This document shows positions 1 to 62,297 of a DNA stretch of 62,297 bases, piece by piece. How positions within the stretch are numbered: position 1 is the first letter of the stretch; the number at the start of each line of letters is the position of its first letter. The stretch comes from a virus (lineage: Duplodnaviria > Caudoviricetes), in IMG/VR virus record IMGVR_UViG_3300037493_001386, positions 1 to 62,297 of that record. One strand, given 5' to 3'. Below the pieces are notes generated by a model. That model was not told the origin of the DNA and did no database searches. It worked only from the letters and a program-made list of their open reading frames with translations. A program made the translations under genes and the position numbers.

Positions 1-127
1 AGTAGGTAAAGATTTAAACTACGCATTATCAATTGTTGAATGGTATTCAGCAACAGACAAGCAAGACAAAGAAGTTAAATTAATCCTAAATCAAATCTGG
101 AATTAATAACCAACTAAGGGAGGCTCA
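1..127 (+). repeat. Exact 127-nt direct repeat, copy 1 (3' end of a small early gene plus part of a hairpin)
   Basis: Identical to 37130-37256; the copies diverge at the next base (aggctcaT vs aggctcaG). Confidence 0.95.
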
Positions 128-150
128 TACCTCCCTATATTTTCATTTTT
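117..150 (+). terminator. Hairpin / putative intrinsic terminator
   Basis: AGGGAGG-ctcata-CCTCCCT followed by a T-rich tract. Confidence 0.55.
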
Positions 151-185
151 AAATTTTTAATTAATCAATCCTAAATTCGTGTAAT

Positions 186-557
186 ATGAAAACTGAATCC
201 AAATTATCACTTTCCCAAATCTTAAATAACTATATCGACTTTTACGAACTTAGAGTTAGTGAGTTGATGGTAAAATTAGAATCAGATTACCTATACCAGT
301 TACCTTGGCTTGGGGAGGAAATCTATAAGTATAAGTATACCATTGCATATTACAAGTCAATGCTTAATGATTTGCAATCTGAGACCGATGGAGTTGTACT
401 TGGATATCATACAAGAATGTTATTAAACTACTGCAAGAGGGCATATAATGTAAGGGAAAATTCAACTGGTACATTGCATCGTGAGGTATCTACTTGGAAA
501 TTTCAATGCAATTTGGAAATACTTGAAAAGATTGAACAACTAACTAACAATAACTAA
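186..557 (+). CDS. Hypothetical early protein (A only)
   Basis: 123-aa ORF with A-rich leader; no recognisable motif. Confidence 0.7.
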   Translation: MKTESKLSLSQILNNYIDFYELRVSELMVKLESDYLYQLPWLGEEIYKYKYTIAYYKSMLNDLQSETDGVVLGYHTRMLLNYCKRAYNVRENSTGTLHREVSTWKFQCNLEILEKIEQLTNNN

Positions 558-586
558 TAATAAATCAATCACTAAAATCAATCAAA

Positions 587-1081
587 ATGAAAAAGCAAAA
601 AATGAAATTATCAGGAAGTTTCTTTAATTATTTAATGGGAAACAATGAAAGTATACCAGTAGTCGGTCAAGGCGGAACGGTTCTCGGATACTCGGACCGA
701 CACGCCTTTGAAGTACTGGAGGTATCAAAATGTGGGAAGAAAGTTCTATGCGAATATTACAAGGCAAAGAGAACTGATGATTGGGGAATGAGCGATTCGC
801 AGTCCTATGAATATACTGAGCTTAACGGGCATCAATTTACTCTTGAGTACCGATATGGTTCTTGGAAAGTAAAACATCAGGAAATGCATTTTGAAGAGGC
901 GCATTGGAAACTTTATTATGCTGCTGGAAATGACGGATATGAAAAGTATATCAAACCATATCAGGATGATAATGGAACCACTAACGTACTGGTAAAAGAT
1001 GTGACCAAAATGTATATCACATACTCAAAGAAGAACGTAATATTTGGAGTTAGAAATGAATACTATGATTATTCATTCTAA
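587..1081 (+). CDS. Hypothetical early protein (A only)
   Basis: 164-aa ORF followed by a hairpin. Confidence 0.75.
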   Translation: MKKQKMKLSGSFFNYLMGNNESIPVVGQGGTVLGYSDRHAFEVLEVSKCGKKVLCEYYKAKRTDDWGMSDSQSYEYTELNGHQFTLEYRYGSWKVKHQEMHFEEAHWKLYYAAGNDGYEKYIKPYQDDNGTTNVLVKDVTKMYITYSKKNVIFGVRNEYYDYSF

Positions 1082-1087
1082 AGATAA

Positions 1088-1114
1088 TGGGGAGTAACTT
1101 CCCCAATTATTTTT
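1088..1114 (+). terminator. Putative intrinsic terminator
   Basis: TGGGGAG...CTTCCCCA stem then T tract. Confidence 0.5.
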
Positions 1115-1124
1115 GATTTTAATA

Positions 1125-1154
1125 TTGCATATTCAAAATATATTGTTACATTTA
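1125..1154 (+). promoter_or_regulatory. Bacteroidota-type early promoter, repeated motif
   Basis: TTGCATATTCAAAA...TACATTTA; same layout at 6247, 37005 and 44619. Confidence 0.6.
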
Positions 1155-1186
1155 CAGAACATTAATCAATTACTAAATCAAACGAA

Positions 1187-1429
1187 ATGAATCGAAACCT
1201 TATTGAACACCAAGACACAATATTTTCAATGTTAGAAATTTACGCAAAAGGTAATATTGAAAGTATGGAAGTTGTTGATGCGCTGCAGACAGTTGTATTC
1301 CTGAAGATGAGCCTTGCTCGTCATATTGAAAATGATTTCAAATATATTGGATCAACTGAATATCACGTATTAGTTTCTTCAATTAACTCGTACAAAATAA
1401 GACTAATCAAATCTGTTTCTAATTACTAA
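1187..1429 (+). CDS. Hypothetical early protein
   Basis: 80-aa ORF directly downstream of the promoter motif. Confidence 0.65.
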   Translation: MNRNLIEHQDTIFSMLEIYAKGNIESMEVVDALQTVVFLKMSLARHIENDFKYIGSTEYHVLVSSINSYKIRLIKSVSNY

Positions 1430-1450
1430 TCAATCAAATTTCTAATTACT

Positions 1451-1744
1451 ATGAAAGCATCAACACTTTTCAAATCACAAGAAGGAAATACCTACTTCCA
1501 TTATGATCATCTAAATGGCTCAATGATTACCATTATAACTGATGGCTGCTATACTGGTATATTTACACGATGCGATAATAATTGCGCTGCAATGGCAAGG
1601 CAATTCCACAAGGAAGAATATCACAATGTGCCAGTAATATATCGTGACTATGTTGCAGTCACAACTGATGAATATGTAGAGGCCTTCGATAAGGCAATGG
1701 CAAAACTGGAAGATGCTGCAACCATAATGTTTAAATCACTTTAA
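1451..1744 (+). CDS. Conserved hypothetical protein
   Basis: Clear homolog at 37541-37834 (MKASTLFK...TIMFKSL). Confidence 0.85.
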   Translation: MKASTLFKSQEGNTYFHYDHLNGSMITIITDGCYTGIFTRCDNNCAAMARQFHKEEYHNVPVIYRDYVAVTTDEYVEAFDKAMAKLEDAATIMFKSL

Positions 1745-1771
1745 TTTTTAATCAATAAATCCAAATCAATT

Positions 1772-2479
1772 ATGTTACCAACACTAAATGCTCCAGTAGG
1801 AGGCGAATCAAATTACACGAATAAGATTGCACCAGTTGGTGTCCATCTTGCAAGAATCTACCAAATCATTGACTTAGGTACAACCGAACAAGGTGGTCAG
1901 TTTGGTGGCAAGAAAAGGAAAGTTCAGATACTATTTGAACTTCCTCTTGAAACTGCAGTCTTTGACCCTGAGAAAGGAGAGCAGCCATTCTATGCTCGCA
2001 ATATGTATACGTTGTCAATGCACGAGAAAAGCACCCTGAGAAAAGATGTGCATTCAATGCTTGGAAAAACATTGACAGATGATGAGGCTAAATCATTTAA
2101 TGTTTTTAATCTGCTTGGCAGAGAATGTATGGTTAGTATTATCCATCGACCAAGTGGTGATAAGGTATATGCCAACATTCAAACAATAACACCAGTTCCG
2201 AAAGGAATGGTTTGTCCTCCATCTGTTAACCCTCCTTTAGTGTTCTCAACGCAGATGCCTGATATGCAAGTATTCAGAATGCTTCCTGAGTTCGTACAAG
2301 ACAAGATTAAACTGAGCGACGAATTCATTGCCTATATGAATGCTCAGATGGCTGGTAACTATCCACCAAATAAACCGCAACCTATTCCACTACCAACATT
2401 TACTATCGAAAAGACGAATGATAGTGGTTTACAATGGATGCTTGGTGATGCAGAAGATCCTGATAAATTGCCATTCTAA
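1772..2479 (+). CDS. Phage single-stranded DNA-binding-like protein
   Basis: GxHLARIYQIIDLGT N-terminus, Pro-rich linker, acidic C-terminus ending LPF; homolog at 37862. Confidence 0.65.
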   Translation: MLPTLNAPVGGESNYTNKIAPVGVHLARIYQIIDLGTTEQGGQFGGKKRKVQILFELPLETAVFDPEKGEQPFYARNMYTLSMHEKSTLRKDVHSMLGKTLTDDEAKSFNVFNLLGRECMVSIIHRPSGDKVYANIQTITPVPKGMVCPPSVNPPLVFSTQMPDMQVFRMLPEFVQDKIKLSDEFIAYMNAQMAGNYPPNKPQPIPLPTFTIEKTNDSGLQWMLGDAEDPDKLPF

Positions 2480-2488
2480 ATTCATATG

Positions 2489-2527
2489 GTCGGAGATTTA
2501 ATAATTAGTTATTTCTCCGACCTTTTT
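2489..2527 (+). terminator. Intrinsic terminator after the SSB-like gene
   Basis: GGTCGGAGA...TCTCCGACC followed by TTTTT; a different hairpin sits at the same place in B (38582). Confidence 0.65.
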
Positions 2528-2572
2528 AAAAATAATAGGAAAATAAAATTGTCCTACAAAAATCCTACAACT

Positions 2573-3223
2573 ATGAAATCAGAAATTATATTAAATGTTG
2601 ATTCGCTATATGAAGTGATCAATCATCCATCCACATTAAAAAGCCAACAATTAATTAATGATGCACCATCAAAGGTAGAAGATAAGTTAACCTATGATAT
2701 TATGGAGCATACCATTAAACTTGCCAATGATGTAGTCAAGTTAATTGAGACAAATCGTAAATCAATTACTGCTCCATTGGATGCCTACAAAAAGCAAATA
2801 ATGGAAATTGAAAAGGATGCAGTAGAACCATTAAAGAAGTTTATTGAATCTGGTAAGTCTCAACTGCTATCATACAATAATGAATTAGAAAAAGTGCAAC
2901 GAGAGGCAAATGAAAAACTAAGGATTGAATCTGAAGCGGCATTAATAAATTCTGATGCTGATGTATTTAATACTCTTGCTGGATACTTTACCGACCAATC
3001 AGTTTCAATTAATACTGAGCAGCCAAAGAATATCAGGACTACTAAGAAGGCTCGCATTTGTGGCGAAGTAAACTGGTCAATGGTACTTAATGTATTATTT
3101 GCAGCCGAGTCATTGGACTACCAAGACTTACTAACTCCACTTGCAAAGGCAATGGAAAAATGCGGAGTTGTAATGATTGAAGGTATTGAAATCTATGATC
3201 ACAAAACACAAGTAATAAGATAA
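2573..3223 (+). CDS. Coiled-coil protein of the recombination module
   Basis: Start moved to ATG 2573 by homology with 38621-39280; RKSITAPLD coiled-coil region and GIEIY C-terminus. Confidence 0.65.
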   Translation: MKSEIILNVDSLYEVINHPSTLKSQQLINDAPSKVEDKLTYDIMEHTIKLANDVVKLIETNRKSITAPLDAYKKQIMEIEKDAVEPLKKFIESGKSQLLSYNNELEKVQREANEKLRIESEAALINSDADVFNTLAGYFTDQSVSINTEQPKNIRTTKKARICGEVNWSMVLNVLFAAESLDYQDLLTPLAKAMEKCGVVMIEGIEIYDHKTQVIR

Positions 3224-3226
3224 GTT

Positions 3227-3727
3227 ATGGAAGATAAAAAACCAGTACTAAATTTCAGAGGTGCAAATCCAATTAAACCAGTTTCAATTAATCAACACAT
3301 AAATCCAAAACAAATGAATACACAATTAACTATTGCTGATGAATTAAAAGTATCGCAAACTCATAAATATAAATTTGCGCCACATAACCATTCCGAAATT
3401 ATTAAGGCACTTGACACTTATAGGAATCATTTTAATATAGGTACTCAGGAGTTCTCTAAAATGGCTGGATATTGGGAAGGGCACTTTAATGCTTTATGTA
3501 CCTATAAACATAAATTCTCTGAGCCAAGTTATAGAAAATACAGAGAAGTGGTTATGGCATTAAAGGCAAAAGAATTAAATAAAGAAAAGCCAGTCTATGC
3601 GCCAACAGAACCAGCAACAATTAACAATACTGAATTAACAGAAGATATCTGCATTAACTTTTTGAAAGCGACCGGAGAATATAAAATATCCAAATTAGAA
3701 ACTATTACTAATTGGGTTGAATTATGA
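3227..3727 (+). CDS. Hypothetical protein, possible HTH (A only)
   Basis: 166-aa ORF absent from B; LDTYRNHFNIGTQEFSKMAG resembles an HTH. Confidence 0.55.
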   Translation: MEDKKPVLNFRGANPIKPVSINQHINPKQMNTQLTIADELKVSQTHKYKFAPHNHSEIIKALDTYRNHFNIGTQEFSKMAGYWEGHFNALCTYKHKFSEPSYRKYREVVMALKAKELNKEKPVYAPTEPATINNTELTEDICINFLKATGEYKISKLETITNWVEL

Positions 3728-4332
3728 CACGAAATGATTTCATTTATTATCCAGCATTATCGTGTTCTAAAATAAAGAAGTACTATACTGGAGATATTAG
3801 TTATGCAAAAGTAGCAATGGAAAAAGGCATTAGTATCCATAACCAATTGCTGGAAACTAAACCTGAGGATATGAATCCTGAAGCATTTAATATTCATAAC
3901 GCAATAGGTAACCATCCAATTGCATCAAGAATAATGTATGAATCAATTAATGAATATCCAATAATAAAAGACGTAACTATTGGAAAGCATACTATTCAAG
4001 GGAAAGCACTATTTGATATCTATAATGAGAAATTAAATCTGATAGCAGATATCAAAACAACATCTGCCAAAACATTGGATGTATTCGCATCAGATATGAT
4101 TAAGCACTATAATCACATTCAAGCAGTTTGGTACTCCCTAATCGCTGGAATTGATCCCAAGAACTTCTATTACATTGGAGTAACATCAATGTCTAAAAAA
4201 GTAGGGAGTAAATCTGATAGCATATTTATATATAGGCATAATGATAATGAGATTTCAGATGCTTATAAATTGATTACTGGATACCTTGATATAAATATTG
4301 CAGAACTAAAAGATAAATACAAAAGCAAATGA
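3724..4332 (+). CDS. PD-(D/E)XK exonuclease (RecE/exonuclease VIII-like)
   Basis: LSCSKIK, KALFD...IADIKTT and YNHIQAVWY motifs; homolog at 39277. Confidence 0.8.
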   Translation: MTRNDFIYYPALSCSKIKKYYTGDISYAKVAMEKGISIHNQLLETKPEDMNPEAFNIHNAIGNHPIASRIMYESINEYPIIKDVTIGKHTIQGKALFDIYNEKLNLIADIKTTSAKTLDVFASDMIKHYNHIQAVWYSLIAGIDPKNFYYIGVTSMSKKVGSKSDSIFIYRHNDNEISDAYKLITGYLDINIAELKDKYKSK

Positions 4333-4697
4333 ATGTAGTTTCAAGTACAGATTATGATTTGCTTTTTAGTTATAATCCTTGCGATATATTTCATTATTAT
4401 AATATTGATGAGATGCACGGATTGAATTTATATGACTGCATAAATTATAATAACACAAAAGAATCTGCATACTTTGCTGGTTGGTGCAATCTAATTCCAA
4501 ACTCAAATAGGCATTATGTATTTATTAATCTAAGTAGATGTAATAATGATATAGAGACATTTGGATTAATAATGCACGAACTGATGCATCTTAGTTTTGA
4601 TCTTCATACAGATGAAGAAGAATTAATTACTTGGGCGGAAAATGAATCTTACAAAGTATTTCAAATAATTAAAAACAATTTAATAAATGAATCCTGA
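4329..4697 (+). CDS. Small zincin-like HExxH protein (A only)
   Basis: IMHELMH plus downstream EEE. Confidence 0.6.
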   Translation: MNVVSSTDYDLLFSYNPCDIFHYYNIDEMHGLNLYDCINYNNTKESAYFAGWCNLIPNSNRHYVFINLSRCNNDIETFGLIMHELMHLSFDLHTDEEELITWAENESYKVFQIIKNNLINES

Positions 4698-5151
4698 ATT
4701 AGTTAGCCACATTGAATACTTAACTGGTAAGTCAATTAAGTTTAAAGAGATAGAAAATAGGTATGCCATTGGAGTTAAAAGATGGTTTCTTTGCGGAGGT
4801 GATTTGCCATCAATTGAAATAGCAAAGTATCTTGATATCAGCCATAATAAATTGACACTATTAATTCAGAAGCAAATGTCAAAAGTTACTGGTATAAAAC
4901 TTAAAGATGAAGCACCAATAGTTGATGTAATGTATACTCCATATTCATTAGAGAAATTATATCCTAAGTCTTACAGATTTGATTGGCAGCCAGTATATGA
5001 ATTAAACTATTATCTTTACCTCGCTAACAATTCAAGGGATCAAATAATTGATAATTACAAAGTATTTCTAAATGAGTCACGAGGTAGAGATATACAAAGT
5101 CATAGCAAGGTATCTTTCAATAAAATATCCAAAGGTAATATTCAGATTTGA
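4687..5151 (+). CDS. Conserved hypothetical protein, HTH-like
   Basis: PSIEIAKYLDISHNKL; homolog at 40126. Confidence 0.7.
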   Translation: MNPELVSHIEYLTGKSIKFKEIENRYAIGVKRWFLCGGDLPSIEIAKYLDISHNKLTLLIQKQMSKVTGIKLKDEAPIVDVMYTPYSLEKLYPKSYRFDWQPVYELNYYLYLANNSRDQIIDNYKVFLNESRGRDIQSHSKVSFNKISKGNIQI

Positions 5152-5455
5152 TTTTGCTGCTGGTATGTATCTGAGTCCATATATGGCAACAAAGCATAGG
5201 TCGCAAAATCCAATAAAAGGATATCCCGATTTATTTATTGCTTTACCTCGTGGAAAATTTGCTGGTCTATTTATTGAAATCAAAACTGAGAAAGCGAATC
5301 CATTTAAAAAGGATGGCACTTTGAAATCTAACGAGCATACAGAAAGACAAGCCGAAGTATTATCAATGCTGAATGAGGTTGGATACTATGCAGTATTTAC
5401 AAGTGGTGTTGACGAAACAATAAAAATTATAGAGAACTATATACATCAAAAATAA
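5072..5455 (+). CDS. VRR-NUC domain nuclease
   Basis: GYPDLFI...FIEIKT...RQ...L...GY motifs; homolog at 40511. Confidence 0.85.
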   Translation: MSHEVEIYKVIARYLSIKYPKVIFRFDFAAGMYLSPYMATKHRSQNPIKGYPDLFIALPRGKFAGLFIEIKTEKANPFKKDGTLKSNEHTERQAEVLSMLNEVGYYAVFTSGVDETIKIIENYIHQK

Positions 5456-5471
5456 TTTTCTATTTTAGCAA

Positions 5472-5581
5472 CATTCAGAGGTGGTATCCTGAATGCAACA
5501 AAAATATGTCGCCCTATGGTGACTGAGAGGCAACGATTAAAATCTGAGCCGATACCACCTCAGTCTTCATAGGGCATTTTT
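5472..5581 (+). ncRNA. Structured leader RNA upstream of the replication initiator (two hairpins plus loop-bulge pairing)
   Basis: Conserved at 43831-43943 with three compensatory base-pair changes; ends in a U tract. Confidence 0.75.
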
Positions 5582-5594
5582 AATTCTTATAACA

Positions 5595-6215
5595 ATGAAT
5601 AATCGGGACACTTGCATTTTTTATCGATCAATGTTTGAATCTATAAAGGAACTTCCAAAAGAGAATCAGGCAGAACTATACAATGCCATATTTGAATACT
5701 CTTTAGATTTTGTTGAACCTGAATTGGCTGGTCTATCAATGACAATATGGAGACTTATAAAGCCAGTACTGGAAAAAGGAAATACTAATTACATTAACGG
5801 AAGCAGACCGAAAGCGAAGCAGATAGTAAGCGAAACCGAAGCGAAACCGAAGCGAAGTAGAAGCAAAAGGCAAGCCTATAAGGATAAGGATAAGGATGTA
5901 GATATAGATAATGATATTATTGTTAAAGCACCATCTTTCAAGGCAATGACTAATGATGACTTAATAAATCAGATCAAACCATTTATAGAAAAGTACGGAA
6001 AGGACACTTGCAATGCTTTCTATTCATACTGGTCGGAACCACTTTCCAATGGTAGGATGAGATTGACAGAACAGAAGGCTTGGGATACCAGTAGAAGACT
6101 TTTCACTTGGAAACAGAGGGAGAAGCAGCCTGAATCTTCATATGTAAAAAAAGTACCAGTGCCTTTCAATCGCAGTAGTCAAGGGCAAACCTATGTAGGG
6201 GATGATGTGGTATAA
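5595..6215 (+). CDS. Replication initiator (DUF6291-like N-terminus, lambda O-like layout)
   Basis: FYRSMFESIKELP...LYNAIFEY N-domain, iteron-bearing linker, FYSYW..W..W C-domain; upstream of DnaB. Confidence 0.75.
   Translation: MNNRDTCIFYRSMFESIKELPKENQAELYNAIFEYSLDFVEPELAGLSMTIWRLIKPVLEKGNTNYINGSRPKAKQIVSETEAKPKRSRSKRQAYKDKDKDVDIDNDIIVKAPSFKAMTNDDLINQIKPFIEKYGKDTCNAFYSYWSEPLSNGRMRLTEQKAWDTSRRLFTWKQREKQPESSYVKKVPVPFNRSSQGQTYVGDDVV
5817..5897 (+). repeat. Putative origin: six AAGCnnA units at 11-bp period, then TAAGGA repeats
   Basis: Units at 5817, 5828, 5839, 5850, 5861 and 5872; period is not a multiple of 3; conserved in B. Confidence 0.7.
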
Positions 6216-6246
6216 AAAAAAATTTAAAAATATTTTGATAAATGTA

Positions 6247-6276
6247 TTGCATATTCAAAAAACTATATTAAGTTTG
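6247..6276 (+). promoter_or_regulatory. Bacteroidota-type promoter
   Basis: TTGCATATTCAAAA...TAAGTTTG. Confidence 0.7.
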
Positions 6277-6297
6277 CAGAACACTAAATCAAACACT

Positions 6298-6555
6298 ATG
6301 AAAATTTCAGCAAAACAAATCGTAAGAAGAACGAATAAAAATACTGCAACCACTATAATGGAGGGATATCATATGACTAAAATTGGTAATGACAATATTG
6401 GATGGAGAGGAGCAGAAGAAAATGAATATCATTTTATTACCAAGTATGGAAGTAAAATTCCGAAATGCGGTCAAGAAACAATAATAAGGGTTCTTGAAAT
6501 TGAATCTGAATTAATAAGATTTGATGGAGCGAATATTTACATAAAATTTAATTAA
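6298..6555 (+). CDS. Hypothetical protein (A only)
   Basis: Likely start ATG 6298 after the promoter and a CTAAATCAAAC leader. Confidence 0.65.
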   Translation: MKISAKQIVRRTNKNTATTIMEGYHMTKIGNDNIGWRGAEENEYHFITKYGSKIPKCGQETIIRVLEIESELIRFDGANIYIKFN

Positions 6556-6582
6556 TCAATCACTCTTAATAAATACTATAAT

Positions 6583-6789
6583 ATGACAACACAACACTAC
6601 TCGGAAGTTTTTCGGTCTGAAATAAGCCGCAAAAATGATCTACTGGATTTAATAAGCGAAGAGTTAACTGATACTCTTGTATACCTATCATCAAGTAAAT
6701 TTCAAGGCTTTGAAAACAACTATGTCAATGCTCAGGAAATGGCAAACAGAATACTGGAAATAAGGAGTCTAATTTTAGCAAAATACTAA
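6583..6789 (+). CDS. Hypothetical protein
   Basis: 68-aa ORF in the early cassette. Confidence 0.6.
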   Translation: MTTQHYSEVFRSEISRKNDLLDLISEELTDTLVYLSSSKFQGFENNYVNAQEMANRILEIRSLILAKY

Positions 6790-6796
6790 TCTATTC

Positions 6797-6822
6797 AGGG
6801 AGGCAAACGGCCTCCCTATTTT
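6797..6822 (+). terminator. Hairpin / terminator
   Basis: AGGGAGGC-aaacg-GCCTCCCT-atttt; similar to the hairpin at 117. Confidence 0.55.
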
Positions 6823-6843
6823 AACCAACTTAATAATTGAAAT

Positions 6844-7065
6844 ATGAATAATGCATTTCAGCCAATGGACGAGTCTTTAAGACTAAAAAGAATTTATGAC
6901 TTACAGAATATCTTGTATAAAATGGATTACTACCAAAGGGAGAGCGGATTTATCGCAGAGGATATATTGGGTAATCTAACATTCTTTGATTCTGAGCCAT
7001 CGTTTGGTGGCGCATTTATTACACGAGGTGACATTTTAGACTTCATAGATATATTCAATGGCTAA
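6844..7065 (+). CDS. Hypothetical protein
   Basis: 73-aa ORF. Confidence 0.55.
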   Translation: MNNAFQPMDESLRLKRIYDLQNILYKMDYYQRESGFIAEDILGNLTFFDSEPSFGGAFITRGDILDFIDIFNG

Positions 7066-7121
7066 TCATTATTGATGGCTGCAAATCACATATAATACAC
7101 AATCTTAATCAATCAATCGTT

Positions 7122-7607
7122 ATGATCAAATCTAAAGTAAATCAATTGTTAAATGATGTATCACATATTTGCGATGTATCTGCAAAGTATTCTACCAAAG
7201 TAAAATCCAAAGACAGACCAGTAATTAAAACTGAAGTAGACATTTATAAATTAATGCATCATTGGTATGCAAATACAGAAATGTTTGAGCAAAGGGAAAT
7301 CTTTTCAGTAGTATTAATGACTCGGGCAAATCAGGTATTAGGAGTTGTAAATTGTGGCGAGGGAGCAGCAACTTCAACTATTGTAGATAAGCAATATATT
7401 GCAAGACTTGCAATTTTGGCAAATGCTCAAGCGGTTGTCTTATGCCACAATCATCCATCAGGTAATATAAAACCCAGCGATGCGGATATAAGGATAACTA
7501 AGGAAATAAAAGAAGCACTTAAGTTATTAGAAATAACATTACTGGACCATTTAATACTAACACAAGACAATGGATTTACTTCATTGGCAGCAGAAGGCTT
7601 AATTTAA
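7122..7607 (+). CDS. radC: RadC-like JAB domain protein (A only)
   Basis: QREIF...CHNHPSG..KPS.AD..IT...LLDHLIL signature. Confidence 0.9.
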   Translation: MIKSKVNQLLNDVSHICDVSAKYSTKVKSKDRPVIKTEVDIYKLMHHWYANTEMFEQREIFSVVLMTRANQVLGVVNCGEGAATSTIVDKQYIARLAILANAQAVVLCHNHPSGNIKPSDADIRITKEIKEALKLLEITLLDHLILTQDNGFTSLAAEGLI

Positions 7608-7613
7608 AATCAA

Positions 7614-8990
7614 ATGACAAACCCACAACAAGCAATAATCGCAATATTAATGACTGGTGAAAACCATCAGGATTTAATGCCACAACTGGAAGAGCATCTC
7701 TTTAATGAGGTGCTCACATCAAGATGCTACAAAGTAATAAAGCGCACTATTGAAAAAGGACAGACACCTAATATGGTTAACTTCTTTAGTACTGCGAATG
7801 AACTTGATAAGTTTACACCTAAAGAAACATCTGCAATAGTTGGCTGGTCTAATAGTCTAACATATAACGAGCCAGTTAATGAATATATTGCAATCCTAAA
7901 GGACAATCATATTAAAAGATCAATAGGTAATATTATTACCGAGCAGTCTTTCGGACTATCAAATAATGTTGATGGCTATACAACTGCAACCGAAATAATA
8001 AAGTCATTAACTAATCTATTAGATACTGGAAGCAACTCAGATAATATTATTGATCTATCGGAATTAACTAATGAAGAAAGGGAATCATACTATCGTAGAG
8101 CAGCACTAACATTATCAGGAAAAACTACTGGATTAAATACTGGATTAAATGCTTTAAATAAATTTACTGGTGGTTTTCATCCTGAGTTTATTATAATTGC
8201 CGGTCGACCATCAATGGGAAAAACGGCATTGGCATTGTTTCACGGAATGAAAAGTGGCGAGGCTGGTATCTACTTTAATCTTGAAATGAATAAAAGCCAG
8301 TTATGCCAAAGATTAATTCTTCAGGAGGCTGGAGACACAATCCATTCTTCAAGACTTCGTGATGGCAATCTTAGCCAATCTGAATTGCACTCTTTTGAAA
8401 AGACTATTGGAAGTATCGAAAAGCAGCCATTCCTGATATATGATAAGGCAAGGTGTGGCGTACACGAAGCAATTAGAGTAATGAAGCGAGAGCATCGGAA
8501 AGGTAGGTGTAAGTGGGCAATAATTGATTACCTACAACTAATGACTATTGAGGGATTCAAAGGTGGCAATCGTGAAGCAGAAGTTGCTGAAATTAGCAGA
8601 ACATTAAAGGCAGCGCAAAAAGAGATTGGAATACCTATAATTGCCTTGGCGCAACTTAGCCGTGAAGTAGAAAAGCGACCTGATAAAAAACCTATACTAT
8701 CAGACCTAAGAGAATCAGGTTCTTTAGAGCAAGATGCAGATAGCGTTGCTTTTGTTTGGAGGCCATCGTATTATGGACTTAATGACGATAATGGCAATCC
8801 ATATACTAATAATATCTTTTATCTTTTTGAGAAGCATAGACAAGGCGCAACTGGTATTGTCGAATTTAGGCACTCACCAAATATGACAAACTTTACAGAT
8901 GTTACCAGTAATGATATTGGCAGCACATTTCTTCCACAACCTAAAGACCTAAGACATTATGCAGACAAAGATTGGGATGTACCATTCTGA
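7614..8990 (+). CDS. dnaB: DnaB-like replicative helicase
   Basis: GRPSMGKT Walker A, IIDYLQL, LAQLSR, SDLRESGSLEQDAD, KHRQG. Confidence 0.95.
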   Translation: MTNPQQAIIAILMTGENHQDLMPQLEEHLFNEVLTSRCYKVIKRTIEKGQTPNMVNFFSTANELDKFTPKETSAIVGWSNSLTYNEPVNEYIAILKDNHIKRSIGNIITEQSFGLSNNVDGYTTATEIIKSLTNLLDTGSNSDNIIDLSELTNEERESYYRRAALTLSGKTTGLNTGLNALNKFTGGFHPEFIIIAGRPSMGKTALALFHGMKSGEAGIYFNLEMNKSQLCQRLILQEAGDTIHSSRLRDGNLSQSELHSFEKTIGSIEKQPFLIYDKARCGVHEAIRVMKREHRKGRCKWAIIDYLQLMTIEGFKGGNREAEVAEISRTLKAAQKEIGIPIIALAQLSREVEKRPDKKPILSDLRESGSLEQDADSVAFVWRPSYYGLNDDNGNPYTNNIFYLFEKHRQGATGIVEFRHSPNMTNFTDVTSNDIGSTFLPQPKDLRHYADKDWDVPF

Positions 8991-9222
8991 ATATATTAAT
9001 TATTTGGAAAAGCATAAAACAGAACCATTTGTAATGTTGGATGAAATGAATCTAACTTATGATCAATTTGAAATGCTATTTAATAACTCATATCCATTTC
9101 GGGAGATGTGGAAAATAGATGAATGTGATTTTAATTACTATGATATCAGAGGTGGCAAGTGCCAGTATGCAAAAGTTTATTACGGAAAAATACATTGCAC
9201 AAACAAGCAATGTAAAACATAA
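8959..9222 (+). CDS. Conserved hypothetical protein, Cys-rich C-terminus
   Basis: Homolog at 46456; four conserved Cys. Confidence 0.7.
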   Translation: MQTKIGMYHSEYINYLEKHKTEPFVMLDEMNLTYDQFEMLFNNSYPFREMWKIDECDFNYYDIRGGKCQYAKVYYGKIHCTNKQCKT

Positions 9223-9239
9223 TCAAAATATTATTATAT

Positions 9240-9458
9240 TTGCAATCTATGGAACAGAAGATAAAAGATAATAGAGGTGGCAAAAGAGAAGGTGCTGGTC
9301 CTCCATTTAAGTACGGAGAGAAAACAATAAACATTACATTCCGCATACCGAAATCGCATAAAGAACTAATTAAATTAATGGTAAAAGAATACCTGAATAA
9401 AGTTAGTTCTGAATATAAATCAAACAAATCAAACAAATCTGAACATTATGGCTGCTGA
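9240..9458 (+). CDS. Small DNA-binding protein (RGGxRxGAG plus ribbon-helix-helix-like)
   Basis: RGGKREGAG...TINITFRIP; homolog at 47499; TATATTTG at 9235-9242 suggests a slightly later true start. Confidence 0.7.
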   Translation: MQSMEQKIKDNRGGKREGAGPPFKYGEKTINITFRIPKSHKELIKLMVKEYLNKVSSEYKSNKSNKSEHYGC

Positions 9459-9666
9459 ACAATCTTGTATTGAATTAATATTTGAGCAACACAATTTACT
9501 ATCTGATGCCGATTTTAAGTCTTGGATGCTAAATAACTATGAAGAACTTGTTGACCAACACAAATTAGAAGTAATGGGCGCATTTGATTGCGGACAAGAA
9601 GATGCTTACGAAAGTGGATTTTCAAATGCTGGAGCACTGGTATTCTATAAAGAGTTCTATGGATAA
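9448..9666 (+). CDS. Conserved hypothetical protein
   Basis: Homolog at 47701. Confidence 0.75.
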   Translation: MAAEQSCIELIFEQHNLLSDADFKSWMLNNYEELVDQHKLEVMGAFDCGQEDAYESGFSNAGALVFYKEFYG

Positions 9667-9759
9667 AATAAAGTTGGCAATAAAATGGTTTGAAATAAAC
9701 CTAAAATATTATTTGTCATTTATTTTCTTTTTAGATCACAATGATAAAAATAAGTATTA

Positions 9760-9981
9760 ATGAAAAAGCAAACAGCAGTTGAGTGGTTAGTTGATGCAAT
9801 ATTTAATGATGTTGATTTGAAAGATTCAATCTTAAAGTTAGCAATCAGTCAGGCGAAAGAAATGGAAAGAGAGCAAATAATTGAAGCATATAGAGATGGA
9901 AGAACAGACCAACAAACTCGTATTCCAAAGTTCTACAATCGAAGTTCTGCAATCTACTACACATCAACCTATGGAGAATAA
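9760..9981 (+). CDS. Hypothetical protein (QTAVEWL...EQIIEAY..G type)
   Basis: Pattern shared with 9448 and 39897. Confidence 0.7.
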   Translation: MKKQTAVEWLVDAIFNDVDLKDSILKLAISQAKEMEREQIIEAYRDGRTDQQTRIPKFYNRSSAIYYTSTYGE

Positions 9982-10354
9982 CCTACTACTTATACCTTGT
10001 GCAATTGAATCTGTTTCCACAAGGAGAGATAAGACATTAAAAGTAATTATAGGTACTCAGGAATTGCCACCATCAAAAGCAGCCGAACTATTAAACCAAT
10101 GGGCATCAGGTGTTGGAGTGATGGCATTCAAAGGTGAATCATTTAGTTACGATGATGAAGAATTGCTAAAATCAATTAAGATTGATGCAGAAGAAATGGG
10201 AAGTAAGACACCAAGCCAAAGGTTAAGGTCTTGCTTATATGTATTATTTGAGCGCAATCCAGAGGGTTACAGAGACTTTAATAGTTATTATGCTGCTATG
10301 ATGGACAAGTTTATAGATATGGTCAAGAAGCGGATAGATACCTACCAATTATAA
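9971..10354 (+). CDS. Conserved hypothetical protein
   Basis: Start at ATG 9971 by homology with 47912-48295; KTPSQRLR motif. Confidence 0.8.
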   Translation: MENNLLLIPCAIESVSTRRDKTLKVIIGTQELPPSKAAELLNQWASGVGVMAFKGESFSYDDEELLKSIKIDAEEMGSKTPSQRLRSCLYVLFERNPEGYRDFNSYYAAMMDKFIDMVKKRIDTYQL

Positions 10355-10373
10355 CATTAACTACATTTGCATT

Positions 10374-10964
10374 ATGTCAAGCATAAAAACAAAAAACGTA
10401 AAGATTAGCGATATTAAAATAAATCCTAATAATCCAAGACTTATTAAAGATGAGAAATTTAATAAGTTAGTGCATTCAATAAAAGAATTTCCTGAGATGT
10501 TGGCAATAAGACCAATCGTTGTAAACTCAGAAATGGTGGTTATTGGTGGCAATATGCGATTAAAGGCTTGTAAGGATGCTGGATTAAAGGAAGTGCCTAT
10601 AATCATTGCGGATAACCTAACGGAAGAACAACAGAAAGAATTTGTAATAAAAGATAATGTTGGATTTGGAGATTGGGACTGGCAAATTATTGCAGAGGAA
10701 TGGGGAACAGAATCACTGGAAGATTGGGGTTTAGATATACCTAACTTTGCCAATGATGAATTGTTAGAAGAATTTGATACCAAGGCATCAGATATTAATC
10801 TAACTCCAAAACCAACTGATGATGACTATTCAACATTTGAAATGGTTATGCTGCATCAAAATAAATTGCTGCTATTGGAAACATTAAATAAAATAAAAAA
10901 TAACTTCCTATTTGAAAAGCAAGAGGATTCATTAATGGAACTCGTAAGACAATACAATAAATAA
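10374..10964 (+). CDS. ParB/Srx-like N-terminal domain protein
   Basis: NPNNPR, L..SIKEF, RPIVV, IGGNMRLKA, IKDN motifs; TACATTTG promoter at 10362-10369. Confidence 0.85.
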   Translation: MSSIKTKNVKISDIKINPNNPRLIKDEKFNKLVHSIKEFPEMLAIRPIVVNSEMVVIGGNMRLKACKDAGLKEVPIIIADNLTEEQQKEFVIKDNVGFGDWDWQIIAEEWGTESLEDWGLDIPNFANDELLEEFDTKASDINLTPKPTDDDYSTFEMVMLHQNKLLLLETLNKIKNNFLFEKQEDSLMELVRQYNK

Positions 10965-10970
10965 AAACCT

Positions 10971-11765
10971 ATGAAGCAAGAGACACTTTCATTTATTAAT
11001 TTTATTAATCCCGATTCAGGTTTAATATTTAATGATGAGGAACACGATAAATATCCATTAAAATACTATAATGTAATTAATGGCGAAGGCATTGATGTAG
11101 ATGAAAATAAAAGTTACTATGGTTTCGTTTATTTAGGTGAGGCGGTGATCAAAATAAAAGACAATATTCAATCTATACTGCCAAAGGATTCTTACTTTTC
11201 GCATCACGGAGAATTTACTCTTTGTGGCAATTTCAAAGCGGTAATCATTGAGGTAATTACCAGTAAAGGAATATACCTAAAGGAACGATTTAAGGCAATG
11301 ACTGCCATCGGAGGTGTTGTAGAAGATACTGGAAGATTAAAATATATAGATGGATGTACTGATAGTCTATTAATACCACCAGTTAAAAAAGGTAATCCTT
11401 GTTTAAATCATTTGCATTTTCCAAAAGACATTCGACAGACACCTCATACTCACCCAAGCCATCGTGTTGGATTAGTAATTAGAGGGCAAGGAAAGTGCGT
11501 AACACCATTCGGAGATCTTCCATTAAATGAGGGATGCATATTTGTTATTAAAGAATATGACGGCCTTTTAAAAGCGGTTGGTTTGGATGGCAAAATGTAT
11601 GATGCTGGTACTCATAAATTTGATACTAATTTTAGCAGTATGGATGTGATAGCATTCCATCCTGATAGCGACTTTGGTCCTGAAGATGAATTCCATCCAA
11701 TGATTAATCGCACAATAGTAAATGGAATTTCTGCAAAAGACATTGATCAAATAAGAACTAAGTAA
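10971..11765 (+). CDS. Cupin-domain protein
   Basis: QTPHTHPSHRVGLVIRGQG and later HKF metal-binding cupin motifs. Confidence 0.75.
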   Translation: MKQETLSFINFINPDSGLIFNDEEHDKYPLKYYNVINGEGIDVDENKSYYGFVYLGEAVIKIKDNIQSILPKDSYFSHHGEFTLCGNFKAVIIEVITSKGIYLKERFKAMTAIGGVVEDTGRLKYIDGCTDSLLIPPVKKGNPCLNHLHFPKDIRQTPHTHPSHRVGLVIRGQGKCVTPFGDLPLNEGCIFVIKEYDGLLKAVGLDGKMYDAGTHKFDTNFSSMDVIAFHPDSDFGPEDEFHPMINRTIVNGISAKDIDQIRTK

Positions 11766-12940
11766 TGGGAGTAGTTAGAAAGAAAGAATACAAAGAGATT
11801 GATGTATATGAGGAAGCATTAAATCGCATCAGATATATTTACGATAGATTTGATAAAGTAGTAGTTTCATTTTCAGGAGGAAAGGATAGTACTGCCGTTT
11901 TAAATACTGCATTAATAGTTGCCAAAGAAAGAAATAGATTGCCATTGGATGTAGTATTCTTTGATGAAGAAGCAATACATCCACCAACTATTGATTATGT
12001 AAAAAGAGTAAGGGAAAATAAAGATATCAGAATGCATTGGTACTGCTTAGAATTTAAGCATCGAAATGCTTGTTCGAATGAGGAACCATTTTGGTATACT
12101 TGGGATAAAGAAAAGAAAGATTTGTGGGTTATGGAAATGCCTGAGTTTGCAATAACTGAACATCCTAAATTTATTAAGGGAATGAGTTTCCAAGAATTCT
12201 CCCCTTACCTATTTAATAGAACGGATGGCAGCGTTGCAATGCTTACTGGTATCAGAACACAAGAAAGCCTCAGAAGATACCAAGTGATCGCTAAAAAAAA
12301 GAATGATGCATTTATGAATTCAACCAGCGAGTCAGGGCAAAACCAATATAGATGCTTCCCTATTTACGATTGGAGTTCTGAGGATGTATGGTTGGCAGTT
12401 AAAAAATTTGGATGGGATTATAATACCACATACGATATATTTAATCAAACCAAATTAAATAATGATTTTCTGCATCAAAGAGTTTGTCCTCCATATGGAG
12501 AAGAACCATTAAGAGGATTATGGGTTTATGCGGAATGCTTCCCTGAGATGTGGCATAAAATGATTAGTAGAGTGCAAGGTGTTAGTACTGCTTGGAGATA
12601 TGGCAATACAGAACTATATTCTAATGCCAGTAAAAAACCTGATAATAAAACGTACAAAGAGTATTTAAATATTATACTGGATAGTTACGATTATGATAGT
12701 CAGCAAGATGTTAAGAAAACAGTTAATGGATATATCAGAAGACATCAGTCATTAACTAAGCAGAAAATACACGAGGTAGATTGCCATCCATTGAGTGGTG
12801 TTTCTTGGGAGTGGCTATGCAAAGTAACCATACGAGGAGATTTCAAAGGCAGACAGAGTAATATATTAAATACCAATGCCAATAATGTAAGGGAGAAATT
12901 AGGTATTACTTTGGAAGAAGCGGAAAGGATTTATAAATGA
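11765..12940 (+). CDS. ibrA: PAPS-reductase-family PP-loop protein, IbrA/YbdN (DUF3440)-like
   Basis: VSFSGGKDS, FFDEEA, GIRTQES, PIYDWSSEDVW, QRVCPPYG motifs. Confidence 0.85.
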   Translation: MGVVRKKEYKEIDVYEEALNRIRYIYDRFDKVVVSFSGGKDSTAVLNTALIVAKERNRLPLDVVFFDEEAIHPPTIDYVKRVRENKDIRMHWYCLEFKHRNACSNEEPFWYTWDKEKKDLWVMEMPEFAITEHPKFIKGMSFQEFSPYLFNRTDGSVAMLTGIRTQESLRRYQVIAKKKNDAFMNSTSESGQNQYRCFPIYDWSSEDVWLAVKKFGWDYNTTYDIFNQTKLNNDFLHQRVCPPYGEEPLRGLWVYAECFPEMWHKMISRVQGVSTAWRYGNTELYSNASKKPDNKTYKEYLNIILDSYDYDSQQDVKKTVNGYIRRHQSLTKQKIHEVDCHPLSGVSWEWLCKVTIRGDFKGRQSNILNTNANNVREKLGITLEEAERIYK

Positions 12941-13434
12941 AGATCAAAGAAGCAAAAATATTTATCAATAGTCAGCCGTTTACATTTGCCAAAAGTTATG
13001 CAGATACATTTCCGCACACCTATTTGCAAAGAGCAAAGACAACAGACGAAAATAAATTTGAGCAATTCATTTCATTAATACGAAAGGAAGGACTGGTATA
13101 TAATTTTTTTAAAAAGCAATACGTATATTTATTTATTGACGATTTTATTTATTGGGAAGTTGGCAGACCTATCAAGTGCATACAAGTATTAAATAGAGCC
13201 AGTATTCATTCACTAAATCAAAATAAGCAACATCTTGTTTCGCAGCATATAGCAGATACTTTATTAGCGAAACTTAATGATAGAGAAATATATTTAGATA
13301 CCTTGCTGAATAAAGAGATTAAATCCATTCAGGATATAAGGCAAATTAAGTTCCTGATGGATACCGAAAGAAGAATAAACGGAGGAGGTAAAAACATAAT
13401 TGATAACTATAAACAAGAAGTAAAATATGAATAA
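12937..13434 (+). CDS. Hypothetical protein within the IbrAB cassette
   Basis: Overlaps both neighbours; FAKSY...PHTY...YW motif; function unknown. Confidence 0.7.
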   Translation: MKIKEAKIFINSQPFTFAKSYADTFPHTYLQRAKTTDENKFEQFISLIRKEGLVYNFFKKQYVYLFIDDFIYWEVGRPIKCIQVLNRASIHSLNQNKQHLVSQHIADTLLAKLNDREIYLDTLLNKEIKSIQDIRQIKFLMDTERRINGGGKNIIDNYKQEVKYE

Positions 13435-13933
13435 GAAAGATCAGCCATTAAATGAAATCGTTTGGCGCAACAGAGAAGAACTAAAAGCAAATAATTACAA
13501 TCCTAATAAAGTTGCACCTCCTGAATTAAAACTATTAAAGGTTTCTATTATTGAAGATGGATGGACACAACCTATTGTAATAAATCCTGATATGACAATT
13601 GTTGATGGATTCCATAGATGGACGGTTTCGGGACATAAAGAAATATACCAGTTAACAGATGGACTTGTTCCAACCGTTATGATCAAACCGAAAGACATCA
13701 ACCAGCAACAGATGGCAACCATTCGACACAATCGTGCTCGAGGTACTCACGGAGTATTGGAGATGAGTAATATCGTAAATGATATGGTTAAGAATGGATT
13801 AAGTGGCGAAGAGATTATGAGTAGATTAATGATGGAAAAGGAAGAAGTAGTTAGATTATTATTTAGAGCGGGTATTCCAAAGAGTGAAGTCTTCAAAGAG
13901 AAAGATTTTAGCAAGGCTTGGTCACCTAAATAA
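13427..13933 (+). CDS. ibrB: IbrB/YbdM-like ParB/Srx-fold protein
   Basis: ANNYNPNKVAPPELKLL..SI.EDGWTQPIV, IVDGFHR, ATIRHNRARG.H. Confidence 0.9.
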   Translation: MNKKDQPLNEIVWRNREELKANNYNPNKVAPPELKLLKVSIIEDGWTQPIVINPDMTIVDGFHRWTVSGHKEIYQLTDGLVPTVMIKPKDINQQQMATIRHNRARGTHGVLEMSNIVNDMVKNGLSGEEIMSRLMMEKEEVVRLLFRAGIPKSEVFKEKDFSKAWSPK

Positions 13934-13953
13934 CAACATTAAAACAACGAAAA

Positions 13954-14259
13954 ATGGCTGGTAAAGGACAAGTAGAACCACGTTGGAAAAAAGGCGAAAG
14001 TGGTAATCCAAATGGAAGGCCTCGTAAGTTGCCTGAGTTGGACAAATTACTTGCTGATGTACTTGGCGAGGAGAAGGATGGAATAACGGCTGGAGAGGTC
14101 ATATTAAAGGCAATAAGGGCAAAGGCAGCAAAGGGCGATGTAAGAGCAGCCGAACTATTATTAGATAGAGCATATGGCAAACCAAAACAAAGTATTGAAA
14201 ACAATATATCATCACTTGAGCCAATGGTTATTATCAGGACCGAGAGAAAAGAAATGTAA
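13954..14259 (+). CDS. terS: Terminase small subunit (DUF5681-like)
   Basis: WKKGESGNPNGRP, GDVRAAELLLDRAYGKP; directly upstream of TerL. Confidence 0.8.
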   Translation: MAGKGQVEPRWKKGESGNPNGRPRKLPELDKLLADVLGEEKDGITAGEVILKAIRAKAAKGDVRAAELLLDRAYGKPKQSIENNISSLEPMVIIRTERKEM

Positions 14260-14284
14260 TATTATACCAGTTACATTTTGATTA

Positions 14285-15559
14285 ATGGCTTATACATTAA
14301 CAGAAACACAAACAATTGCATATGATTATGCCACCAATGGAGATAAAAGAGTTATCTTATTTGGTGGCGCAATTCGTGGCGGTAAAACATATTGGTTGCT
14401 GCTAACATTAACCTCATTATGTTTGGCATATCCAAATAGCAGATGGGTTGTAATTAGAAAAACACTACCTGATCTAAAACGTACAACATTCCCAACATTT
14501 AAATCTATAATGAATGATGGTGTTGGACAATACATAAAGAACTGGAATAGGGATAATGTAGTTACATTTAATAACAACAGCCAATTAATATTTATGGGCG
14601 AGAGTTACGATGATGATAAAGAATTAAATAGGTTTAGGGGATTAGAAATAAATGGTGCTGGATTAGATGAAGTCAACGAGTTACAAGAAGTAACCTTTTA
14701 CAAAGTTCAGGAACGTATTGGTTCTTGGAACAAAGCAGAAGGTCAGCCACCAATAATATGCTTGGCTACTTGCAATCCATCACAAAATTGGGTGAAGACA
14801 TTAATCTATGAAAGGTATAAGTATGGAACGCTTCCAAACAAATGGGCATTCATACCATCAAAGATTACCGACAATCCATATATACCTATTGAGTATCTTG
14901 AATCATTAAAAGAATTGCCACCTATTCAATATGCAAGATTTGTTGAAGGTGATTGGGATGTACTGGATAATGTAGTTAATCCATTCTTGTACGAATGGAA
15001 TGATGAAAAACATATTGATGATAGCATAGAACACAATCCAAATCTACCAACATTTATTAGTGTTGACTTTAATGTTAATCCATTATGCGCATTAATCATT
15101 CAACACGTTGGCAGCGACACACGAATACTGGATGAGATTAAAATAGAAAAGGGCTCAATAGAAGCATTCTGCGATGCCGTTGAGAATTATAATATACCAA
15201 GTGGCTTGATGCGAATAACTGGAGATGCGATGGGCAAAGGCAGTTCAATACAACAACGTGATAACTCTTCTGCATATACTCAAATCAAACGCAAATTTAA
15301 ATTGTCTGATAGTCAAATTATGATACCAGCCAATCCAAGAATATCTAATAGTCGGATAGATTCCAATTTAGCATTAAAAAAATTAAATATTAAAGTTAAT
15401 TCAATCAGGTGCAAAGGATTTATATTTGATGCAAAGCAAGTGCAATGCGATGCGGAAGGTTCGTTAATAAAAACAAATAGGAAAAACCTATCGGAACGTG
15501 CCGATTTTTTAGATTGTTTTCGTTACTTTGTCAATACTATTTTAAAAAGATACCTATGA
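14285..15559 (+). CDS. terL: Terminase large subunit
   Basis: GGAIRGGKT, LDEVNE Walker B, TCNP, DNPY, SVDFN nuclease motif, D.LDC.RY. Confidence 0.95.
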   Translation: MAYTLTETQTIAYDYATNGDKRVILFGGAIRGGKTYWLLLTLTSLCLAYPNSRWVVIRKTLPDLKRTTFPTFKSIMNDGVGQYIKNWNRDNVVTFNNNSQLIFMGESYDDDKELNRFRGLEINGAGLDEVNELQEVTFYKVQERIGSWNKAEGQPPIICLATCNPSQNWVKTLIYERYKYGTLPNKWAFIPSKITDNPYIPIEYLESLKELPPIQYARFVEGDWDVLDNVVNPFLYEWNDEKHIDDSIEHNPNLPTFISVDFNVNPLCALIIQHVGSDTRILDEIKIEKGSIEAFCDAVENYNIPSGLMRITGDAMGKGSSIQQRDNSSAYTQIKRKFKLSDSQIMIPANPRISNSRIDSNLALKKLNIKVNSIRCKGFIFDAKQVQCDAEGSLIKTNRKNLSERADFLDCFRYFVNTILKRYL

Positions 15560-15903
15560 GCATTTGTTCACCTTGTTACGATTCAGGTAGTTATGTTGAT
15601 GTTTGCGCTACTGGAATAACATTTGGAGTTGCAGAACCTGATACTTCATATCTTGTCTGCATTCAATATAAAGCGACCGGTCGCATACAAACATTTGTGA
15701 CCATTAGCGACGAGTTCGGCAACATTACTATTGAAGGTGTATTAATTGATCCATTGCAAGGATATACATTGTGGATCACAACTGATACACCTAATGGAAC
15801 AAGGCAACCAATTACAATAAATGAAATACCTTATACTTGCATTGACTTTTCAATAGCAGTTACCAATACAGAACCATCAATAATTAATCTAACAAATGAA
15901 TAA
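15556..15903 (+). CDS. Conserved Cys-containing protein, probably virion
   Basis: Start ATG 15556 overlaps the terL stop; close homolog at 50409. Confidence 0.7.
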   Translation: MSICSPCYDSGSYVDVCATGITFGVAEPDTSYLVCIQYKATGRIQTFVTISDEFGNITIEGVLIDPLQGYTLWITTDTPNGTRQPITINEIPYTCIDFSIAVTNTEPSIINLTNE

Positions 15904-16102
15904 GATATACGCAATCATTAAAGGTTGGTACTATTACCTAACTGCCAGTTCAAAGAATAAGAAACTAAGTACCGAAAGAACTGCAATATGTAATAACTGC
16001 CAACATAGATACAAGAGATTAAACCTATGCAATGCTTGCGGATGTTTTCTTCCAGCAAAGACAAGAGTTGAGGATGCGCAATGTCCACATCAATACTGGT
16101 AA
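15896..16102 (+). CDS. Small zinc-binding protein (DUF6171-like)
   Basis: R..IC..C...C..CGCFL.AKTR.....CP...W; near-identical at 50750. Confidence 0.75.
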   Translation: MNKIYAIIKGWYYYLTASSKNKKLSTERTAICNNCQHRYKRLNLCNACGCFLPAKTRVEDAQCPHQYW

Positions 16103-16104
16103 CT

Positions 16105-16350
16105 ATGTTAGGATTTATATTAGTAAAATGCAATCAATTTGATTACGATGAAATTCTTTCATTTCAAAATAAGGGACAGATTGATGTTTTATTAAATATC
16201 CAAAACATTGTATCAATCGAAGAAATTAATGATGAAGGAGATGGTTGTTGTATTTCAATGATCAATGGTGTCCATATACTAACAACAAATAAATTCAATG
16301 AAATTAGTAAGAAGATTATTTCCTCGCAAAGTATGGCATCGATTCAATAA
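16105..16350 (+). CDS. Hypothetical protein
   Basis: Divergent homolog at 50960 sharing the MASIQ C-terminus. Confidence 0.65.
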   Translation: MLGFILVKCNQFDYDEILSFQNKGQIDVLLNIQNIVSIEEINDEGDGCCISMINGVHILTTNKFNEISKKIISSQSMASIQ

Positions 16351-16948
16351 ATGGAATCAAAAGCATAGCAGTTACAATCTAATAAATGTATTTACTCAGG
16401 ATGGATATAAGTACCTGAGATTCCCAAAAGAAACTAATATGCCATTGGAACGATTTGCGATGTCAATGGCATTGTTGGAGAGATTGAGTAGTGGCATAAG
16501 CGGAAGCGAAATGGATGGCATATTAGAGGGTATGGAGAAGGCATTAAGTGCTGGACTATCTAATCCAAAGAACGCAGCATTGGTTGCCACCTACATTCAC
16601 ATTATTCGTGAAAGGCAAGATACTATTATACATCGTGATATATTATTAAACATTGCTGCTACTTGGATCATTCGGGAAGATGAAGATCCAACAATAATCA
16701 ATAATGATATTCATAGTGAAAAGTTAAAAGTATTTGAAGCGATGTGCAACGGAGGTGCTCACGATTTTTTTACACGTTTGGCTATCGAGCCTCTAACACC
16801 CTTAATGTCTATGTCAGCCGAAGACTTGCAGAAATTATGGGAATACAACGTGGAGCAACAACGCAATTTAATCAAAGCATTGAACCACTTAGATTCTCAC
16901 CACGATACCGAGCGACCGAAGCGACCAAGAGAATTAAAAGTCAAGTAA
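16298..16948 (+). CDS. Tail assembly chaperone (G-like)
   Basis: Upstream of the tape measure; contains slippery T TTT TTT at 16765-16771. Confidence 0.75.
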   Translation: MKLVRRLFPRKVWHRFNKWNQKHSSYNLINVFTQDGYKYLRFPKETNMPLERFAMSMALLERLSSGISGSEMDGILEGMEKALSAGLSNPKNAALVATYIHIIRERQDTIIHRDILLNIAATWIIREDEDPTIINNDIHSEKLKVFEAMCNGGAHDFFTRLAIEPLTPLMSMSAEDLQKLWEYNVEQQRNLIKALNHLDSHHDTERPKRPRELKVK

Positions 16949-17070
16949 TGACAATTGTTGAAGGTGATGTAGTGGCATACAATCAACTTATGAATGGAGA
17001 TGTTGATTTATTTTTAACTAAATTTGAGCAGTTTATAAATACTCAACAACGTGGCAACAGTTTACATTGA
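16765..17070 (+). CDS. -1 frameshift extension of the tail chaperone (GT-like)
   Basis: -1 frame open from the slippery site and conserved in B (51635-51928). Confidence 0.8.
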   Translation, partial: FFYTFGYRASNTLNVYVSRRLAEIMGIQRGATTQFNQSIEPLRFSPRYRATEATKRIKSQVMTIVEGDVVAYNQLMNGDVDLFLTKFEQFINTQQRGNSLH

Positions 17071-20000
17071 TTATGAAGCGAGAGCAGCATCGTTAAAAGC
17101 AGTAACCGATACCATTATTAATGCCAATAAACAAATTGGTGATAGTGCTGAAGTAGCAGCCAAAGAGGGAGCGGATGCCTATAAGTCAATGGGCAAAGCA
17201 ATGGGTGCTGCATTCTCATCGCAAGAGGTATCTAAGGCATTGAATAGTAACATTGCCAGTATAAATAAAAATCGTGATGCGCTAACTAAATTAACTGGTG
17301 AATCAATTAAGTTTGGTAAGGCAGCAATAACATTAGGCGGTCAAGTAAAGCAGAATGCATCTGAAGTATTAAAAGCAAAAGAGGCATTGGCAAAGTACCA
17401 ACAAACATTAAATGATACTGGTAAGGGAACAGATAATACAGAGAAGAAAACCCAGTCATTAAAAGGTAGATTGCGAGAATTAAAAGAACAATTATCCGCA
17501 CTTGAAACGGCTGGTCAAGAGGGATCAATGGCATTTGAAAAGTTAGCGGTTGAGGCTGGTAAACTTCAGGATCAAATAGGAGATACAACAGAACGAGTTA
17601 AAGTATTATCATCCGACACATTTAAGTTTGATGCTGCATTGGGTGCGGTTAAAGGAATTGCTGCTGGATTTTCAATAGCGCAAGGTGCTGCTGCTTTATT
17701 TGGTGAGGAGAATGAGGACTTAAATAAAACAATTGCAAAGACTCAGGGAGCATTAGCATTACTTTCAGGATTGCAAGAGATTGCAACATTAGTAACTGGT
17801 CAAGGCGCAACAAAGATTGCCTTACAGAATCTATTTATGAAAGATAAAATAGTCACTACTACTGCTGCTGCTGGTGCGGTTACAACATTAGCGGTTGCCG
17901 AAGAAGGTGCTGCAGTTGCAACATTGGCAACTAAGAAAAGTCTTGACCTATTAAAGATTGCGATTGCTGGAACTGGTATTGGATTATTAGTAATTGGATT
18001 AGGTGCATTGTATGCAATCTATCAAAGAAATTCAGAGGCCTCTAAGAAATTTCAAGAAGCATTAGATGGAACTAATGTTGCAATAGGCAATGCTAAAATA
18101 TTACTTAAAGAATATTCAAACGATCAAATTAATTTGAATAATCAAATCGAAGTTGCTGCTGGAAGAATGAAGCAAAGTGATGCAGATAAGGATAAAGTAA
18201 AAAGAGATTCTAATGCTAAATTTAAAACAGAATCAAAAGCATTATATGCATCGCAAGTTCAATTAGATAATCAAGTAATTGAATTGAATAATAAAATAAT
18301 GTTCCAAGAAGTAGAAAGGCAAAAGAATGGAGCATTGGGCGCAAAGGGTTCTGATGCAGCAATTATTGCCACAAGAAAAGAAATTGCAGTAATTCAAGAA
18401 AAGTACAAAGAAGCGCAGAAAGGAATTAATGATTTAAGAGAAGCAAATAAAAAGTCCGAAGGAGCGCAAATTAAACTGATTGATGATGCAGAAATAAAAA
18501 GATTAAAAGATGAAGCATCTGCAGCATACGATAAAGCAAAGCAGATATCAGATAAATTAATTCAAGATAGATTAAATGCAGAACTAAATGGTCTTAAATT
18601 AATTCAGGTAATTAATGGAGATTCATTTAAGAACAAAGAAGATATATTAAAAAAAGAAGCAGAAATCGAAAGGGCATCAGCAACTGCCAGTATCACTAAT
18701 AAACAATTAAGGGCATCAACACTACTACTGATTGATGCTAAATTGGCTCAGGATACAGAACAATTAAAACTGGATGAACAAAACAAAGTAATTGCTAATG
18801 AGGTTAAATTGATTGAAGCGAAAAAGGTATTAAATACTGCAACATTAGGTGATGAAATTAAACAAGCAGAACTATCATTTAATATTGAAAAGTCTAATCT
18901 TGAAGCAAAGATTAAATTAAATCAGGCATCATCTGCAGACCTTGAATTACTTAGTGCTAATAACGAAAAGAAGATTCAGGATATAAAGAACAGAGGTATA
19001 CAACAAGAGTATACTTTAAGAGTTCAGTCATTCGAACTAAGAAAGATGTTAGGCGCAACTACATTAGCAGAAGAACTAAGTTTAATTCGTGCAAGAGCAG
19101 AAGCGGAGTTAAAGGCAAATGAATTATCAAATAAAACATTGCCACAAAAGGAAGCGGATAGGAAAGCAATCATTGCCAAGACTGATAATGATATCACTCA
19201 GGCAAAAGCAGTAGAAGCAAACAAACGTATTGATATTGAGAATGCAGAGGCTGAGGCAGCGTTAATACTTGGAACTGCTACATATGATCAAAAGGTAAAA
19301 TTAATAGAAGACGAGGGTCTAAAACAGAAGAATTCACTTGATAAAAAACTATTAGGTGAGGAAGCATATAATGCAGCGGTCTTAAAGATTAATGCAGACA
19401 CTACTGCCAAACTAAAATTAGAGCAAGATGCAAGAGTACAAAGTGTATTTGCATTACTAAATGCTGCATCAGGTGTATTTCAGGAATTAAATGCTTTGGG
19501 TCAACAACAGACAGATGAAAGAATTGCTGGAGTAACGGCTGCAAGTGAGGTTGAACTAAAAGCAATTAATAATAGTACTGCGCTGGAAACTGAAAAAGCA
19601 AGACAAAGAACTGCGCTGGAGAAAAGAACACAAAGAATAATTCGTGAGGATAAAAGAAGGCAAGCGGAATCTGATAAAGCATTAGCATTATTTCAGGCAA
19701 TTGTTGGTAGTGCATCAGCGGTTGCATCTGCTAAAACATTACCATTAAAGATATTAATTGCGGCGGCTGGAGCAATTCAGATAGCAGCCATATTATCAAG
19801 ACCAATACCTAAGTTTGAAAAGGGAGGGGAGATAGGTGGCAAAAGACATAGTGAGGGAGGTACAATTGTAGAAGCAGAACAAGGAGAATATATCGTTAAT
19901 AGAAAGCAAACATCGGCACATAGAAAAGAATTAATGGCAATGAATCAATCATCTGAATCATTTAAAAAATTAATTAATGATAGGTATGTTCGACCAGCCA

Positions 20001-20176
20001 TTATGAATTATATGTTGAATTCAAAGAACAAGGAAATGGGGGTAAATGTAAATGCTACATTAAACTCAAAAACTATGGAGACTGAATTAAAAGGATTGCG
20101 AAAAGATATAAGAAATAGTTCTCAGGTATTTAGTAATAACAAAAATGATTCACGTTACTTATGGCACAAGAATTAA
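17051..20176 (+). CDS. Tape measure protein
   Basis: 1041 aa, Ala/Lys-rich helical with hydrophobic segments; C-terminal KFEKGG...GEYIV motif. Confidence 0.9.
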   Translation: MATVYIDYEARAASLKAVTDTIINANKQIGDSAEVAAKEGADAYKSMGKAMGAAFSSQEVSKALNSNIASINKNRDALTKLTGESIKFGKAAITLGGQVKQNASEVLKAKEALAKYQQTLNDTGKGTDNTEKKTQSLKGRLRELKEQLSALETAGQEGSMAFEKLAVEAGKLQDQIGDTTERVKVLSSDTFKFDAALGAVKGIAAGFSIAQGAAALFGEENEDLNKTIAKTQGALALLSGLQEIATLVTGQGATKIALQNLFMKDKIVTTTAAAGAVTTLAVAEEGAAVATLATKKSLDLLKIAIAGTGIGLLVIGLGALYAIYQRNSEASKKFQEALDGTNVAIGNAKILLKEYSNDQINLNNQIEVAAGRMKQSDADKDKVKRDSNAKFKTESKALYASQVQLDNQVIELNNKIMFQEVERQKNGALGAKGSDAAIIATRKEIAVIQEKYKEAQKGINDLREANKKSEGAQIKLIDDAEIKRLKDEASAAYDKAKQISDKLIQDRLNAELNGLKLIQVINGDSFKNKEDILKKEAEIERASATASITNKQLRASTLLLIDAKLAQDTEQLKLDEQNKVIANEVKLIEAKKVLNTATLGDEIKQAELSFNIEKSNLEAKIKLNQASSADLELLSANNEKKIQDIKNRGIQQEYTLRVQSFELRKMLGATTLAEELSLIRARAEAELKANELSNKTLPQKEADRKAIIAKTDNDITQAKAVEANKRIDIENAEAEAALILGTATYDQKVKLIEDEGLKQKNSLDKKLLGEEAYNAAVLKINADTTAKLKLEQDARVQSVFALLNAASGVFQELNALGQQQTDERIAGVTAASEVELKAINNSTALETEKARQRTALEKRTQRIIREDKRRQAESDKALALFQAIVGSASAVASAKTLPLKILIAAAGAIQIAAILSRPIPKFEKGGEIGGKRHSEGGTIVEAEQGEYIVNRKQTSAHRKELMAMNQSSESFKKLINDRYVRPAIMNYMLNSKNKEMGVNVNATLNSKTMETELKGLRKDIRNSSQVFSNNKNDSRYLWHKN

Positions 20177-22194
20177 AGTTTTTATTAGATGGTGAAGATA
20201 GAGGGCAACCTACTAACTATATTGATTTTGGTTTAAGTATAACAGAAGATACAACTATTCAGGCAAGGATTGTTTCTTTTGATAATCCTTTAATATTTAT
20301 TGGAGAATCATACGAATACATTTTTGGTAAAGTAATTAGTGGAGAACATTGCGATTTGATTAATGTTCAAGTGCAATACAAATGTGGTAATATTTGGAAG
20401 AAATTAGTTGATGGCTATTTTATAATTACAGAATCTGATTTTGATTTAGATCGGTGTTCAGTTCAAACAAAGTTATACGATGAATCATTTTCAACTAAAA
20501 TAAATAATAATAAATCTATTCCATTTTATTCCGACTCTAATATATCCAAGAATTTATTTCCAATTGTTGCGCCAATAGTTACACCATTAAGGATATTTAA
20601 ACCGTCGGATGGTACTTACTACCAAGATAGTTGTGGATGTATTAGTGTATACGATGCATTTAAACATTTAGTTAATTGTATGTCAGATGGATTAATAGAT
20701 TTTGATTCTAACTTTTTTAAGCCAGTATATAATAATCCACCATTTGTTCCGCAGAATTATGTTGTAACAAATGCAGAAGCATTAAGGAATAAATCATTTG
20801 TGCATACTCAATTAGTATTTGATAAGTTATTCATAGCATTAAATAAAAAATTAAGATTGGGAATGGGGTTTGAAAAACAACCTAATGGCAGACCACTATT
20901 AAGAATTGAAGATGCTGAATACTTTTTTGATTCAACACCATCAGTAACATTAGATGACCAGCCTGATATCACTATGCGATATGATACTGAAAGTTTAATT
21001 GCTGGTGTTGACTTTGGATCAAATCCTTTCTTTAATAAAGGGGATTGTAATAATGGCAGTACACCTTGTTCATTTTTGCAGACTGCATTCTTTGGATTTC
21101 GTGATGAATCATTCGGTATACTTGGTACTTGCAATACATCTAAAATGTTAAACCTTGTAAGTGATGATGTAATATTTGATACTAATATTATTGAGGATAT
21201 AATAGTCCATAATAATTTAGATTACGAATTAAATATGATTGTAATGTATTGTGATGGTAATAGAGCATTACCAGTAAGCACATCATTTACAGCAATACAA
21301 GGTGACCCATTGGGTGCTGGTAATACAATATATAATGAACAATTAATAAATGAAAGATGTTCTGCTAATTGGTTAGGCGGTTATCCAAATTCTTTGATTC
21401 AGTATATAGTTGGATTTGATCCAGCACTAACACCATTTAATGCAAGAATGCTTAATCTATTACCAAGTGACCAACAATGGACTATATATCCAGTACCTCC
21501 AAATTCTCCACAATACTATTTAGCAGAAGAAGGTGTTCCAATTAAATATTTAGCCGAGATAAGTGATCCCAATAACTTATTTGACGGACAGAAATATACC
21601 GTTCCATTTTCAGGAACATATACATTTACTGCGAAGATAGCATTGCAGTTATTATCAGATACACCAGTTAATAGATATACAAAAGCAATTATTAGGCAAT
21701 ATAATTCTATTGATGTTGAAATAGGTTCTTATAGCAGCGGAGTATTTAATGATACTGGATTAGGAAATATAAGAATAGCAGTAACTGCAACATTTCCTTG
21801 TAATGCTGGAGACTTCATTAGGGTAGATTTAATGGAGTATTATACAGATGCCAATCTTCACGTAGCAAGAGTTCAAGATATAATAACATATGCAATAGAT
21901 GAGGAAGGTGATTTTTTATACTCAGAGTTCTTTGGTAGTGGAGTGCCATTTGGTAATACAGATTTGCAGCCAGTTGATCCAAATCTAATTAGGAATGTAT
22001 TATACAGATTTGAACGGCCTCTGTCAATGGATGAGATTAATAGTATTATAAATGCCACAAGTAATCCAATTCTAATTGGTAGGTACGATGACTTATTAAG
22101 AACAATACCAGCGCATATTAAATCAATAAATATTGATAGTATTATAAAGCAATCTGCTAAATTTGATTTACGTTCAAATAAAATATTAATATGA
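20161..22194 (+). CDS. Tail tip/baseplate protein
   Basis: Follows the tape measure; LRIE motif; diverged homolog at 55070. Confidence 0.65.
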   Translation: MAQELKFLLDGEDRGQPTNYIDFGLSITEDTTIQARIVSFDNPLIFIGESYEYIFGKVISGEHCDLINVQVQYKCGNIWKKLVDGYFIITESDFDLDRCSVQTKLYDESFSTKINNNKSIPFYSDSNISKNLFPIVAPIVTPLRIFKPSDGTYYQDSCGCISVYDAFKHLVNCMSDGLIDFDSNFFKPVYNNPPFVPQNYVVTNAEALRNKSFVHTQLVFDKLFIALNKKLRLGMGFEKQPNGRPLLRIEDAEYFFDSTPSVTLDDQPDITMRYDTESLIAGVDFGSNPFFNKGDCNNGSTPCSFLQTAFFGFRDESFGILGTCNTSKMLNLVSDDVIFDTNIIEDIIVHNNLDYELNMIVMYCDGNRALPVSTSFTAIQGDPLGAGNTIYNEQLINERCSANWLGGYPNSLIQYIVGFDPALTPFNARMLNLLPSDQQWTIYPVPPNSPQYYLAEEGVPIKYLAEISDPNNLFDGQKYTVPFSGTYTFTAKIALQLLSDTPVNRYTKAIIRQYNSIDVEIGSYSSGVFNDTGLGNIRIAVTATFPCNAGDFIRVDLMEYYTDANLHVARVQDIITYAIDEEGDFLYSEFFGSGVPFGNTDLQPVDPNLIRNVLYRFERPLSMDEINSIINATSNPILIGRYDDLLRTIPAHIKSINIDSIIKQSAKFDLRSNKILI

Positions 22195-23858
22195 GTATTA
22201 CCTCAATACCAAACCAGCCAATATTATTTCATTCAGAAGATGAAATAATTGCACCTTGCGAAGAATGCGGAAGTTCTAATTATAATCAGTTAATTGATTT
22301 TAATGATAAGGTTTTCTTTCAATTAGAATCAACTGCTTGCGAACAATCCCCGATGATACCATTTGACACTTTATTGCAAGTTTGGTCAGATACAGAAGGT
22401 AATATTTGTGGTGATGGAGTATTGGCTGGTTCGTATGCACAATATTTATACATTGATTACTCATACGAATTATACTCCATAACATTTACAATTCTGAATA
22501 TTGAAGAAGGTACCTTAAATATATCAATGGATGGCAGCACAAACTATGAGTTATCATTGGCTGGAACTTATACATTATACTTTAATAATGTAAATACAAA
22601 TAATGATAGTTATGTTATATTATTAATTCAATCAAGTACATTCGTAGGTTGCTTTGATGCTAATAGTATTTTAGTAAAAGGTATTGCATCAAGAAACGAA
22701 ATAAAAGTTGGTATTGTTGATCCTATTACACTTCAACAATTAGATGTTATTTCTCCACAATACACAATAATAGATAATAAGATTATTGCTTCATTTGATT
22801 TCATAGATGTTGATGTTACTACTGGATGCTATCGACTTGCAATAGCAGATTTTTGTGAAAATACTTGCAGCCAGTTTAGAGTAATTAATAATCTTTTTAA
22901 TTTATACTTCAGTATTCCTTATGGTTGGAGCGCAGTAACTGGATTCGGTGCAACATATAGTTTTAATCAAAATCTATTTTGTGCGGAAACACCATATGAA
23001 GATGGGGAGATTACATTAGCATCTGTATCAGAATTATGCGAAGGGAAATTCTATTACATATCAATAGTAATTGAAAGCACAACAAATAATTTAATTTATG
23101 CTCAAATAGGTAATAGTACAATTCAGTTTCCATATAATGCAACGGGATACCAAACTATTGGTATAACTGCTGGAAGTCCATCATTAATTTATGGAATGAG
23201 GTTAACATTATTTATTCAGAATAATGGCAATGGACCGGGAAGTACTTGCATTTCAAAGGTGGATGTTCAGATTGATGATAGTAATATCCAATGGAATAAA
23301 TACTCAGATATAATTAGTTTGGGCGATTACAGCGATTCGTGCAACTATTATAAGATTGAGGGTTGCAATACACAAAACCAGTTTAATCTTGCGTTTAATG
23401 GCAGCGTATTTATGCCAATGGTTAGATTAGAGGGAAGACGAGTGAAACCACAATATGTAACTAATGCAAATACATTTAGATATGCATCAGGTAAATGGTC
23501 GGCAAACTATGTCAATAGAATAAAACAATGGACGTATCATTTTGGCAGACTGCCTGAATACATACTTGACTTTCTATCAACCATATTCTATTATGATAAT
23601 TGCTATGTGAATGGAGTATTAATGTTTCCACAAGATAACCAGTTCCCAACTATTGACTGGTCGGATGCTGATACATACTTAGGATCATTCAACATTGACT
23701 TAGTTGAAAAACAAAATAATGTTATTAAAGTACAATGTGCTGATTCTAATGCTACTTGTTTGCCATCGGTAATAGGATTAGACGAACCATATTTATTATC
23801 TGAGGATGGTATTATTTTAAATACACAAGATTCAATTAATTTGTATTCCGAAAATTAA
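22191..23858 (+). CDS. Tail protein with variable internal beta-rich domains
   Basis: Termini conserved with 57052-58719, middle divergent. Confidence 0.65.
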   Translation: MSITSIPNQPILFHSEDEIIAPCEECGSSNYNQLIDFNDKVFFQLESTACEQSPMIPFDTLLQVWSDTEGNICGDGVLAGSYAQYLYIDYSYELYSITFTILNIEEGTLNISMDGSTNYELSLAGTYTLYFNNVNTNNDSYVILLIQSSTFVGCFDANSILVKGIASRNEIKVGIVDPITLQQLDVISPQYTIIDNKIIASFDFIDVDVTTGCYRLAIADFCENTCSQFRVINNLFNLYFSIPYGWSAVTGFGATYSFNQNLFCAETPYEDGEITLASVSELCEGKFYYISIVIESTTNNLIYAQIGNSTIQFPYNATGYQTIGITAGSPSLIYGMRLTLFIQNNGNGPGSTCISKVDVQIDDSNIQWNKYSDIISLGDYSDSCNYYKIEGCNTQNQFNLAFNGSVFMPMVRLEGRRVKPQYVTNANTFRYASGKWSANYVNRIKQWTYHFGRLPEYILDFLSTIFYYDNCYVNGVLMFPQDNQFPTIDWSDADTYLGSFNIDLVEKQNNVIKVQCADSNATCLPSVIGLDEPYLLSEDGIILNTQDSINLYSEN

Positions 23859-23859
23859 T

Positions 23860-23943
23860 ATATTTGCTCATCTTTTTGCACCATCGTAGGTTTAACGGAA
23901 GCAACCTTTAATAGCGACTGAAACAACTTAAATCTATACTACA
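23860..23943 (+). promoter_or_regulatory. Promoter (TATATTTG) plus GTAGGT...CAACCT leader motif
   Basis: Motif also present before the MCP gene (30068) and the B tail-tube gene (58743). Confidence 0.6.
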
Positions 23944-24483
23944 ATGGGCTGCGCCTCATATTGCGAAACTGGACTTGAAACGCACGATTTAGTGCCTTGC
24001 GGTCAATATAAACTTGGCGGTGTTTCCGCTATTATTATCGGTGCTTGTGGAGCAGTGTTGGCTGTTCCAACTGATCCAATTGAAATTCAAGCATTATTAA
24101 CTTCAGGAGATGCAGTCTTGGTTGAAGATATCCGTTTTGCATTACCAGCGGGTTCTCCAATTCAGGTGGATTCACCAGTAGGTTGTGGCACTCAGATTCG
24201 TATCAACGAAGACCGAACTGCTACTCTTTACGATGCCAATGTTACCGACCAAAATAATTCATTTTATAATTCATTAAACTCTCAAAAGGTTGGATGGATT
24301 ATGGCTTATTTATGCGACTCAGGTAACGTAATCTATATCGACCCACCAGTTGGTATTACAACCTCTGCAAACTTTATTATTCCTGAGCAGAACAACGAAC
24401 TTCAGCGTTATGAAGTAACATTTAGTTGGAGACAAAAAGAGATTCCAACTCAGTTTGCTGCACCGGCTGGAATATTTAGTTAA
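23944..24483 (+). CDS. Probable major tail (tube) protein
   Basis: 179 aa, own promoter, GGV N-terminal motif, C-terminal YEVTFSW; highly conserved in B. Confidence 0.65.
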   Translation: MGCASYCETGLETHDLVPCGQYKLGGVSAIIIGACGAVLAVPTDPIEIQALLTSGDAVLVEDIRFALPAGSPIQVDSPVGCGTQIRINEDRTATLYDANVTDQNNSFYNSLNSQKVGWIMAYLCDSGNVIYIDPPVGITTSANFIIPEQNNELQRYEVTFSWRQKEIPTQFAAPAGIFS

Positions 24484-25436
24484 TGGAATTAGAAATTAAC
24501 ACTAACGATATTGCCACATCTTCTTCGGAGGGTGTGGTACTATTTGCATTTGGCAAGACTGCATACTATCAAGCAGCATATAATCTTGCATATTCAATTA
24601 AGTACCATTCACCATCAGTTAAGATTGCCCTATTTGTTGAAGACATCAATAAATGCAATAATTCTACTGGAGACATCAACACATATGTTGATTCAATAAA
24701 TCAAATCGAAAGTTCCGACCTTTATGTTAATGGGAAATTAGACCCAGCAATGTTAAAGGTGTCTATATATAAGTATCTGCCATTTAAAATTAATCTGTAT
24801 TTAGATGTTGATGCGGTATGCCTTAAAAACATTCAGCCATTAATAGATGATTTGATTAAAACAAAAAGGCACTACATCAGCCATTGCTTGGGTTATCATA
24901 CTATTGATTTAGGAAGAGAAATCCAATCAATGGTTTGGGCTTGGGCGGATGATATTTGGGAGCATTTTAAATTAGATCCTGATACAATACTACCATCTAT
25001 AAATAGCAGCATTCAATTCATTAAAAAATGTAAAAAGTCTAAAGACTTATTTGGAGTTCTTAGAATACTTTACACTACAAATCAATTGCCATTAAAAAAA
25101 TTAAAAAATAAATGGGGAGGTGGTCAACCTGATGAGTTGTATATGGATGTTGCTTTGGCAATGACAAAGTATGACCCATCTTATAAAAATGGAAATGTTA
25201 TTAGTGGAAGTAAATCGCAAAGTGGTTTCATTCACTTTGCATCAGTTCGTGGTTTGTCATTTCAGGAAGTAACGGATAACTATTATTTCCAATCATACTA
25301 TGGTGGTCGTAATTATACATCAAGATTCTATACTGAATGGCTTGAGAGACTTTTAAGAGTAATGATGAAGAAAGAAAACAAAACACATCAATTTCATATA
25401 GACCGAATCATTGGTAATAAATACGTGAACAAATGA
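24483..25436 (+). CDS. GT-A fold glycosyltransferase
   Basis: LAYSIK, LYLDVDAVCL (DxD), INSS and PDE motifs; homolog at 59340. Confidence 0.75.
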   Translation: MELEINTNDIATSSSEGVVLFAFGKTAYYQAAYNLAYSIKYHSPSVKIALFVEDINKCNNSTGDINTYVDSINQIESSDLYVNGKLDPAMLKVSIYKYLPFKINLYLDVDAVCLKNIQPLIDDLIKTKRHYISHCLGYHTIDLGREIQSMVWAWADDIWEHFKLDPDTILPSINSSIQFIKKCKKSKDLFGVLRILYTTNQLPLKKLKNKWGGGQPDELYMDVALAMTKYDPSYKNGNVISGSKSQSGFIHFASVRGLSFQEVTDNYYFQSYYGGRNYTSRFYTEWLERLLRVMMKKENKTHQFHIDRIIGNKYVNK

Positions 25437-26035
25437 AAAATACTACTACCAAAAAACCGAAAGTAAAATCAAATAAAACTGATTATGATTTGCCAGTTGT
25501 AGAAATTGTTACAACAGAAACATTTAAAGAAGTTGCTCGTCACGAATGGAACTCAGAAGATGAAGTTGGTCAGTTCTTGGGATCACTTATTAAAATGTCT
25601 AAGTATAATACTGCTCTTGAAATTGGAGTATTTGAAGGCGAAACATCGCAGCATTTAATTAATGCTATTCCAAAAGGAGGTCAATATATTGGCATTGACA
25701 TCAATGATTATCGTACTGAAAAAACAAAATCATTAATGGCAGAGGGTGGCAAGTCAATTGATTTTATTCTTGGCAATTCACACGATGAATTATTAAAGTT
25801 ACCAAAGAATCATTTTGATTTGATATTTGTTGATGCCGACCATTCTTGGGTATCAGTATTACCTGAATTTAAACTTGTAGAAAAACTGGTAAGTACTGGA
25901 GGTGTAATTGTGTATCACGATACAATACATATTTCAGCACCTAAAAAACTTGTTGAGTATGCGAGATACCGAAACTATAAAACAACTACCTTAAACACTC
26001 CCGAAGGACGTGGATTGTCAATATTACATAAATGA
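25433..26035 (+). CDS. Class I SAM-dependent methyltransferase (Methyltransf_24-like)
   Basis: LEIGVFEG, GID, FDLIFVDADH, GGVIVYHD. Confidence 0.9.
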   Translation: MKNTTTKKPKVKSNKTDYDLPVVEIVTTETFKEVARHEWNSEDEVGQFLGSLIKMSKYNTALEIGVFEGETSQHLINAIPKGGQYIGIDINDYRTEKTKSLMAEGGKSIDFILGNSHDELLKLPKNHFDLIFVDADHSWVSVLPEFKLVEKLVSTGGVIVYHDTIHISAPKKLVEYARYRNYKTTTLNTPEGRGLSILHK

Positions 26036-26042
26036 TAAACCT

Positions 26043-26123
26043 ATGAAAACTACATACTGCCGTTCAAAGTCTTGTGGCTCGCACATTATTAATTCAACTA
26101 CATCAACTAAAATCGTTGCGTAA
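26043..26123 (+). CDS. Conserved 26-aa microprotein MKTTYCRSKSCGSHIINSTTSTKIVA
   Basis: Homolog at 60894-60974 with many synonymous changes; TAATG coupling to the portal gene. Confidence 0.8.
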   Translation: MKTTYCRSKSCGSHIINSTTSTKIVA

Positions 26124-28033
26124 TGGCACTTTCAATTGAGGAGGTAAATAAATTAGTTAATCGTTTTGCCAGTAAACACAAGGCATTCGAAAGTGATAAA
26201 TCAAGATCACAAATTAATCCTATCTCAAAACGTAGAATTGGAATGTACCAGTATCCTGAGTATTGGGATGGCTACAACTTTTCTGCTATGATGTATGATA
26301 GTATTTTACCTCACGCAAGAGCAGATGTATATCCTGAGCATATACTATCAGTTAGAAGTCCAAATCAAACTGAGGCTCAGTATGAATACATTAAGGCGAA
26401 TTATAAAGCAACAACATTAAATGTATTTGAAGATTTTAAGGCAACAATTTCTCGTGCTTTTGCGGACCAAAATTGGTCATTAAATATCCGACCTGAAACT
26501 GATGAAAGATTTGGAGAGGATACATTAAGCAAATTTGTAAATGAAGAAATAGAAAAGTTTGGTAGTGTTGAAGCATTTGTAAAGTCTATGCTGCCAACCT
26601 TAAAGTTAATTGATCCTAATGGTATTATTGCAATAGAACCTGAGGACTTTGATATTGAAAAGAATTCAGATACTGAGGAAGTATTAATTAGCAATAATCT
26701 AATTAAGCCAATGCCATCGTATTACAATTGCAAAAAAATTGTTGGGCAAGAATATGGTCAATACTATTTGGTAATTGATGAGGATAAAAGTTATGTAAAG
26801 TCAGGAAGCAAAACAGAAGAATCAGGTATTATATTAGAATTATTTGATGACACTAATATTTGGAGAATAGAGCAAGTAGGAAAGAAATCTGAATTTACTT
26901 TTGGAGAACCAGTTGTTTATTTCCAACACGATTTGGGTTATGTTCCTTGCAGAAAATTAATGGGAACACCATTATTAGTTAATAGCGAATTAGTATTTCA
27001 ATCTCCATTTATAACTGCAGTTCCGTTACTTGACCAAGTTATACTGGATGAAAGTTATTTACAAATGTCAAAAGCCACAAGTGCATTTCCATTTATGGTT
27101 GCTCTTGGAGAAATTTGTGAGTTTGTTGATCGTGAGGGGAACCGATGTGATAACGGGCAAATCTTTGATGCTATTGGTGGAGGATATAGAACTTGCAGTA
27201 GTTGTAATGGTGCTGGAGTAAAGAGTAGATTTTCGCCAACTGGAATGTTATTAGTAAAACCAAAAACTTCTTTAAGTGAAGGTGATGCTGGACTATCAGG
27301 AGAGTATATGAAATTTGTTTCTCCACCAATGGATACTCTTACATTCTTAAGAACTGAGATTAATACTCAGATGGATAAGTCAAGAAACATTTTGCACTTG
27401 CCATCAAGTGATGCATCAGGTACTATTGGCGAGGCTACTACTGCTACTGGATCATTAAATAAAATGAGAGCCTTATATGCTTTTGTTAAGCCAGTATCAG
27501 ACCAATTATTCGGGATGTATGAGTTTATGCTTAACACTATTGGGAAAATGCGTTATGGAGAATACTTTGGCGGTATTACTTTAGTGTATCCGACATCATT
27601 CGACATAAGCACTCCAAGTGATTATCTTGCAGTAATATCTGAGGGCATTAAGGCTGGTGTTCCACCAGCAGTTACATATGCCAATGTTTACAATTATATT
27701 AAAGCCATTAATTATACAGATGATGAAAGTGCTGCGATCTATGAATTAATAATGTCAGCGGATGAACTTCTATTAATGGGTCAGGCAGATATTGTTGCAA
27801 GACTTGGATTAGGTACAATTGAAAAATGGCAAGATGTTTTACATCAATCTGCTCCACAACTTGTAATGGAGTTAATACGTAACTTCATACCTAATGTAGA
27901 CTATGATAACTTTCTTGACCAGCCAATGAAAGAACAAATTATTCAACTTCGGGAAGCAGCGGTAAGTAAAGTTCGTGAGGTATTAGATCCAATACAATTA
28001 GCACAACAAAATCTACTAAGTGGCATCGCTTAA
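26123..28033 (+). CDS. Portal protein with an inserted Cys4 motif
   Basis: 636 aa, first head gene, HDLGYVP motif; C-x9-C...CSSCNGAG insert. Confidence 0.75.
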   Translation: MALSIEEVNKLVNRFASKHKAFESDKSRSQINPISKRRIGMYQYPEYWDGYNFSAMMYDSILPHARADVYPEHILSVRSPNQTEAQYEYIKANYKATTLNVFEDFKATISRAFADQNWSLNIRPETDERFGEDTLSKFVNEEIEKFGSVEAFVKSMLPTLKLIDPNGIIAIEPEDFDIEKNSDTEEVLISNNLIKPMPSYYNCKKIVGQEYGQYYLVIDEDKSYVKSGSKTEESGIILELFDDTNIWRIEQVGKKSEFTFGEPVVYFQHDLGYVPCRKLMGTPLLVNSELVFQSPFITAVPLLDQVILDESYLQMSKATSAFPFMVALGEICEFVDREGNRCDNGQIFDAIGGGYRTCSSCNGAGVKSRFSPTGMLLVKPKTSLSEGDAGLSGEYMKFVSPPMDTLTFLRTEINTQMDKSRNILHLPSSDASGTIGEATTATGSLNKMRALYAFVKPVSDQLFGMYEFMLNTIGKMRYGEYFGGITLVYPTSFDISTPSDYLAVISEGIKAGVPPAVTYANVYNYIKAINYTDDESAAIYELIMSADELLLMGQADIVARLGLGTIEKWQDVLHQSAPQLVMELIRNFIPNVDYDNFLDQPMKEQIIQLREAAVSKVREVLDPIQLAQQNLLSGIA

Positions 28034-28934
28034 AGATATAGTAAAAGAGAAAATAAAACTCTTTGATTCGACACCTGAAAGGATGGCAACATCTGCAGAA
28101 AAGGTGCAATTAAAAATATGGAAAGAATTACTGCCAGTAATTAATGAACTTGAAGTAGATGCTACTGGTAATATTATTCAAAGTGATAATAATGTTGCAA
28201 GAATTGGAATCATTGCCGATACATTAAATGAAGTTCTTGCTGGTAAAGAATATCAATCAGTTATAAAAACATTTCTAAATTCTATTGATGAAGGAGTTGT
28301 ATTGACAAATGAGGTTGCTAAAAAATTTGATGCTGGATTCGAACCAACTGCAGCGCAAACTAAATTACTTCAAATATCAAAAACAAATGCCATTGATAAT
28401 TTTATTGGAAGTGGATTAAAGAATAATGTAACTCAGCCATTTCTTGAACAATTAGTTACTAATGTTTCTGCTCGTGCTCCATTATCAGAAACCATAAAAT
28501 CATTGCAAGGAGTTATCATAGGCAATGACAAATTAGAAGGAAATTTACTCCGACATATTAAGACTACTGCATTAACTGCTCAGGCGGTTGCAGATAGGTC
28601 TTACTCCTCCGCTATTAACGAAACTATTGGTGCGGTATACTATGAGTATTTAGGCGGTGAAATACCAACAACAAGACCTTTCTGCCAACATCGTGAGGGT
28701 GAAGTATTCCATAAAGAAGAAATAGAACAATGGGGAAAAGGGAATAATTCAGGTGGCATTAATGATATTGTTGATGGTACTTGGGCTGGTCGAATAGATG
28801 GTACGGATTCAAAATCTATTTTCACATTTGTTGGTGGCTGGAATTGCCGACATTATTTGATCCCAATAGAAAGTGATTTTGTAGATCCAACAGTTAAAGC
28901 AAGAGCAAAAGCAGAAGGTTTTAATCCAATATAA
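28020..28934 (+). CDS. Minor head morphogenesis protein (MuF/SPP1 gp7-like)
   Basis: Y.G....TRPFC...GEVF and GGWNCRH motifs, downstream of the portal. Confidence 0.8.
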   Translation: MASLKDIVKEKIKLFDSTPERMATSAEKVQLKIWKELLPVINELEVDATGNIIQSDNNVARIGIIADTLNEVLAGKEYQSVIKTFLNSIDEGVVLTNEVAKKFDAGFEPTAAQTKLLQISKTNAIDNFIGSGLKNNVTQPFLEQLVTNVSARAPLSETIKSLQGVIIGNDKLEGNLLRHIKTTALTAQAVADRSYSSAINETIGAVYYEYLGGEIPTTRPFCQHREGEVFHKEEIEQWGKGNNSGGINDIVDGTWAGRIDGTDSKSIFTFVGGWNCRHYLIPIESDFVDPTVKARAKAEGFNPI

Positions 28935-28963
28935 CGTAATCAAAAAATTATTATCTTTGACTT

Positions 28964-29188
28964 ATGAATATAATCGTGATGCCTGATGGAGACATTAAGG
29001 CGGTATCTAATATGGTTGCAGAACTACTGGTAATAAATGGTGGTCGCATTGTAAAACTTAAACCAATTGAACTAAATATAAATAATAATGAAAGAAGCAG
29101 AAGCACTGGAACTGGTCAAGTTCCTAAACCTCGAAAGCGCAGAATCAATAGAAGAAGCGAAGGAAAAGTTTACTCAACATTGGATTAA
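28964..29188 (+). CDS. Small hypothetical protein
   Basis: Follows a TATCTTTG promoter-like site; 3' half overlaps the scaffold gene. Confidence 0.45.
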   Translation: MNIIVMPDGDIKAVSNMVAELLVINGGRIVKLKPIELNINNNERSRSTGTGQVPKPRKRRINRRSEGKVYSTLD

Positions 29189-29903
29189 AGCGGAAGAACT
29201 ATCTTCTAAAATTGGAAGGGTTACTGGAAGCATTACTAATGTTGCAAGAAAAGCATTCGAACCATTTGGCATTGTACTTACAGAAGAAGACTTTAAGGAT
29301 AAGAAAGTTGAAGAAGTAATTCGCAGCGCATCAGAAAGAGCAAAAGAATCATTTGAAACACAAAAAGATGAGTGGGAAAAACGTGCATCAGGAAATGGCT
29401 CAGAAACATTGATCAAAGAATGGGAGTCAAAATACAAATCACTTGAGAAAAAACATAATGAAGTGGATTCTGCAAGGCAAGATGTAATGGCTCAATTTGA
29501 TAAGTATAAGGAAAAGGTAAAAGAGGAATCTAAGATTAATAACATTAATAACATATTTGAAAAAGAGTTAACTGCTATTAAAATTGATCCATCAGTTTCC
29601 GATATTACTATAAGAGGATTTAAATCTGTTATTGCAGAAAAATATATTTTTGATATTGAAGAAGATGGCAATGCAATAGTGAAAGACAAGAAAAGTGGCG
29701 AGAGATTAAAGTCATCTGCAAAGGCTGGTTCGTTTTTAGGTATTAATGATATCCTATTAAAAGAAGCAACTGATGCTGGTATTATTCAAAAGAATGTGCA
29801 TCAAGGAAAACCAATTAATCAAAGAGGTGCTTACATTCCAGCCATCGAACCGATACAAAACAATAAAGTAAAATCTATTAATCCTCGTTTTTTCGGAGTT
29901 TAA
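29088..29903 (+). CDS. Capsid scaffolding protein
   Basis: Charged coiled-coil protein upstream of the MCP. Confidence 0.7.
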   Translation: MKEAEALELVKFLNLESAESIEEAKEKFTQHWIKAEELSSKIGRVTGSITNVARKAFEPFGIVLTEEDFKDKKVEEVIRSASERAKESFETQKDEWEKRASGNGSETLIKEWESKYKSLEKKHNEVDSARQDVMAQFDKYKEKVKEESKINNINNIFEKELTAIKIDPSVSDITIRGFKSVIAEKYIFDIEEDGNAIVKDKKSGERLKSSAKAGSFLGINDILLKEATDAGIIQKNVHQGKPINQRGAYIPAIEPIQNNKVKSINPRFFGV

Positions 29904-29966
29904 ATAATATATATTTGCATTGTTCATCGGTTTGCTTTTTATGCGAAAGTAGATTTGTATTAATTC

Positions 29967-29997
29967 TAAAAAAGGCAGCAGCAATGTTGCCTTTTTT
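29967..29997 (+). terminator. Intrinsic terminator, possibly bidirectional
   Basis: AAAAAAGGCAGCA-gcaa-TGTTGCCTTTTTT. Confidence 0.7.
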
Positions 29998-30005
29998 ATT
30001 TAAAA

Positions 30006-30124
30006 TATATTTGTAAATTAGCATCGCAAAAAGACAAGTAGTCAATCGTGACTCTAACACGATAAAAGTAGGTAGAACTCTCAACCTTTTAATGAGAATT
30101 AAACTAACTATTAAATCGACTAAA
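30006..30124 (+). promoter_or_regulatory. MCP promoter and structured leader
   Basis: TATATTTG at 30006; ATCGTG/CACGAT hairpin; GTAGGT...CAACCT motif. Confidence 0.6.
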
Positions 30125-31174
30125 ATGTCAATTTCTCGTATACTATCCGAATGCCCTAATATTCAGGCTCCGCTTGGACAACTTTTTATTGAAGTTGGAC
30201 AACGTGAATCTCTCCCATTTCTTGAGTATTTAAATTCTCCTGAAAATGTTAAATTAATTCGTCAACAAGTATCGCCCGGTGGTGGTAAATTAAGAACAGT
30301 TGAAGCACGTTGGATTCAACGCTTACCTGAAACAGAAGTAGAAGAAGGCGCAGACATTATGAATTGTTCTGCAACTAATATTTACGGAGATACAACAACT
30401 ACTTATACTCTTGAAACAACTGATACTTATCAGGCATCGCAGTTAATTACTGCAACTGATATTGCTCGTCATTGTCAAGATAATAATGTTTATTTCCTTG
30501 AATCAGTTATGCGATTAATGGATGTTATTGATCGTAAGGTTGCTTCGGCTGCAGCAACACAAGCGGTTGCTGCAACTGGTGCTTGGGGAACTGATGTAGA
30601 AAACTTCTTTACTATGGATGGCGACTGCATCGAAGTTGCAACTATTGCATCTACTGGTGTTGTTAATGAGTTTGCACTTGCTGATATTACACAAGCAACA
30701 CAAATGGCTTTGTATCCATCTTCACCAATCGCATTCGGTGGTGCTGCAATGCAACGCTATGCAAATGCAGTTAAGGCTGGTTGCTGCACACAAAACGGAA
30801 TTGATTTGTTGGCTATTTCTCAACAAAATGGTTTCGGGTTTGCTTATGATTCTCGTGTTGCTGCTGCTCAAGGTGATCAAACTCACGCTTTGGTAACAAC
30901 TGCTGGAGCAATCCAATGGTTATCATACAATTTGGCTGAGTGGAATTCTAACTTTACTCCAACCGTTGGTGCTGGATATGCAAGAACAATTGCATTTACT
31001 CCATCAGGTGTGCCAGTAGATTTAACATTAAAAGATGATTGCGGAAATCTATCTGTTATTTTAACTGCAACTGGTAAGATTGTTACTTTGCCGACTGATA
31101 TCTATGAGGCTGGAGATAAACTTTCAGGTGTTAACTATGTGAATTGTGTATCAATTGTAAATGTAAACCCATAG
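30125..31174 (+). CDS. Major capsid protein
   Basis: About 350 aa after the scaffold, with its own promoter and terminator; likely start ATG 30125. Confidence 0.8.
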   Translation: MSISRILSECPNIQAPLGQLFIEVGQRESLPFLEYLNSPENVKLIRQQVSPGGGKLRTVEARWIQRLPETEVEEGADIMNCSATNIYGDTTTTYTLETTDTYQASQLITATDIARHCQDNNVYFLESVMRLMDVIDRKVASAAATQAVAATGAWGTDVENFFTMDGDCIEVATIASTGVVNEFALADITQATQMALYPSSPIAFGGAAMQRYANAVKAGCCTQNGIDLLAISQQNGFGFAYDSRVAAAQGDQTHALVTTAGAIQWLSYNLAEWNSNFTPTVGAGYARTIAFTPSGVPVDLTLKDDCGNLSVILTATGKIVTLPTDIYEAGDKLSGVNYVNCVSIVNVNP

Positions 31175-31251
31175 ATAACCCACAATTTCTACTGAGTCAG
31201 GACTCGGATGAATTGTTGGGTCAAAATGGTGACAATTTACTATCACAATAA
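31165..31251 (+). CDS. Putative -1 frameshift C-terminal extension of the MCP (IDNPQFLLSQDSDELLGQNGDNLLSQ)
   Basis: A AAC CCA heptamer immediately before TAG; -1 frame open until TAA just before the terminator; peptide resembles the tail-protein C-termini. Confidence 0.65.
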   Translation, partial: KPIDNPQFLLSQDSDELLGQNGDNLLSQ

Positions 31252-31257
31252 ATTGAG

Positions 31258-31286
31258 GGGAAGGTGATTAATGCCTTCCCTTTTTT
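31258..31286 (+). terminator. Intrinsic terminator
   Basis: GGGAAGG...CCTTCCC-TTTTTT. Confidence 0.8.
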
Positions 31287-31308
31287 ATAACTTTAGAAAA
31301 AAGAAATT

Positions 31309-32355
31309 ATGTGCTTTGAAAAACTACTTGGTTTGAAAGGCTGCCAATTATCAGAGCCGACTACTGGTTTATTTATTGATGATTTAGGCATTAATACCAC
31401 ATTACTCGCACAATTAATTACGGACCAATACAATACTGGTATAGAATTATTTGAAGCAAAGAGAGCGTTTGCGTGGCGCAAATTATCAAGTGATATCCTA
31501 AGTAGGTTACAACCTACGATGACGGCAGACACGATAATAGAGAATAAGAGGATAGGTCAGGTATTAACTAATGCATCTAACATAGACCTTGCACTTGGTG
31601 CTGGAAGATATGCTGGTATCAGAATTAAAGTTGATCCTAATAATACGTCATTCTTAAACTTCTATCTAAGTCAATTACAGATTGATATTTACACAATGGC
31701 AACACCAGTTGAGATACTGGTATTTGATATGGCAACCCTTAAATTAATTGATACTTTTGATTATCAATCTGAAGCAGTCGAGGAATTTATTGGCAGAACA
31801 TTTAAAGCGAAAAGAAGAAAATTAGATTTAGCATTTGTTTACGAATCGTTGTGGGATACAACAAAAATGATTACAAAACGAGGTGCTTGTACTGATTGCG
31901 GAGGAAGATTAAAAGAGGCGCACATTTGTCCATTTGTTGATGCTATTGGAATCGAATTAACTACTGATGGATTTAATGTCATTTCATCTATTGCAAAGAA
32001 GTATACTCAGGGAATGTCATTTGTTTACAATATTAATTGTGATCGTGAAAGTTGGCTTTGTTCAATAGGTGGATTGATGGCAATGCCATTGGCATATTCA
32101 ACTGCTATTGAAATATTTAATTATGCATTAACTATATCACCAAACCAAAGAGTAAATACTGCCGTTTCAATTAATAAAGGAAATAAAGTATTTGCAACAT
32201 CAGATGCAACAGAAGGTATTGTTGCTGCAAGGGATATAGCGGTAACAAGATATAATGAAGAACTATCTGCAATGCTAACAAATATGCGATTGCCTGATGA
32301 TAGGCATTGCTTTGATTGCAGAAAGAATTACAAATACGTAACTGCTCTTCCCTGA
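31309..32355 (+). CDS. Cys-rich virion protein (head-tail adaptor candidate)
   Basis: Directly after the MCP; CxxC motifs including terminal CFDC. Confidence 0.55.
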   Translation: MCFEKLLGLKGCQLSEPTTGLFIDDLGINTTLLAQLITDQYNTGIELFEAKRAFAWRKLSSDILSRLQPTMTADTIIENKRIGQVLTNASNIDLALGAGRYAGIRIKVDPNNTSFLNFYLSQLQIDIYTMATPVEILVFDMATLKLIDTFDYQSEAVEEFIGRTFKAKRRKLDLAFVYESLWDTTKMITKRGACTDCGGRLKEAHICPFVDAIGIELTTDGFNVISSIAKKYTQGMSFVYNINCDRESWLCSIGGLMAMPLAYSTAIEIFNYALTISPNQRVNTAVSINKGNKVFATSDATEGIVAARDIAVTRYNEELSAMLTNMRLPDDRHCFDCRKNYKYVTALP

Positions 32356-32936
32356 TGCCAACTATTAAGGAAATAAATATTAAGATGGATGCATTATACA
32401 ATGGCTGGTTAAAAAACTTTCGCCCTTTGTATCGTGCTGGTAATAATCTTAAAAGAGTTATGATAAAAAGAATATTTGGAAAAGGCTCAAGTGGTGGCTA
32501 TAATTCAGAAATGAAAAAGTTACCTACTCGTCCATATTCAACCAAAGCAATTTACGTAAGTGCAAATTCTTTAAGGAGTGCTCCAGCATCATTTAAATTT
32601 GGAAAACCTACTACTGATAGCAAAGGTAAAACAAAGAAAGGAAAGCCAATTAAATCATTGTATTTTCCGCAAGGATATGCTCAGTTAAAAACAAAGACTT
32701 CCGCTAAATTGCCACTTCAATTAACTGGAAATTTATTTGGTGCATTTGTTAAGTCAGGACAAAGTAATGATGGATTAAGTTGGGAATTAGATATAGATGA
32801 AAGTCAGGATGGAAAGATAGACGGCCTTGAAAGAAAATATGGATTTATATTTCAACCTACTGATGAGGAAGAAAAACAGTTTTTATTACTTCACGGACAA
32901 TATGTTGTTGAGCAAATAAACGATATGCTAAAATGA
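32355..32936 (+). CDS. Basic neck/tail-completion protein candidate
   Basis: Lys-rich, LQLTGNL motif; TGATG coupling suggests start at 32355. Confidence 0.55.
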   Translation: MPTIKEINIKMDALYNGWLKNFRPLYRAGNNLKRVMIKRIFGKGSSGGYNSEMKKLPTRPYSTKAIYVSANSLRSAPASFKFGKPTTDSKGKTKKGKPIKSLYFPQGYAQLKTKTSAKLPLQLTGNLFGAFVKSGQSNDGLSWELDIDESQDGKIDGLERKYGFIFQPTDEEEKQFLLLHGQYVVEQINDMLK

Positions 32937-33478
32937 ACATTCTAAAAACAATTATTGATAGGTTAAACGAACGTTTAATTCTTAAAAATATCTTTGATCA
33001 AGTGTATCCGCTATGCGAACAGAATGAGAATGGAAACGATAAGGCTTGGGTCCATTATATTGGAAATGGTCAGGCGGAAGTGGTAACTAATTTTGATTCT
33101 AATAATGCAACATTATTTTGGGCGAAAAGTAGCAGAGTAAATATATTTAAATCTGATAATATAAAAGCAAGAAGTTGTGATATAGTTTACCAAACTACAT
33201 TTCCATTGACTGCATATATTGTAATTAAAAAAAGTTATTGTCCTTGCGATGATTCATATATTGATGACTGGATTGCATCACAAGTTATTAATGCAATTGC
33301 TGGTTTTGATACTGAATTAAAAGACCAATTAAATCTTATTACATTTGAGGTAATACCTAAGTCATATGATACTGAAAATAAGACATTGCCCAATAACTAT
33401 GAGTATGCTACATTGACAATTGATTTTGATGTGACATTCCAAATAACTACAAACAATCCTTGTTTTACATATTGCTAA
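32933..33478 (+). CDS. Tail terminator-like protein candidate
   Basis: Position, size and C-terminal TIDFDVTF strand. Confidence 0.45.
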   Translation: MNILKTIIDRLNERLILKNIFDQVYPLCEQNENGNDKAWVHYIGNGQAEVVTNFDSNNATLFWAKSSRVNIFKSDNIKARSCDIVYQTTFPLTAYIVIKKSYCPCDDSYIDDWIASQVINAIAGFDTELKDQLNLITFEVIPKSYDTENKTLPNNYEYATLTIDFDVTFQITTNNPCFTYC

Positions 33479-33497
33479 CAATTAAAAACTAAAGAAA

Positions 33498-34322
33498 ATG
33501 GCTGGAATTAAAATTACCGAATTGCCCGTTTCGGGAAGTCTTGAAAAAACAGATTTAACTTATGTTGTAGATGTAAGTACAGATACATCAAAACAAGCCA
33601 CAATACAAAATGTTATTGATGCAGTTGACCAAGTAGGTATTACTGATGTAGATGGCTATGCAGTTTTACAAGCAATTGATTCATTTGGGTTAAAAGTTAA
33701 AAGTGATAATGCAGCATTTCAAGGCATTTATTATAATGAAGATAATTCTGCTAACTATACAGATAATTCTTTAATTGCAAGAAAGGATGCTCCAAAAGTT
33801 TTGCAGTTTGCAAATACACCTTGCGATGAGGGAGAAAATCCAACAAGGGTAGGAGATATTTATATAGATTCTTTGAACAACAAAGTATACTTGGCATCAA
33901 ACATTAATACTTGTACCGATTGGGTAAAAATAGAATCTATTGAAAGTAGCACTTATAACCCATCGGTAATTCTACCATCAGTAAATCAGATAATAAGTTT
34001 TATAGGGGCTGCTATTTATACAAGAGTAGGAGATATAGTGTCTTGTAAAATACGATTATCATTAACATTTGGAGGTGTTTCGGGACATAATTATAATTTC
34101 TATGTTAGTTTACCAATACCTCCAACAAATCCATTTGGGATTAATACACAAGTTTTAGGTAGTGTAATACCTTTTGGGAATGTAACATTATGGCATAAAG
34201 TAAATCATACATCAATAATTGCAAATGTGCTTAATGATTATGCTGAAATTGATGTAGAGGTTGATAATTCTATGAATGGGGTTTGCCAATTTGTACTTGA
34301 CTTTTCATACCTTGTTCAGTAA
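33498..34322 (+). CDS. Fibre/spike protein
   Basis: N-terminal KITELP...VVD...K.T motif; YTRVGDIV...SLPIP fibre-tip-like motif. Confidence 0.7.
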   Translation: MAGIKITELPVSGSLEKTDLTYVVDVSTDTSKQATIQNVIDAVDQVGITDVDGYAVLQAIDSFGLKVKSDNAAFQGIYYNEDNSANYTDNSLIARKDAPKVLQFANTPCDEGENPTRVGDIYIDSLNNKVYLASNINTCTDWVKIESIESSTYNPSVILPSVNQIISFIGAAIYTRVGDIVSCKIRLSLTFGGVSGHNYNFYVSLPIPPTNPFGINTQVLGSVIPFGNVTLWHKVNHTSIIANVLNDYAEIDVEVDNSMNGVCQFVLDFSYLVQ

Positions 34323-34780
34323 TGAATATTAGTAAGACTGGAATCCAATTAATTAAAGACTTTGAGGGTCTGCGATTAAATGCCTATAAGTGTTCGGCTG
34401 GTGTTGCAACAATTGGCTATGGAAGTTGCTTCTATCCTGATAAATCCAATGTAAAAATGGGAGATGTTTTGCGAGATAAAAATGAAGCAGAGTTATTATT
34501 AATTAATACTCTTAAAGACTACGATATATATGTTAGCAAGTACACTAAATCAGTTAATTTAACCCAATACCAATTTGATGCATTGGTGTCTTTTGCTTTT
34601 AATGTTGGATTAGGTAACCTTAGCAAGTCAACTTTGCTAAAAATGGTACTTAGCAACCCCAATGATAAAAATATACCAGCAGAGTTCGCCAAATGGAATA
34701 AAGGAGGTGGTAAAGTATTAACTGGATTAGTAAAAAGAAGGGCAAAAGAAGCCGAACTATACTTTAAGGTATTCGTATAG
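34322..34780 (+). CDS. Endolysin, GH24 lysozyme
   Basis: IKDFEGLRL.AY.C.AGV.TIGYG, QFDALVSFAFNVG, GLVKRRAKE. Confidence 0.95.
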   Translation: MNISKTGIQLIKDFEGLRLNAYKCSAGVATIGYGSCFYPDKSNVKMGDVLRDKNEAELLLINTLKDYDIYVSKYTKSVNLTQYQFDALVSFAFNVGLGNLSKSTLLKMVLSNPNDKNIPAEFAKWNKGGGKVLTGLVKRRAKEAELYFKVFV

Positions 34781-34785
34781 TTAAT

Positions 34786-34995
34786 ATGGCTATCGATCCA
34801 AAGAAATTCAAACAAATAGCAGATTTACTTATGATATATTGGCACTTAACAATAGGATCGCTGGTGTCTGTTATTGGATTTTGGCTGTTCTTTAGTAAGA
34901 AGATAGATAAGGAATCATTTGCATACATTATTGGAGCAGTAGTTACTTTAAAGTGGGTCTGGAAACCATCAGATAAAGGAGGTAACAATGCATAA
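34786..34995 (+). CDS. Putative holin
   Basis: 69 aa with two hydrophobic segments, next to the endolysin. Confidence 0.6.
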   Translation: MAIDPKKFKQIADLLMIYWHLTIGSLVSVIGFWLFFSKKIDKESFAYIIGAVVTLKWVWKPSDKGGNNA

Positions 34996-35497
34996 TGAAT
35001 TAAGAGATACAATAGTAACACATACATTTGATAGTATTTGTGTTATTGGTGCATCTTGTAAGTTGCACAATCATATTCATCACCAAATTGTCAATAATAA
35101 CCACGAGCTTTTACTGGTAAATACTATTATTGATGATTCAACAATTTATATTTACGAAAATCAATGGGGTCAGGTACTTTATCTTGACGAACAAATCACT
35201 AAATTTGATCCTATAATTGAGATTAATTCTAATTCATTGCCAGTAATACCATTTCGTGCATCAGATACCATTCAACCTTGTGATGCTAAGTGGTTAAATA
35301 AAGGTAAAATGTTAGAATTAAAAGCTTATTCTATACAAAAATGTAATAATAAGATGGCTGAAGACTACTTATATTGTGATTTATCTAATTCAATTGTAAT
35401 GATGCTGATGTTATTTGCTACATCTGTATGGTTATACAATAGCATATTTTATTGGGCGGAAATGATTTCCAAAATAAATAAAATAGTAAAGGATTAA
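34988..35497 (+). CDS. Membrane-anchored hypothetical protein
   Basis: His-rich C...CKLHNHIHH N-terminal patch; C-terminal transmembrane segment. Confidence 0.6.
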   Translation: MHNELRDTIVTHTFDSICVIGASCKLHNHIHHQIVNNNHELLLVNTIIDDSTIYIYENQWGQVLYLDEQITKFDPIIEINSNSLPVIPFRASDTIQPCDAKWLNKGKMLELKAYSIQKCNNKMAEDYLYCDLSNSIVMMLMLFATSVWLYNSIFYWAEMISKINKIVKD

Positions 35498-35500
35498 AAA

Positions 35501-36070
35501 ATGTCTACTCAATATATCTTAGCCAATTCAATTGACTTGTTGTATGTAGTATCGGACTATGAAGGAAATATTGTAAGGTCTAATGATTTATTCAAAGAGT
35601 ATAGCAGCCATATAAAACCCAAGAAAGTTAGTGATATAATTAGTGATGATACTGAAATGGACGATTATGTTATTTCAGTAAAGAAAGCAATTGAATTATC
35701 TCCTAACCCAGTTCGTATTTATGCAAGAACTAAACAAAAGAATAGTGGATTAAGATGGAATTTGTGGAACTGCTTTGCAATACTTGGATCACTTCATTTT
35801 GTTGGTTTTCAAATTACTGATGTTACCAGTATAACTTCTCACGAACACGAAAAACAAAAGCAGTTACTGGAGGAATTTAGATTTATGCTTTCTCACGAGT
35901 TAAGGCAACCATTGACATCAGTTGCTGGAGTGGTAAAGTTACTTCTTGACAAAGGCAGTAATATTTCAGATGCCGAACAAAATGAATTATTAAATATGGT
36001 TGATGATTCAATGAAACGATTAGATGATTCAATTCATTTACTTGTAAAAAAGGCAACACGGCAGTTATGA
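35501..36070 (+). CDS. PAS-like plus HisKA (DHp) protein without an ATPase domain
   Basis: PAS/PAC-like N-terminus (D.EGNIVRSN...G..RW...ITD); H-box FMLSHELRQPLTS; ORF ends after the second DHp helix. Confidence 0.85.
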   Translation: MSTQYILANSIDLLYVVSDYEGNIVRSNDLFKEYSSHIKPKKVSDIISDDTEMDDYVISVKKAIELSPNPVRIYARTKQKNSGLRWNLWNCFAILGSLHFVGFQITDVTSITSHEHEKQKQLLEEFRFMLSHELRQPLTSVAGVVKLLLDKGSNISDAEQNELLNMVDDSMKRLDDSIHLLVKKATRQL

Positions 36071-36267
36071 AAGATTGCACTTTACCGATGGATGAGGAAG
36101 AAGCAGACGAGAGACTTCTTATTGTGGTAAAGCATTATGTTGTTGAAAGAGAGATGCCAATTTATGTTGCAAAGAATGTTTTACGAAGTAACCTAAGAGA
36201 CAAATCTTGCTTTGAAATAAAATGGGAAAAGTTCATTAAATTAATTGGTGGTTATGCAGCAAAATAA
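36067..36267 (+). CDS. Small hypothetical protein
   Basis: ATGA overlap with the PAS-HisKA gene. Confidence 0.6.
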   Translation: MKDCTLPMDEEEADERLLIVVKHYVVEREMPIYVAKNVLRSNLRDKSCFEIKWEKFIKLIGGYAAK

Positions 36268-36931
36268 TTTTGAGTCAATAGATAAAGTATTAGGTATTGT
36301 TGTTGCAATCGTACTGGTATTAATTTTAATGCATACTTGCGGAACAAATGGTCAACTGAATATTGATCATAAGAAAATGAAAGATCAAATAGAAAACTAT
36401 AAAGTTCAGCATCTTTCCGACTCAAGTAAATTAATAAGTCAGGCAATTAATTACCAAAATGAAATTGATTCAAAAGATATAGCATTAAAAAAATTAAATA
36501 TCAGGAATCCAAAAGAGGTTGTTAAAATAAAATATAAGACAATTGTTCAAACTGAAATCAAATTAAGTGATCCAATAGTAATTGACAGTTCGAACTACAT
36601 AAAGTTGCCAGTAGTCTTTTCAGATTACAATGATTGGTGGTCCATAGATGGAAGCATTGATTCATCAGGTGTGCTTAAAATAGACTCCATAGTATCTACT
36701 GGTACTTTGACCTATTCCGTTGGTGATACTCTCAGGAATGGTCTATTTAATAGGTTATTGAGGAAATATGATAGTGTTATCCGTCTGCATATTGATAACC
36801 CTACAATGTCAATATCAAATCTCTCTAATATATATATGAATAAAACACCTAAGTGGTTTCAAACTACTGCATTCAAAGTAGGTGTTGGTGTTTTGATAGG
36901 CATCGGCCTCACCAGCCAAATAGCAAAATAG
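36254..36931 (+). CDS. Spanin-like protein
   Basis: N-terminal hydrophobic helix ending at Cys (LMHTC), coiled coil, C-terminal hydrophobic helix; last gene of the lysis cassette. Confidence 0.55.
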   Translation: MQQNNFESIDKVLGIVVAIVLVLILMHTCGTNGQLNIDHKKMKDQIENYKVQHLSDSSKLISQAINYQNEIDSKDIALKKLNIRNPKEVVKIKYKTIVQTEIKLSDPIVIDSSNYIKLPVVFSDYNDWWSIDGSIDSSGVLKIDSIVSTGTLTYSVGDTLRNGLFNRLLRKYDSVIRLHIDNPTMSISNLSNIYMNKTPKWFQTTAFKVGVGVLIGIGLTSQIAK

Positions 36932-37004
36932 AAATTAGGCATTCACAATATCAATTAGTTACGTTTCGTGACCAAAAATAATTGTGTTTATTTTGATAGA
37001 GGTA

Positions 37005-37034
37005 TTGCAGATTCAAAATATAGTTTTACATTTG
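37005..37034 (+). promoter_or_regulatory. Early promoter
   Basis: TTGCAGATTCAAAA...TACATTTG. Confidence 0.7.
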
Positions 37035-37082
37035 CCTATCAATAAGTCACAAAATATTTACTTACTCACTAAATCAAACATT

Positions 37083-37235
37083 ATGAAAAGCCAACAAATT
37101 GCCAATTACATTATGAATCTTTCTAAATCAGTAGGTAAAGATTTAAACTACGCATTATCAATTGTTGAATGGTATTCAGCAACAGACAAGCAAGACAAAG
37201 AAGTTAAATTAATCCTAAATCAAATCTGGAATTAA
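37083..37235 (+). CDS. Small early protein (50 aa) spanning the junction repeat
   Basis: ATG 37083 after the promoter; its 3' part equals window positions 1-106. Confidence 0.65.
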   Translation: MKSQQIANYIMNLSKSVGKDLNYALSIVEWYSATDKQDKEVKLILNQIWN

Positions 37236-37256
37236 TAACCAACTAAGGGAGGCTCA
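37130..37256 (+). repeat. Exact 127-nt direct repeat, copy 2 (A/B junction)
   Basis: Identical to 1-127. Confidence 0.95.
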
Positions 37257-37301
37257 GACCTCACTATATTTTCATTTAATCAATCTCTAAATTTAATCAC
37301 A

Positions 37302-37499
37302 ATGAACAAACAATTTCAAATCTCAATTGAGACCAACACAACATCTGAAGGTATCTCTTCACATCAACTTTTAAAGGATGCCAAAATGTGGGTAGATATC
37401 TACCTTACCACCAAGAAGTCAGGATACATAGAGTCAGAAAATCCATCCATCGTAATTTGGGAAGGTGACTATATGGTTCAGTATATTCCTTTTTTTTAA
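37302..37499 (+). CDS. Hypothetical early protein (B only)
   Basis: 65-aa ORF. Confidence 0.6.
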   Translation: MNKQFQISIETNTTSEGISSHQLLKDAKMWVDIYLTTKKSGYIESENPSIVIWEGDYMVQYIPFF

Positions 37500-37540
37500 T
37501 CCACTAATTTTCTAATCAATCAATCCTAAATTCGTGTAAT

Positions 37541-37834
37541 ATGAAAGCATCAACATTATTTAAACTTCAAGATAATAATACCTATTTCCATTACGACCAT
37601 ATCAACGGGTCAATGATTACCATCGTGAATGATGGTTGTTACAAAGGCATCTTTACAAGGTGTGATTCTAACTGCGCTATGATGGTTAGACAATACTTCA
37701 AAGAAGACCATCACAACGTACCTATGGAGTATAGAGATTACCAGCCTATCTCAGTTGATGAATGGGTAACAGCCTATGATAAGGCATTAGCTAAATTAGA
37801 AGAGACTGCTACAATAATGTTTAAATCACTTTAA
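37541..37834 (+). CDS. Conserved hypothetical protein
   Basis: Homolog of 1451-1744. Confidence 0.85.
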   Translation: MKASTLFKLQDNNTYFHYDHINGSMITIVNDGCYKGIFTRCDSNCAMMVRQYFKEDHHNVPMEYRDYQPISVDEWVTAYDKALAKLEETATIMFKSL

Positions 37835-37861
37835 TTTTTACTAAATAAATCCAAATCAATT

Positions 37862-38572
37862 ATGTTACCAACACTAAACGCTCCCATCGGTGGAGACTCA
37901 AACTACAGCAACAAGATAGCACCAGTAGGTATGCATCTTGCAAGAATCTATCAAATCATTGACTTAGGAACTACAGAGCAAACTGGTCAATTTGGTGGAA
38001 AAAAAAGAAAGGTTCAAATCCTTTTTGAACTACCATTAGAGACTGCGGTCTTTGACCCTGAAAAGGGTGAGCAACCATTCTACGCACGTAATATGTATAC
38101 CTTGTCAATGCACGAGAAAAGCACTCTAAGAAAAGATGTTCACTCTATTGAGGGTAAGACATTGACTGAGGATGAAGCTAAGAAGTACAATGTGTTTTCT
38201 TTAATTGGTAGAGAATGTATGGTCAACATCATTCACAAACAAAGTGGTGAAAAGACCTTCGCTAACATTCAAACTATCACACCACTACCTAAAGGAATGG
38301 TTTGTCCACCAGCTGTGAACCCACCACTTATATTCTCAACTCAACAACCTGATATGGTTGTGTTCAGGACACTACCTGAGTTCGTACAAGATAAGATTAA
38401 GTTGAGTGATGAATTTATAGCATACATGAATGCTGAAATGTCAGCTAACTACCCAGCTAATAAACCAGCACCAACACCACTACCTACATTCACAATTGAG
38501 AAAGGTGTTAACCCAAGTGATTTCGATTGGATGCAAGGTGAACAAGAAGACCCTACTAAATTACCATTTTAA
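37862..38572 (+). CDS. SSB-like protein
   Basis: Homolog of 1772-2479. Confidence 0.65.
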   Translation: MLPTLNAPIGGDSNYSNKIAPVGMHLARIYQIIDLGTTEQTGQFGGKKRKVQILFELPLETAVFDPEKGEQPFYARNMYTLSMHEKSTLRKDVHSIEGKTLTEDEAKKYNVFSLIGRECMVNIIHKQSGEKTFANIQTITPLPKGMVCPPAVNPPLIFSTQQPDMVVFRTLPEFVQDKIKLSDEFIAYMNAEMSANYPANKPAPTPLPTFTIEKGVNPSDFDWMQGEQEDPTKLPF

Positions 38573-38581
38573 TTAATCAAT

Positions 38582-38605
38582 GGAGGGTGTAATAGCCCTC
38601 CTTTA
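38582..38605 (+). terminator. Hairpin / terminator
   Basis: GGAGGG-tgtaatag-CCCTCC-ttt. Confidence 0.55.
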
Positions 38606-38620
38606 AAAACCTTTACTCAA

Positions 38621-39280
38621 ATGAAAAATACTAAGTCAGAAATATTACTCAAGGTTGATTCACTCTATGAAGTCATCAACCATTCAAATACATTAAAGAC
38701 TCAACAACTAATCAAAGATGCACCATCTAAGGTAGAAGACAAACTATCTTATGACATTACTGAGCATACTATCAAATTAGCAAATGAAGTTCTTAAAACG
38801 ATTGAATCAAGTCGTAAGGCTATTACCTCACCATTGGATGCATACAAAAAGCAAATAATGGAGATTGAGAAAGAAGCAGTTGAGCCACTAAAGAAGTACA
38901 TTGAATCAGCTAAGATTAAGATGTTAGCCTACAATGAAGAACTTGAGAAAGTGCAACGTGAGGCAAATGAGAAACTAAGGATTGAATCTGAGAAAGCATT
39001 AGAAGATGCACCCTTTGATGTATTTAATACACTTGCTGGTTACTTTGTTGACCAAGCAGTTAGCATCAATACTGAGCAACCTAAGAACATAAGGGTGACT
39101 AAGAAAGCAAGAATCAATGGTGAGGTGAATTGGTCAATGGTACTTAATGTCTTATTTGCTGCTGAGGTATTAGATTATCAAGAACTACTCACACCACTTG
39201 CTAAAGCTATGGAAAAATGCGGAGTAGTTAAGATTGATGGTATTGAGATTTACGACCATAAAACACAAGTAATAAGATGA
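38621..39280 (+). CDS. Coiled-coil protein of the recombination module
   Basis: Homolog of 2573-3223. Confidence 0.65.
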   Translation: MKNTKSEILLKVDSLYEVINHSNTLKTQQLIKDAPSKVEDKLSYDITEHTIKLANEVLKTIESSRKAITSPLDAYKKQIMEIEKEAVEPLKKYIESAKIKMLAYNEELEKVQREANEKLRIESEKALEDAPFDVFNTLAGYFVDQAVSINTEQPKNIRVTKKARINGEVNWSMVLNVLFAAEVLDYQELLTPLAKAMEKCGVVKIDGIEIYDHKTQVIR

Positions 39281-39894
39281 CACGTGACCAATTCGTTTAC
39301 TACCCAGCACTATCTTGTTCAAGAATTAAGAAACACTATACTGGTGACATTAGTTATGCAAAGGTAGCCTTAGAATTAGGTGTTAGCCTACACCATCAGT
39401 TGTTAGACCTTAGACCTGAAGATATGAACCTTGAAGCATTTAACGTACACAAGGCAATATCTAACCACCCAGTAGCTAAGAGAATAATGGAAGGTGCAAT
39501 AAATGAATACCCACTAATCAAAGAGGTGAACATAGGTAGGCATACAATAGAAGCTAAAGGTATGTTTGACATCTACAATGAAAAGTTAAATGTGATAGCA
39601 GACATCAAAACCACATCAGCTAAAACCTTAGATGTGTTTGCATCCGACATGGTCAAGCACTACAATCACATTCAAGCGGTATGGTATTCACTACTTGCTG
39701 GAATTGACCCTAAGAACTTCTTTTACATTGGTGTAACTGCAAGGTCTAAAAAGACTAATAGCACATCGGATAGCATCTTAGTATATAGACATAGTGATAA
39801 TGAGATTGCAGATGGTTACAAGTTAATTACTGGGTATCTTGACATCAACATTAATGAACTCAAATCACATTTTAATTCATCTTATAAATCATAA
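39277..39894 (+). CDS. PD-(D/E)XK exonuclease
   Basis: Homolog of 3724-4332. Confidence 0.8.
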   Translation: MTRDQFVYYPALSCSRIKKHYTGDISYAKVALELGVSLHHQLLDLRPEDMNLEAFNVHKAISNHPVAKRIMEGAINEYPLIKEVNIGRHTIEAKGMFDIYNEKLNVIADIKTTSAKTLDVFASDMVKHYNHIQAVWYSLLAGIDPKNFFYIGVTARSKKTNSTSDSILVYRHSDNEIADGYKLITGYLDININELKSHFNSSYKS

Positions 39895-39896
39895 CA

Positions 39897-40136
39897 ATGA
39901 AAAACGAAACTGCAATTCAAATAATACTAAGATTACTTAGTTCACATGATAAGTTGAATAAAGAATGTCCTGAAGTTCTTGAAGTCATTGAAAGTTATTT
40001 AACTATTGAACAGATTCAAATTACATCTGCTTGGAATGATGGTTATTTGTTAGGTGTAAATGGCTTTATACTTGAGAATTATAGCACTGGTAAAGGGTAC
40101 TACGAACAACTATACAAGGTGACTAATGAAGTCTGA
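39897..40136 (+). CDS. Hypothetical protein (ETAI...EQIQI..AW.DG...YY type)
   Basis: Occupies the slot of the A zincin gene; resembles 9760. Confidence 0.65.
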   Translation: MKNETAIQIILRLLSSHDKLNKECPEVLEVIESYLTIEQIQITSAWNDGYLLGVNGFILENYSTGKGYYEQLYKVTNEV

Positions 40137-40590
40137 ACTAATTGAACACATTGAATATCTAACTGGTAAGTCAATCAAGTTTAAAGAGATTGAAGATAGA
40201 TATGTGATTGGTGTTAAGAGATGGTTTCTTTGTGGTGGTGACCTACCATCAACTGACATAGCTAAGTACCTTGACATCAACCACAATAAGTTAACTCTAC
40301 TGATTCAGAAACAGATGTCTAAGATAACTGGTGTTAAGTTAAAAAATGAAGCACCAGTAGTTGAGGTAATGTATACACCATCTTCATTAGAAAGGCTCTA
40401 TCCTAAGTCATATCGTTATGAGTGGTTACCAGTATATGAACTCAACTACTATCTTTACCTTGCAAATAATTCAAGAAGTCAACTAATCCACAACTATAAA
40501 CTATTCTTAAATGAGTCACGAAGTAGAGATTTACAAAGTCATAGCAAAGTATCTAAGCATCAAACACCCAAAAATAATATTCAGATTTGA
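40126..40590 (+). CDS. Conserved hypothetical protein, HTH-like
   Basis: Homolog of 4687. Confidence 0.7.
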   Translation: MKSELIEHIEYLTGKSIKFKEIEDRYVIGVKRWFLCGGDLPSTDIAKYLDINHNKLTLLIQKQMSKITGVKLKNEAPVVEVMYTPSSLERLYPKSYRYEWLPVYELNYYLYLANNSRSQLIHNYKLFLNESRSRDLQSHSKVSKHQTPKNNIQI

Positions 40591-40894
40591 CTTTGCTGCT
40601 GGTATGTACCTTAGTCCATATATGGCTACTAAGCATAGGTCACAGAATCCAATCAAAGGTTACCCTGACTTATTCATTGCCTTACCACGTGGTAACTTTG
40701 CTGGTCTATTCATTGAGATTAAGACTGAGAAAGCTAACCCATTTAAAAAGGATGGTACATTGAAAGCTAATGAGCATACTGAACGTCAAGCAGAAGTATT
40801 GAAAGCATTAAATGAAGTTGGTTATGCTGCACTATTTTCTACTGGAGTAGACGAAACAATAAAAGTTATTGAATCATACATAAATCAAGAATGA
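40511..40894 (+). CDS. VRR-NUC domain nuclease
   Basis: Homolog of 5072. Confidence 0.85.
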   Translation: MSHEVEIYKVIAKYLSIKHPKIIFRFDFAAGMYLSPYMATKHRSQNPIKGYPDLFIALPRGNFAGLFIEIKTEKANPFKKDGTLKANEHTERQAEVLKALNEVGYAALFSTGVDETIKVIESYINQE

Positions 40895-41067
40895 TGGAAA
40901 TTGAAGAAAATGAAAACAAAATAATGGTTGAAATAACTCTTATTGAAAAAGATATAAGAAGTATTAAACTTTGGGAAAAACTTGTAAAAGAGCTTGATGT
41001 ATTAAAAGACAATAACTATACAGCAAGAATACTTTTTGATTATATAGAAAAGCATTATGGAATTTAA
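40891..41067 (+). CDS. Small hypothetical protein (58 aa, below the ORF-track cutoff)
   Basis: ATGA overlap with the VRR-NUC stop; open frame MMEIEENENK...HYGI. Confidence 0.55.
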   Translation: MMEIEENENKIMVEITLIEKDIRSIKLWEKLVKELDVLKDNNYTARILFDYIEKHYGI

Positions 41068-41317
41068 AGAAATCAAAGACAAAGAAAAATACTTAAAAAA
41101 GAATTATCCATTTGATGATGTGCCAAAACTAACTGAGATAAAGCATTGTGTTCATTGTGGTCAAAACTTTTTAGTTGGAGATTATAAAGTACATCTTGAG
41201 TATAATTCTTTTGCAAAGAAAAAAATAGAATACATTGTCTGTCCTTATGCACCTGATTGTAGTGGTAGTGTAATTGATTGGTTTACTTTAGAAGATGAAG
41301 ATTTAGATATTGATTAA
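41057..41317 (+). CDS. Zinc-ribbon protein (B only)
   Basis: CVHC...CPYAPDC. Confidence 0.7.
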   Translation: MEFKEIKDKEKYLKKNYPFDDVPKLTEIKHCVHCGQNFLVGDYKVHLEYNSFAKKKIEYIVCPYAPDCSGSVIDWFTLEDEDLDID

Positions 41318-41329
41318 TCAATAAAAAAA

Positions 41330-41409
41330 TTGACACGATGTCAATGGGGTGGGCGGTTGTTACAAATACAAAATAATTTAAGGGAGTAATTGAACTGCCC
41401 ACTTTTTTT
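41330..41409 (+). promoter_or_regulatory. Inverted repeats / long-loop hairpin upstream of the helicase
   Basis: TTGACA-cga-TGTCAA; GTGGGCGGTT...AACTGCCCAC then T7. Confidence 0.45.
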
Positions 41410-41432
41410 AACTCACAATAAAAATAACTACT

Positions 41433-42800
41433 ATGAACGAGTACGAAAAATTTTTAGAACAAAAAAAACATTCAATTGGTAATTTTGGATTTGATGCTAA
41501 TTACATTCCTGATATAGCATTTGACTTTCAAAAGTATATAATTGAGAAAGCAATTAAAAAAGGACGTATTGCAATATTTGCTGATACTGGATTAGGTAAG
41601 ACATTAATTCAATTATCAATTGCAAATAATATTATAAGAGAAACAAATAAGAAAGTATTAATCTTAACACCATTAGCAGTTGCATTTCAATTTATTTTAG
41701 AAGCAGAAAAGTTAGGTATTGATGACATTGAGTATTCAAAGGATGGTAAGCATACTAAGAAAATAGTAATCTGCAATTATGAGAGATTACATTACTTTGA
41801 TTCTAATGATTTTATTGGTGTTATCTTAGATGAAAGTTCAATCTTAAAAAACTTTGATGGTGCTATTAAAAATCAGGTAACAACATTTGTAAAAAAGATT
41901 CCTTATAGATTTTTATCTACTGCTACACCATCACCTAATGACTTTATTGAATTAGGTACAAGTAGTGAGGCATTAGGATATATGGGTTATATGGATATGT
42001 TAGGAAAGTTTTTTAAAAACAATCAAAACTCAGTTGATTCTAATAATAGAAACATTGGTGAAAAGTTTTACTTAAAACCCCACGCTGAAAAAGATTTCTT
42101 TGCATGGGTTAATCAATGGTCAATTATGGTTAAGATGCCGTCTGACATAGGATTTTCAAATGAAAGATATAATCTACCTGAGTTAATAGTTAATAAGCAT
42201 ATTGTAGAGAATCAATCAATGATTGATGCTTATGGTCAAATTCAATTATTTACACCAGTAGCAAAGTCAATGACTGAGGTAAGACACGAACAAAAGAAAA
42301 CAGAATCAATTAGATGTGAGAAAGCAATTGAATTAGCTAATGGTAAAACAAGTGTATACTGGTGCAATACTAATAATGAAAGCAGCATCTTAAAAAGTTT
42401 AGATAAGGAAGCAGTAGAAATTATAGGTAGTCAGTCAATAGAACGTAAAGAAGAGATTCTATTAGCATTTGCAAATGGTGATATTAAAAGATTAATCACT
42501 AAAGCTAAGATGACATCTATGGGTCTTAACTGGCAGCATTGTAATCACTCTGTATTTTTTCCTACATGGTCTTATGAGCAATATTATCAAGCTATAAGAA
42601 GGTTTTGGAGATTTGGTCAAAAGAATGATGTTACTATTGACATGGTTATTTCAGATGGTCAAACAAGGGTAATAGAAGCATTACAACAAAAAACAAAAAA
42701 GGCAATTGAATTACATGAGAATCTAACAAAAAATGTAAATAGTACATTTACAAACATCACAAAAGAGTTTAACCAGCAAATAATCAAACCTAAATTTTAA
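41433..42800 (+). CDS. SNF2-like superfamily 2 helicase (B only)
   Basis: ADTGLGKT, ILDESS, TATP, GLNWQ, QAIRRFWRFGQ. Confidence 0.9.
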   Translation: MNEYEKFLEQKKHSIGNFGFDANYIPDIAFDFQKYIIEKAIKKGRIAIFADTGLGKTLIQLSIANNIIRETNKKVLILTPLAVAFQFILEAEKLGIDDIEYSKDGKHTKKIVICNYERLHYFDSNDFIGVILDESSILKNFDGAIKNQVTTFVKKIPYRFLSTATPSPNDFIELGTSSEALGYMGYMDMLGKFFKNNQNSVDSNNRNIGEKFYLKPHAEKDFFAWVNQWSIMVKMPSDIGFSNERYNLPELIVNKHIVENQSMIDAYGQIQLFTPVAKSMTEVRHEQKKTESIRCEKAIELANGKTSVYWCNTNNESSILKSLDKEAVEIIGSQSIERKEEILLAFANGDIKRLITKAKMTSMGLNWQHCNHSVFFPTWSYEQYYQAIRRFWRFGQKNDVTIDMVISDGQTRVIEALQQKTKKAIELHENLTKNVNSTFTNITKEFNQQIIKPKF

Positions 42801-42805
42801 TAACT

Positions 42806-43819
42806 ATGAACAACAAAGTAAAAGACCAAATTGTAACAGACAGATACGCTATGTATAATAGTGATTGTATGTTAGTCATGCCAACTATTGAAGATGAATC
42901 AATAGACCTAAGTGTATATAGTCCACCATTTGCAGGATTATATAACTACTCAAGTTCAGAAAATGACTTTAGTAATTGTGAAAGCAAAGAACAATTTTTA
43001 GAGCAGTATGAATTTCTTATTAAAGAAGTTGCAAGGGTAACTAAGAAAGGTAGAATAACTGCAGTTCATTGTACTGATGTATTTGATAATACTTGTAGAC
43101 TTTGGGATTTTCCAAATGAGATTATTAGACTGCATACTAAATATGGTTTTGAATATCGTAATAGAATTACAATTTGGAAAGAGCCACTAAAAGTTAGAAT
43201 GCGTACAATGGTACAATCATTAATGCATAAATTCATAGTAGAAGATTCTACAAAGTGTTTTACTGCTATGCCTGACTATGTATTAATATTTACTAAGAAA
43301 GGAGATAATCAAGTCCCAGTTACACATGAGTTTGGAATTAATCATTATGCTGGTGAAATTCCAATCTTACCAAATATTTTAAGAGCATGGAATAATGCTA
43401 ATAAATCAGATTTAAATGAAGAGCAACTATGGGTGCATCTAAATAATATAAATGAAGATGGTAAGATAACTAAGTTGAATCATTATATATGGCAGCGTTA
43501 CGCATCAAGTGTATGGGATGACATTAGAATTGATAATGTACTACCATTTAGAGACTCTAAAGAAGAGGATGATGAAAAGCACGTACACCCACTTCAATTA
43601 GACGTTATTGATAGGATAGTTGAATTATACTCAAATCCTAATGAAGTTGTATTAACTCCTTTTATGGGTGTAGGTAGTGAGGTGTTTAGTCCAGTTTCAA
43701 TGGGTCGTAAGGCAATTGGTATAGAGTTAAAAGATTCTTACTTCAAACAAGCTAAGTTAAACCTACAAGAAGCAGATAATAGATTTAAAAAAGAAAGTAA
43801 ATTTTTGAAATTATTTTAG
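42806..43819 (+). CDS. Beta-class N4-C/N6-A DNA methyltransferase (B only)
   Basis: SIDLSVYSPPF (motif IV) precedes HVHP...VLTPFMGVGS...GIEL (motif I). Confidence 0.85.
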   Translation: MNNKVKDQIVTDRYAMYNSDCMLVMPTIEDESIDLSVYSPPFAGLYNYSSSENDFSNCESKEQFLEQYEFLIKEVARVTKKGRITAVHCTDVFDNTCRLWDFPNEIIRLHTKYGFEYRNRITIWKEPLKVRMRTMVQSLMHKFIVEDSTKCFTAMPDYVLIFTKKGDNQVPVTHEFGINHYAGEIPILPNILRAWNNANKSDLNEEQLWVHLNNINEDGKITKLNHYIWQRYASSVWDDIRIDNVLPFRDSKEEDDEKHVHPLQLDVIDRIVELYSNPNEVVLTPFMGVGSEVFSPVSMGRKAIGIELKDSYFKQAKLNLQEADNRFKKESKFLKLF

Positions 43820-43830
43820 TAACTTAGCAC

Positions 43831-43943
43831 CATTCAGAGGTAGTATCCTGAATAGATTGTAAAACATTGTCACCCTATGGTGACTGAGAGACTAAGAGTA
43901 AAATCAAGGTCGATACTACCTCAGTCCTCATAGGGTATTTTTT
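43831..43943 (+). ncRNA. Structured leader RNA upstream of the initiator (homolog of 5472-5581)
   Basis: Same stems, with compensatory changes. Confidence 0.75.
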
Positions 43944-43948
43944 ATGAT

Positions 43949-44587
43949 ATGAATAGCAGAGATACTTGCATCTTTTATCGGTCAATGTTTGAATCAATAA
44001 AAGAACTACCTAAAGAGAATCAGGCTGAGTTATACAATGCCATATTTGAATACTCATTAGACTTTGTTGAGCCTACTTTGAGTGGTCTATCAATGACCAT
44101 ATGGAGATTGATAAGACCAGTATTAGAGAAAGGTAATACTAACTATATCAATGGAAGTAAACCGAAATCAAAGCAAACAATAAGCGAATTAGAAGCGAAA
44201 GTGAAGCGAATTAGAAGCGAAAGCCAAGCCTATAAGGATAAGGATAAGGATAAGGATAAAGATGAAGATATAGATAAGGATAAAGTTAAAAGTGCTAAAG
44301 CACCATCATTCAAATCATTTACACCTCAAGACCTCATTAACCAAATGAAACCACTAATAGATAAGTTTGGCAAAGATACTTGTAATGCTTTCTACTCTTA
44401 TTGGTCTGAACCATTAGCCAATGGTAAGATGAGATTGACAAATGAAAAGGCTTGGGATACACATAGAAGGTTAGCATCTTGGAAACAAAGAGAAAAACAA
44501 CCTACTACCAACTTTGTCAAACAATTACCAGCGGTCTTCAATCGTAGTTCACAAGGTCAAAAATATGTAGGTGACGATGTGATTTAA
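43949..44587 (+). CDS. Replication initiator (DUF6291-like)
   Basis: Homolog of 5595. Confidence 0.75.
   Translation: MNSRDTCIFYRSMFESIKELPKENQAELYNAIFEYSLDFVEPTLSGLSMTIWRLIRPVLEKGNTNYINGSKPKSKQTISELEAKVKRIRSESQAYKDKDKDKDKDEDIDKDKVKSAKAPSFKSFTPQDLINQMKPLIDKFGKDTCNAFYSYWSEPLANGKMRLTNEKAWDTHRRLASWKQREKQPTTNFVKQLPAVFNRSSQGQKYVGDDVI
44171..44258 (+). repeat. Putative origin iterons
   Basis: AAGCnnA at 44171, 44182, 44193, 44204, 44215 and 44226, then TAAGGA repeats. Confidence 0.7.
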
Positions 44588-44618
44588 AAAAATAAATAAA
44601 AATAATTTTATGAATGTA

Positions 44619-44647
44619 TTGCATAATCAAAATAATGTCTATATTTG
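44619..44647 (+). promoter_or_regulatory. Promoter
   Basis: TTGCATAATCAAAA...TATATTTG. Confidence 0.7.
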
Positions 44648-44683
44648 CCTATCAATAATTCACTAATCAATTACTCAAACGAT

Positions 44684-44878
44684 ATGACAACTCAAGAATT
44701 TAAAGCAATCGCAACAGAAAAATTCAACACTATCTCTACTAACGATTTAATTGCTGAATCTAAAAAACTTATGTTTGATATTTCAGATGCATCTGATTTA
44801 GTTTTAGAAGTTATAACTGATATTCTTTTTGAAAGAATGCCTGAATCAGAATTTATCGAATTCTCAAAATCACTTTAA
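44684..44878 (+). CDS. Hypothetical protein (B only)
   Basis: Likely start ATG 44684 after the promoter. Confidence 0.6.
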   Translation: MTTQEFKAIATEKFNTISTNDLIAESKKLMFDISDASDLVLEVITDILFERMPESEFIEFSKSL

Positions 44879-44932
44879 TTAATCAAGGGTGGCTAACAAC
44901 CACCCATTCACTTACTCAATAAATCAAACACC

Positions 44933-45118
44933 ATGACACAAGCAACTATTAGAATATTCGGAAACATGATATACTTAGACTTTTTTAATTCATCTGAGGT
45001 ATATTCAATTAAAGGATTTGATACATTAAGAAAGGCTAAAAACTATGCACGAAAATTCAATATTACATTAGTTGATAAGATGCCAAATAAAATAAAAGAG
45101 TTCGAGTATAATGACTAA
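44933..45118 (+). CDS. Hypothetical protein (B only)
   Basis: 61-aa ORF after a GGGTGG/CCACCC hairpin. Confidence 0.6.
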   Translation: MTQATIRIFGNMIYLDFFNSSEVYSIKGFDTLRKAKNYARKFNITLVDKMPNKIKEFEYND

Positions 45119-46487
45119 CCCACAACAAGCACTCATAGGTATTCTAATGACTGGTGAAACACATCAGGAACTTATACCACAACTTGGTGAGCATCTCTTC
45201 AATGAGGTGCTTACCAATAGATGTTATGCAGTAATCAAGAAAACTATTGACAAAGGACTTACTCCTAACATCGTCAACTTTTTTATGACTGCTAAAGACA
45301 TTGATAAGTTCACACCTAAAGAAACATCTGAGATTATTACATGGTCAAACAACTTGACCTACAATGAGCCAGTTAATGAATACATAGCTATACTTAAAGA
45401 TAATCACATAAAGAGGTCAATAGCATCAATTGTAACTGAGCAGTCATTAGGTCTTATCAATAACGATGGTTACACAACTGCCACATCAATAATCAAATCA
45501 CTTACCAACCTACTTGATACTGGTACTAACTCAGATAACATCATTGACCTTTCTGAATTAACCAATGATGAACGTGAGGCATACTATCGTAGAGCAGCCT
45601 TGACACTATCAGGTAAGACTACTGGACTTGAGACTGGTCTTAAATCACTCAATAAGTTTACTGGTGGTTTCCATCCTGAGTTTATTATCATAGCTGGTAG
45701 ACCATCAATGGGTAAAACTGCATTAGCATTATTTCATGGTATGAAATGTGGTGAGGCTGGTATCTACTTTAACCTTGAGATGAATAAGAGTCAACTTTGT
45801 CAAAGGTTAATACTTCAAGATGCTGGTGACTCAATCCACTCTTCAAGGTTACGTGATGGAAACCTTAGTCAATCTGAGTTACATTCATTTGAGCAGACCA
45901 TTGGCAGCATTGAGAAAGCACCATTTCTAATCTATGATAAGGCAAGATGTGGAGTGCATGAGGCAATTCGTGTAATGAAACGTGAACATCGTAAAGGAAG
46001 GTGTAAGTGGGCAATCATTGACTACTTACAACTAATGACAATAGAAGGCTTTAAAGGAGGTAATCGTGAAGCAGAGGTAGCTGAGATTAGTCGAACACTA
46101 AAAGCAGCACAGAAAGAACTTGGTATACCAATTATAGCACTTGCTCAACTTAGTCGTGAGGTGGAAAAACGACCTGATAAGAAACCTATCTTATCTGACC
46201 TAAGAGAATCGGGTTCATTAGAGCAAGATGCTGATAGTGTTGCTTTCGTATACAGACCATCATACTATGGATTGAATGATGAAGATGGTAATCCATATAC
46301 CAATCACATCTTCTATCTATTTGAGAAACATCGTCAAGGTGCTACTGGTGTGGTTGAGTTTAGGCATTCACCTAACATGACCAACTTTACAGATGTTACC
46401 ACTCACGAGATTGGTAGCAGTTACCTACCTCAACCACAAAAAGACCTAAGACATTATGCAGACCCTGACTATGATGTACCATTCTGA
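45111..46487 (+). CDS. dnaB: DnaB-like replicative helicase
   Basis: Same motifs as 7614. Confidence 0.95.
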   Translation: MTNPQQALIGILMTGETHQELIPQLGEHLFNEVLTNRCYAVIKKTIDKGLTPNIVNFFMTAKDIDKFTPKETSEIITWSNNLTYNEPVNEYIAILKDNHIKRSIASIVTEQSLGLINNDGYTTATSIIKSLTNLLDTGTNSDNIIDLSELTNDEREAYYRRAALTLSGKTTGLETGLKSLNKFTGGFHPEFIIIAGRPSMGKTALALFHGMKCGEAGIYFNLEMNKSQLCQRLILQDAGDSIHSSRLRDGNLSQSELHSFEQTIGSIEKAPFLIYDKARCGVHEAIRVMKREHRKGRCKWAIIDYLQLMTIEGFKGGNREAEVAEISRTLKAAQKELGIPIIALAQLSREVEKRPDKKPILSDLRESGSLEQDADSVAFVYRPSYYGLNDEDGNPYTNHIFYLFEKHRQGATGVVEFRHSPNMTNFTDVTTHEIGSSYLPQPQKDLRHYADPDYDVPF

Positions 46488-46716
46488 GTACACCAATTAC
46501 CTCAATAAACACCTTACTGAGCCGTTTGTAATGTTAGATGAAATGAATTTAAGCTATAATCAGTTTGAGGTGTTATACAATACATCTTACCCATTTAGAA
46601 AGATGTGGAAAATAGATGAATGTAATTTTAACTACTATGAGATTAGAGGTGGTAAATGCGAATTCGCTAAAGTATATCACGGCAAGATACATTGTAGTAA
46701 TAAGAATTGTAAATAG
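46456..46716 (+). CDS. Conserved hypothetical protein
   Basis: Homolog of 8959. Confidence 0.7.
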   Translation: MQTLTMMYHSEYTNYLNKHLTEPFVMLDEMNLSYNQFEVLYNTSYPFRKMWKIDECNFNYYEIRGGKCEFAKVYHGKIHCSNKNCK

Positions 46717-46766
46717 TTGTATTATAAAAATATTATAATAACTTTGTAGAAACAATAAATAAAACT

Positions 46767-47459
46767 ATGGAAAGTAATATTATAATGAAGAGTAAAGACA
46801 GAGAATTGTTTGGTATTGTTATCAAGCAAGAAACAAAAACGGGATTTTTATCTGTTAGTGAATTACAGAAAGCATACGAAGTTGCAAGATGGCAGCATGG
46901 TTGGAGTGAAAGACGTATTGACAATATAATGCAGACTAATGATTTTAAAGAACGAGTTTACTATCTATTACAAAATCAAGGTATTATAAAAACAAGTATT
47001 CTTGGATTTATGGAAATGGTAGAAAAGGAGGGTATAGCAAAAGTATTAAAAGGACTTGGAGTCTATAAAACAACTGGAGCAAGACAAAGTAAAGTGACAT
47101 TTGCTAACCCATACATTTGGATATTATTAGCAATGGAGTTAAATCCTATGATATATGCAGCAGTTGTTACTTGGTTGACTGATACTTTAATATTTGATAG
47201 GATAGAGGCTGGAGACGAATTTAGACCTATGAACAATGCCATTAAAAAAATCATTCCTAATCCTGACTATAAGAAATATGCCATCGCAATAAATGAAAGG
47301 GTATTTGGTAAACATCTAACTGGAATGAGAAATTTAGCATCAGCACAAGAACTAAGAAAAATAACTAAGATTGAGCAGTTTATTTCTCAAGGTATCAATA
47401 TGAATATGATTAAAGACGATACTCAAACAATGTATGCAATTGGTAATTTTGCTCTATAA
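46767..47459 (+). CDS. KilA-N-like DNA-binding protein (B only)
   Basis: IKQETKTGFLSVSEL...TFANPYIWILLAMELNP; own TAACTTTG promoter-like site. Confidence 0.7.
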   Translation: MESNIIMKSKDRELFGIVIKQETKTGFLSVSELQKAYEVARWQHGWSERRIDNIMQTNDFKERVYYLLQNQGIIKTSILGFMEMVEKEGIAKVLKGLGVYKTTGARQSKVTFANPYIWILLAMELNPMIYAAVVTWLTDTLIFDRIEAGDEFRPMNNAIKKIIPNPDYKKYAIAINERVFGKHLTGMRNLASAQELRKITKIEQFISQGINMNMIKDDTQTMYAIGNFAL

Positions 47460-47498
47460 AAGTACAACATAATCATATAATCACTATATTTGTTGACT

Positions 47499-47711
47499 AT
47501 GAAAGAACAAATCAAGAAAGATAACAGAGGTGGTAAGAGACTTGGTGCTGGTCACCCATTCAAATATGGTGAACGCACCATAAATATCACATTTAGAATA
47601 CCAACATCGCATAAGGAACTAATAAAGGTAATGGTCAAGCAATATCTTGATAAGGTTAGTTCTAACTATAAAGAATCTAAACCAACTAAATCTGAACACT
47701 ATGGCTGCTGA
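47499..47711 (+). CDS. Small DNA-binding protein
   Basis: Homolog of 9240. Confidence 0.7.
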   Translation: MKEQIKKDNRGGKRLGAGHPFKYGERTINITFRIPTSHKELIKVMVKQYLDKVSSNYKESKPTKSEHYGC

Positions 47712-47919
47712 ACAATCGGTTGTTGAATTAATCTTCGAGAATCACAATGAACTATCTAATGTTGACTTTACATCGTGGTTGATAAATAACTATGAAGAGT
47801 TAAAAGACCAACATAAGGTTGAGGTAATGGGTGCTTATGAAGTTGGTCAAGCAGATGCCTATGATAGTGGATTCTCAGAAGCTGGTGCATTAGCATTTTA
47901 TAAAGAATTTTATGGATAG
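47701..47919 (+). CDS. Conserved hypothetical protein
   Basis: Homolog of 9448. Confidence 0.75.
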   Translation: MAAEQSVVELIFENHNELSNVDFTSWLINNYEELKDQHKVEVMGAYEVGQADAYDSGFSEAGALAFYKEFYG

Positions 47920-48295
47920 TAACCTACTACTTATACCTTGTGCAATTGAATCAGTATCTACAAGAAGAGATAAAACTCTCAAGGTAGTGATAGGTACACA
48001 AGAACTTTCACCATCAAAGGCTGCTGAGTTATTCAATCAATGGACATCAGGTGTAGGTGTTATGGCATTCAAAGGTGAATCATTCAACTACAATGATGAA
48101 GAGTTACTAAAGTCAATCAAGATAGATGCTGAAGAGATGGGTTCTAAGACACCCAGTCAAAGGTTGAGGTCGTGCCTTTATGTTTTGTTTGAACGCAACC
48201 CTGAAGGATACAATGACTTCAATAGTTACTATTCAGCTATGATAGAAAAGTTTATAGAGATGGTCAAGAAACGAATTGACACCTACCAACTTTAA
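47912..48295 (+). CDS. Conserved hypothetical protein
   Basis: Homolog of 9971. Confidence 0.8.
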   Translation: MDSNLLLIPCAIESVSTRRDKTLKVVIGTQELSPSKAAELFNQWTSGVGVMAFKGESFNYNDEELLKSIKIDAEEMGSKTPSQRLRSCLYVLFERNPEGYNDFNSYYSAMIEKFIEMVKKRIDTYQL

Positions 48296-48300
48296 TACCT

Positions 48301-48687
48301 ATGAACAAGACTCACACAATAGAAGATGGTAGTGGTAATAGATTAATTGCCACACATAACGATGCAATCATTAACCTATCACTATTACTCACCGATGGTA
48401 AAAAGAGAGCCATAGGTCAAATTGATAAAGCTACAAGAACATTAAGACTAATCAGGTCAAGGTCTAAACATCTTATGAGAGTCAATAACTCTTATGGAAT
48501 CAACTACTACCTGATAGAGAATGGTAAGGCATTTGACAAAGTTCAGATAGTAGACGAACAAAATAGCTGGTTAGTATCTAAAGACTATCTTATAGAACAT
48601 TGCACAACGATGAACTTTAAGTCTCAAGGATTTGAACTACAGAAATTCATATCACTTGACAAACTAAATTCTTTCGTAAATTCGTAG
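48301..48687 (+). CDS. Hypothetical protein occupying the slot of the A IbrAB cassette
   Basis: 128-aa ORF between the conserved gene and TerS. Confidence 0.7.
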   Translation: MNKTHTIEDGSGNRLIATHNDAIINLSLLLTDGKKRAIGQIDKATRTLRLIRSRSKHLMRVNNSYGINYYLIENGKAFDKVQIVDEQNSWLVSKDYLIEHCTTMNFKSQGFELQKFISLDKLNSFVNS

Positions 48688-48688
48688 T

Positions 48689-49135
48689 ATGGAATCACAA
48701 GAAGAAGTTAACAAAGGTGGTAGACCAACTGAGTATAAAGAGATATTCAATGAACAAGTCTTTGAAATGGCTCTACTTGGTCTTTCAGATGTTCAGATGT
48801 CTAACATAATTGGAATATCAGAGGTGACATTTAATGCATGGAAACACAAACACCCTGAGTTTCTTAAGTCGTTAACGCAAGGGAAAGAGAATGCAGACGG
48901 CAAAGTAGCTAAGGCAATGTACAAACGTGCATTAGGTTTGACCATCATTGAAGAGGCATTGACTAAGGATGGGCAAATAGTACAACTAAGAAAAGAACTA
49001 CCACCTGATACACCAGCAGCTAAACATTGGTTAGCTAATCGTCAACGTAAGCTATGGGCAAACAATGGTGAAAGCACAATGTATACTACTGAGCCATTGA
49101 TTATCATAAGGACTGAGGGAGATAAAGATGAATGA
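48689..49135 (+). CDS. terS: Terminase small subunit (HTH type)
   Basis: GGRPTEY, HTH-like GLSDVQMS..IGISEVTF..W...HPEF, PPDT.AA..WL.NR; upstream of TerL. Confidence 0.85.
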   Translation: MESQEEVNKGGRPTEYKEIFNEQVFEMALLGLSDVQMSNIIGISEVTFNAWKHKHPEFLKSLTQGKENADGKVAKAMYKRALGLTIIEEALTKDGQIVQLRKELPPDTPAAKHWLANRQRKLWANNGESTMYTTEPLIIIRTEGDKDE

Positions 49136-50412
49136 GTTTCAAGTTAACCAAACGTCAAACAACTGCATACGACTTAGCAGTTAATGGAGTTAAGAAAGTA
49201 ATAGTATTTGGTGGCGCAATTAGAGGTGGTAAGACGTACTGGTTACTCTTAACCCTATCTTCACTTTGTTTACTCTATCCTAAGTCAAGATGGGTAATCA
49301 TTCGTAAGACATTACCTGACTTAAAGAGGACTACCTTTCCTTCATTCAGTTCAATTATCAATGATGGTTTGAGTGAATACATTAGTAGTTGGAATCGTGA
49401 GACCAATGTAGTTACATTTACTAATGGTAGTGTACTAATCTTCATGGCTGAATCCTTTGACGATGACAAAGACTTAAATAGGTTTAGAGGGTTAGAAATT
49501 AATGGTGCTGGGTTAGATGAGGTAAACGAACTACAAGAAGCAACCTTCTACAAGGTACAAGAAAGGATAGGTAGTTGGAATAAGGCTAATGGTCAACCAC
49601 CCATTGTACTACTTGCTACTTGCAACCCAGCTAACAACTGGGTCAAGTCAGTTATCTATGAAAGGTGGAGAAGTAATACATTACCTGATAAGTGGTCTTA
49701 CATCAATTCACGCATAACAGATAACCCATACATCAGTCAAGAATACCTTGAGTCACTTAAAGAACTACCACCAATTCAATATGCAAGATTTGTTGAAGGT
49801 GACTGGGATGTAATGGACGATGTCTCTAATCCATTCCTTTATGCTTGGGACGATGAAAGACACATAGACGATTCACTAAGTCTTAATCCTAACCTACCAG
49901 TATTTATCTCAGTCGATTTTAATATTAACCCATTATCAGCATTAATCATTCAGCAACACACCACTAAAGGTTGTTCAGTCATTGGTGAGATAAACATTGA
50001 TAAGGGTAGCATTGATGCTTTCTGTGATTATGTTGAGGGGTTGAATTTACCACGTGGTCTACTTAGAATAACTGGAGATGCAATGGGTAGTGGTAGAAGT
50101 ATTCAACAAAGAGATAATAGTTCAGCATATACCCAAATCAAAAGAAGGTTACACCTTGCAGACTCACAGATAATAATACCAGCTAACCCTACGCACTACA
50201 ATAGTCGTATTGATTGCAATAACGCATTAACACGACTTGAGATAAGAGTTAACTCAGTTAAGTGTAAAGGATTGGTCTACGATGCTAAACAAGTACAATG
50301 TAATGCTGATGGTGGTATAATCAAATCAAACAGAAAGAATTTATCTGAAAGAGCAGATTTCTTAGATTGTTTTCGTTATTTTGTAAATTCAATTTTAAAA
50401 AGATACCTATGA
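49132..50412 (+). CDS. terL: Terminase large subunit
   Basis: Homolog of 14285. Confidence 0.95.
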   Translation: MSFKLTKRQTTAYDLAVNGVKKVIVFGGAIRGGKTYWLLLTLSSLCLLYPKSRWVIIRKTLPDLKRTTFPSFSSIINDGLSEYISSWNRETNVVTFTNGSVLIFMAESFDDDKDLNRFRGLEINGAGLDEVNELQEATFYKVQERIGSWNKANGQPPIVLLATCNPANNWVKSVIYERWRSNTLPDKWSYINSRITDNPYISQEYLESLKELPPIQYARFVEGDWDVMDDVSNPFLYAWDDERHIDDSLSLNPNLPVFISVDFNINPLSALIIQQHTTKGCSVIGEINIDKGSIDAFCDYVEGLNLPRGLLRITGDAMGSGRSIQQRDNSSAYTQIKRRLHLADSQIIIPANPTHYNSRIDCNNALTRLEIRVNSVKCKGLVYDAKQVQCNADGGIIKSNRKNLSERADFLDCFRYFVNSILKRYL

Positions 50413-50753
50413 GCATTTGTTCACCTTGTTACGATTCGGGTAGTTATGTAGATGTATGTGCTACTGGTCTTACATTCGGGGTTGCTGAACCTGATACATC
50501 TTACCTTGTTTGTATTCAATACAAGGCTACTGGTCGCATTCAAACCTTTGTAGCAGTTAGTGATGAATTTGGTAACATTACTATTGAAGGAGTATTGATT
50601 GACCCACTACAAGGCTATACGTTGTGGATAACAACTGATACACCTAATGGAGTTCGTCAAGACTTGACCATAGGTGCTGACACCTATACTTGTATTGACT
50701 TTAGTATTGCGGTAAGTGATACTGAACCATCAATAGTTAATCTAACACTATGA
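50409..50753 (+). CDS. Conserved probable virion protein
   Basis: Homolog of 15556. Confidence 0.7.
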   Translation: MSICSPCYDSGSYVDVCATGLTFGVAEPDTSYLVCIQYKATGRIQTFVAVSDEFGNITIEGVLIDPLQGYTLWITTDTPNGVRQDLTIGADTYTCIDFSIAVSDTEPSIVNLTL

Positions 50754-50956
50754 GCAAACTATACGCTATAATCAAAGGGTGGTACTACTACCTTACTGCA
50801 AGTTCTAAGAATAAGAAACTAAGCAGCGAAAGAACTGCTATTTGTAATAACTGCCAACATAGGTATAAGAGATTGAATCTATGCAATGCTTGTGGATGTT
50901 TCCTACCAGCAAAGACACGTGTTGAAGATGCACAATGCCCACATCAATACTGGTGA
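50750..50956 (+). CDS. DUF6171-like zinc-binding protein
   Basis: Homolog of 15896. Confidence 0.75.
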   Translation: MSKLYAIIKGWYYYLTASSKNKKLSSERTAICNNCQHRYKRLNLCNACGCFLPAKTRVEDAQCPHQYW

Positions 50957-50959
50957 CCT

Positions 50960-51220
50960 ATGTCTAACTTTATTATCTTACAATCTACGTTAATCGAATA
51001 CAACAAGAACATTGAAGATGAAGAGTTACAAGAACTATCTGCAATTGACTTAGGTGACTGCAAGGTATTAGTTAATGTCAATGCTATTATGATGGTAGTA
51101 GAGAATCAAGGTACTACAATTTTAACCTTAACCAACTTAGATAGATTGGTTAGCAACAACACAATAGATGAAGTTATTCAGAAAATTAATGCCAGTCAAG
51201 TTATGGCATCGATTCAATAG
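50960..51220 (+). CDS. Hypothetical protein
   Basis: Positional and weak sequence homolog of 16105. Confidence 0.65.
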   Translation: MSNFIILQSTLIEYNKNIEDEELQELSAIDLGDCKVLVNVNAIMMVVENQGTTILTLTNLDRLVSNNTIDEVIQKINASQVMASIQ

Positions 51221-51818
51221 GTGGAATAAGAAGCAGACCAGTTACAACTTAGTCAAGGTTTTCACTCAAGATGGGTACAACTACCTTAGATTCCCGAAAG
51301 AAACCAATATGCCACTTGAAAGGTTCTCAATGTCTATGGCATTACTTGAGAGATTAAGTTCAGGTATTAGTGGTGCTGAAATGGAATTGATATTAGAAGC
51401 TATGGAGAAAGCATTGAGTGCTGGTCTATCAAATCCTAAGAATGCTGCATTGGTTGCTACCTACATTCATATCATACGTGAACGTCAAGATACCATCATA
51501 CATCGTGACCTACTACTTAACATTGCAGCTACTTGGATAATCAGAGATGATGAAGACCCTACCATCATAAACAATGATATACACAAAGAAAAGTTAGAAG
51601 TGTTTGAAAAGATGTGCAATGGAGGTGCGCATGATTTTTTTTCACGTTTGGGTATAGAGCCGCTAATACCCTTAATGTCTATGTCAGCAGAAGACTTTCA
51701 GAAATTATGGGAATACAACGTGGAAGCACAACGCAACCTAATCAAAGCATTGACCCACTTAGATTCTCACCACGACACAGAGCGAGTGAAACGACCAAGA
51801 GAATTAAAACTCAAGTAA
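51168..51818 (+). CDS. Tail assembly chaperone (G-like)
   Basis: Homolog of 16298; slippery site at 51635-51641. Confidence 0.75.
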   Translation: MKLFRKLMPVKLWHRFNRWNKKQTSYNLVKVFTQDGYNYLRFPKETNMPLERFSMSMALLERLSSGISGAEMELILEAMEKALSAGLSNPKNAALVATYIHIIRERQDTIIHRDLLLNIAATWIIRDDEDPTIINNDIHKEKLEVFEKMCNGGAHDFFSRLGIEPLIPLMSMSAEDFQKLWEYNVEAQRNLIKALTHLDSHHDTERVKRPRELKLK

Positions 51819-51928
51819 TGACAATAGTTGAGGGTGACGTGGTTGCATATAATCAACTCATGAGTAATGATGTTGACTTATTTTTAACTAAATTTGAGCA
51901 GTTCATTAAGACTCAACAACGTGGCTAA
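51635..51928 (+). CDS. -1 frameshift extension of the tail chaperone
   Basis: -1 frame opens right after a TGA at 51632-51634, i.e. at the T run. Confidence 0.8.
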   Translation, partial: FFFTFGYRAANTLNVYVSRRLSEIMGIQRGSTTQPNQSIDPLRFSPRHRASETTKRIKTQVMTIVEGDVVAYNQLMSNDVDLFLTKFEQFIKTQQRG

Positions 51929-54900
51929 AGTTATAATTGAATACGAAGCTCAAGCAGCATCACTCAAACAAGTAACAGATACTATTATCAATGCTAACAA
52001 GCAGATAGGAGATAGTGCTGAGTTAGCATCTAAGGAAGGCTCAGATGCTTATAAAGCTATGGGTAAGTCTATGAGTGCTGCCTTTAGTTCACAAGAAGTT
52101 AGCAAGGCAATCAATAGTAACATAGCTAACATCAACAAGAATCGTGATGCACTAACTAAGTTAACTGGTGAATCAATTAAGTTTGGTAAGGCTGCTGCTA
52201 CATTAGGTGGTCAAATCAAACAGAATGCAGCACAAGTATTACAAGCAAAGGAGGCATTATCTAAGTATCAATTAACATTAGCAGATACTGGTAAAGGAAC
52301 TGACACTACAGAAAAGAAAACACAATCACTCAAGGGTAGACTAAGAGAATTAAAAGAGGAACTATCAGCACTTGAGTCTGCTGGTCAAGAAGGTACACAA
52401 GCATTTGAAAAGTTATCTATTGAGGCTGGTAAGCTACAAGACCAAATAGGTGACACACAAGAAAGGGTTAAGGTACTTGCATCCGACACGTTTAAGTTCG
52501 ATGCAGCAGTTGGTGCGGTCAAAGGTCTTGCTGCTGGGTTTGCAATTGCACAAGGTGCTGCTGCATTATTTGGAACTGAATCTGAAGAACTTAATAAGAC
52601 CATTGCTAAGACTCAGGGTGCATTAGCATTACTAACTGGGTTGCAAGAAATAGCAACATTGGTAACTGGTCAAGGTGCTACTAAGATAAGTTTGCAGTCT
52701 ATCTTTATGAAAGAAAAGATAGTTGTAACAAATGCTGCTACTGGTTCAGTTACTGCATTAGCAACGGCAGAAGAGGGTGCTGCGGTTGCTACATTAGCAA
52801 CTAAGAAAAGTCTTGACTTGTTAAAGGTTGCAATAGCTGGTACTGGTATTGGTTTACTTGTGATAGCATTAGGTGCATTGTATTCTATCTATCAAAAAAA
52901 CTCAGAGGCATCTAAGAAGTTTAATGACTTGATGAAAGAATCTGAAGAGGCTAATAAGAATGCAACGGCTGCTATCAAAGAACAAAGAGCAGCACAAAGT
53001 GACCTTAATGACCAAATATTAGTTAGTTCAAAACAAATAAGTCAAGAAGAGGCTGATAGGAGAAAAACAAGAAGGGATGCATCAAAGGAGTTAGAAGCAC
53101 AACAAAAGCCACTATTTTTAAATCAAGCTAAACAAATCTCACAAGAAAAAGAATTAGCTAATAAGATTGAATTTAAGAAAGCACAAATTGATGCAGCATC
53201 TAAGTCATCAAGGGATAATGCTGCAATTAACTTATCAACTTATGTATCTGAATTAAAAAACTTAGAGACTCAAAGAGTTGCAACTAACAAAGCATTGAAT
53301 GATACTAAGGCAAGTATTAAAGATTTAAGAGCAGAATCAAATAAAACAACTGGTGGTAAAATTGAACTTATTGATGCTGCTGAAACACAAAGATTAAAAG
53401 ATGAGGCAAAAGCAGCAGCAGATAATGCAAAACAGATAAGTGACAAAGCAATACAAGATAGGATAACTGCTGAACTTAATGGTCTTAAATTGATTGGAAT
53501 CGTTAATGGTGAATCATTCAAGAATAAAGAAGACATCTTAAAGAAAGAGGCTGAACTTGAAAGAGCATCAGCAAAAGCCAGTATAACAAATAAAGCATTA
53601 AGAGCATCTACACTACTACTCATTGATGCTAAGTTAGCACAAGATACTGAGCAACTTAAACTTGATGAACAAAACAAACTTATCTCTAATGAAGTTAAGT
53701 TGATTGAGGCTAAGAAGATATCAGGCAAGGCAACAATAGAAGATGAAATCAAACAAGCAGAATTATCATTTAACATTGAAAAGAGTAACCTTGATGCAAA
53801 GATTAAATTAAATCAAGCATCTGCTGGTGACCTTGAAGTATTGACTGCTAATAATGTCAAGAAGATTCAAGATATTAGAAACAAGGGTATACAAGAAGAG
53901 TTAACACTAAGAGTTCAGGCATTTGAACTACAAAAGATGTTAGGTGTTACCACCCTCGAAGATGAACTATCATTGATACGTGCGAGGGCTGAAGCAGAAC
54001 TAAGTGCTAATGAACTATCAAATAGTACACTTGCAGTTAAAGAGGCTAATAGGTTAAGTATTATAGCTAAGACTGACAAACAGATTACAGATGCTAAGGT
54101 AGTTGAGGTCAACAAACGTATTGACCTTGACAATACTGAAGCACAAGCAGCGGTAACATTAGGTACATCAACATACGACCAGCGAGTTAAATTGATTCAA
54201 GATGAAGGTCAAAAGCAAATCAACTTACTTGATAAGAAACTATTAGCTGAAGAGGAATACAATGCAGCGGTGGTTAAGATTAATGCAGATACAACTGCTA
54301 AGTTGAATGTTGAACAACAAGCACGAGTTGATAAGGTATTTGAATATGGTAATGCTATTATTTCAGCATTTACTGCTTTAAATGAATTAAGTCAACAAGC
54401 AACTGAGCAAAGGGTAGCAGACATCACAACATCAAGTGAGGCTGAATTAAAAGCCATTAATGAATCAGTTGAATCAGAAGCTTATAAACAACGGCAAAGG
54501 GAGAACCTAGAAAAAAGAACTAATAGAAAAATTGCAGCTGAAAAAACAAAACAAGCAAATCAAGATAAGGCATTAGCAATATTTCAAATTGCACTCAATA
54601 CTGCATCATCTATTATTAAAACTGGAGCAGAGTTAGGTTATCCAGCAGCTATACCATTTCAAATAGTTGCTGGTATTGTAGGTGCTGCACAAATAGCAAT
54701 TGCATCCGCTAAAACACCACCAAAATTTGAACGTGGTGGTGAGATTGGAGGTCAAAGACATAGTCAAGGTGGTACTATGGTAGAAGCAGAGCAAGGTGAG
54801 TACATCGTAAACAGAAAGCAAACGTCCGCACATCGTAGAGAATTGAATGCATTAAATCAATCCTCTGATGCCTTTAAGAAACTAATTCAAGATAGGTATG

Positions 54901-55085
54901 TTAGACCAGCATTGATGAATTATATGTTAGGTTCTAAGTCTAAGGAGATGGGTGTAAATGTAAATGCTACATTAAATTCTAAAAGTATGGAGGCTGAATT
55001 GAAAGGATTAAGAAAGGACTTAAGACAAAGTAATAAATTCTATAATAACCAAATTGATACACGCTACCAATGGCATCAGAAATAA
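51921..55085 (+). CDS. Tape measure protein
   Basis: Homolog of 17051; GTG start at 51921. Confidence 0.9.
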   Translation: MAKVIIEYEAQAASLKQVTDTIINANKQIGDSAELASKEGSDAYKAMGKSMSAAFSSQEVSKAINSNIANINKNRDALTKLTGESIKFGKAAATLGGQIKQNAAQVLQAKEALSKYQLTLADTGKGTDTTEKKTQSLKGRLRELKEELSALESAGQEGTQAFEKLSIEAGKLQDQIGDTQERVKVLASDTFKFDAAVGAVKGLAAGFAIAQGAAALFGTESEELNKTIAKTQGALALLTGLQEIATLVTGQGATKISLQSIFMKEKIVVTNAATGSVTALATAEEGAAVATLATKKSLDLLKVAIAGTGIGLLVIALGALYSIYQKNSEASKKFNDLMKESEEANKNATAAIKEQRAAQSDLNDQILVSSKQISQEEADRRKTRRDASKELEAQQKPLFLNQAKQISQEKELANKIEFKKAQIDAASKSSRDNAAINLSTYVSELKNLETQRVATNKALNDTKASIKDLRAESNKTTGGKIELIDAAETQRLKDEAKAAADNAKQISDKAIQDRITAELNGLKLIGIVNGESFKNKEDILKKEAELERASAKASITNKALRASTLLLIDAKLAQDTEQLKLDEQNKLISNEVKLIEAKKISGKATIEDEIKQAELSFNIEKSNLDAKIKLNQASAGDLEVLTANNVKKIQDIRNKGIQEELTLRVQAFELQKMLGVTTLEDELSLIRARAEAELSANELSNSTLAVKEANRLSIIAKTDKQITDAKVVEVNKRIDLDNTEAQAAVTLGTSTYDQRVKLIQDEGQKQINLLDKKLLAEEEYNAAVVKINADTTAKLNVEQQARVDKVFEYGNAIISAFTALNELSQQATEQRVADITTSSEAELKAINESVESEAYKQRQRENLEKRTNRKIAAEKTKQANQDKALAIFQIALNTASSIIKTGAELGYPAAIPFQIVAGIVGAAQIAIASAKTPPKFERGGEIGGQRHSQGGTMVEAEQGEYIVNRKQTSAHRRELNALNQSSDAFKKLIQDRYVRPALMNYMLGSKSKEMGVNVNATLNSKSMEAELKGLRKDLRQSNKFYNNQIDTRYQWHQK

Positions 55086-57055
55086 AGTTTATTTTAGATG
55101 GTTCAGATAGAGGTCAGCCAACTAATGCAATAGAATTTGGATTTACTATTTCAGAAGAGATTGATATAAAAACAAGAGTTGTATCATTCAACAATGATTT
55201 GATATTTAGTGGTGCTGCTTATGACTACTTATTTACATTATTAGTTAATAATGGTATTTGTAATTTAGTAGATGTTAATGTACTATATGAATGTCAAGGG
55301 ATATGGAAAAACCTAGTAAATGGGTATCTGATTGTATCTGAATTAATCTTTGATTTTGATAGATGTACTTGTAGAACTAAGATGTATGATACATCATTTA
55401 GCACAAGAATTAATAATAACAAAGACATACCATTTTCACTTAATAGTTTAAAAACTAAAAATCTTTATCCTAAGTCTGCTGCTAATATTGTTCAATTAGA
55501 ATTCTTTAACCCATCAAATTGCGTAACTAATACAATTGATACAATTGGTGGATATTCTGTTTGGGAGGCATTTAAAAATTTAATTGCATCAATGAGTGAC
55601 AATCTTATAGATTTTCAATCTGATTTTTTTAGAATACAAACATTTGGATTAGCTAGTAGAGTTAATTATTTTGTTACTACTGGTAAATCAATTGCTGATA
55701 AATCAAGTTCAGTAGATGCTATTGTTTCATTTAAGCAATTATTCTCAACACTTGATTCAAAGTTAAATTTAGGTATTGGATTTACAAGACAATCTAATGG
55801 TAGACCATTAATGAGAATTGAACCAGCAAGTTTCTTTTATGAACAGAATTCAATCGTAAATCTTTATGACCAGCCTGATATAACATTATCAGTTGATAAG
55901 ACTCAATTGTATGGTACAATAAGATTAGGTGCAAGTGAATCACTACAATTTAATGAATGCAATAATGGTGATTCAAATTGTCAATTTGTACAAACACCAG
56001 TTGATGGATTTGAAGAAAATACATTTGGATTCTTAGGAACTTGTAATACTGGCACAGCATTAAATTTAGTTTCAAATGAAGTAATTATAGATACTAATAT
56101 AATTGAAGATACTTATATCTTTAATAGTGATGCATATTTAACAAATACATTTATAATTGAAATAAAATACAACTTTCAACCAGCTGGTGGAGGTCAACCA
56201 GCAAAGATTAGATATTTAGCAAATAAACAAGACCCTTATGAACAAGGTAATTGCTACTATAATATCTCACTTAATAATTTAGCATCATCATTTAATTGGA
56301 GAACCGAATTACATAATTCAATTGCTCAATATCAAGAACCATATACACCAGCATCTACAAACTTTAATGTTAGGGTATCTTCTAATTTATCATTTGTAAT
56401 AACTCCTACCTCAGCAACATATTTTGAAACTACAGACCAGTACATTAAATATTTAGATGAGGTAAATGATGTTGGTAATAACTTTTCAGTAGACAAATAT
56501 GTAGTTCCTCGTGCTGGACAATATACATTTGATGTAGAGATATTTACATTTTGTTCAAATAGTTATTCAATTCAAGCAATTATACAAAGGTTTAATTCTA
56601 ATGATGAATTTGTTGGACAAGTGGTTAGTTCCACACAAAATAGTACGGGTGGAATTCTATCTGCAACCATAACATTAACTGCTGTATTTAATCAAGGTGA
56701 TATTATAAGAACAGATTTACAAGCCGTTTCAGGAAATGGTGGCAATCAAACACTAATTATTCAAAATATATTTAGTGCTAATCCATCTATATTTTATGGT
56801 AGCGGTACACCATTTGAAAATGAGTTTCAAGTAGTAGACCCTAATGCATCTAAAAAGATATTATATAAATTTGACCGACCATTAACAATGACTGAGATTG
56901 AGGCAATACTTGACAATACCTCACGACCTATAGCATTTGGTAGATGGGATGACCCACTAAGAACTATTGAAGGTTACATTAAGAAGGTTGATGTTAAGTC
57001 AATTATAGAACAAGAAGCATCATTTGAATTAAAGTCTAATAAGATACTGAGATGA
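55070..57055 (+). CDS. Tail tip/baseplate protein
   Basis: Homolog of 20161. Confidence 0.65.
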   Translation: MASEIKFILDGSDRGQPTNAIEFGFTISEEIDIKTRVVSFNNDLIFSGAAYDYLFTLLVNNGICNLVDVNVLYECQGIWKNLVNGYLIVSELIFDFDRCTCRTKMYDTSFSTRINNNKDIPFSLNSLKTKNLYPKSAANIVQLEFFNPSNCVTNTIDTIGGYSVWEAFKNLIASMSDNLIDFQSDFFRIQTFGLASRVNYFVTTGKSIADKSSSVDAIVSFKQLFSTLDSKLNLGIGFTRQSNGRPLMRIEPASFFYEQNSIVNLYDQPDITLSVDKTQLYGTIRLGASESLQFNECNNGDSNCQFVQTPVDGFEENTFGFLGTCNTGTALNLVSNEVIIDTNIIEDTYIFNSDAYLTNTFIIEIKYNFQPAGGGQPAKIRYLANKQDPYEQGNCYYNISLNNLASSFNWRTELHNSIAQYQEPYTPASTNFNVRVSSNLSFVITPTSATYFETTDQYIKYLDEVNDVGNNFSVDKYVVPRAGQYTFDVEIFTFCSNSYSIQAIIQRFNSNDEFVGQVVSSTQNSTGGILSATITLTAVFNQGDIIRTDLQAVSGNGGNQTLIIQNIFSANPSIFYGSGTPFENEFQVVDPNASKKILYKFDRPLTMTEIEAILDNTSRPIAFGRWDDPLRTIEGYIKKVDVKSIIEQEASFELKSNKILR

Positions 57056-58719
57056 GTTATACATCAATACCAAACCAACCTATTATCTTTCATACGGAAG
57101 AGGAACTACTAACACCTTGTGAAGAGTGTGGAGATGGTAGCTATAGACAATTGGTTGACCTTAATGACCAGTTATTCTTTCAAGTTGATGCACCTGATTG
57201 TACTGGTAAGTTACCACTTAGCAGTTTGTCAAATGTAATATGGACTTTAGATGGTAATATTGTTTGCTCAACTACAGCATCTAATGGTAGTGCATCTGTT
57301 ATATTTACCACACCTTACCCTTATGAAGTTTATAGGTTAGAAATACTTGTTACTGAACTTACAGAGGGTGACTTAGTGGTTACCATTCAAAACGGTGAAT
57401 CATTCACATTTTATACGGCTGGTACTTATAACATCTACCTATCAACTCAAGCAGCCATCAATGGTGACCTATCACTACAAGTTAACTTTGCATCAACCAC
57501 TTTTGTAGGTTGTTTCAATCTACGTGTAGGTGCATTTGGTGTTGGTACTGATATGCAGTTAGGGTGGGTAGACCCATCTACATTCGAGTATGTTGCACCA
57601 GTAGTTGGATTCTTAACTACCATTAAAGATAATAAAGTGACTGCTGCTATTCCAATGGTAGACCAAGAGATAGGTATTGGATGCCATAGGTTAGCAATAA
57701 CAGACCCTTGTGATAATGGATGTTCTACCTATGGCATTGATAATCCTAACTTTAATGGTTCGGTAGCAGTTGGTGGTGCTGGTAGTGGATGGGATTTGAC
57801 TAATGGTATTTGGGAGATAAGCGGTGGTCAAGCAATATTTACAGATGTTATTACTGGAGATAATGCAGTAATGGTAAGTGATTCTTTCTTATGTGCTGCT
57901 GAAGATTCAGTCTATGATGTTACCATTACTATCACTCAACATCAAGATGTAAGGGTATTTGTATTAGCACCATCAGGTGGTTCAGTCACACCTAACTATG
58001 TTGCTGGTGTAGGTACATTTACGTTTCAAGTTACTACTGGTGCATTTGCTGAACAACTAACTATAAGAGGTCAAGCAATGGCAGATGGTGCATTTGTGTA
58101 CATTGATAGTTGTGTTGTTAGTCTTACTGCTCAATCTTCTACATTCGTTCAATACTCTGACATCTTTGACTTAGGTGACTATAACGATAGTTGTAAATAC
58201 TTTAAGATTGAAGGTTGTAATGCTCAAGACCAGTTTAACTTTGCCTTTGGCGGTTCATCATTCTTACCAATGATAAGGTTAGAGGGTAGAAGGTCTAAGG
58301 CTCAATACGTGACCAATGCTAACACCTTTAGATATGCATCAGGTAAGTGGTCTGCTAACTATGTCAACCGATTAAAACAATGGACATATCATTTTGGGAG
58401 ATTACCTGAATATGTATTAGACTTTTTATCTACCATCTTCTACTATGACAATTGTTATGTCAATGGTGTGTTAATGTTTCCACAAGATAATGCATTCCCT
58501 TCTATTGACTGGTCTGATGCTGACACCTACTTAGGTTCTTTTGCTATTGACTTAGTTGAGAAAGACAATAAGGTTGTTAAGGTACAATGTGGTGACTCAG
58601 ATGCTGACTGCTTACCATCAATCTTAGATAACTCAGATGAACCTTTCTTATTGACTGAAGACCTAAATAGAATAACTACACAAGATTCAGTTAATTTGTA
58701 TTACGAAAATAATTTGTAG
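57052..58719 (+). CDS. Tail protein with variable internal domains
   Basis: Homolog of 22191. Confidence 0.65.
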   Translation: MSYTSIPNQPIIFHTEEELLTPCEECGDGSYRQLVDLNDQLFFQVDAPDCTGKLPLSSLSNVIWTLDGNIVCSTTASNGSASVIFTTPYPYEVYRLEILVTELTEGDLVVTIQNGESFTFYTAGTYNIYLSTQAAINGDLSLQVNFASTTFVGCFNLRVGAFGVGTDMQLGWVDPSTFEYVAPVVGFLTTIKDNKVTAAIPMVDQEIGIGCHRLAITDPCDNGCSTYGIDNPNFNGSVAVGGAGSGWDLTNGIWEISGGQAIFTDVITGDNAVMVSDSFLCAAEDSVYDVTITITQHQDVRVFVLAPSGGSVTPNYVAGVGTFTFQVTTGAFAEQLTIRGQAMADGAFVYIDSCVVSLTAQSSTFVQYSDIFDLGDYNDSCKYFKIEGCNAQDQFNFAFGGSSFLPMIRLEGRRSKAQYVTNANTFRYASGKWSANYVNRLKQWTYHFGRLPEYVLDFLSTIFYYDNCYVNGVLMFPQDNAFPSIDWSDADTYLGSFAIDLVEKDNKVVKVQCGDSDADCLPSILDNSDEPFLLTEDLNRITTQDSVNLYYENNL

Positions 58720-58800
58720 ATTTGTATATCTTTTTGCACCCAGTAGGTTTAAATGTTACAACCTTAAATAGTAACATCAATAACTTTAAATCTATATAAA
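58717..58800 (+). promoter_or_regulatory. Promoter (TAGATTTG) plus GTAGGT...CAACCT pseudoknot-like leader
   Basis: AGGTT/AACCT stem; loop ATGTTAC complementary to downstream GTAACAT. Confidence 0.65.
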
Positions 58801-59340
58801 ATGGGCTGTGCCTCATATTGCGAATCAGGTCTCGAAGCACACGACTTAGTCGTTTGTGGAGACTATAAATTAGGCGGTGTATCCGCTATAGTAATTGGTT
58901 CTTGTGCATCTGTATTAGCTGACCCTACAAGTGGTGAAGAGATTCTTGCTGCTATTAGTTCAGGTGATGCAGTCTTAGTTGAAGATATTCGTTTTGCTCT
59001 ACCAGCTGGTTCACCTATTCAGGTGGATTCTCCAGTAGGTTGTGGAACTCAGATACGTATCAATGAAGACCGAACTGCTACTCTTTACGATGCAAACGTA
59101 ACTGACCAAAACAACACATTCTATAACTCATTAAACCAACAAAAAGTAGGTTGGATAATGGCTTATCTATGTGACTCAGGTAAGGTTATCTACATCGACC
59201 CACCAGTAGGTATTACTACATCTGCTAACTTCATTATCCCTGAACAGAATAATGAACTTCAGCGTTATGAAGTAACATTTAGCTGGAGACAAAAAGAGAT
59301 TCCAACTCAATTTGCAGCACCTGCTGGTATTTTTGGATAA
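58801..59340 (+). CDS. Probable major tail protein
   Basis: Homolog of 23944. Confidence 0.65.
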   Translation: MGCASYCESGLEAHDLVVCGDYKLGGVSAIVIGSCASVLADPTSGEEILAAISSGDAVLVEDIRFALPAGSPIQVDSPVGCGTQIRINEDRTATLYDANVTDQNNTFYNSLNQQKVGWIMAYLCDSGKVIYIDPPVGITTSANFIIPEQNNELQRYEVTFSWRQKEIPTQFAAPAGIFG

Positions 59341-60293
59341 TGACTGAAGAGTTAAACACTAACGATATTGCCACATCTTCTAATGAAGGTGTGGTACTAT
59401 TTGCTTTCGGCAAACAAGGCTACTATCAAGCAGCATACAACTTAGCCTATTCAATAAAGTATCATTCACCTAATGTAAAGATTGCACTCTTTGTAGACGA
59501 TATTAAGAAGTGTGAAAATGCAACGGGTGACATCAAGAAGTACGTTGATTCATTAAATCAAATCGAACATTCCGACCTATACGTAGATGGTAAATTTGAC
59601 CCAGCTATGTTGAAGGTGTCTCTATACAAGTATTTGCCTTTTAAAAACAATCTATATCTTGATGTTGATGCTATATGTTTAAAAGACATTCAGCCATTAA
59701 TAGACGATTTAGTAAGTACAAAGAGGCATTACATCAGTCATTGTGTGGGGTATCATACTATTGATTTAGGACGTGATATCCCCTCAATGCAATGGGCATG
59801 GGCAGATGATATTTGGAGTCACTTTAACTTAGAATACGATTCAATCCTACCAGCTATCAATAGCAGCCTTCAATTCATTAAGATAGGCAAAGAGTCGAAA
59901 ATGTTATTTGAGGTTCTTAGAAACCTTTATACGACTAACCAACTACCAACAAATAGACTTAGAATGAAGTGGGGTAATGGTCAACCTGATGAACTCTATA
60001 TGAATGTTGCATTAGCTATGACATCATACGACCCATCATATAAGAATGATGGTATAGTAGGTGGTGGCAAATCTGAAACTGGGTTTATTCACTTTGCTAA
60101 TGTTCGTGGTTTGTCATTCCAAGAAGTAACAGAAAACTATTATTTTCAATCTTACTATGGTGGTAGGAATTTTACATCAAGATTCTATACTGAGTGGTTA
60201 GATAGGTTAATGAAGGTAATGATGCGAACTCAAAACAAAATACATCAATTTCATATTGATAGAATCATAGGTCAAAAATACGTAAACAAATGA
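59340..60293 (+). CDS. GT-A glycosyltransferase
   Basis: LYLDVDAICL; homolog of 24483. Confidence 0.75.
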   Translation: MTEELNTNDIATSSNEGVVLFAFGKQGYYQAAYNLAYSIKYHSPNVKIALFVDDIKKCENATGDIKKYVDSLNQIEHSDLYVDGKFDPAMLKVSLYKYLPFKNNLYLDVDAICLKDIQPLIDDLVSTKRHYISHCVGYHTIDLGRDIPSMQWAWADDIWSHFNLEYDSILPAINSSLQFIKIGKESKMLFEVLRNLYTTNQLPTNRLRMKWGNGQPDELYMNVALAMTSYDPSYKNDGIVGGGKSETGFIHFANVRGLSFQEVTENYYFQSYYGGRNFTSRFYTEWLDRLMKVMMRTQNKIHQFHIDRIIGQKYVNK

Positions 60294-60889
60294 AAGACAT
60301 ATCTACCAAAAAACCGAAAGGGAGACCTAAGAAGGTCGAAACAATATCTACAGAAATTGTAACTACTGAGACATTTACAGAGGTTGCAAGGCATGACTGG
60401 AACTCTGAAGATGAAGTTGGTCAATTCTTAGGTTCATTAGTTAGAATGTCAAAGTATAAGACCATTCTTGAGATTGGTGTATTTGAAGGTGAAACAACAC
60501 AACACCTTATTAAGTCACTACCTAAAGGCGGTCAATACGTAGGCATTGATATTAACGACTATCGTACAGCAGCAACTAAGTTGTATATGTCAGAGGGTGG
60601 TAAGTCAATTGACTTTATCTTAGGTAATTCTCACAATGAATTAAGTAAACTACCAGCTAATCACTTTGACTTAATCTTTGTGGATGGTGACCATTCTTGG
60701 GCATCAATCCTACCTGAGTTTAAGTTGGTTGAAAAGTTGGTTAGTCGAGGTGGTGTAATTGTATACCATGATACCATCCACCTTCAAGACCCTAAAAGAC
60801 TTGTTGAGTATGCAGCAAATTACAACTACAACACAACAACATTGAATACACCTGAAGGTCGTGGTATATCTTTAATATCTAAATACTAA
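60290..60889 (+). CDS. Class I SAM-dependent methyltransferase
   Basis: LEIGVFEG, FVDGDH, GGVIVYHD. Confidence 0.9.
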   Translation: MKDISTKKPKGRPKKVETISTEIVTTETFTEVARHDWNSEDEVGQFLGSLVRMSKYKTILEIGVFEGETTQHLIKSLPKGGQYVGIDINDYRTAATKLYMSEGGKSIDFILGNSHNELSKLPANHFDLIFVDGDHSWASILPEFKLVEKLVSRGGVIVYHDTIHLQDPKRLVEYAANYNYNTTTLNTPEGRGISLISKY

Positions 60890-60893
60890 AACT

Positions 60894-60974
60894 ATGAAAG
60901 TTCTATTTTGTCGTTCTAAATCTTGTGGCTCACACATTATCAATTCAACTACATCTACTAAAATCGTAGCATAA
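60894..60974 (+). CDS. Conserved 26-aa microprotein MKVLFCRSKSCGSHIINSTTSTKIVA
   Basis: Homolog of 26043. Confidence 0.8.
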   Translation: MKVLFCRSKSCGSHIINSTTSTKIVA

Positions 60975-62297
60975 TGGCACTCTCTATTGAAGAGGTTAAT
61001 AAGATAGTCAATAAGTTTGCCTATAAACACAAGGCATTCGAGAATGATAAGTCAAGGTCAATTACAAACCCTATCTCAAAACGTAGGGTAGGAATGTATC
61101 AATATCCTGAATACTGGGATGGGTACAATTTCTCTGCAATGATGTATGATTCAATCTTACCTCATGCACGTGCTGATGTATACCCTGAACATTTACTATC
61201 TGTTAGAAGTCCAAATCAAACTGAGGCTCAATATGAGTATATCAAGGCTAACTATAAGGCTACTACTCTTAATGTCTTTGAAGATTTTAAGGCTACTATC
61301 TCACGTGCATTTGCAGACCAAAACTGGTCAATCAATGTAAGACCTGAGACAGATGAAAGATTTGGTGATGACACATTTAGTAAGTTCATCAATGAAGAGA
61401 TTGAAAAATTTGGTAGTGTTGAGGTCTTTGTTAAATCAATGCTACCTACCTTAAAGTTAATTGACCCTAATGGAATCATAGCCATTGAGCCTGAAGATTT
61501 CGATATTGAAGATAATGGTAATGATGAAGAGTTATTGATAGGTAACAACCTAATTAAACCAATGCCTTCATACTATAATTGTAAAAGAATTGTAGGTCAA
61601 GAATATGGTAGATGGTACTTAGTTATTGATGAAGATAGAAGTCACGTTAAGGTAGGTACTAAGACTGAAGAGTCAGGAATCATTCTTGAATTGTTTGACG
61701 ATACCTATATCTACAGAATAGAACAAGTAGGTAAAAAAAGTGATATGACATTTGGTGAACCAGTTGTATACTTTCAACACGATTTAGGTTATGTACCTTG
61801 TAGAAAGTTGATGGGTACACCACTCTTAGTTAATAATGAGTTGGTGTTTCAATCTCCATTTATTACAGCCGTTCCATTACTTGACCAAGTGGTATTAGAT
61901 GAATCATATTTACAGATGTCTAAAGCTACAAGTGCATTTCCTTTCATGGTTGCATTAGGTGAAATTTGTGAGTTCGTAGATAGAGAGGGTAATAGATGTG
62001 ATAACGGACAAATCTTTGACCCTATAGGAGGTGGGTATCGTACTTGTGGAAGTTGTAGTGGTGCTGGTGTTAAGAGTCGTTTCAGTCCAACTGGAATGCT
62101 ACTTGTTAAACCTAAGACATCAATGAGTGAGGGTGACTCAGGTCTATCAGGTGACTATATGAAGTTTGTAAGTCCACCAATGGACACATTGACCTTTCTT
62201 AGAAATGAGATTAATACTCAAATGGATAAGTCAAGAAGTGTATTACATCTACCTTCAAGTGATGCATCAGGAACGATAGGTGAGGCATCAACTGCTA
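60974..62297 (+). CDS. Portal protein (truncated by the window end)
   Basis: Begins MALSIEEVNK; homolog of 26123; missing from the ORF track because no stop lies in the window. Confidence 0.85.
   Translation, partial: MALSIEEVNKIVNKFAYKHKAFENDKSRSITNPISKRRVGMYQYPEYWDGYNFSAMMYDSILPHARADVYPEHLLSVRSPNQTEAQYEYIKANYKATTLNVFEDFKATISRAFADQNWSINVRPETDERFGDDTFSKFINEEIEKFGSVEVFVKSMLPTLKLIDPNGIIAIEPEDFDIEDNGNDEELLIGNNLIKPMPSYYNCKRIVGQEYGRWYLVIDEDRSHVKVGTKTEESGIILELFDDTYIYRIEQVGKKSDMTFGEPVVYFQHDLGYVPCRKLMGTPLLVNNELVFQSPFITAVPLLDQVVLDESYLQMSKATSAFPFMVALGEICEFVDREGNRCDNGQIFDPIGGGYRTCGSCSGAGVKSRFSPTGMLLVKPKTSMSEGDSGLSGDYMKFVSPPMDTLTFLRNEINTQMDKSRSVLHLPSSDASGTIGEASTA

What the first reader, a model, noticed from the sequence alone, without database searches (positions are those of the whole stretch)
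1..62297. Reciprocal palindrome avoidance: A lacks AGCT and CATG, B lacks GATC
Seen at homologous codons. GATC in A is replaced in B (2456 gaaGATCc vs gaagaccc near 38546; 26612 tGATCcta vs tgacccta near 61462; many more). AGCT and CATG in B are replaced in A (59004 ccAGCTggt vs ccagcgggt near 24145; 59281 AGCTgg vs agttgg at 24424; 45735 CATGgt vs cacgga at 8241; 61163 CATGca vs cacgca at 26312). By eye I found no GATC in B, no CATG in A, and only three AGCT in A (819, 35106, 35323). GGCC and CCGG also look scarcer in B, and CCWGG looks scarce in both. Inference: the two phages face different host restriction sets, or each tolerates the sites that its own modification module protects (IbrAB cassette in A, methyltransferase in B).
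Basis: partly seen in the sequence, partly recalled or inferred. Interest (0 to 1): 0.75.

Follow-up and report, generated by a model that had tools for sequence, protein, structure and literature searches.

The report
Two phages avoiding different restriction sites
The window is two related uncultured phage genomes joined by the assembler, and each has purged a different set of short palindromes that look like restriction-enzyme sites, a striking but textbook case of phages escaping host restriction.

Summary
With A = 1-37129 and B = 37130-62297, A has AGCT 3, CATG 0 and GATC 65. B has GATC 0, AGCT 57 and CATG 26. CTAG, CCWGG, CCTGY and CCAGR are near zero in both, CGCG in A, and GGCC and CCGG in B.

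A and B are separate phages. The contig passes from a closed 37,129-bp circle (A) into B through an exact 127-nt shared stretch, and unitig depths differ between the two sides in one run.

Eighty IMG/VR relatives show discrete, mostly clade-specific avoidance "barcodes".

These barcodes do not track methyltransferase or IbrA-like genes:
- Relatives with and without methyltransferases share the same profile.
- 20 other phage loci carrying the IbrA cassette have diverse profiles, and 7 lack GATC.

Best reading: selection by different host restriction-modification repertoires. The hosts are unknown, so this is inferred. The phenomenon is known; this is a new, extreme example.

The parts
1..37129 (+). 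Phage A, one full turn of a circularly assembled genome (GC 34%). It lacks CATG, CTAG, CGCG, CCWGG and CCTGY and has 3 AGCT; it keeps GATC (65) and GCGC (36).
   Evidence: Window 1-127 is repeated exactly at 37130-37256. IMG/VR virus record, CheckV completeness 100%. Complete relatives are 34.6-38.9 kb.
37130..62297 (+). Phage B, a truncated 25.2-kb part of a syntenic relative (GC 34%). It lacks GATC, GGCC, CCGG, CGCG, CCWGG and GGWCC and has 3 CTAG; it keeps AGCT (57) and CATG (26) at about half of expectation.
   Evidence: Self-BLAST gives 13 collinear blocks at 71-95% DNA identity. Amino-acid identity over 6,060 aligned codons is 73%.
36969..37256 (.). Stretch shared by A and B, through which the assembler passed from A into B. 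The true A/B boundary is undefined within it.
   Evidence: Exact 127-nt repeat at 1-127 and 37130-37256. 4 of 10 complete relatives end in exact 127-nt repeats, the signature of a k=127 assembly overlap; in run X1 a unitig of depth 78.4 covers 37013-37256 and stops at 37256, between an A-side unitig of depth 44.6 and B-side unitigs of 40.5-44.6. In run X2 the A side has depth 2-4.8 and the B side 22.7-35.4. Other sequence enters at 36969 in both runs.
10374..10964 (+). ParB N-terminal-domain protein (196 aa), the first gene of A's cassette. It sits in a slot upstream of the terminase that holds stand-alone ParB or ParB-methyltransferase fusions in relatives.
   Evidence: Pfam ParB_N, E 2.9e-10. 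Homologues at 53-74% identity in 27 loci, 8 of them 390-511 aa with a DPPY motif. ParB_N plus N6_N4_Mtase was confirmed by Pfam in the 4 that were scanned.
10971..11765 (+). Bicupin-fold protein (264 aa) with a conserved HxH...H motif, part of the IbrA-type cassette.
   Evidence: Alignment A2. AlphaFold model with pLDDT 80.4 and pTM 0.82. Foldseek PDB top hits are bicupins (1sfn E 5e-10, 4e2q, 1sef, quercetin dioxygenases). A tblastn match lies upstream of IbrA in 12 of 20 IbrA loci.
11765..12940 (+). IbrA-like protein (391 aa): PAPS-reductase domain plus DUF3440.
   Evidence: Pfam PAPS_reduct E 3.1e-16 and DUF3440 E 5.5e-11. Weak hits to DndC, BrxP and SspD, far below the NCBIfam cut-offs. 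It is the only PAPS_reduct hit in 28 records.
12937..13434 (+). 165-aa protein of no known family, found only in A's copy of the cassette.
   Evidence: No Pfam, PHROG or PADLOC hit. No tblastn match in any of the 20 IbrA loci.
13427..13933 (+). Second ParB-like protein (168 aa), the conserved IbrB-like partner just downstream of IbrA.
   Evidence: Pfam ParB_N is weak, E 0.002 and below the cut-off. A homologue at 48-78% identity lies just downstream of IbrA in 20 of 20 IbrA loci.
41433..42800 (+). SNF2/DEAD-type helicase (455 aa), the first gene of B's 2.9-kb insert.
   Evidence: Pfam Helicase_C, DEAD, SNF2-rel_dom and ResIII. There is no counterpart in A, where the blocks join at 5456/5450. 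A homologue at 59% identity is in L040.
42806..43819 (+). N6_N4-family DNA methyltransferase (337 aa, SPPF motif) of B.
   Evidence: Pfam N6_N4_Mtase E 1.3e-23. Many PADLOC MTase_II models match. Homologues at 71% identity are in L040 and L042 and at 40% in L065.
14285..15559 (+). Terminase large subunit of A, used to fetch relatives and build the tree.
   Evidence: Pfam Terminase_6N. 171 relatives found in IMG/VR, of which 80 were fetched.
49132..50412 (+). Terminase large subunit of B, 74% amino-acid identity to A's.
51860..59796 (+). CATG-free 7.9-kb stretch of B (tail and virion genes). It also holds B's only three CTAG sites (54507, 55313, 55653), so it is probably a mosaic segment with a different avoidance history.
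   Evidence: the largest CATG gap is 7,938 nt, approximate P 0.001. A-B DNA identity is lowest here, 70.8% over 53316-55436.

Best explanation
The window holds two separate, syntenic, uncultured phages of about 37 kb. They are probably phages of low-GC Bacteroidota-like hosts. The assembler joined them through a shared stretch.

Each genome has been purged, mainly by synonymous substitutions, of the short words that restriction endonucleases of its own host population would cut.
- Both have purged CTAG, CCWGG, CCTGY/RCAGG and CCAGR/YCTGG. CGCG is absent from both, but only in A is that beyond chance.
- A has additionally purged AGCT and CATG.
- B has additionally purged GATC, GGCC, CCGG and GGWCC.

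The reciprocal difference therefore reflects different host restriction-modification repertoires. These are most likely related hosts or strains that share some systems and differ in others. It does not reflect protection by the phages' own modification genes.

Shown: the depletion, its codon-level pattern, the separateness of A and B, and the lack of association with phage methyltransferase or IbrA genes.

Inferred: that restriction enzymes are the selecting agent, and that the hosts differ.
For: 1. Size and specificity of the depletion under a protein- and codon-usage-preserving null. Examples are 0 vs 67 CATG and 3 vs 113 AGCT in A, and 0 vs 65 GATC in B. No shuffle of 300 reached the observed values. 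A scan of all k-mers places these words at the extreme.

2. The sites are gone at homologous codons, mostly with the amino acid kept. None of 33 aligned GATC, 44 AGCT or 13 CATG is conserved in the other genome, against 14-28% for control palindromes.

3. A and B are separate replicons.
- There is an exact 127-nt joint.
- The same 127-nt end overlap occurs in 4 of 10 complete relatives.
- In run X2 the unitig depths are 2-4.8 on the A side and 22.7-35.4 on the B side.

4. The phenomenon is family-wide. Over 82 terminase rows (80 IMG/VR loci plus A and B), profiles are discrete and mostly clade-specific.
- One clade has GATC, CTAG, GGCC, CCWGG, GGWCC and CCAGR at or near zero, while CGCG and GCGC are enriched.
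- One clade has CATG, CTAG, CGCG, GGCC, CCGG and CCWGG at or near zero, with GATC over-represented 2.2-fold.
- In two whole 36-kb genomes (G003, G005), ten words have 0-3 copies each.
- States change repeatedly on the tree: GATC 5 times, CCGG 12, GGWCC 11.

5. Phage modification genes do not explain the pattern.

6. RCAGG/CCTGY avoidance is shared by A and B alone among the 82 rows, although they are not sisters in the terminase tree. With their common GC of 34%, against 40-49% in 79 of the 80 relatives, this points to similar hosts.

7. Near-complete loss of orthodox Type II sites in non-temperate dsDNA phages is the documented pattern (PMC6286503, abstract read).
Against: - No host is known. 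No relative was found in 185,579 species genomes with the terminase, and the window has no tRNA gene. No cognate restriction enzyme has therefore been shown for any avoided word.
- Several avoided words are non-palindromic 5-mers (CCTGY, CCAGR). The survey in PMC6286503 (abstract) reports that Type IIG and Type III sites are rarely avoided, so these words are less typical.
- B's half-depletion of AGCT and CATG, and A's mild depletion of GATC, are explained only loosely, by context-limited tolerance.
- The 2.2-fold excess of GATC in one clade is unexplained.
- 'Methyltransferase-negative' means no hit to three Pfam families in whole records (27 records) or in +-10 kb loci. Other modification enzymes could be missed.
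- The independent-pairs test has low power, with only 8 pairs.
Confidence: 0.8

Rival explanations
1. Self-protection. A tolerates GATC, GCGC and GGCC because its ParB-bicupin-PAPS-reductase (IbrAB-type) cassette modifies its DNA. B tolerates AGCT and CATG because its N6_N4 methyltransferase methylates them. Each phage only needs to purge the sites it cannot protect.
For: - Both cassettes exist.
- A's cassette begins in the slot that holds ParB-N6_N4 methyltransferase fusions in relatives.
- ParB-like proteins partner DNA-modifying enzymes elsewhere: ParB-dependent thymine dioxygenases (PMC13229309, abstract) and DndB and DpdB (PMC12839542, passages).
- IbrA shows weak similarity to DndC, BrxP and SspD.
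Against: - Complete relatives with a B-like profile have no hit to the three methyltransferase families searched (G002, G004, G009).
- Relatives carrying B's methyltransferase type (L040, L042) differ in no 4-mer, 5-mer or palindromic 6-mer from relatives without it.
- Across 8 independent pairs, the avoidance state mostly does not change with methyltransferase presence.
- 7 of 20 IbrA-carrying loci have zero GATC. All 20 keep AGCT at half or more of the composition expectation, and only 3 lack CATG. The cassette therefore predicts neither what A tolerates nor what it avoids.
- The relatives that tolerate or enrich GATC have no PAPS_reduct gene.
- IbrA's similarity to DndC is far below family cut-offs, and its function is unknown in the Flavobacterium phage literature (PMC4541368, passages).
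Confidence: 0.1
2. There is no selection by restriction. The differences come from mutational bias, host-like oligonucleotide composition or codon-pair preferences, which differ between the two lineages.
For: - B shows a general CpG deficit (267 vs 439 expected), which lowers CCGG, GCGC, CGCG and TCGA together.
- CTAG is rare in many bacterial genomes for reasons other than restriction (recalled; no call supports this).
- AAAA and similar non-site words also deviate from the null.
Against: - Complete absence of A+T-balanced palindromes (GATC, CATG, AGCT, CTAG), with 63-113 expected under a null that keeps proteins and codon usage, cannot come from a compositional trend.
- Single-step neighbours such as GACC, CACG and TGCT replace them.
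- Control palindromes of the same composition, GTAC and TGCA, are not depleted.
- States flip between relatives whose terminases are nearly identical (CCGG 0 vs 8-16 sites).
Confidence: 0.05
3. Artefact. A and B are one real 62-kb tandem molecule, or the pattern results from mis-assembly or mixed strains.
For: - The contig is a single IMG/VR record.
- In run X1 the A-side and B-side unitigs have nearly the same depth, 44.6 vs 40.5-44.6.
Against: - The joint is an exact 127-nt repeat, as at the ends of circularly assembled relatives.
- In run X2 the depths differ about 5- to 10-fold between the sides, and other sequence enters the shared stretch at 36969.
- Whichever way the joint is read, word counts within each 25-37 kb part are internally uniform. 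The largest GATC gap in A is 1.8 kb and the largest AGCT gap in B is 1.8 kb. They also match whole-genome profiles of independent relatives.
Confidence: 0.03

Closest known systems
Restriction-site (palindrome) avoidance in virulent dsDNA phages, as surveyed by Rusinov et al. 2018 (PMC6286503)
   Same: Near-complete elimination of 4-6-bp palindromes of the orthodox Type II kind, in genomes where no integrase was noticed among the genes scanned. The avoided set is lineage-specific.
   Different: - Ten or more words are avoided at once in 36-kb genomes.
- Non-palindromic 5-mers (CCTGY, CCAGR) are also avoided.
- The hosts are unknown, so no site-enzyme pairing is shown.
- Two contrasting profiles sit in one chimeric contig.
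IbrA/IbrB genes of Flavobacterium phages FCL-2 and prophage 6H (PMC4541368, passages read)
   Same: A PAPS-reductase/DUF3440 protein lies next to a ParB-like protein in phages of low-GC Bacteroidota. The function is unknown.
   Different: Here the cassette has four or five genes: ParB, bicupin, IbrA, a 165-aa protein in A only, and a second ParB. It sits directly upstream of the small- and large-terminase genes. No sequence comparison with FCL-2 or 6H was run.
ParB-partnered DNA-modification systems: ParB-dependent thymine dioxygenases (PMC13229309, abstract), and DndB/DndC and DpdB/DpdA (PMC12839542, passages)
   Same: A ParB-family protein is encoded beside an enzyme of a family that modifies DNA. 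The PAPS-reductase superfamily includes DndC, BrxP and SspD.
   Different: - IbrA scores far below the DndC and BrxP cut-offs.
- The neighbouring enzyme is a bicupin, not a TET/JBP-type dioxygenase.
- No DNA modification is shown, and the cassette does not predict the avoidance profile.
Orphan phage DNA methyltransferases of the N6_N4 family, including ParB-methyltransferase fusions
   Same: B's 337-aa enzyme and the 390-511-aa ParB fusions of relatives match PF01555.
   Different: Their specificity is unknown. Their presence or absence among relatives changes no avoided word.

Membership tests
Restriction-site avoidance | Significant under-representation of specific short words against a null that keeps proteins and codon usage | tested here: met
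   300 shuffles. A: AGCT 3 vs 113, CATG 0 vs 67, CTAG 0 vs 63. B: GATC 0 vs 65, CTAG 3 vs 67. No shuffle reached the observed values.
Restriction-site avoidance | The avoided words are short palindromes of the kind recognised by orthodox Type II enzymes | tested here: met
   The palindromy of the top-ranked words is read directly from the sequence. That enzymes of these specificities exist is recalled from general knowledge and was not looked up. The non-palindromic CCTGY and CCAGR do not fit this feature.
Restriction-site avoidance | Sites are removed by substitutions that spare the protein | tested here: met
   Amino acids were kept at 23 of 33 aligned GATC, 11 of 13 aligned CATG and 20 of 44 aligned AGCT. 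No site is conserved in the other genome.
Restriction-site avoidance | The host encodes restriction enzymes for the avoided words | not testable with these tools
   The host is unknown. The terminase scan of species genomes found nothing. The window has no tRNA gene.
Restriction-site avoidance | The profile differs between related phages of different hosts | tested here: inconclusive
   Profiles do differ between clades of 80 relatives, but none of their hosts is known.
Self-protection by a phage-encoded modification module | Tolerance of a word goes with presence of the module among relatives | tested here: not met
   no word separates the groups; IbrA loci are diverse; 27 whole records; 8 independent pairs, no association, low power.
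IbrA/IbrB-type cassette | PAPS_reduct plus DUF3440 protein next to a ParB-like protein | tested here: met
   (Pfam); a ParB-like gene follows IbrA in 20 of 20 loci.
IbrA/IbrB-type cassette | Biochemical activity (DNA modification or other) | not testable with these tools
   There is only weak similarity to DndC, BrxP and SspD and a bicupin neighbour.
N6_N4 DNA methyltransferase (PF01555) | Match over the Pfam gathering score, with a catalytic (D/N/S)PP(Y/F) motif | tested here: met
   84.6 bits against a cut-off of 26.7. SPPF motif. The target sequence was not determined.

The most novel reading that the evidence does not exclude
The avoidance 'barcodes' record strain-level host restriction repertoires in an uncultured phage family. 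They switch often enough that they could be used to pair phages with hosts and to time host switches: CCGG changes 12 times and GGWCC 11 times on an 82-row terminase tree, including between phages with near-identical terminases. In addition, the slot upstream of the terminase is an exchange site for ParB-partnered DNA-modification modules. On this reading A's ParB-bicupin-PAPS-reductase-ParB cassette is a new, non-methyltransferase DNA-modifying system that substitutes for the ParB-methyltransferase fusions of relatives.
Probability: 0.2. Interest if true: 0.6.

Novelty: new member of a known kind. Interest (0 to 1): 0.33.

Why it matters
Restriction-site avoidance is a textbook anti-restriction strategy, so the mechanism is not new.

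What this window and its relatives add:
- An unusually clean natural experiment. It is one syntenic phage family of about 36 kb. 171 relatives were detected, and 80 loci plus 10 whole genomes were examined.
- Whole genomes in this family have lost between one and about ten different short words, in discrete combinations, with or without phage methyltransferases.
- For uncultured phages such profiles are a free host-linked signal. They predict which restriction systems the unseen host carries.
- Here they suggest that carrying a methyltransferase does not relax avoidance.

The window also warns that IMG/VR records rated complete can be chimeras of two phages joined at a conserved stretch.

Tried and rejected
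- Close named relatives: megablast of A 14000-34000 against 50,697 phage records found none. Terminase and portal tblastn gave only distant hits (<32% identity), many of them Bacteroidota phages: Flavobacterium 11b, Polaribacter, Croceibacter, Bacteroides. This is only a weak host hint.
- Terminase scan of 185,579 species genomes: 14 pattern matches, none confirmed.
- Is GATC in the GATC-rich clade, or in A, part of the cyanobacterial HIP1 word GCGATCGC? No. The flanks are unbiased in 1,024 sites. HIP1 is recalled from memory.
- A C5 methyltransferase as an explanation for CCGG tolerance in L035: rejected. CCGG-tolerant relatives (L053, L019, L022, L042, L044, L047, L051, L021) lack it in the fetched range, and L023, L024 and L055 carry C5 methyltransferases with zero CCGG.
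- The 264-aa protein as a TET/JBP-like dioxygenase (prompted by PMC13229309): rejected. It is a bicupin.
- PHROG scans of 20 A proteins gave exonuclease, DNA-repair protein, portal and virion protein, and nothing that bears on restriction.
- Naming enzymes for CCTGY and CCAGR: not attempted, because no REBASE-like resource was at hand.
- Only 80 of the 171 terminase relatives were fetched, and only 27 near-complete records were scanned whole.
- Supplementary files of papers were not requested.

Full report
WHAT THE WINDOW IS

The window is one IMG/VR virus record of 62,297 nt. A self-comparison shows 13 collinear blocks of 71-95% DNA identity between 1-27446 and 37130-62297. The window therefore holds two syntenic genomes:
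- A = 1-37129.
- B = 37130-62297, cut off at the contig end.

Both have 34% G+C, and almost all genes lie on the + strand. A simple + strand gene set of 86 ORFs covers 95% of the window.

Window 1-127 recurs exactly at 37130-37256, after which the two copies diverge. Four of ten complete relatives end in exact 127-nt repeats. This is what a k=127 assembler leaves on a circular genome; that k=127 is a common top k-mer size is recalled. A is thus one full turn of a circle, and the contig then runs on into B through a word that both phages share.

Public-run unitigs agree.
- In run X1 a unitig of depth 78.4 covers 37013-37256 and stops exactly at 37256. It lies between an A-side unitig of depth 44.6 and B-side unitigs of 40.5-44.6.
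- In run X2 the A side has depth 2-4.8 and the B side 22.7-35.4.
- In both runs other sequence enters the shared stretch at 36969.

A and B are therefore separate replicons that co-occur in samples labelled as sediment metagenomes. The 62-kb record is a chimera. A second such case is the 52-kb record that holds both L023 and L057.

THE OBSERVATION

- A has 65 GATC, 3 AGCT (at 819, 35106, 35323) and no CATG.
- B has no GATC, 57 AGCT and 26 CATG.
- GGCC is 9 in A and 0 in B. CCGG is 6 in A and 0 in B. CCWGG is 0 in both.

I used a null that shuffles synonymous codons, so every protein and the genome's codon usage are kept (300 shuffles).
- Expected in A: AGCT 113+-9, CATG 67+-6, GATC 98+-6.5.
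- Expected in B: GATC 65+-6, AGCT 111+-8, CATG 49.5+-5, GGCC 9.0+-2.7, CCGG 8.7+-2.7.
- No shuffle reached the observed values.
- CCWGG is significant in A (0 vs 10.3, lowest shuffle 4) but not on its own in B (0 vs 4.2, lowest shuffle 0).

Over 6,060 aligned codons with 73% amino-acid identity:
- None of 33 aligned GATC of A is kept in B. 23 are replaced with the amino acids unchanged, 12 of them as GACC.
- None of 44 aligned AGCT or 13 aligned CATG of B is kept in A. CATG most often becomes CACG or TATG.
- The control palindromes GTAC, TGCA, ACGT and TCGA are kept at 14-28% of aligned sites.

- CTAG is 0 in A (63 expected) and 3 in B (67 expected).
- CGCG is 0 in A (16 expected).
- A scan of all words and of degenerate motifs adds non-palindromic words lost from both genomes:
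  - CCTGY/RCAGG: A 0 vs 84, B 2 vs 57.
  - CCAGR/YCTGG, inside CYAGR: A 4 vs 122, B 4 vs 102.
- In B the scan also adds GGAYC (0 vs 29), ACRGT (1 vs 42) and others.
- B is itself half-depleted for AGCT and CATG, and A is mildly depleted for GATC.
- The sites that remain sit in narrow contexts:
  - 49 of B's 57 AGCT are AGCTA/TAGCT.
  - 55 of A's 65 GATC are GATCA/TGATC.
  - All 36 GCGC of A are GCGCA/TGCGC.
  This suggests that longer words containing these cores are also avoided.
- B has a general CpG deficit (267 vs 439).
- B's tail-gene region 51860-59796 has no CATG (approximate P 0.001) and holds B's only three CTAG sites. This points to a mosaic segment.

GENES

- A encodes a DnaB-type helicase, exonucleases, the terminase large subunit (14285-15559), a portal protein (26123-28033) and virion proteins.
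- A's private cassette at 10374-13933 comprises:
  - ParB_N (196 aa).
  - A 264-aa protein that models as a bicupin: pLDDT 80, with Foldseek hits to bicupins at E 5e-10.
  - PAPS_reduct plus DUF3440, IbrA-like, 391 aa.
  - A 165-aa protein of no known family.
  - A weak ParB_N protein of 168 aa.
- B's private 2.9-kb insert at 41433-43819 is an SNF2/DEAD helicase plus an N6_N4 methyltransferase.

RELATIVES

The terminase finds 171 relatives in IMG/VR. I fetched the best 80 loci, at 73-79% amino-acid identity, and later 10 whole genomes.

Their word profiles fall into discrete types that follow the terminase tree for the most part.
- A large clade (42-44% G+C) has GATC, CTAG, GGCC, CCWGG, GGWCC and CCAGR at or near zero, while CGCG and GCGC are enriched. 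A sub-clade of 5 loci tolerates CTAG.
- A clade of 11 loci has CATG, CTAG, CGCG, GGCC, CCGG and CCWGG at or near zero, while GATC is over-represented. The whole genome G013 has 293 GATC against 130 expected from base composition.
- Three loci, including two whole genomes (G003, G005), have between 0 and 3 copies of each of GATC, AGCT, CATG, CTAG, CGCG, CCGG, GGCC, CCWGG, GGWCC and CCAGR.
- Most of the other 26 loci avoid only CTAG.

The minimum numbers of state changes on the tree are: GATC 5, CTAG 5, GGCC 6, CCWGG 7, CCAGR 8, GGWCC 11, CCGG 12, CGCG 4, CATG 3, AGCT 2. CCGG is 0 or 8-16 among phages with nearly identical terminases.

A and B are not sisters. A stands alone, and B groups with L068, L072 and L070. 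Yet they alone, of 82 rows, avoid RCAGG/CCTGY. They also share a G+C of 34%, against 40-49% in 79 of the 80 relatives. This suggests that they meet similar hosts.

TESTING THE CASSETTE LINK

1. Whole-record Pfam scans of 27 near-complete relatives:
- N6_N4 methyltransferases over the cut-off in 5 records.
- C5 methyltransferases in 2 records.
- D12 methyltransferases in none.
- PAPS_reduct in none; the only hit is A's own gene.
- Complete genomes of the GATC-free, AGCT/CATG-tolerant type (G002, G004, G009) and the two most extreme avoiders (G003, G005) have no hit to any of the three methyltransferase families.

2. Within a type, pooled loci with a given methyltransferase were compared with loci without it. 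The classes were the ParB-N6_N4 fusion, B's type, and C5. No 4-mer, 5-mer or palindromic 6-mer was present in one group and near-absent in the other.

3. In 8 phylogenetically independent pairs that differ in methyltransferase presence, the avoidance state was unchanged in 6 to 8 of the 8 on average for each of GATC, CATG, AGCT, CCGG, GGCC and CGCG. The power is low.

4. The IbrA protein finds 20 loci of other phage families (39-70% identity).
- A ParB-like gene follows IbrA in all 20.
- The bicupin lies upstream of IbrA in 12.
- Their profiles differ widely. GATC is 0 in 7 of 20. AGCT is at half or more of the composition expectation in all 20, near or above it in 19. CATG is 0 in 3. TCGA is 0 in another 7.
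- The cassette therefore predicts neither what A tolerates nor what A avoids.

One positive point remains for the idea that the cassette acts on DNA.
- A's first ParB gene has homologues in 27 relatives at the same place upstream of the terminase. Eight of these are 390-511-aa proteins with a DPPY motif. The four scanned by Pfam proved to be ParB_N-N6_N4 methyltransferase fusions.
- ParB-family partners of DNA-modifying enzymes are documented: PMC13229309 (abstract) and PMC12839542 (passages on DndB and DpdB).
- IbrA's matches to DndC, BrxP and SspD are far below the family cut-offs.
- Papers on Flavobacterium phages that carry IbrA/IbrB give no function (PMC4541368 and PMC4490671, passages).

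EXPLANATION AND ITS LIMITS

Five features match restriction-site avoidance, which is long known and most marked for orthodox Type II sites in non-temperate dsDNA phages (PMC6286503, abstract):
- Complete loss of specific short palindromes.
- Removal mainly by silent changes.
- Profiles that are lineage-specific.
- Frequent switching of states.
- Independence from phage methyltransferases.

The reciprocal difference between A and B is then what two phages with different host restriction repertoires should show.

This remains an inference, because:
- No host could be found.
- No enzyme was matched to any word.
- The non-palindromic avoided words are atypical.
- The GATC excess in one clade is unexplained. 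It is not the HIP1 context.

I put 0.8 on host-restriction selection, 0.1 on self-protection by the cassettes, and less on compositional drift or artefact.

NOVELTY

The mechanism is known. This is a new and extreme example in an uncultured family. It adds the result that carrying a methyltransferase does not relax avoidance here.

A SIDE OBSERVATION OUTSIDE THE WINDOW

A side observation in the related loci may be more novel than the finding itself.
- In 17 of the 80 related loci the terminase gene carries a 39-nt insert inside the Walker A codons (GGAIR|GGKT).
- The insert begins with a stop codon (TAA or TAG, in 4 of the 17 loci after one extra sense codon) right after an Arg codon CGA.
- It then forms a 10-bp hairpin with a GAAA loop. 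The loop-closing pair shows a compensatory change: G-C in 5 and C-G in 4 of 10 aligned loci.
- It ends with Ile-Arg codons (ATT CGC or CGA).
- Skipping it restores the exact motif seen in A, B and the other relatives.
- This resembles the translational bypass of phage T4 gene 60. Bypassing of short inserts has also been proposed for a Streptomyces phage terminase (PMC10732093, passages).

Noticed in passing
L035:10094-10132 and the same place in L037, L039-L045, L047-L050, L053, L055, L057, L067 (not in the window; compare window 14356-14406 and 49203-49253): In 17 of the 80 related loci the terminase large-subunit gene has a 39-nt insert inside the Walker A codons. The order is: Arg codon CGA; a stop codon (TAA or TAG, in 4 loci after one extra sense codon, TGG or TGT); a 10-bp hairpin with a GAAA loop, whose loop-closing pair shows a compensatory G-C/C-G change; then ATT CGC/CGA before GGC GGx AAA. 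Skipping the 39 nt restores GGAIRGGKT. This is a candidate for T4 gene 60-like translational bypass, or for a tiny element removed at the RNA level.
   Followed up: partly
window 1-127 = 37130-37256; shared stretch about 36969-37256: The record is an assembly chimera of two phages joined at a shared word, although it is rated 100% complete. Another record of 52,227 nt holds two terminase genes (L023 and L057) and is probably the same kind of chimera.
   Followed up: partly
L034, L054, L058-L062, L064, L073, L075, L077; whole genome G013 (L118+L119): One clade of relatives has GATC about 2.2-fold over-represented (293 vs 130 expected from composition in 35.3 kb), while CATG, CTAG, CGCG, GGCC and CCGG are at or near zero. 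The GATC flanks are unbiased, so this is not the HIP1 word. It is unexplained.
   Followed up: partly
G003 (L114+L115) and G005 (L116+L117): Two complete 36-kb relatives have 0-3 copies each of ten words (GATC, AGCT, CATG, CTAG, CGCG, CCGG, GGCC, CCWGG, GGWCC, CCAGR). They carry no hit to the three methyltransferase Pfam families searched, and TGCA is enriched 2.3-fold.
   Followed up: partly
window 51860-59796: B's tail and virion gene region has no CATG over 7.9 kb (approximate P 0.001). It contains B's only three CTAG sites (54507, 55313, 55653). This suggests a recombinant segment with a different avoidance history.
   Followed up: partly
window 10374-10964 and homologues in 27 related loci: A conserved ParB N-domain gene sits upstream of the terminase across the family. 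Its C-terminal part varies: 19 stand-alone forms of 170-234 aa, and 8 forms of 390-511 aa with a DPPY motif, of which the 4 scanned are ParB_N-N6_N4 methyltransferase fusions. In A it is followed by the bicupin-IbrA-ParB genes. The slot looks like a hot spot for exchange of modification genes.
   Followed up: partly
window 10971-11765: The 264-aa protein between ParB and IbrA is a bicupin with a conserved HxH...H metal motif and conserved cysteines. It accompanies IbrA in 12 of 20 loci of other phages.
   Followed up: yes
whole window: Sites that survive sit in narrow contexts. All 36 GCGC of A are GCGCA/TGCGC. 55 of A's 65 GATC are GATCA/TGATC. 49 of B's 57 AGCT are AGCTA/TAGCT. 8 of A's 9 GGCC are GGCCT. 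This may point to longer avoided words.
   Followed up: no
window 37130-62297: B has a general CpG deficit (267 vs 439 expected under the codon shuffle, z about -14) that A shows only weakly (654 vs 732).
   Followed up: no
L070 / G016 (L124+L125): One relative has only 27% G+C over its whole 38.9-kb genome. It has no GATC (0 vs 88 expected) but normal CTAG (72 vs 88). This shows how far base composition and avoidance vary within the family.
   Followed up: no

Follow-up and report, generated by a model that had tools for sequence, protein, structure and literature searches.

The window, by which we mean the whole 62,297-base stretch of DNA that was analysed, was found by self-comparison to consist of two related phage genomes of ~37 kb in head-to-tail order, positions 1-37130 and 37130-62297 sharing long co-linear blocks at 70-81% identity. 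Each genome carries one copy of a folded element, copy A at 5472-5581 in phage A and copy B at 43831-43943 in phage B, and these positions match between the two genomes. Given the two-genome self-comparison, we treat the copies as one locus in two phages, with no duplication inside a genome. In both copies the element fills the gap 5' of a gene whose product belongs to DUF6291, and the DUF6291-DnaB region of phage B is homologous to 5450-6260 and 7613-9238 of phage A. Recombination-type genes (exonuclease-like, RecE-like and resolvase/endonuclease-like) lie upstream of the element. In phage B a helicase gene and a DNA methyltransferase gene are inserted upstream of it, and homology between A and B restarts at 43808, just 5' of a promoter-like box. 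A terminase gene is also present in the phage. The features of the two copies are as follows.

5461-5468, + strand: putative promoter -7 box of copy A, TATTTTAG, resembling the Bacteroidota consensus TAnnTTTG
5472-5495, + strand: hairpin 1 of copy A, CATTCAG (5472-5478) with CTGAATG (5489-5495), 7 bp and a 10-nt loop
5479-5488, + strand: loop of hairpin 1, copy A, AGGTGGTATC, two free bases followed by the 8-nt pseudoknot strand
5481-5488, + strand: pseudoknot 5' strand of copy A, GTGGTATC, exact complement of 5551-5558
5496-5510, + strand: A-rich linker, its AAAA core conserved in alignments A1, A3 and A6
5511-5575, + strand: hairpin 2 of copy A, with an outer stem of 8 bp, a 2x2 internal loop, an inner stem of 7 bp, one unpaired A, an apical stem-loop and an 8-nt bulge on the 3' side
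5511-5518 and 5568-5575, + strand: outer stem of copy A, GCCCTATG with CATAGGGC (sequence)
5521-5527 and 5559-5565, + strand: inner stem of copy A, GACTGAG with CTCAGTC (sequence)
5529-5531 and 5548-5550, + strand: apical stem of copy A, GGC with GCC (sequence)
5551-5558, + strand: pseudoknot 3' strand (the bulge) of copy A, GATACCAC, exact complement of loop 5481-5488
5576-5581, + strand: U tract of copy A, ATTTTT, directly 3' of the outer stem, an intrinsic-terminator-like 3' end
5595-6215, + strand: DUF6291 gene of copy A, 206 aa, ATG at 5595 (Pfam DUF6291, E 9.8e-15)
7122-8990, + strand: RadC and DnaB helicase genes of phage A (Pfam RadC, E 3.6e-34; DnaB_C, E 2.8e-73)
43820-43827, + strand: putative promoter -7 box of copy B, TAACTTAG (sequence)
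43831-43854, + strand: hairpin 1 of copy B, 6 bp, outermost pair C/A (sequence and fold)
43840-43847, + strand: pseudoknot 5' strand of copy B, GTAGTATC, complement of 43912-43919
43872-43936, + strand: hairpin 2 of copy B (fold)
43912-43919, + strand: pseudoknot 3' strand (the bulge) of copy B, GATACTAC (sequence)
43937-43943, + strand: U tract of copy B, ATTTTTT (sequence)
43949-44587, + strand: DUF6291 gene of copy B, 212 aa (homology to phage A)
45111-46487, + strand: DnaB helicase gene of phage B (homology to phage A)

A preliminary description of this DNA had listed the sequence features of the element, all of which were confirmed with their coordinates in both copies. The three compensated differences that it gave between A and B were likewise found: a G-C to A-U change in the loop-bulge helix, the same change at the first pair of the outer stem, and GGC/GCC to GAC/GTC in the apical stem. 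The 7-bp hairpin 1 that it described applies to copy A; in copy B the outermost pair is a C/A mismatch, and 6 bp remain.

Extent, fold and covariation of the element

A search anchored on the DUF6291 protein returned 33 viral loci, and in 30 of these the element lies upstream of the DUF6291 relative, either adjacent to it or with at least one ORF in between. Two of the element-free loci are cut off at that point, and one (L034) truly has no element. The 23 distinct copies from the protein-anchored loci make up alignment A1, from which a covariance model was built with the pseudoknot left out and run on the loci from two pattern scans of IMG/VR. Pattern 1 specified parts of hairpin 1 and the inner stem, the first two loop bases and, of the eight-base 5' pseudoknot strand that follows them, five bases, and left the bulge free; the model divided the 95 stretches that it retrieved into 78 true matches and 17 G+C-rich chance matches. 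Pattern 2 fixed the inner stem and the U tract and left both pseudoknot strands free, giving at least 82 new loci, at least 67 of them true by the same model. Counting the window, six protein-anchored loci and the pattern-scan matches, the family comprises at least 152 contigs (at least 151 beyond the window) and at least 130 distinct sequences, with one element per contig; the window alone has two. Three pattern scans of 185,579 species genomes produced nothing but chance matches, which lay in coding regions, and the protein-anchored scan of species genomes gave one distant DUF6291 relative from Prevotellaceae, without the element. Cultured phages gave no DNA match, and the DnaB protein has only distant relatives in them (at most 35% identity).

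Single-sequence folding of the whole copies gave -37.5 kcal/mol for A (z -4.06) and -32.9 kcal/mol for B (z -2.78), with an identical nested structure of hairpin 1 and a long bulged hairpin. Hairpin 2 alone accounts for -27.7 kcal/mol in A and -26.4 kcal/mol in B. RNAalifold recovered the nested fold independently from the 23 distinct sequences of A1. In A1, with the loop-bulge helix added, 99.6% of the paired cells are indeed paired and both-sided changes occur at 17 of 33 pairs. The corresponding figures for paired cells are 99.4% in A3 (72 distinct rows) and 99.6% in A6 (58 distinct rows among the matches listed). Thus 99.4-99.6% of cells are paired across the three alignments versus 86-89% after shuffling, and both-sided changes affect 17-19 of 33-34 pairs. 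In none of the three did any of 500 shuffles attain the observed percentage paired or the covariation score, counts that are not probabilities because the rows are related, pattern-selected sequences. Controls in which the partner columns were slid by 1-3 positions fell to 30-48% paired.

The signal extends to every part of the fold. Hairpin 1 has both-sided changes at five to six of its seven pairs, with G-U frequent on the + strand; hairpin 2 has 99.7-100% of its cells paired and both-sided changes at 5 to 8 of 15 pairs; and the loop-bulge helix is 100% paired in each of the three alignments. Several helix positions are invariant across the alignments, and few unpaired bases of the element are conserved. 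The covariance model scores the gene strand at 52.5-147.5 bits and the opposite strand at 27.6-48.6 bits. Chance falls far short of explaining the structure, and the larger alignments, the shuffles and RNAalifold together bear out the proposal of a structured + strand RNA with a covarying loop-bulge pseudoknot.

The loop-bulge helix has 8 bp, formed by eight of the ten loop bases of hairpin 1 and the 8-nt bulge. Loop 1 measures 2 nt in 127 of 128 elements (AG, AA, TC or AC), and loop 2 is 0 nt, as the 5' pseudoknot strand is followed immediately by the closing strand of hairpin 1. The A-rich linker, by our inference part of loop 3 of an H-type pseudoknot, opens that long loop. A short loop 1, a loop 2 of 0-1 nt and a long loop 3 characterize pseudoknots of this type, and the sequences of the element predict all three. 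The bulge strand runs on from the apical stem into the inner stem without a gap, so that the inner stem and the pseudoknot helix, sharing one continuous strand, could stack on each other, as could the pseudoknot helix and hairpin 1. A longer loop-bulge helix was considered and rejected: 9-11 bp are possible in A, but they are not conserved, as loop 1 varies and one element (L005) has no ninth pair. Another element (L296) has a 9-nt pseudoknot complementarity in place of the usual 8.

Evolution of the loop-bulge helix

Among the matches listed, all 128 distinct elements in which both strands are present have perfect Watson-Crick pairing between loop and bulge. These 128 elements fall into at least 20 pseudoknot sequence types, with no G-U pair and no mismatch. 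Covariation affects five of the eight pseudoknot positions among the A6 matches listed, a set chosen without regard to either strand, with two to four pair types each, and L005, which was found by the covariance model alone, has a compensated change at a sixth position. The pseudoknot is the only helix of the element without any G-U pair or one-sided change. Elsewhere G-U pairs are common, occurring among the A6 matches listed in 27 of 58 rows at one inner-stem pair and in 21 of 58 at one hairpin-1 pair, and in A3 in 20 of 72 rows at one hairpin-1 pair.

We compared close pairs of sequences, defined by at most five differences in unpaired columns; such pairs are non-independent. The frequency of double changes per pair-cell is 0.11 in the pseudoknot versus 0.04 in the nested helices in A3, and 0.10 versus 0.005 in A6, where the inner stem is fixed by the search pattern. 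Per pair, the pseudoknot therefore shows double changes at 2.6 to 20 times the rate of the nested helices among close relatives. Changes on one side only are absent from the pseudoknot (0) and have a frequency of 0.03-0.05 in the nested helices. The pseudoknot type differs in 26 of 65 near-identical sequence pairs. In one of them (L045 and L098) only one of the 90 other columns differs, yet two pseudoknot pairs have changed; identity in the flanking DNA is about 94-95%. We also built a tree that omits the pseudoknot columns and whose resolution, with about 100 columns, is limited. It assigns 20, 15 and 13 changes to the three common variable pseudoknot pairs and 3-18 changes to the stem pairs, the high counts among the latter (12-18 for some pairs) arising mostly via G-U states. 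The same pseudoknot types recur across scaffold subfamilies.

Computed duplex energies average -10.5 kcal/mol for cognate strands, -6.2 kcal/mol when one position differs and -3.2 kcal/mol when two do. The loop of A on the bulge of B reaches -8.2 kcal/mol (with one G-U), compared with -8.5 kcal/mol for B's own loop, and the loop of B on the bulge of A reaches -3.9 kcal/mol; the two types in the window are only half orthogonal. A search of either phage genome in the window for a second target site of loop or bulge revealed none beyond chance. No alignment column of the downstream protein separates the pseudoknot types, and the downstream proteins behind near-identical elements have a mosaic N terminus and a common C-terminal tail. 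Phage-specific recognition by loop and bulge had been suggested for this element, and the variation of the helix between phages, as seen in the types, the close pairs and the tree, fits that suggestion. Part of the pattern could stem from compensated drift that is fast in very large phage populations.

Putative transcription signals and the replication module

A TAnnTT(T/A)G box ends 3-4 nt 5' of hairpin 1 and fits TAnnTTTG, the -7 consensus of Bacteroidota promoters. In 72 distinct upstream sequences, 71 matches to TAnnTTTG with one mismatch allowed end between -2 and +2 from the start of the model, and the upstream sequence outside the box differs between subfamilies. Transcription would start at the foot of hairpin 1. 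At the other end, at least five T are present in the 8 nt after the outer stem in all 71 distinct A3 rows considered, and a T run of at least five in 66 of the 71; A3 was not selected on the U tract. The 8-bp outer stem followed directly 3' by the U tract, upstream of an ORF, is the predicted layout of an intrinsic terminator. A simple terminator scan, whose loop limit is 8 nt, is blind to hairpin 2. Box and U tract are always co-oriented with the genes. The promoter-like box and the terminator-like 3' end of the preliminary description are thus borne out across the family, the one at a fixed offset and the other throughout.

The next ORF starts 24-36 nt 3' of the bulge in 68 of 69 cases, leaving no room for a second promoter, so that the module would be expressed from the element's promoter only by read-through of the hairpin and U tract. 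The cluster containing the DUF6291 gene of the window accounts for 46 of these 69 downstream ORFs; the remainder are small ORFs of unknown function (48-110 aa) or inserted HNH, helicase or C5-methylase genes. The element stays at the head of the module even where other genes have been inserted. We looked for an antiterminator hairpin over the 5' strand of the terminator in two registers (GTCACC..GGTGAC or GCCC..GGGC) and found no covariation support, the registers being 67% and 62% paired, near the shuffled or slid controls. No further candidate for such a competing structure came to light. Of the RNA switch that had been proposed, the structured + strand RNA is retained, and no conserved alternative (antiterminator) structure appeared in these two registers.

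The function of the first gene is suggested mainly by its place. Pfam gives only DUF6291 for the protein, NCBIfam and a PDB profile search give nothing, and the 120 relatives listed are all annotated as hypothetical protein. The AlphaFold model (pLDDT 65) has two helical domains joined by a disordered linker and no Foldseek match at E <=0.001. The Atlas offers leads only, to DnaD-like organiser families: one cluster combining DUF6291 with PF07261 DnaB_2, and feature neighbours with Lin1244_N. These leads and the position before DnaB suggest that the protein may be a replication initiator, as the preliminary description had named it; the annotation is hypothetical everywhere, and no PDB relative was found by sequence or fold.

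Of the ORFs of at least 100 aa overlapping 10-38 kb, 30 of 32 are on the + strand, as is every such ORF in the first 12 kb, and neither an integrase (PF00589) nor an HTH_3 repressor (PF01381) was matched in the window. The phages look virulent, or their hosts are unsampled, absence from species-genome collections being no proof of a virulent lifestyle. The idea of a lysogeny-style immunity RNA like P4 CI or P1 c4 loses ground for these reasons (no integrase or HTH_3, ORFs on one strand, no prophage copy in 185,579 species genomes). Apparent virulence weakens the analogy to lysogenic immunity, not the mechanistic analogy.

Possible functions and relation to known RNA regulators

As judged from sequence and placement, the element is a leader RNA of about 100-105 nt at the head of a DNA-replication gene module. 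The reading that we prefer, to which we give an even chance, is that of a cis-acting leader or attenuator RNA of this module in which the pseudoknot serves as a specificity code, possibly also in trans. The bulged hairpin and U tract would stop part of the transcripts, yielding a short RNA, while a set fraction would read on into the DUF6291 and DnaB genes, amounting to attenuation. Lying immediately before the start codon, the folded block may in addition influence translation or the stability of the mRNA. The pseudoknot would lock the fold. Its 8-bp helix would be the specificity code by which the short RNA, or a processed half of it, recognises nascent or read-through leaders of the same type in trans, feeding back on the expression of the replication genes and preventing interference between co-infecting relatives. 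That the helix switches fast and in an all-or-none manner is best accounted for if recognition depends on its sequence, and a role in recognition in turn suggests an encounter in trans between same-type leaders and the short RNA or one processed half of it. Since the terminator hairpin and the pseudoknot can coexist, the latter need not regulate the former. The geometry favours a pseudoknot closed in cis, in which both strands are taken; this speaks against easy trans action short of RNA processing, as does the lack of a second target site in either phage genome. We accordingly regard the helix as a specificity code acting in trans only tentatively, and consider action in trans as such to be rather unlikely. 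A further extension, which we think unlikely, is that the helix is a barcode by which virulent phages recognise their kin. The short terminated leader RNA or a processed half would then accumulate as the genome is copied, and its effect in trans, limited to leaders with the same code, would set the timing or level of replication-gene expression, each of the at least 20 types being blind to co-infecting relatives.

It is possible, though we doubt it, that the element is purely structural and acts in cis, as a compact module boundary at which transcription ends or is insulated, as a stabiliser of the 5' end or as a translational operator bound, for example, by a phage protein; the variety of the helix would then be fast compensated drift at a few unconstrained positions. 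With 2 nt in loop 1 and 0 nt in loop 2, the geometry suits pairing within one molecule as an H-type pseudoknot, the phage genomes hold no other target site, and the other helices covary strongly too. In being followed at once by an A/U-rich stretch and the start codon, the block resembles the pseudoknot operator of T4 gene 32, which is mentioned in passages of PMC10690425. Drift of this kind is hard to reconcile with a pseudoknot free of G-U pairs and mismatches in 128 sequences when G-U is common elsewhere in the RNA, with its excess of double changes per pair over the nested helices in close relatives, or with the recurrence of the same types in several scaffold subfamilies. A code specific for a protein-bound operator is not apparent either, since the pseudoknot type is uncoupled from the sequence of the downstream protein. 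More improbable is a free-standing small RNA gene, with host or phage targets elsewhere or acting as a decoy for a host factor, whose location before the replication genes is incidental. Such a gene would account for the element's own promoter box and terminator-like end and for a compact, probably stable fold of about 105 nt, a length typical of small RNAs; it sits badly with a start codon at a short, fixed distance that leaves no space for another promoter, with an element that keeps its place at the module head despite gene insertions, with a hypervariable 'seed' unsuited to a conserved host target, and with the lack of a complementary site elsewhere in the window.

The topology, in which the loop of a 5' hairpin pairs with the internal loop of a second hairpin beside a terminator, recalls pistol ribozymes and H-type pseudoknot riboswitches, and several helix positions are invariant. 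A metabolite riboswitch or self-cleaving ribozyme is nevertheless very improbable: no Rfam family matches at E up to 10, few unpaired bases are conserved and loop 1 varies (AG, AA, TC, AC), no conserved competing structure was found in the two candidate registers, and a ligand pocket would not tolerate at least 20 helix types in its core. We give least credence of all to a site at the DNA level, whether a protein-bound pair of inverted 8-mers, serving as operator or origin, or a single-stranded DNA hairpin at an origin. The site adjoins replication genes, and its 8-mers form an inverted repeat without G-T pairs, symmetric on both strands; but covariation in three more helices involves many G-U pairs, which can form on the + strand only, the model scores of the opposite strand are far lower, promoter box and U tract invariably share the orientation of the genes, the 8-mer arms are about 62-66 bp apart, and the type does not track the sequence of the adjacent protein.

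The preferred reading, a leader or attenuator RNA with a specificity code, has counterparts among plasmid and phage RNAs. In IncI-alpha and IncB plasmids a distal sequence upstream of rep is the pairing partner of a 5' hairpin loop, whose sequence sets the incompatibility types; there the distal strand adjoins the ribosome-binding site of rep, a leader peptide is required, and the antisense RNAI from the opposite strand competes. The element similarly pairs the loop of a 5' hairpin with a distal strand before a replication gene, but this strand is a bulge 24-36 nt before the start codon. No conserved leader ORF was found, the short ORFs inside the element differing between A and B and being absent in other subfamilies, and the opposite strand folds poorly (27.6-48.6 bits), with no TAnnTTTG box seen by eye there in the linker. 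Without a conserved leader peptide or an opposite-strand -7 box by eye, the analogy to IncI/IncB that had been drawn is weakened. In pT181 and pIP501 the rep leader carries a terminator just before the start codon; expression and incompatibility hinge on RNA-RNA kissing, by way of an antisense RNA and a preemptor/terminator alternative. The terminator-like end of the element likewise sits just before a start codon, but neither an antisense RNA nor such an alternative is evident in it. The pRNA of phi29, like the element, contains within one molecule a hairpin loop and a bulge loop that are complementary to each other, and the complementarity persists although the sequence varies between related phages. 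The pRNA loops pair between molecules over 4 bases to form a ring on the portal in protein-primed DNA packaging; the element, in contrast, has an 8-bp helix of intramolecular-type geometry, is tied to replication genes in a terminase phage, and gives no match to the Rfam pRNA model.

RNA control of phage replication genes is known from a few enterobacterial temperate phages and satellites (P4, P1/P7, Gifsy-1) and from plasmids. In P1 and P7, c4 RNAs with two-base compensated differences give heteroimmunity, and P4 relatives differ in the pairing sequences of CI (seqA/seqB/seqC). According to passages of PMC4825925, CI acts on the leader of the P4 replication operon, for which premature transcription termination has been proposed, and the short RNA IsrK acts on the read-through mRNA of its own operon. 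The likeness to P4 CI, as far as those passages describe it (PMC4825925), lies in same-strand complementary sequences in the untranslated leader of a replication-gene operon, and by its sequence the element would carry such complementary sequences within one transcript, covarying between relatives. It differs in that P4 is a temperate satellite whose CI is processed and pairs with two sites outside itself, whereas both strands of the element lie within about 75 nt of one RNA, which fits a cis pseudoknot; moreover, the element's phages have no lysogeny genes or prophage copies, and there is no similarity of sequence or model. With IsrK of Gifsy-1 (as outlined in parts of PMC4825925), and with C4, the element would share the order of promoter, small RNA, own terminator and read-through downstream, the short form acting on the long. 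No match of the element to the Rfam C4 or isrK models was found, and its phages, unlike Gifsy-1, look virulent. IsrK uses alternative structures around a ribosome-binding site (same passages of PMC4825925), whereas no conserved alternative was found in the element. We therefore see a possible resemblance to P4 CI or IsrK in logic, not in ancestry.

The preliminary description had recognised no named family, and a search of the whole window against Rfam 15 agrees, with no match at the gathering threshold. At E up to 10, three family members gave a best E of >=0.24, to unrelated miRNA, snoRNA and ctRNA models. One match, to ctRNA_pND324 on the opposite strand (20.8 bits against a cut-off of 45, E 0.96), was set aside as noise. 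In the literature searched the term DUF6291 was absent and no description of the motif was found. An RNA leader with a pseudoknot before replication genes is a kind already known; new as far as checked are the family, its setting in apparently virulent phages of Bacteroidota type, and the same-strand, hypervariable helix made of Watson-Crick pairs only. To our knowledge, almost nothing is known of gene regulation in uncultured, apparently virulent phages with Bacteroidota-like promoters. The element may be among the 8,495 unnamed candidate structured RNAs that a 2023 survey, as presented in passages of PMC10690425, predicted from IMG/VR intergenic regions.

With at least 152 contigs, at least 130 distinct sequences and strong covariation, the element is a candidate new Rfam family. 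If the preferred reading is true, it would extend the RNA logic of P4, P1 and Gifsy-1 to a large group of uncultured, apparently virulent phages, and if the helix is in addition a barcode of kinship, lytic phages of Bacteroidota-like hosts would possess an equivalent of plasmid incompatibility groups that works on the same strand and needs no antisense RNA. The family is a natural case of a conserved RNA scaffold combined with one hypervariable, strictly Watson-Crick helix, a combination that allows testing whether RNA-RNA specificity shapes the competition of co-infecting phages, and it supplies at least 20 natural, partly orthogonal 8-bp pairing modules.

Two related genomes in one record

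Self-comparison of the window revealed two related phage genomes arranged head-to-tail (1-37130, phage A; 37130-62297, phage B), with 70-81% identity over long blocks, and 94.7% identity between positions 1-167 and 37130-37299. This arrangement could reflect either a chimeric assembly via the common end region or a genuine concatemer or tandem. In the leader RNA element, phages A and B differ in pseudoknot type.

Elsewhere in the window, 10374-12940 contains genes for a ParB-like nuclease-domain protein and a PAPS-reductase-like protein (phrog_2302, E 4e-92), separated by 806 nt that include a 264-aa ORF (10971-11765) without known family. The large terminase gene (14285-15559) follows this stretch.

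Genes flanking the element

Phage B bears an insertion, absent from phage A, that separates the element from the resolvase-like gene. A/B homology restarts at 43808, immediately 5' of the promoter box of copy B. On the 3' side, DUF6291 is replaced as the first gene in three related viral loci (L058, L066 and L072) by an HNH endonuclease, ResIII/DEAD helicase or C5 cytosine methylase gene. Gene insertions seem to be tolerated at the site immediately 3' of the element's terminator.

Window 41057-43819: phage B insertion, with an 86-aa ORF, a 455-aa helicase (phrog_62) and a 337-aa DNA methyltransferase (phrog_67)
L058:2880-3410 (-): first gene 3' of the element, non-DUF6291
L066:1233-2744 (+): first gene 3' of the element, non-DUF6291
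L072:12154-13200 (+): first gene 3' of the element, non-DUF6291

We also compared the proteins encoded downstream of the element in L045, L047, L057, L062, L067, L073, L098, L102, L107 and L128. Near-identical elements precede proteins with at least two unrelated N-terminal halves and a common C-terminal tail (..KQP..TRASMGVKME), a sequence pattern that suggests domain shuffling. The conserved tail may contact a partner such as the helicase.

Variation within the element RNA

Hairpin 2 contains an 18-codon ORF (MVTER...PQSS*) in both copies:

Window 5516-5572: 18-codon ORF, copy A
Window 43877-43933: 18-codon ORF, copy B

Since its ATG is missing from the GGC-type subfamilies, this ORF probably arises incidentally from the stem sequences.

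The sole family member with a 9-bp pseudoknot, L296:9824-9947 (-), has the loop GTGAGAACC and the bulge GGTTCTCAC, in which each strand carries a one-base insertion that compensates the other. Across the A3 and A6 family alignments, hairpin 2 differs in length at its tip (apical stem-loop, window 5529-5550), with an extra 20-nt hairpin in some subfamilies. The tip is often capped by GAAA or GUAAAA loops with A/G-rich internal loops on their flanks. Such loops could dock at another site within the RNA fold.

Follow-up and report, generated by a model that had tools for sequence, protein, structure and literature searches.

A ParB, bicupin, IbrA and IbrB gene cassette next to the terminase genes of a tailed phage: a candidate DNA-modification module

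What does a compact set of genes for two ParB-type proteins, a cupin and a PAPS-reductase-like enzyme do immediately upstream of the packaging genes of a tailed phage? The initial annotation of this locus had proposed an ATP-dependent DNA-modification pathway beside the packaging genes, leaning towards phosphorothioation and a coupling to packaging. We analysed a window of 62,297 nucleotides, positions 1-62,297 of IMG/VR virus record IMGVR_UViG_3300037493_001386, which self-comparison resolved into two related phage genomes in tandem: genome A (1-37129) and genome B (37130-62297, truncated at its end). The cassette comprises five plus-strand ORFs in genome A (10374-13933), followed by terS and terL, and is absent from genome B. 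The features of the locus are:

9881..10354, + strand: g0, 157 aa, conserved left flank of the slot that holds the cassette, homologous to B 47911-48295
10374..10964, + strand: g1, ParB-type protein, 196 aa (ParB_N 2.9e-10, residues 7-95)
10971..11765, + strand: g2, predicted bicupin, 264 aa (weak cupin match; AF2 model and Foldseek)
11765..12940, + strand: g3, IbrA-type PP-loop ATP pyrophosphatase, 391 aa (PAPS_reduct and DUF3440 helical domain; phrog_2302)
12937..13434, + strand: g4, optional accessory gene, 165 aa, without family
13427..13933, + strand: g5, IbrB-type ParB/Srx protein, 168 aa (phrog_2159, 1e-63)
13954..14259, + strand: terS of DUF5681 type (1e-17), right flank of the slot
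14285..15559, + strand: terL (Terminase_6N, phrog_979)
48301..49135, + strand: genome B counterpart of cassette and terS, two ORFs (self-comparison)
48301-48687, + strand: genome B 128-aa ORF without Pfam family
48689-49135, + strand: genome B 148-aa terS, of a family different from that of A terS (phrog_309 terminase small subunit, 2.3e-36; without Pfam family)

The description of a tightly coupled cassette just before terS is borne out by the co-directional ORFs and their successive spacings of +6, -1, -4 and -8 bases, and the ParB, IbrA and IbrB assignments hold, as does that of the cupin, for which the sequence search gave a weak match. The cassette had also been described as replaced by one unrelated gene in B. 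The replacement is real, but it exchanges A 10355-14308 (cassette plus terS) for two ORFs. A promoter of its own is not apparent: the 19 bases between g0 and g1 contain no sigma-70-like site, and the motif to which the TAnnTTTG word at 10362-10369 belongs is no more frequent than expected by chance (87 found, 92.7 expected). The left flank g0, for which Pfam and PHROG gave no family match, also lies upstream of the slot in relatives (69-74% identity).

We compared the slot among the 80 closest relatives by terL (72-79% identity). None of them has the bicupin, IbrA or IbrB (0/80). Of the 65 relatives whose upstream sequence reaches 2.5 kb or more, 25 have a g1-type ParB before terS, and in 19 of these 25 the cargo between ParB and terS is a known DNA-modification enzyme: a fused N6_N4 methylase (six), Tet_JBP (six), a C5 methylase (three), TAGT alone (two), Mom (one), or a DpdA-like protein with QueC, QueD, QueE and FolE (one). 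The other six carry ABC-ATPase/GNAT (three) or unknown cargo (three). Cargo cluster membership was assigned by blastp, with Pfam searches of representatives only. The terS of relatives bearing other cargo is 75-87% identical to A terS. What is new here, judged from sequence comparison, is that the cassette occupies a slot in which close relatives hold known DNA-modifying enzymes, after an orthologous ParB; ParB genes near terS had indeed been suggested as companions of modification enzymes. Because well-known DNA-modifying enzymes fill this slot in the closest relatives, the five-gene cassette most likely marks phage DNA in an uncharacterised way.

The ParB itself carries a trace of its cargo. 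g1 consists of a nucleotide-binding head (about residues 1-125) and a 71-aa tail without family; it matches the N-terminal ParB part of phrog_498 (1.8e-30). In PDB profile searches only positions 2-89 match chromosomal ParB, Spo0J and Noc chains, while matches to other ParB-type chains extend up to position 135, and sequence profiles revealed no DNA-binding domain or HTH. The head matches all 19 ParBs that lie beside other cargo, including the Tet_JBP neighbours, with 59-75% identity (median 67%). The tail matches none of these 19, versus 59 of 62 ParBs from bicupin-IbrAB loci. As far as such alignments can tell, the g1 head tracks the phage backbone and the g1 tail tracks the cargo, a pattern that recombination break-points alone could also produce.

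A precedent is described in the excerpted text of PMC13229309, where 5mYOX acting on dsDNA is activated by its cognate phage ParB, a protein that lacks a DNA-binding domain. Like g1, the ParB176 of the 5mYOX176/ParB176 pair is in those excerpts a short phage protein built from a nucleotide-binding ParB head and a C-terminal part, with no DNA-binding domain. ParB176 is reported to be encoded beside a DNA-modifying enzyme and to be specific for this cognate; the g1 tail co-varies with a cargo whose modifying activity in A is putative. Exactly this combination, ParB plus Tet_JBP, is found in the slot of relatives of our phage. Here, in contrast, the cargo is a PP-loop enzyme, a bicupin and a second ParB rather than a 2OG dioxygenase, PAPS-reductase-type partners occur nowhere in PMC13229309, and activation by g1 would be an analogy. 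The DpdA/DpdB system of 7-deazaguanine modification combines a ParB-like ATPase with an enzyme that modifies DNA, according to the available portion of PMC12839542, and one relative (L133) has ParB, the DpdA-like protein, QueC/D/E and FolE in its slot, whereas the genome A cassette has no TGT-like or Que genes. ParB-domain DNA methyltransferase fusions such as phrog_498 fill the slot in 6 of the 25 relatives; the ParB of A is separate, with a tail of its own, and the cassette enzymes are not methyltransferases.

The AF2 model of g2 (pLDDT 93) has two beta-barrels, and Foldseek retrieved the bicupins 1sfn, 1sef, 4e2q, YxaG, BacB and AerE (TM about 0.5-0.6, E down to 3e-10). In the C-terminal barrel, H159, H161 and H215 form a cluster that is invariant in 23 sequences, to which the conserved residues H230, D232, D234 and H242 also belong. 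With two modelled cupin barrels and metal ligands of motifs 1 and 2, g2 has the predicted features of a bicupin metalloenzyme, and it possibly tailors a donor or an intermediate. Its 1863 relatives are all without a name, and there was no match in 50,697 GenBank phage records.

g3 matches PF01507 (PAPS_reduct, 3.1e-16, residues 32-224) and PF11922 (DUF3440, 5.5e-11, residues 237-319), both above the cut-offs, and phrog_2302 (4e-92). Its P-loop, SFSGGKDST with S37-G38-G39-K40-D41-S42 at its core, is invariant in alignments of 10 and 6 sequences, with G38 nearly invariant among 28, and PDB profiles match LarE and CysD at the SGGxDS motif. The best Foldseek matches are the FAD synthase PAPS domain, APS/PAPS reductases, CysD and FMNAT; the model has a pLDDT of 75.7, with the conserved loops 168-180, 230-253 and 274-287 disordered. 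IbrA thus has an intact PP-loop and, as modelled, the fold of the PAPS-reductase/CysD/FMN-adenylyltransferase clade. A match to QueC (E-value 0.006), which belongs to another PP-loop clade, covers the P-loop region only. IbrA relatives occur in 223 of the 50,697 GenBank phage records, and g3 is less than 40% identical to the IbrA of cultured phages. CysH enzymes carry the C-terminal catalytic Cys motif ECG[LI]H. This motif is absent from the g3 translation, which has DUF3440 where the CysH C-terminus would be, and the CysH/APS reductase models score far under their cut-offs (TIGR02057 16.3 versus 254.2 bits, TIGR00434 16.5 versus 165.1, TIGR02055 24.7 versus 235.3); a role of g3 as a PAPS/APS reductase of sulfate assimilation is not supported.

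The gene set recurs. Among 80 bicupin-anchored viral contigs, IbrA lies downstream of the bicupin in all 80 and a g1-type ParB directly 5' of it in 78, the remaining two having less than 120 bases of upstream sequence; IbrB is directly 3' of IbrA in all 20 IbrA-anchored loci. The recurrent core is ParB-bicupin-IbrA-IbrB. In g5 the motifs DGFHRW and HNRARG are invariant, and positions 14-152 match residues 36-172 of ParB/Spo0J/Noc chains; on this profile evidence g5 has a ParB head and a probable ParB-type HTH. g4, an approximately 90-aa N-terminal domain without family plus a C-terminal extension, is optional, since it lies between IbrA and IbrB in only 17 of the 80 bicupin loci and in none of the 20 IbrA-anchored loci; set against those 20, this phage is alone in carrying a 165-aa gene at this position. 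A phmmer search found 578 relatives of g4, whose N-terminal domain occurs by itself or in fusion with a class-I SAM methyltransferase (5 of 15 scanned) or with ParB_N (1 of 15). Optional neighbours of the core include a second PP-loop PAPS_reduct protein (14/14 tested gap ORFs), a class-II glutamine amidotransferase (3/3 tested second ORFs) and a PD-(D/E)XK/exonuclease-like protein inserted between IbrA and IbrB. These would fit an adenylate-then-substitute chemistry and action on DNA.

On balance we favour the reading that the cassette is an IbrA/IbrB-type module for DNA modification, assisted by ParB and probably acting after replication. IbrB would bind DNA and position IbrA, which would use ATP to adenylate a target oxygen (in a carbonyl or carboxyl group of a base, or in a phosphate), by analogy with its clade, whose members act on sulfate, FMN phosphate and DNA (DndC). 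The AMP would then be displaced by a nucleophile, and a metal-dependent second step would fall to the bicupin, with either the intermediate or the incoming group as its substrate. By means of its cargo-specific tail, g1 may activate or load its partners on double-stranded DNA, like ParB176 for its T-dioxygenase, with g4 as an optional accessory. The general proposal of the initial annotation is supported by the slot cargo and the co-variation of the tail. Several observations weigh against this reading: the slot argument is one from context, with 6 of the 25 cargo sets outside the known modification enzymes; IbrAB pairs of other phages lie apart from the terminase and have neither g1 nor the bicupin; prophage gene activation is the phenotype known for IbrAB; some neighbouring genes suggest small molecules; and genome A strongly avoids several palindromes.

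An unlikely alternative, though the one that survives best, is small-molecule or nucleotide metabolism, in which IbrA, the bicupin and their partners make or use a metabolite (for example a nucleotide derivative against host defence, or a host-takeover step), with the ParBs as NTP-binding or regulatory subunits that target no DNA. The nearest structural relatives of IbrA are all small-molecule enzymes (FMN adenylyltransferase, CysD, APS/PAPS reductases), as are those of the bicupin, and SDR, sodium:solute symporter, NMT1/THI5-like, 2OG oxygenase, amidoligase and GGACT genes adjoin some loci. These neighbours discriminate poorly, however, because DNA hypermodification could itself involve a pathway that makes the donor. 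Against metabolism, two ParB-type proteins are retained with the enzymes, one of them (IbrB) matching the ParB HTH region; DNA-modifying enzymes occupy the slot in 19 of the 25 relatives; and a nuclease-like protein is among the inserts between IbrA and IbrB.

Control of transcription is less probable again. IbrB would here be a ParB-type DNA-binding activator or anti-silencer that, with IbrA as cofactor, turns on the late (packaging) operon; its ParB-like head and HTH, and the position of the cassette immediately 5' of terS-terL, suit such a role. E. coli IbrAB reportedly activate prophage genes, whence their name, and we know of no other published IbrAB phenotype. The excerpted text of PMC4541368 cites this activation second-hand, GenBank labels echo it, and the paralogous K-12 ybdNM operon is under a LysR repressor according to the available part of PMC9068703. 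A literature search found no biochemistry for the IbrA/IbrB family. With the IbrA/IbrB pairs of E. coli and many phages (K-12 paralogues YbdN/YbdM; PHROG 2302 and 2159) the cassette shares a two-gene core, a PAPS_reduct plus DUF3440 protein beside a small ParB/Srx-type protein. Here, unlike there, the pair is part of a larger conserved unit with the g1 ParB, the bicupin and variable slots; the IbrAB pairs of other phages are distant from the terminase and lack g1 and the bicupin. Against transcription control, a regulator needs no intact PP-loop enzyme, metal bicupin, second PP-loop protein or amidotransferase, the cassette is dispensed with in the closest relatives, which have the same late genes to run, and a DNA mark could account indirectly for the gene activation in E. 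coli.

Modification of tRNA is the task of many PP-loop enzymes, and TtuA and TilS are among the structural matches of IbrA, which could act like TilS, TtcA or TtuA on host or phage tRNA. We consider this quite improbable: TtuA and TilS rank below the PAPS-reductase clade, Pfam revealed no tRNA-binding domain, and the ParB partners and the slot context suggest DNA.

Phosphorothioation of the Dnd/Ssp type, with sulfur from a host cysteine desulfurase, is very improbable. IbrA belongs to the PP-loop clade of DndC, and its association with a ParB-family protein is reminiscent of Dnd, in which, as far as the excerpted PMC10853773 describes it, the ParB-superfamily DndB is paired with DndC, an ATP pyrophosphatase of the PP-loop type from the PAPS-reductase clade. 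The match of g3 to the DndC model TIGR03183 is weak and local (2.9e-9, residues 152-218) and scores 36.3 bits where the cut-off is 290.4. According to the same excerpts, DndC has a Cys dyad and a 4Fe-4S cluster with three Cys as ligands; they do not describe DUF3440 or a bicupin as Dnd parts. In IbrA, conservation of C94, C103 and C240/241 is confined to the close clade, and all three are missing from the IbrA of E. coli phage PhiR5_2, S. thermophilus phage CHPC877 and FPSV-F7; a six-sequence alignment of the family keeps no Cys and no Cys dyad. DndA, DndD, DndE and SspB/C-like proteins were found neither in the genome A cassette and 40 further ORFs of A and B (outside the structural region 17051-28033) nor in the neighbourhoods surveyed.

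GATC and GGCC, which had been linked to such a system, lead to the same result. Genome A does retain both (GATC 65 observed, 129 expected; GGCC 9 versus 39), and genome B has neither (0 versus 88 and 0 versus 8.8); both words are nevertheless rarer in A than expected, and since GATC is also kept by relatives that lack the cassette, GATC retention is not tied to it. Other palindromes are strongly avoided in genome A (observed/expected: CATG 0/134, CTAG 0/59, AGCT 3/78, CGCG 0/14), as is at least one 4-mer palindrome in 73 of 100 cassette-bearing loci, and any mark would thus come without broad protection.

Least likely of all is a packaging accessory, in which the ParB-type proteins and IbrA help terS/terL to recognise or cut the packaging site: the cassette directly precedes terS, A-type terS follows IbrB in 26 of the 80 bicupin loci and A terS is swapped along with the cassette relative to B, but relatives with the same terS and terL have no cassette, the cassette is also found beside other terL families, and the proposed coupling is unnecessary, given that the IbrAB pairs of other phages lie far from their terminases.

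Within the favoured reading of a ParB-assisted DNA-modification module, we tentatively entertain a more specific possibility. The conserved ParB head may be a universal loader whose exchangeable tails recruit diverse DNA-modifying enzymes, and bicupin-IbrA-IbrB may represent a novel ATP-driven DNA-modification chemistry, with PP-loop adenylation of a base oxygen or backbone phosphate and displacement of AMP. In variants that add the second PP-loop protein and the class-II amidotransferase, ammonia would be the nucleophile, giving either an aminated base or a linkage of the phosphoramidate type. If true, this would supply a biochemical function for the IbrA/IbrB (YbdN/YbdM) family.

The record is a single contig of 62,297 bases, all of which makes up the window, and it contains two collinear, related phage genomes arranged head to tail: genome A (1 to ~37129) and genome B (37130–62297, with its end cut). 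DNA identity between them is 70–80%, and positions 1–167 are repeated at 37130–37299 with 94.7% identity. The arrangement may be a genuine tandem, or assembly may have joined two co-occurring relatives. A 52-kb IMG/VR contig likewise has two terL loci (L150 and L166), whose cargo beside the ParB gene differs, one having a C5 methylase and the other a Tet_JBP gene. Cultured phages nearest to A by terL, among them phages of Flavobacterium, Polaribacter, and Bacteroides, match at <32% identity. Genome A also encodes a RadC-like JAB domain protein (7122–7607) before the DnaB helicase and, close to its end, a protein of 189 aa (35501–36070) that carries a HisKA-like phospho-acceptor domain.

The five-gene cassette is a real feature of genome A, and ORFs and family assignments agree with the gene content proposed in the initial annotation:

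10374–10964, + strand: g1, ParB-type protein, 196 aa (ParB_N, 2.9e-10)
10971–11765, + strand: g2, bicupin, 264 aa (weak cupin match, AraC_binding, 7e-4)
11765–12940, + strand: g3, IbrA, 391 aa (PAPS_reduct, 3.1e-16; DUF3440, 5.5e-11; phrog_2302, 4e-92)
12937–13434, + strand: g4, 165 aa, no family assignment
13427–13933, + strand: g5, IbrB, 168 aa (phrog_2159, 1e-63)
13954–14259: terS, directly after the cassette (DUF5681, 1e-17)
14285–15559: terL, after terS

The spacings from g1 to g5 are, in order, +6, −1, −4, and −8 bases. A promoter of its own, which the cassette had been said to have, is not supported because the 19-base gap preceding g1 lacks a sigma-70-like site, and TACATTTG at 10362–10369, although it fits the Bacteroidota −7 consensus, belongs to a motif no more frequent in the window than chance predicts (87 occurrences versus 92.7 expected). 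The cassette had also been thought to be replaced by one gene in B, but A 10355–14308 (cassette and terS) corresponds to B 48296–49155, which holds two ORFs: one of 128 aa with no family assignment, and a terS of 148 aa from a different family (phrog_309, 2.3e-36). Relative to A, genome B has an insertion at 41433–43819 encoding a 455-aa helicase of the SNF2/DEAD type and a 337-aa N6_N4 DNA methylase. Comparison of the two genomes thus places a methylase in B and none in A, and the IbrAB cassette in A and none in B.

The most informative result came from the slot, the region after g0 (the 157-aa gene on the left flank) and before terS. Among the closest terL relatives in IMG/VR (best 80 of 171, 72–79% identity), none of the 80 has the bicupin, IbrA, or IbrB. 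Slot arrangements were scored in the 65 terL relatives whose sequence extends 2.5 kb or more upstream of terL: 25 have a g1-type ParB followed by an A-type terS, 18 a B-type terS, 17 only an A-type terS, and five g0 plus terS. The flanks are orthologous to those of A (g0 69–74% identity, terS 75–87%). Slot ORFs were clustered by blastp, and one representative per cluster was assigned with Pfam or PHROG.

Cargo beside the g1-type ParB in the 25 slot loci (L numbers are IMG/VR loci)
N6_N4 DNA methylase fused to ParB: 6 loci
Tet_JBP dioxygenase: 6 loci (one with TAGT and one with an FkbM-type methyltransferase)
TAGT glycosyltransferase alone: 2 loci
C5 cytosine methylase: 3 loci
Mom: 1 locus
DpdA-like protein (phrog_887, 1.3e-43) with QueC, QueD, QueE, and FolE: 1 locus
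ABC-type ATPase with GNAT, separate or fused: 3 loci (L110 7443–9005, L111, L138 5512–7073)
262-aa protein of unknown function: 3 loci (L119, L120, L127 5030–6519)

The slots are equivalent, and the position held in A by the bicupin, IbrA, g4, and IbrB is thus occupied by a recognised DNA-modification enzyme in 19 of the 25 relatives, in line with the initial statement that ParB genes beside terS often accompany such enzymes. The ABC-type ATPase/GNAT and 262-aa proteins are candidates for further DNA-modifying cargo. Six loci whose ORFs fall in one blastp cluster (L117 5397–5948, L123, L126, L129, L140, and L142) carry a NUMOD4+HNH_3 homing-type endonuclease gene after terS, just before terL.

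The ParB-type protein g1 is itself modular, consisting of a ParB head and a cargo-specific tail. Against chromosomal ParB, Spo0J, and Noc chains, only the head is matched (positions 2–89), and the C-terminal 71 aa form a tail without a family. The head (1–125) matches all 19 unfused ParBs of relatives with other cargo at a median identity of 67% (range 59–75%), higher than its median of 58% to 62 ParBs from other bicupin-IbrAB loci. The tail (126–196) matches none of these 19 and 59 of the 62 (median 51%), and single-linkage clustering separates tails by cargo type. The head therefore tracks the phage backbone, whereas the tail tracks the cargo. This architecture is that of the ParB described in a 2026 study of phage thymine dioxygenases, one subclass of which requires a neighbouring ParB; the partner combines a nucleotide-binding head with a C-terminal domain, lacks a DNA-binding domain, works on double-stranded DNA, and shows relative specificity for its cognate enzyme (PMC13229309). 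As in that system, g1 orthologues adjoin Tet_JBP genes in relatives, whereas the main text of the study makes no mention of PAPS-reductase-type partners (PMC13229309).

The gene set of the cassette is conserved. In 20 IbrA-anchored IMG/VR loci (39–70% identity), IbrB always follows IbrA, g4 is never present, and the bicupin lies directly upstream in 12; of the remaining eight, three are too short upstream and five differ at that position. A bicupin profile scan found 289 relatives, and among the best 80 of these IbrA is downstream in 80/80, g1 is directly upstream in 78/80 (the other two extend just 36 and 117 bases upstream), and IbrB is present in 71/80, the other nine loci ending too early to show it. 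The same 80 loci have g4 between IbrA and IbrB in 17 cases and an A-type terS after IbrB in 26. An insert of 0.65–1.3 kb separates bicupin and IbrA in 22 of them; it encodes a further, small PAPS_reduct protein whose SGGKDS/G loop is intact (14/14 tested) and, as its second ORF, a class-II glutamine amidotransferase starting with MCGIWG (3/3 tested). When longer fusions containing the second PAPS_reduct protein were sought, none scored, although this negative is weak evidence. Nine of the 80 have a gap of ~0.6 kb between IbrA and IbrB, from which ORFs were taken at five loci; two of four proteins scanned (188–205 aa) gave a PD-(D/E)XK score, and the one run against PHROGs scores as an exonuclease (phrog_298, 1.1e-36). 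Two loci have an SDR between g1 and the bicupin. GGACT (gamma-glutamyl cyclotransferase-like) and Amidoligase_2 genes adjoin one IbrAB clade (L007/L011 7772–9335, opposite strand). A large protein collection contains 1863 bicupin relatives, every one unnamed. Among 50,697 GenBank phage records, 223 have IbrA relatives and none matches the bicupin, and at the DNA level the cassette has a single 140-base match to GenBank phages.

IbrA (g3) belongs to the PP-loop clade, and its PP-loop SFSGGKDST is invariant in two alignments (10 and 6 sequences); in a third alignment, of 28 sequences, G38 falls just short of invariance. Its loops 168–180, 230–253, and 274–287 are strongly conserved, yet predicted disordered, and its DUF3440 part is helical in the AlphaFold model (pLDDT 75.7), where a search for a structural match returned none. 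The bicupin (g2) is modelled as two cupin barrels (pLDDT 93) and has a metal site: H159, H161, and H215, as well as H230, D232, D234, and H242, are invariant in 23 sequences. PDB sequence searches returned no matches for IbrA alone or for the bicupin profile, and P-loop matches only for the IbrA profile. IbrB (g5) comprises a ParB head and a probable HTH; its profile extends over the nucleotide-binding head of ParB/Spo0J/Noc and the HTH region after it, positions 14–152 align to residues 36–172 of 4umk (7.9e-6), and the motifs DGFHRW and HNRARG are invariant. An exhaustive phmmer search gave 578 relatives of g4, whose first ~90 residues (12937–13200) form an unnamed domain that is common in phage-sized proteins and has no Pfam or PHROG family. 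Among 15 relatives scanned, this domain is fused to class-I SAM methyltransferases in five, on either side, and to ParB_N in one; sequences of nine relatives show that it also stands alone in proteins of 89–104 aa. The g4-domain relatives concerned are P0136, P0140, P0141, P0149, P0151, and P0182. The ESM Atlas gave no usable match to g4, and its Atlas model is poor (pLDDT 0.40).

From context and folds, we consider it somewhat probable that the cassette is a ParB-assisted DNA-modification module. IbrB would bring IbrA to DNA, and IbrA would adenylate a target oxygen, leaving an AMP displaceable by a nucleophile. The bicupin might carry out a metal-dependent second step or prepare the group for attachment, g1 would activate or load the enzymes on duplex DNA, and g4 could be an optional accessory.

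The leading alternative, a small-molecule or nucleotide pathway, appears rather unlikely. The IbrA model is structurally nearest to the PAPS-domain of human FAD synthase, followed by APS/PAPS reductases, CysD, and FMN adenylyltransferase, and the bicupin resembles 1sfn, 1sef, ureidoglycine aminohydrolase 4e2q, YxaG, BacB, and AerE (TM ~0.5–0.6). In other IbrA loci, the pair neighbours a sodium:solute symporter, an NMT1/THI5-like protein, or a 2OG oxygenase; in A, it sits in the slot that holds a recognised DNA-modification enzyme in 19 of 25 relatives.

IbrA and IbrB are widespread among phages and prophages and on enterobacterial chromosomes; for two decades their name has been a placeholder for an unsolved pair, of which the cassette is a further variant. 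GenBank labels these genes co-activators of prophage gene expression, and in K-12, YbdO represses ybdNM (PMC9068703). IbrA and IbrB of Flavobacterium phages have been noted as proteins of unknown function (PMC4541368), and within the limits of our literature searches we found no biochemistry for either. We regard a role in transcription control as unlikely. RNA modification is less probable still; TtuA and TilS, like LarE, rank lower among the structural matches of the IbrA model.

Phosphorothioation, towards which the initial annotation leaned, is highly improbable. IbrA scores 36.3 bits against the DndC model (cut-off 290.4) and 16–25 bits against CysH/APS-reductase models (cut-offs 165–254). 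DndC binds a 4Fe-4S cluster through three Cys ligands and also has a Cys dyad (PMC10853773); C94, C103, and C240/241 of g3 are conserved in its close clade, but none of these positions is kept in IbrA of PhiR5_2, CHPC877, and FPSV-F7, and IbrA lacks the dyad. The cassette genes and 40 further ORFs scanned in A and B yielded no desulfurase, DndD, or DndE. Sub-cut-off scores, no family-wide cysteines or dyad, and no Dnd partners together make both phosphorothioation and sulfate assimilation unlikely. The least credible reading is a packaging accessory: the cassette adjoins the terminase in A, but the pair lies beside antirepressors in PhiR5_2, after lysis genes in CHPC877, and in reversed order in FPSV-F7, so a terminase neighbourhood is not a trait of the IbrAB family.

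Short palindromes are very strongly avoided in both genomes, with different ones in each.

Observed/expected counts of palindromes
CATG: A 0/134, B 26/112
CTAG: A 0/59, B 3/97
AGCT: A 3/78
CGCG: A 0/14
GATC: A 65/129, B 0/88
GGCC: A 9/39, B 0/8.8

The retention of GATC and GGCC in A, noted initially, holds as counts (65 and 9, versus none of either in B), but a link between GATC retention and the cassette was rejected. Eight cassette-less relatives with an A-like pattern (L149, L152, L155, L163, L165, L167, L168, and L178) keep GATC at an observed/expected ratio of ~0.8–1.0, with CATG near zero; what preserves GATC in A is therefore the host environment or other genes. Several distinct patterns of avoidance occur among relatives, suggesting that their hosts differ in restriction repertoire. 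Nor was restriction-site avoidance broadly relieved: 73 of 100 cassette-bearing loci strongly avoid one palindrome or more, and mean numbers of such palindromes (1.52, versus 2.98 in 80 cassette-less loci) are uninterpretable because lineage and length differ between the sets. Any mark that the cassette places on DNA thus does not protect generally; it may be sequence-specific or serve another purpose, options similar to those that the authors of the thymine dioxygenase study weigh for their enzymes (PMC13229309).

The window gives the IbrA/IbrB family a context, a ParB-anchored slot that in close relatives is filled by textbook DNA-modifying enzymes, and the slot and tail evidence makes the old question of IbrA/IbrB function directly testable. 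If the DNA-modification reading is true, a PP-loop adenylating enzyme with a bicupin would be a new enzyme class in phage DNA modification, and the principle of ParB as an activator would reach beyond a single dioxygenase family and become a general plug-in system. Such new DNA marks would have practical interest, both for epigenetic tools and in explaining how phages escape restriction.
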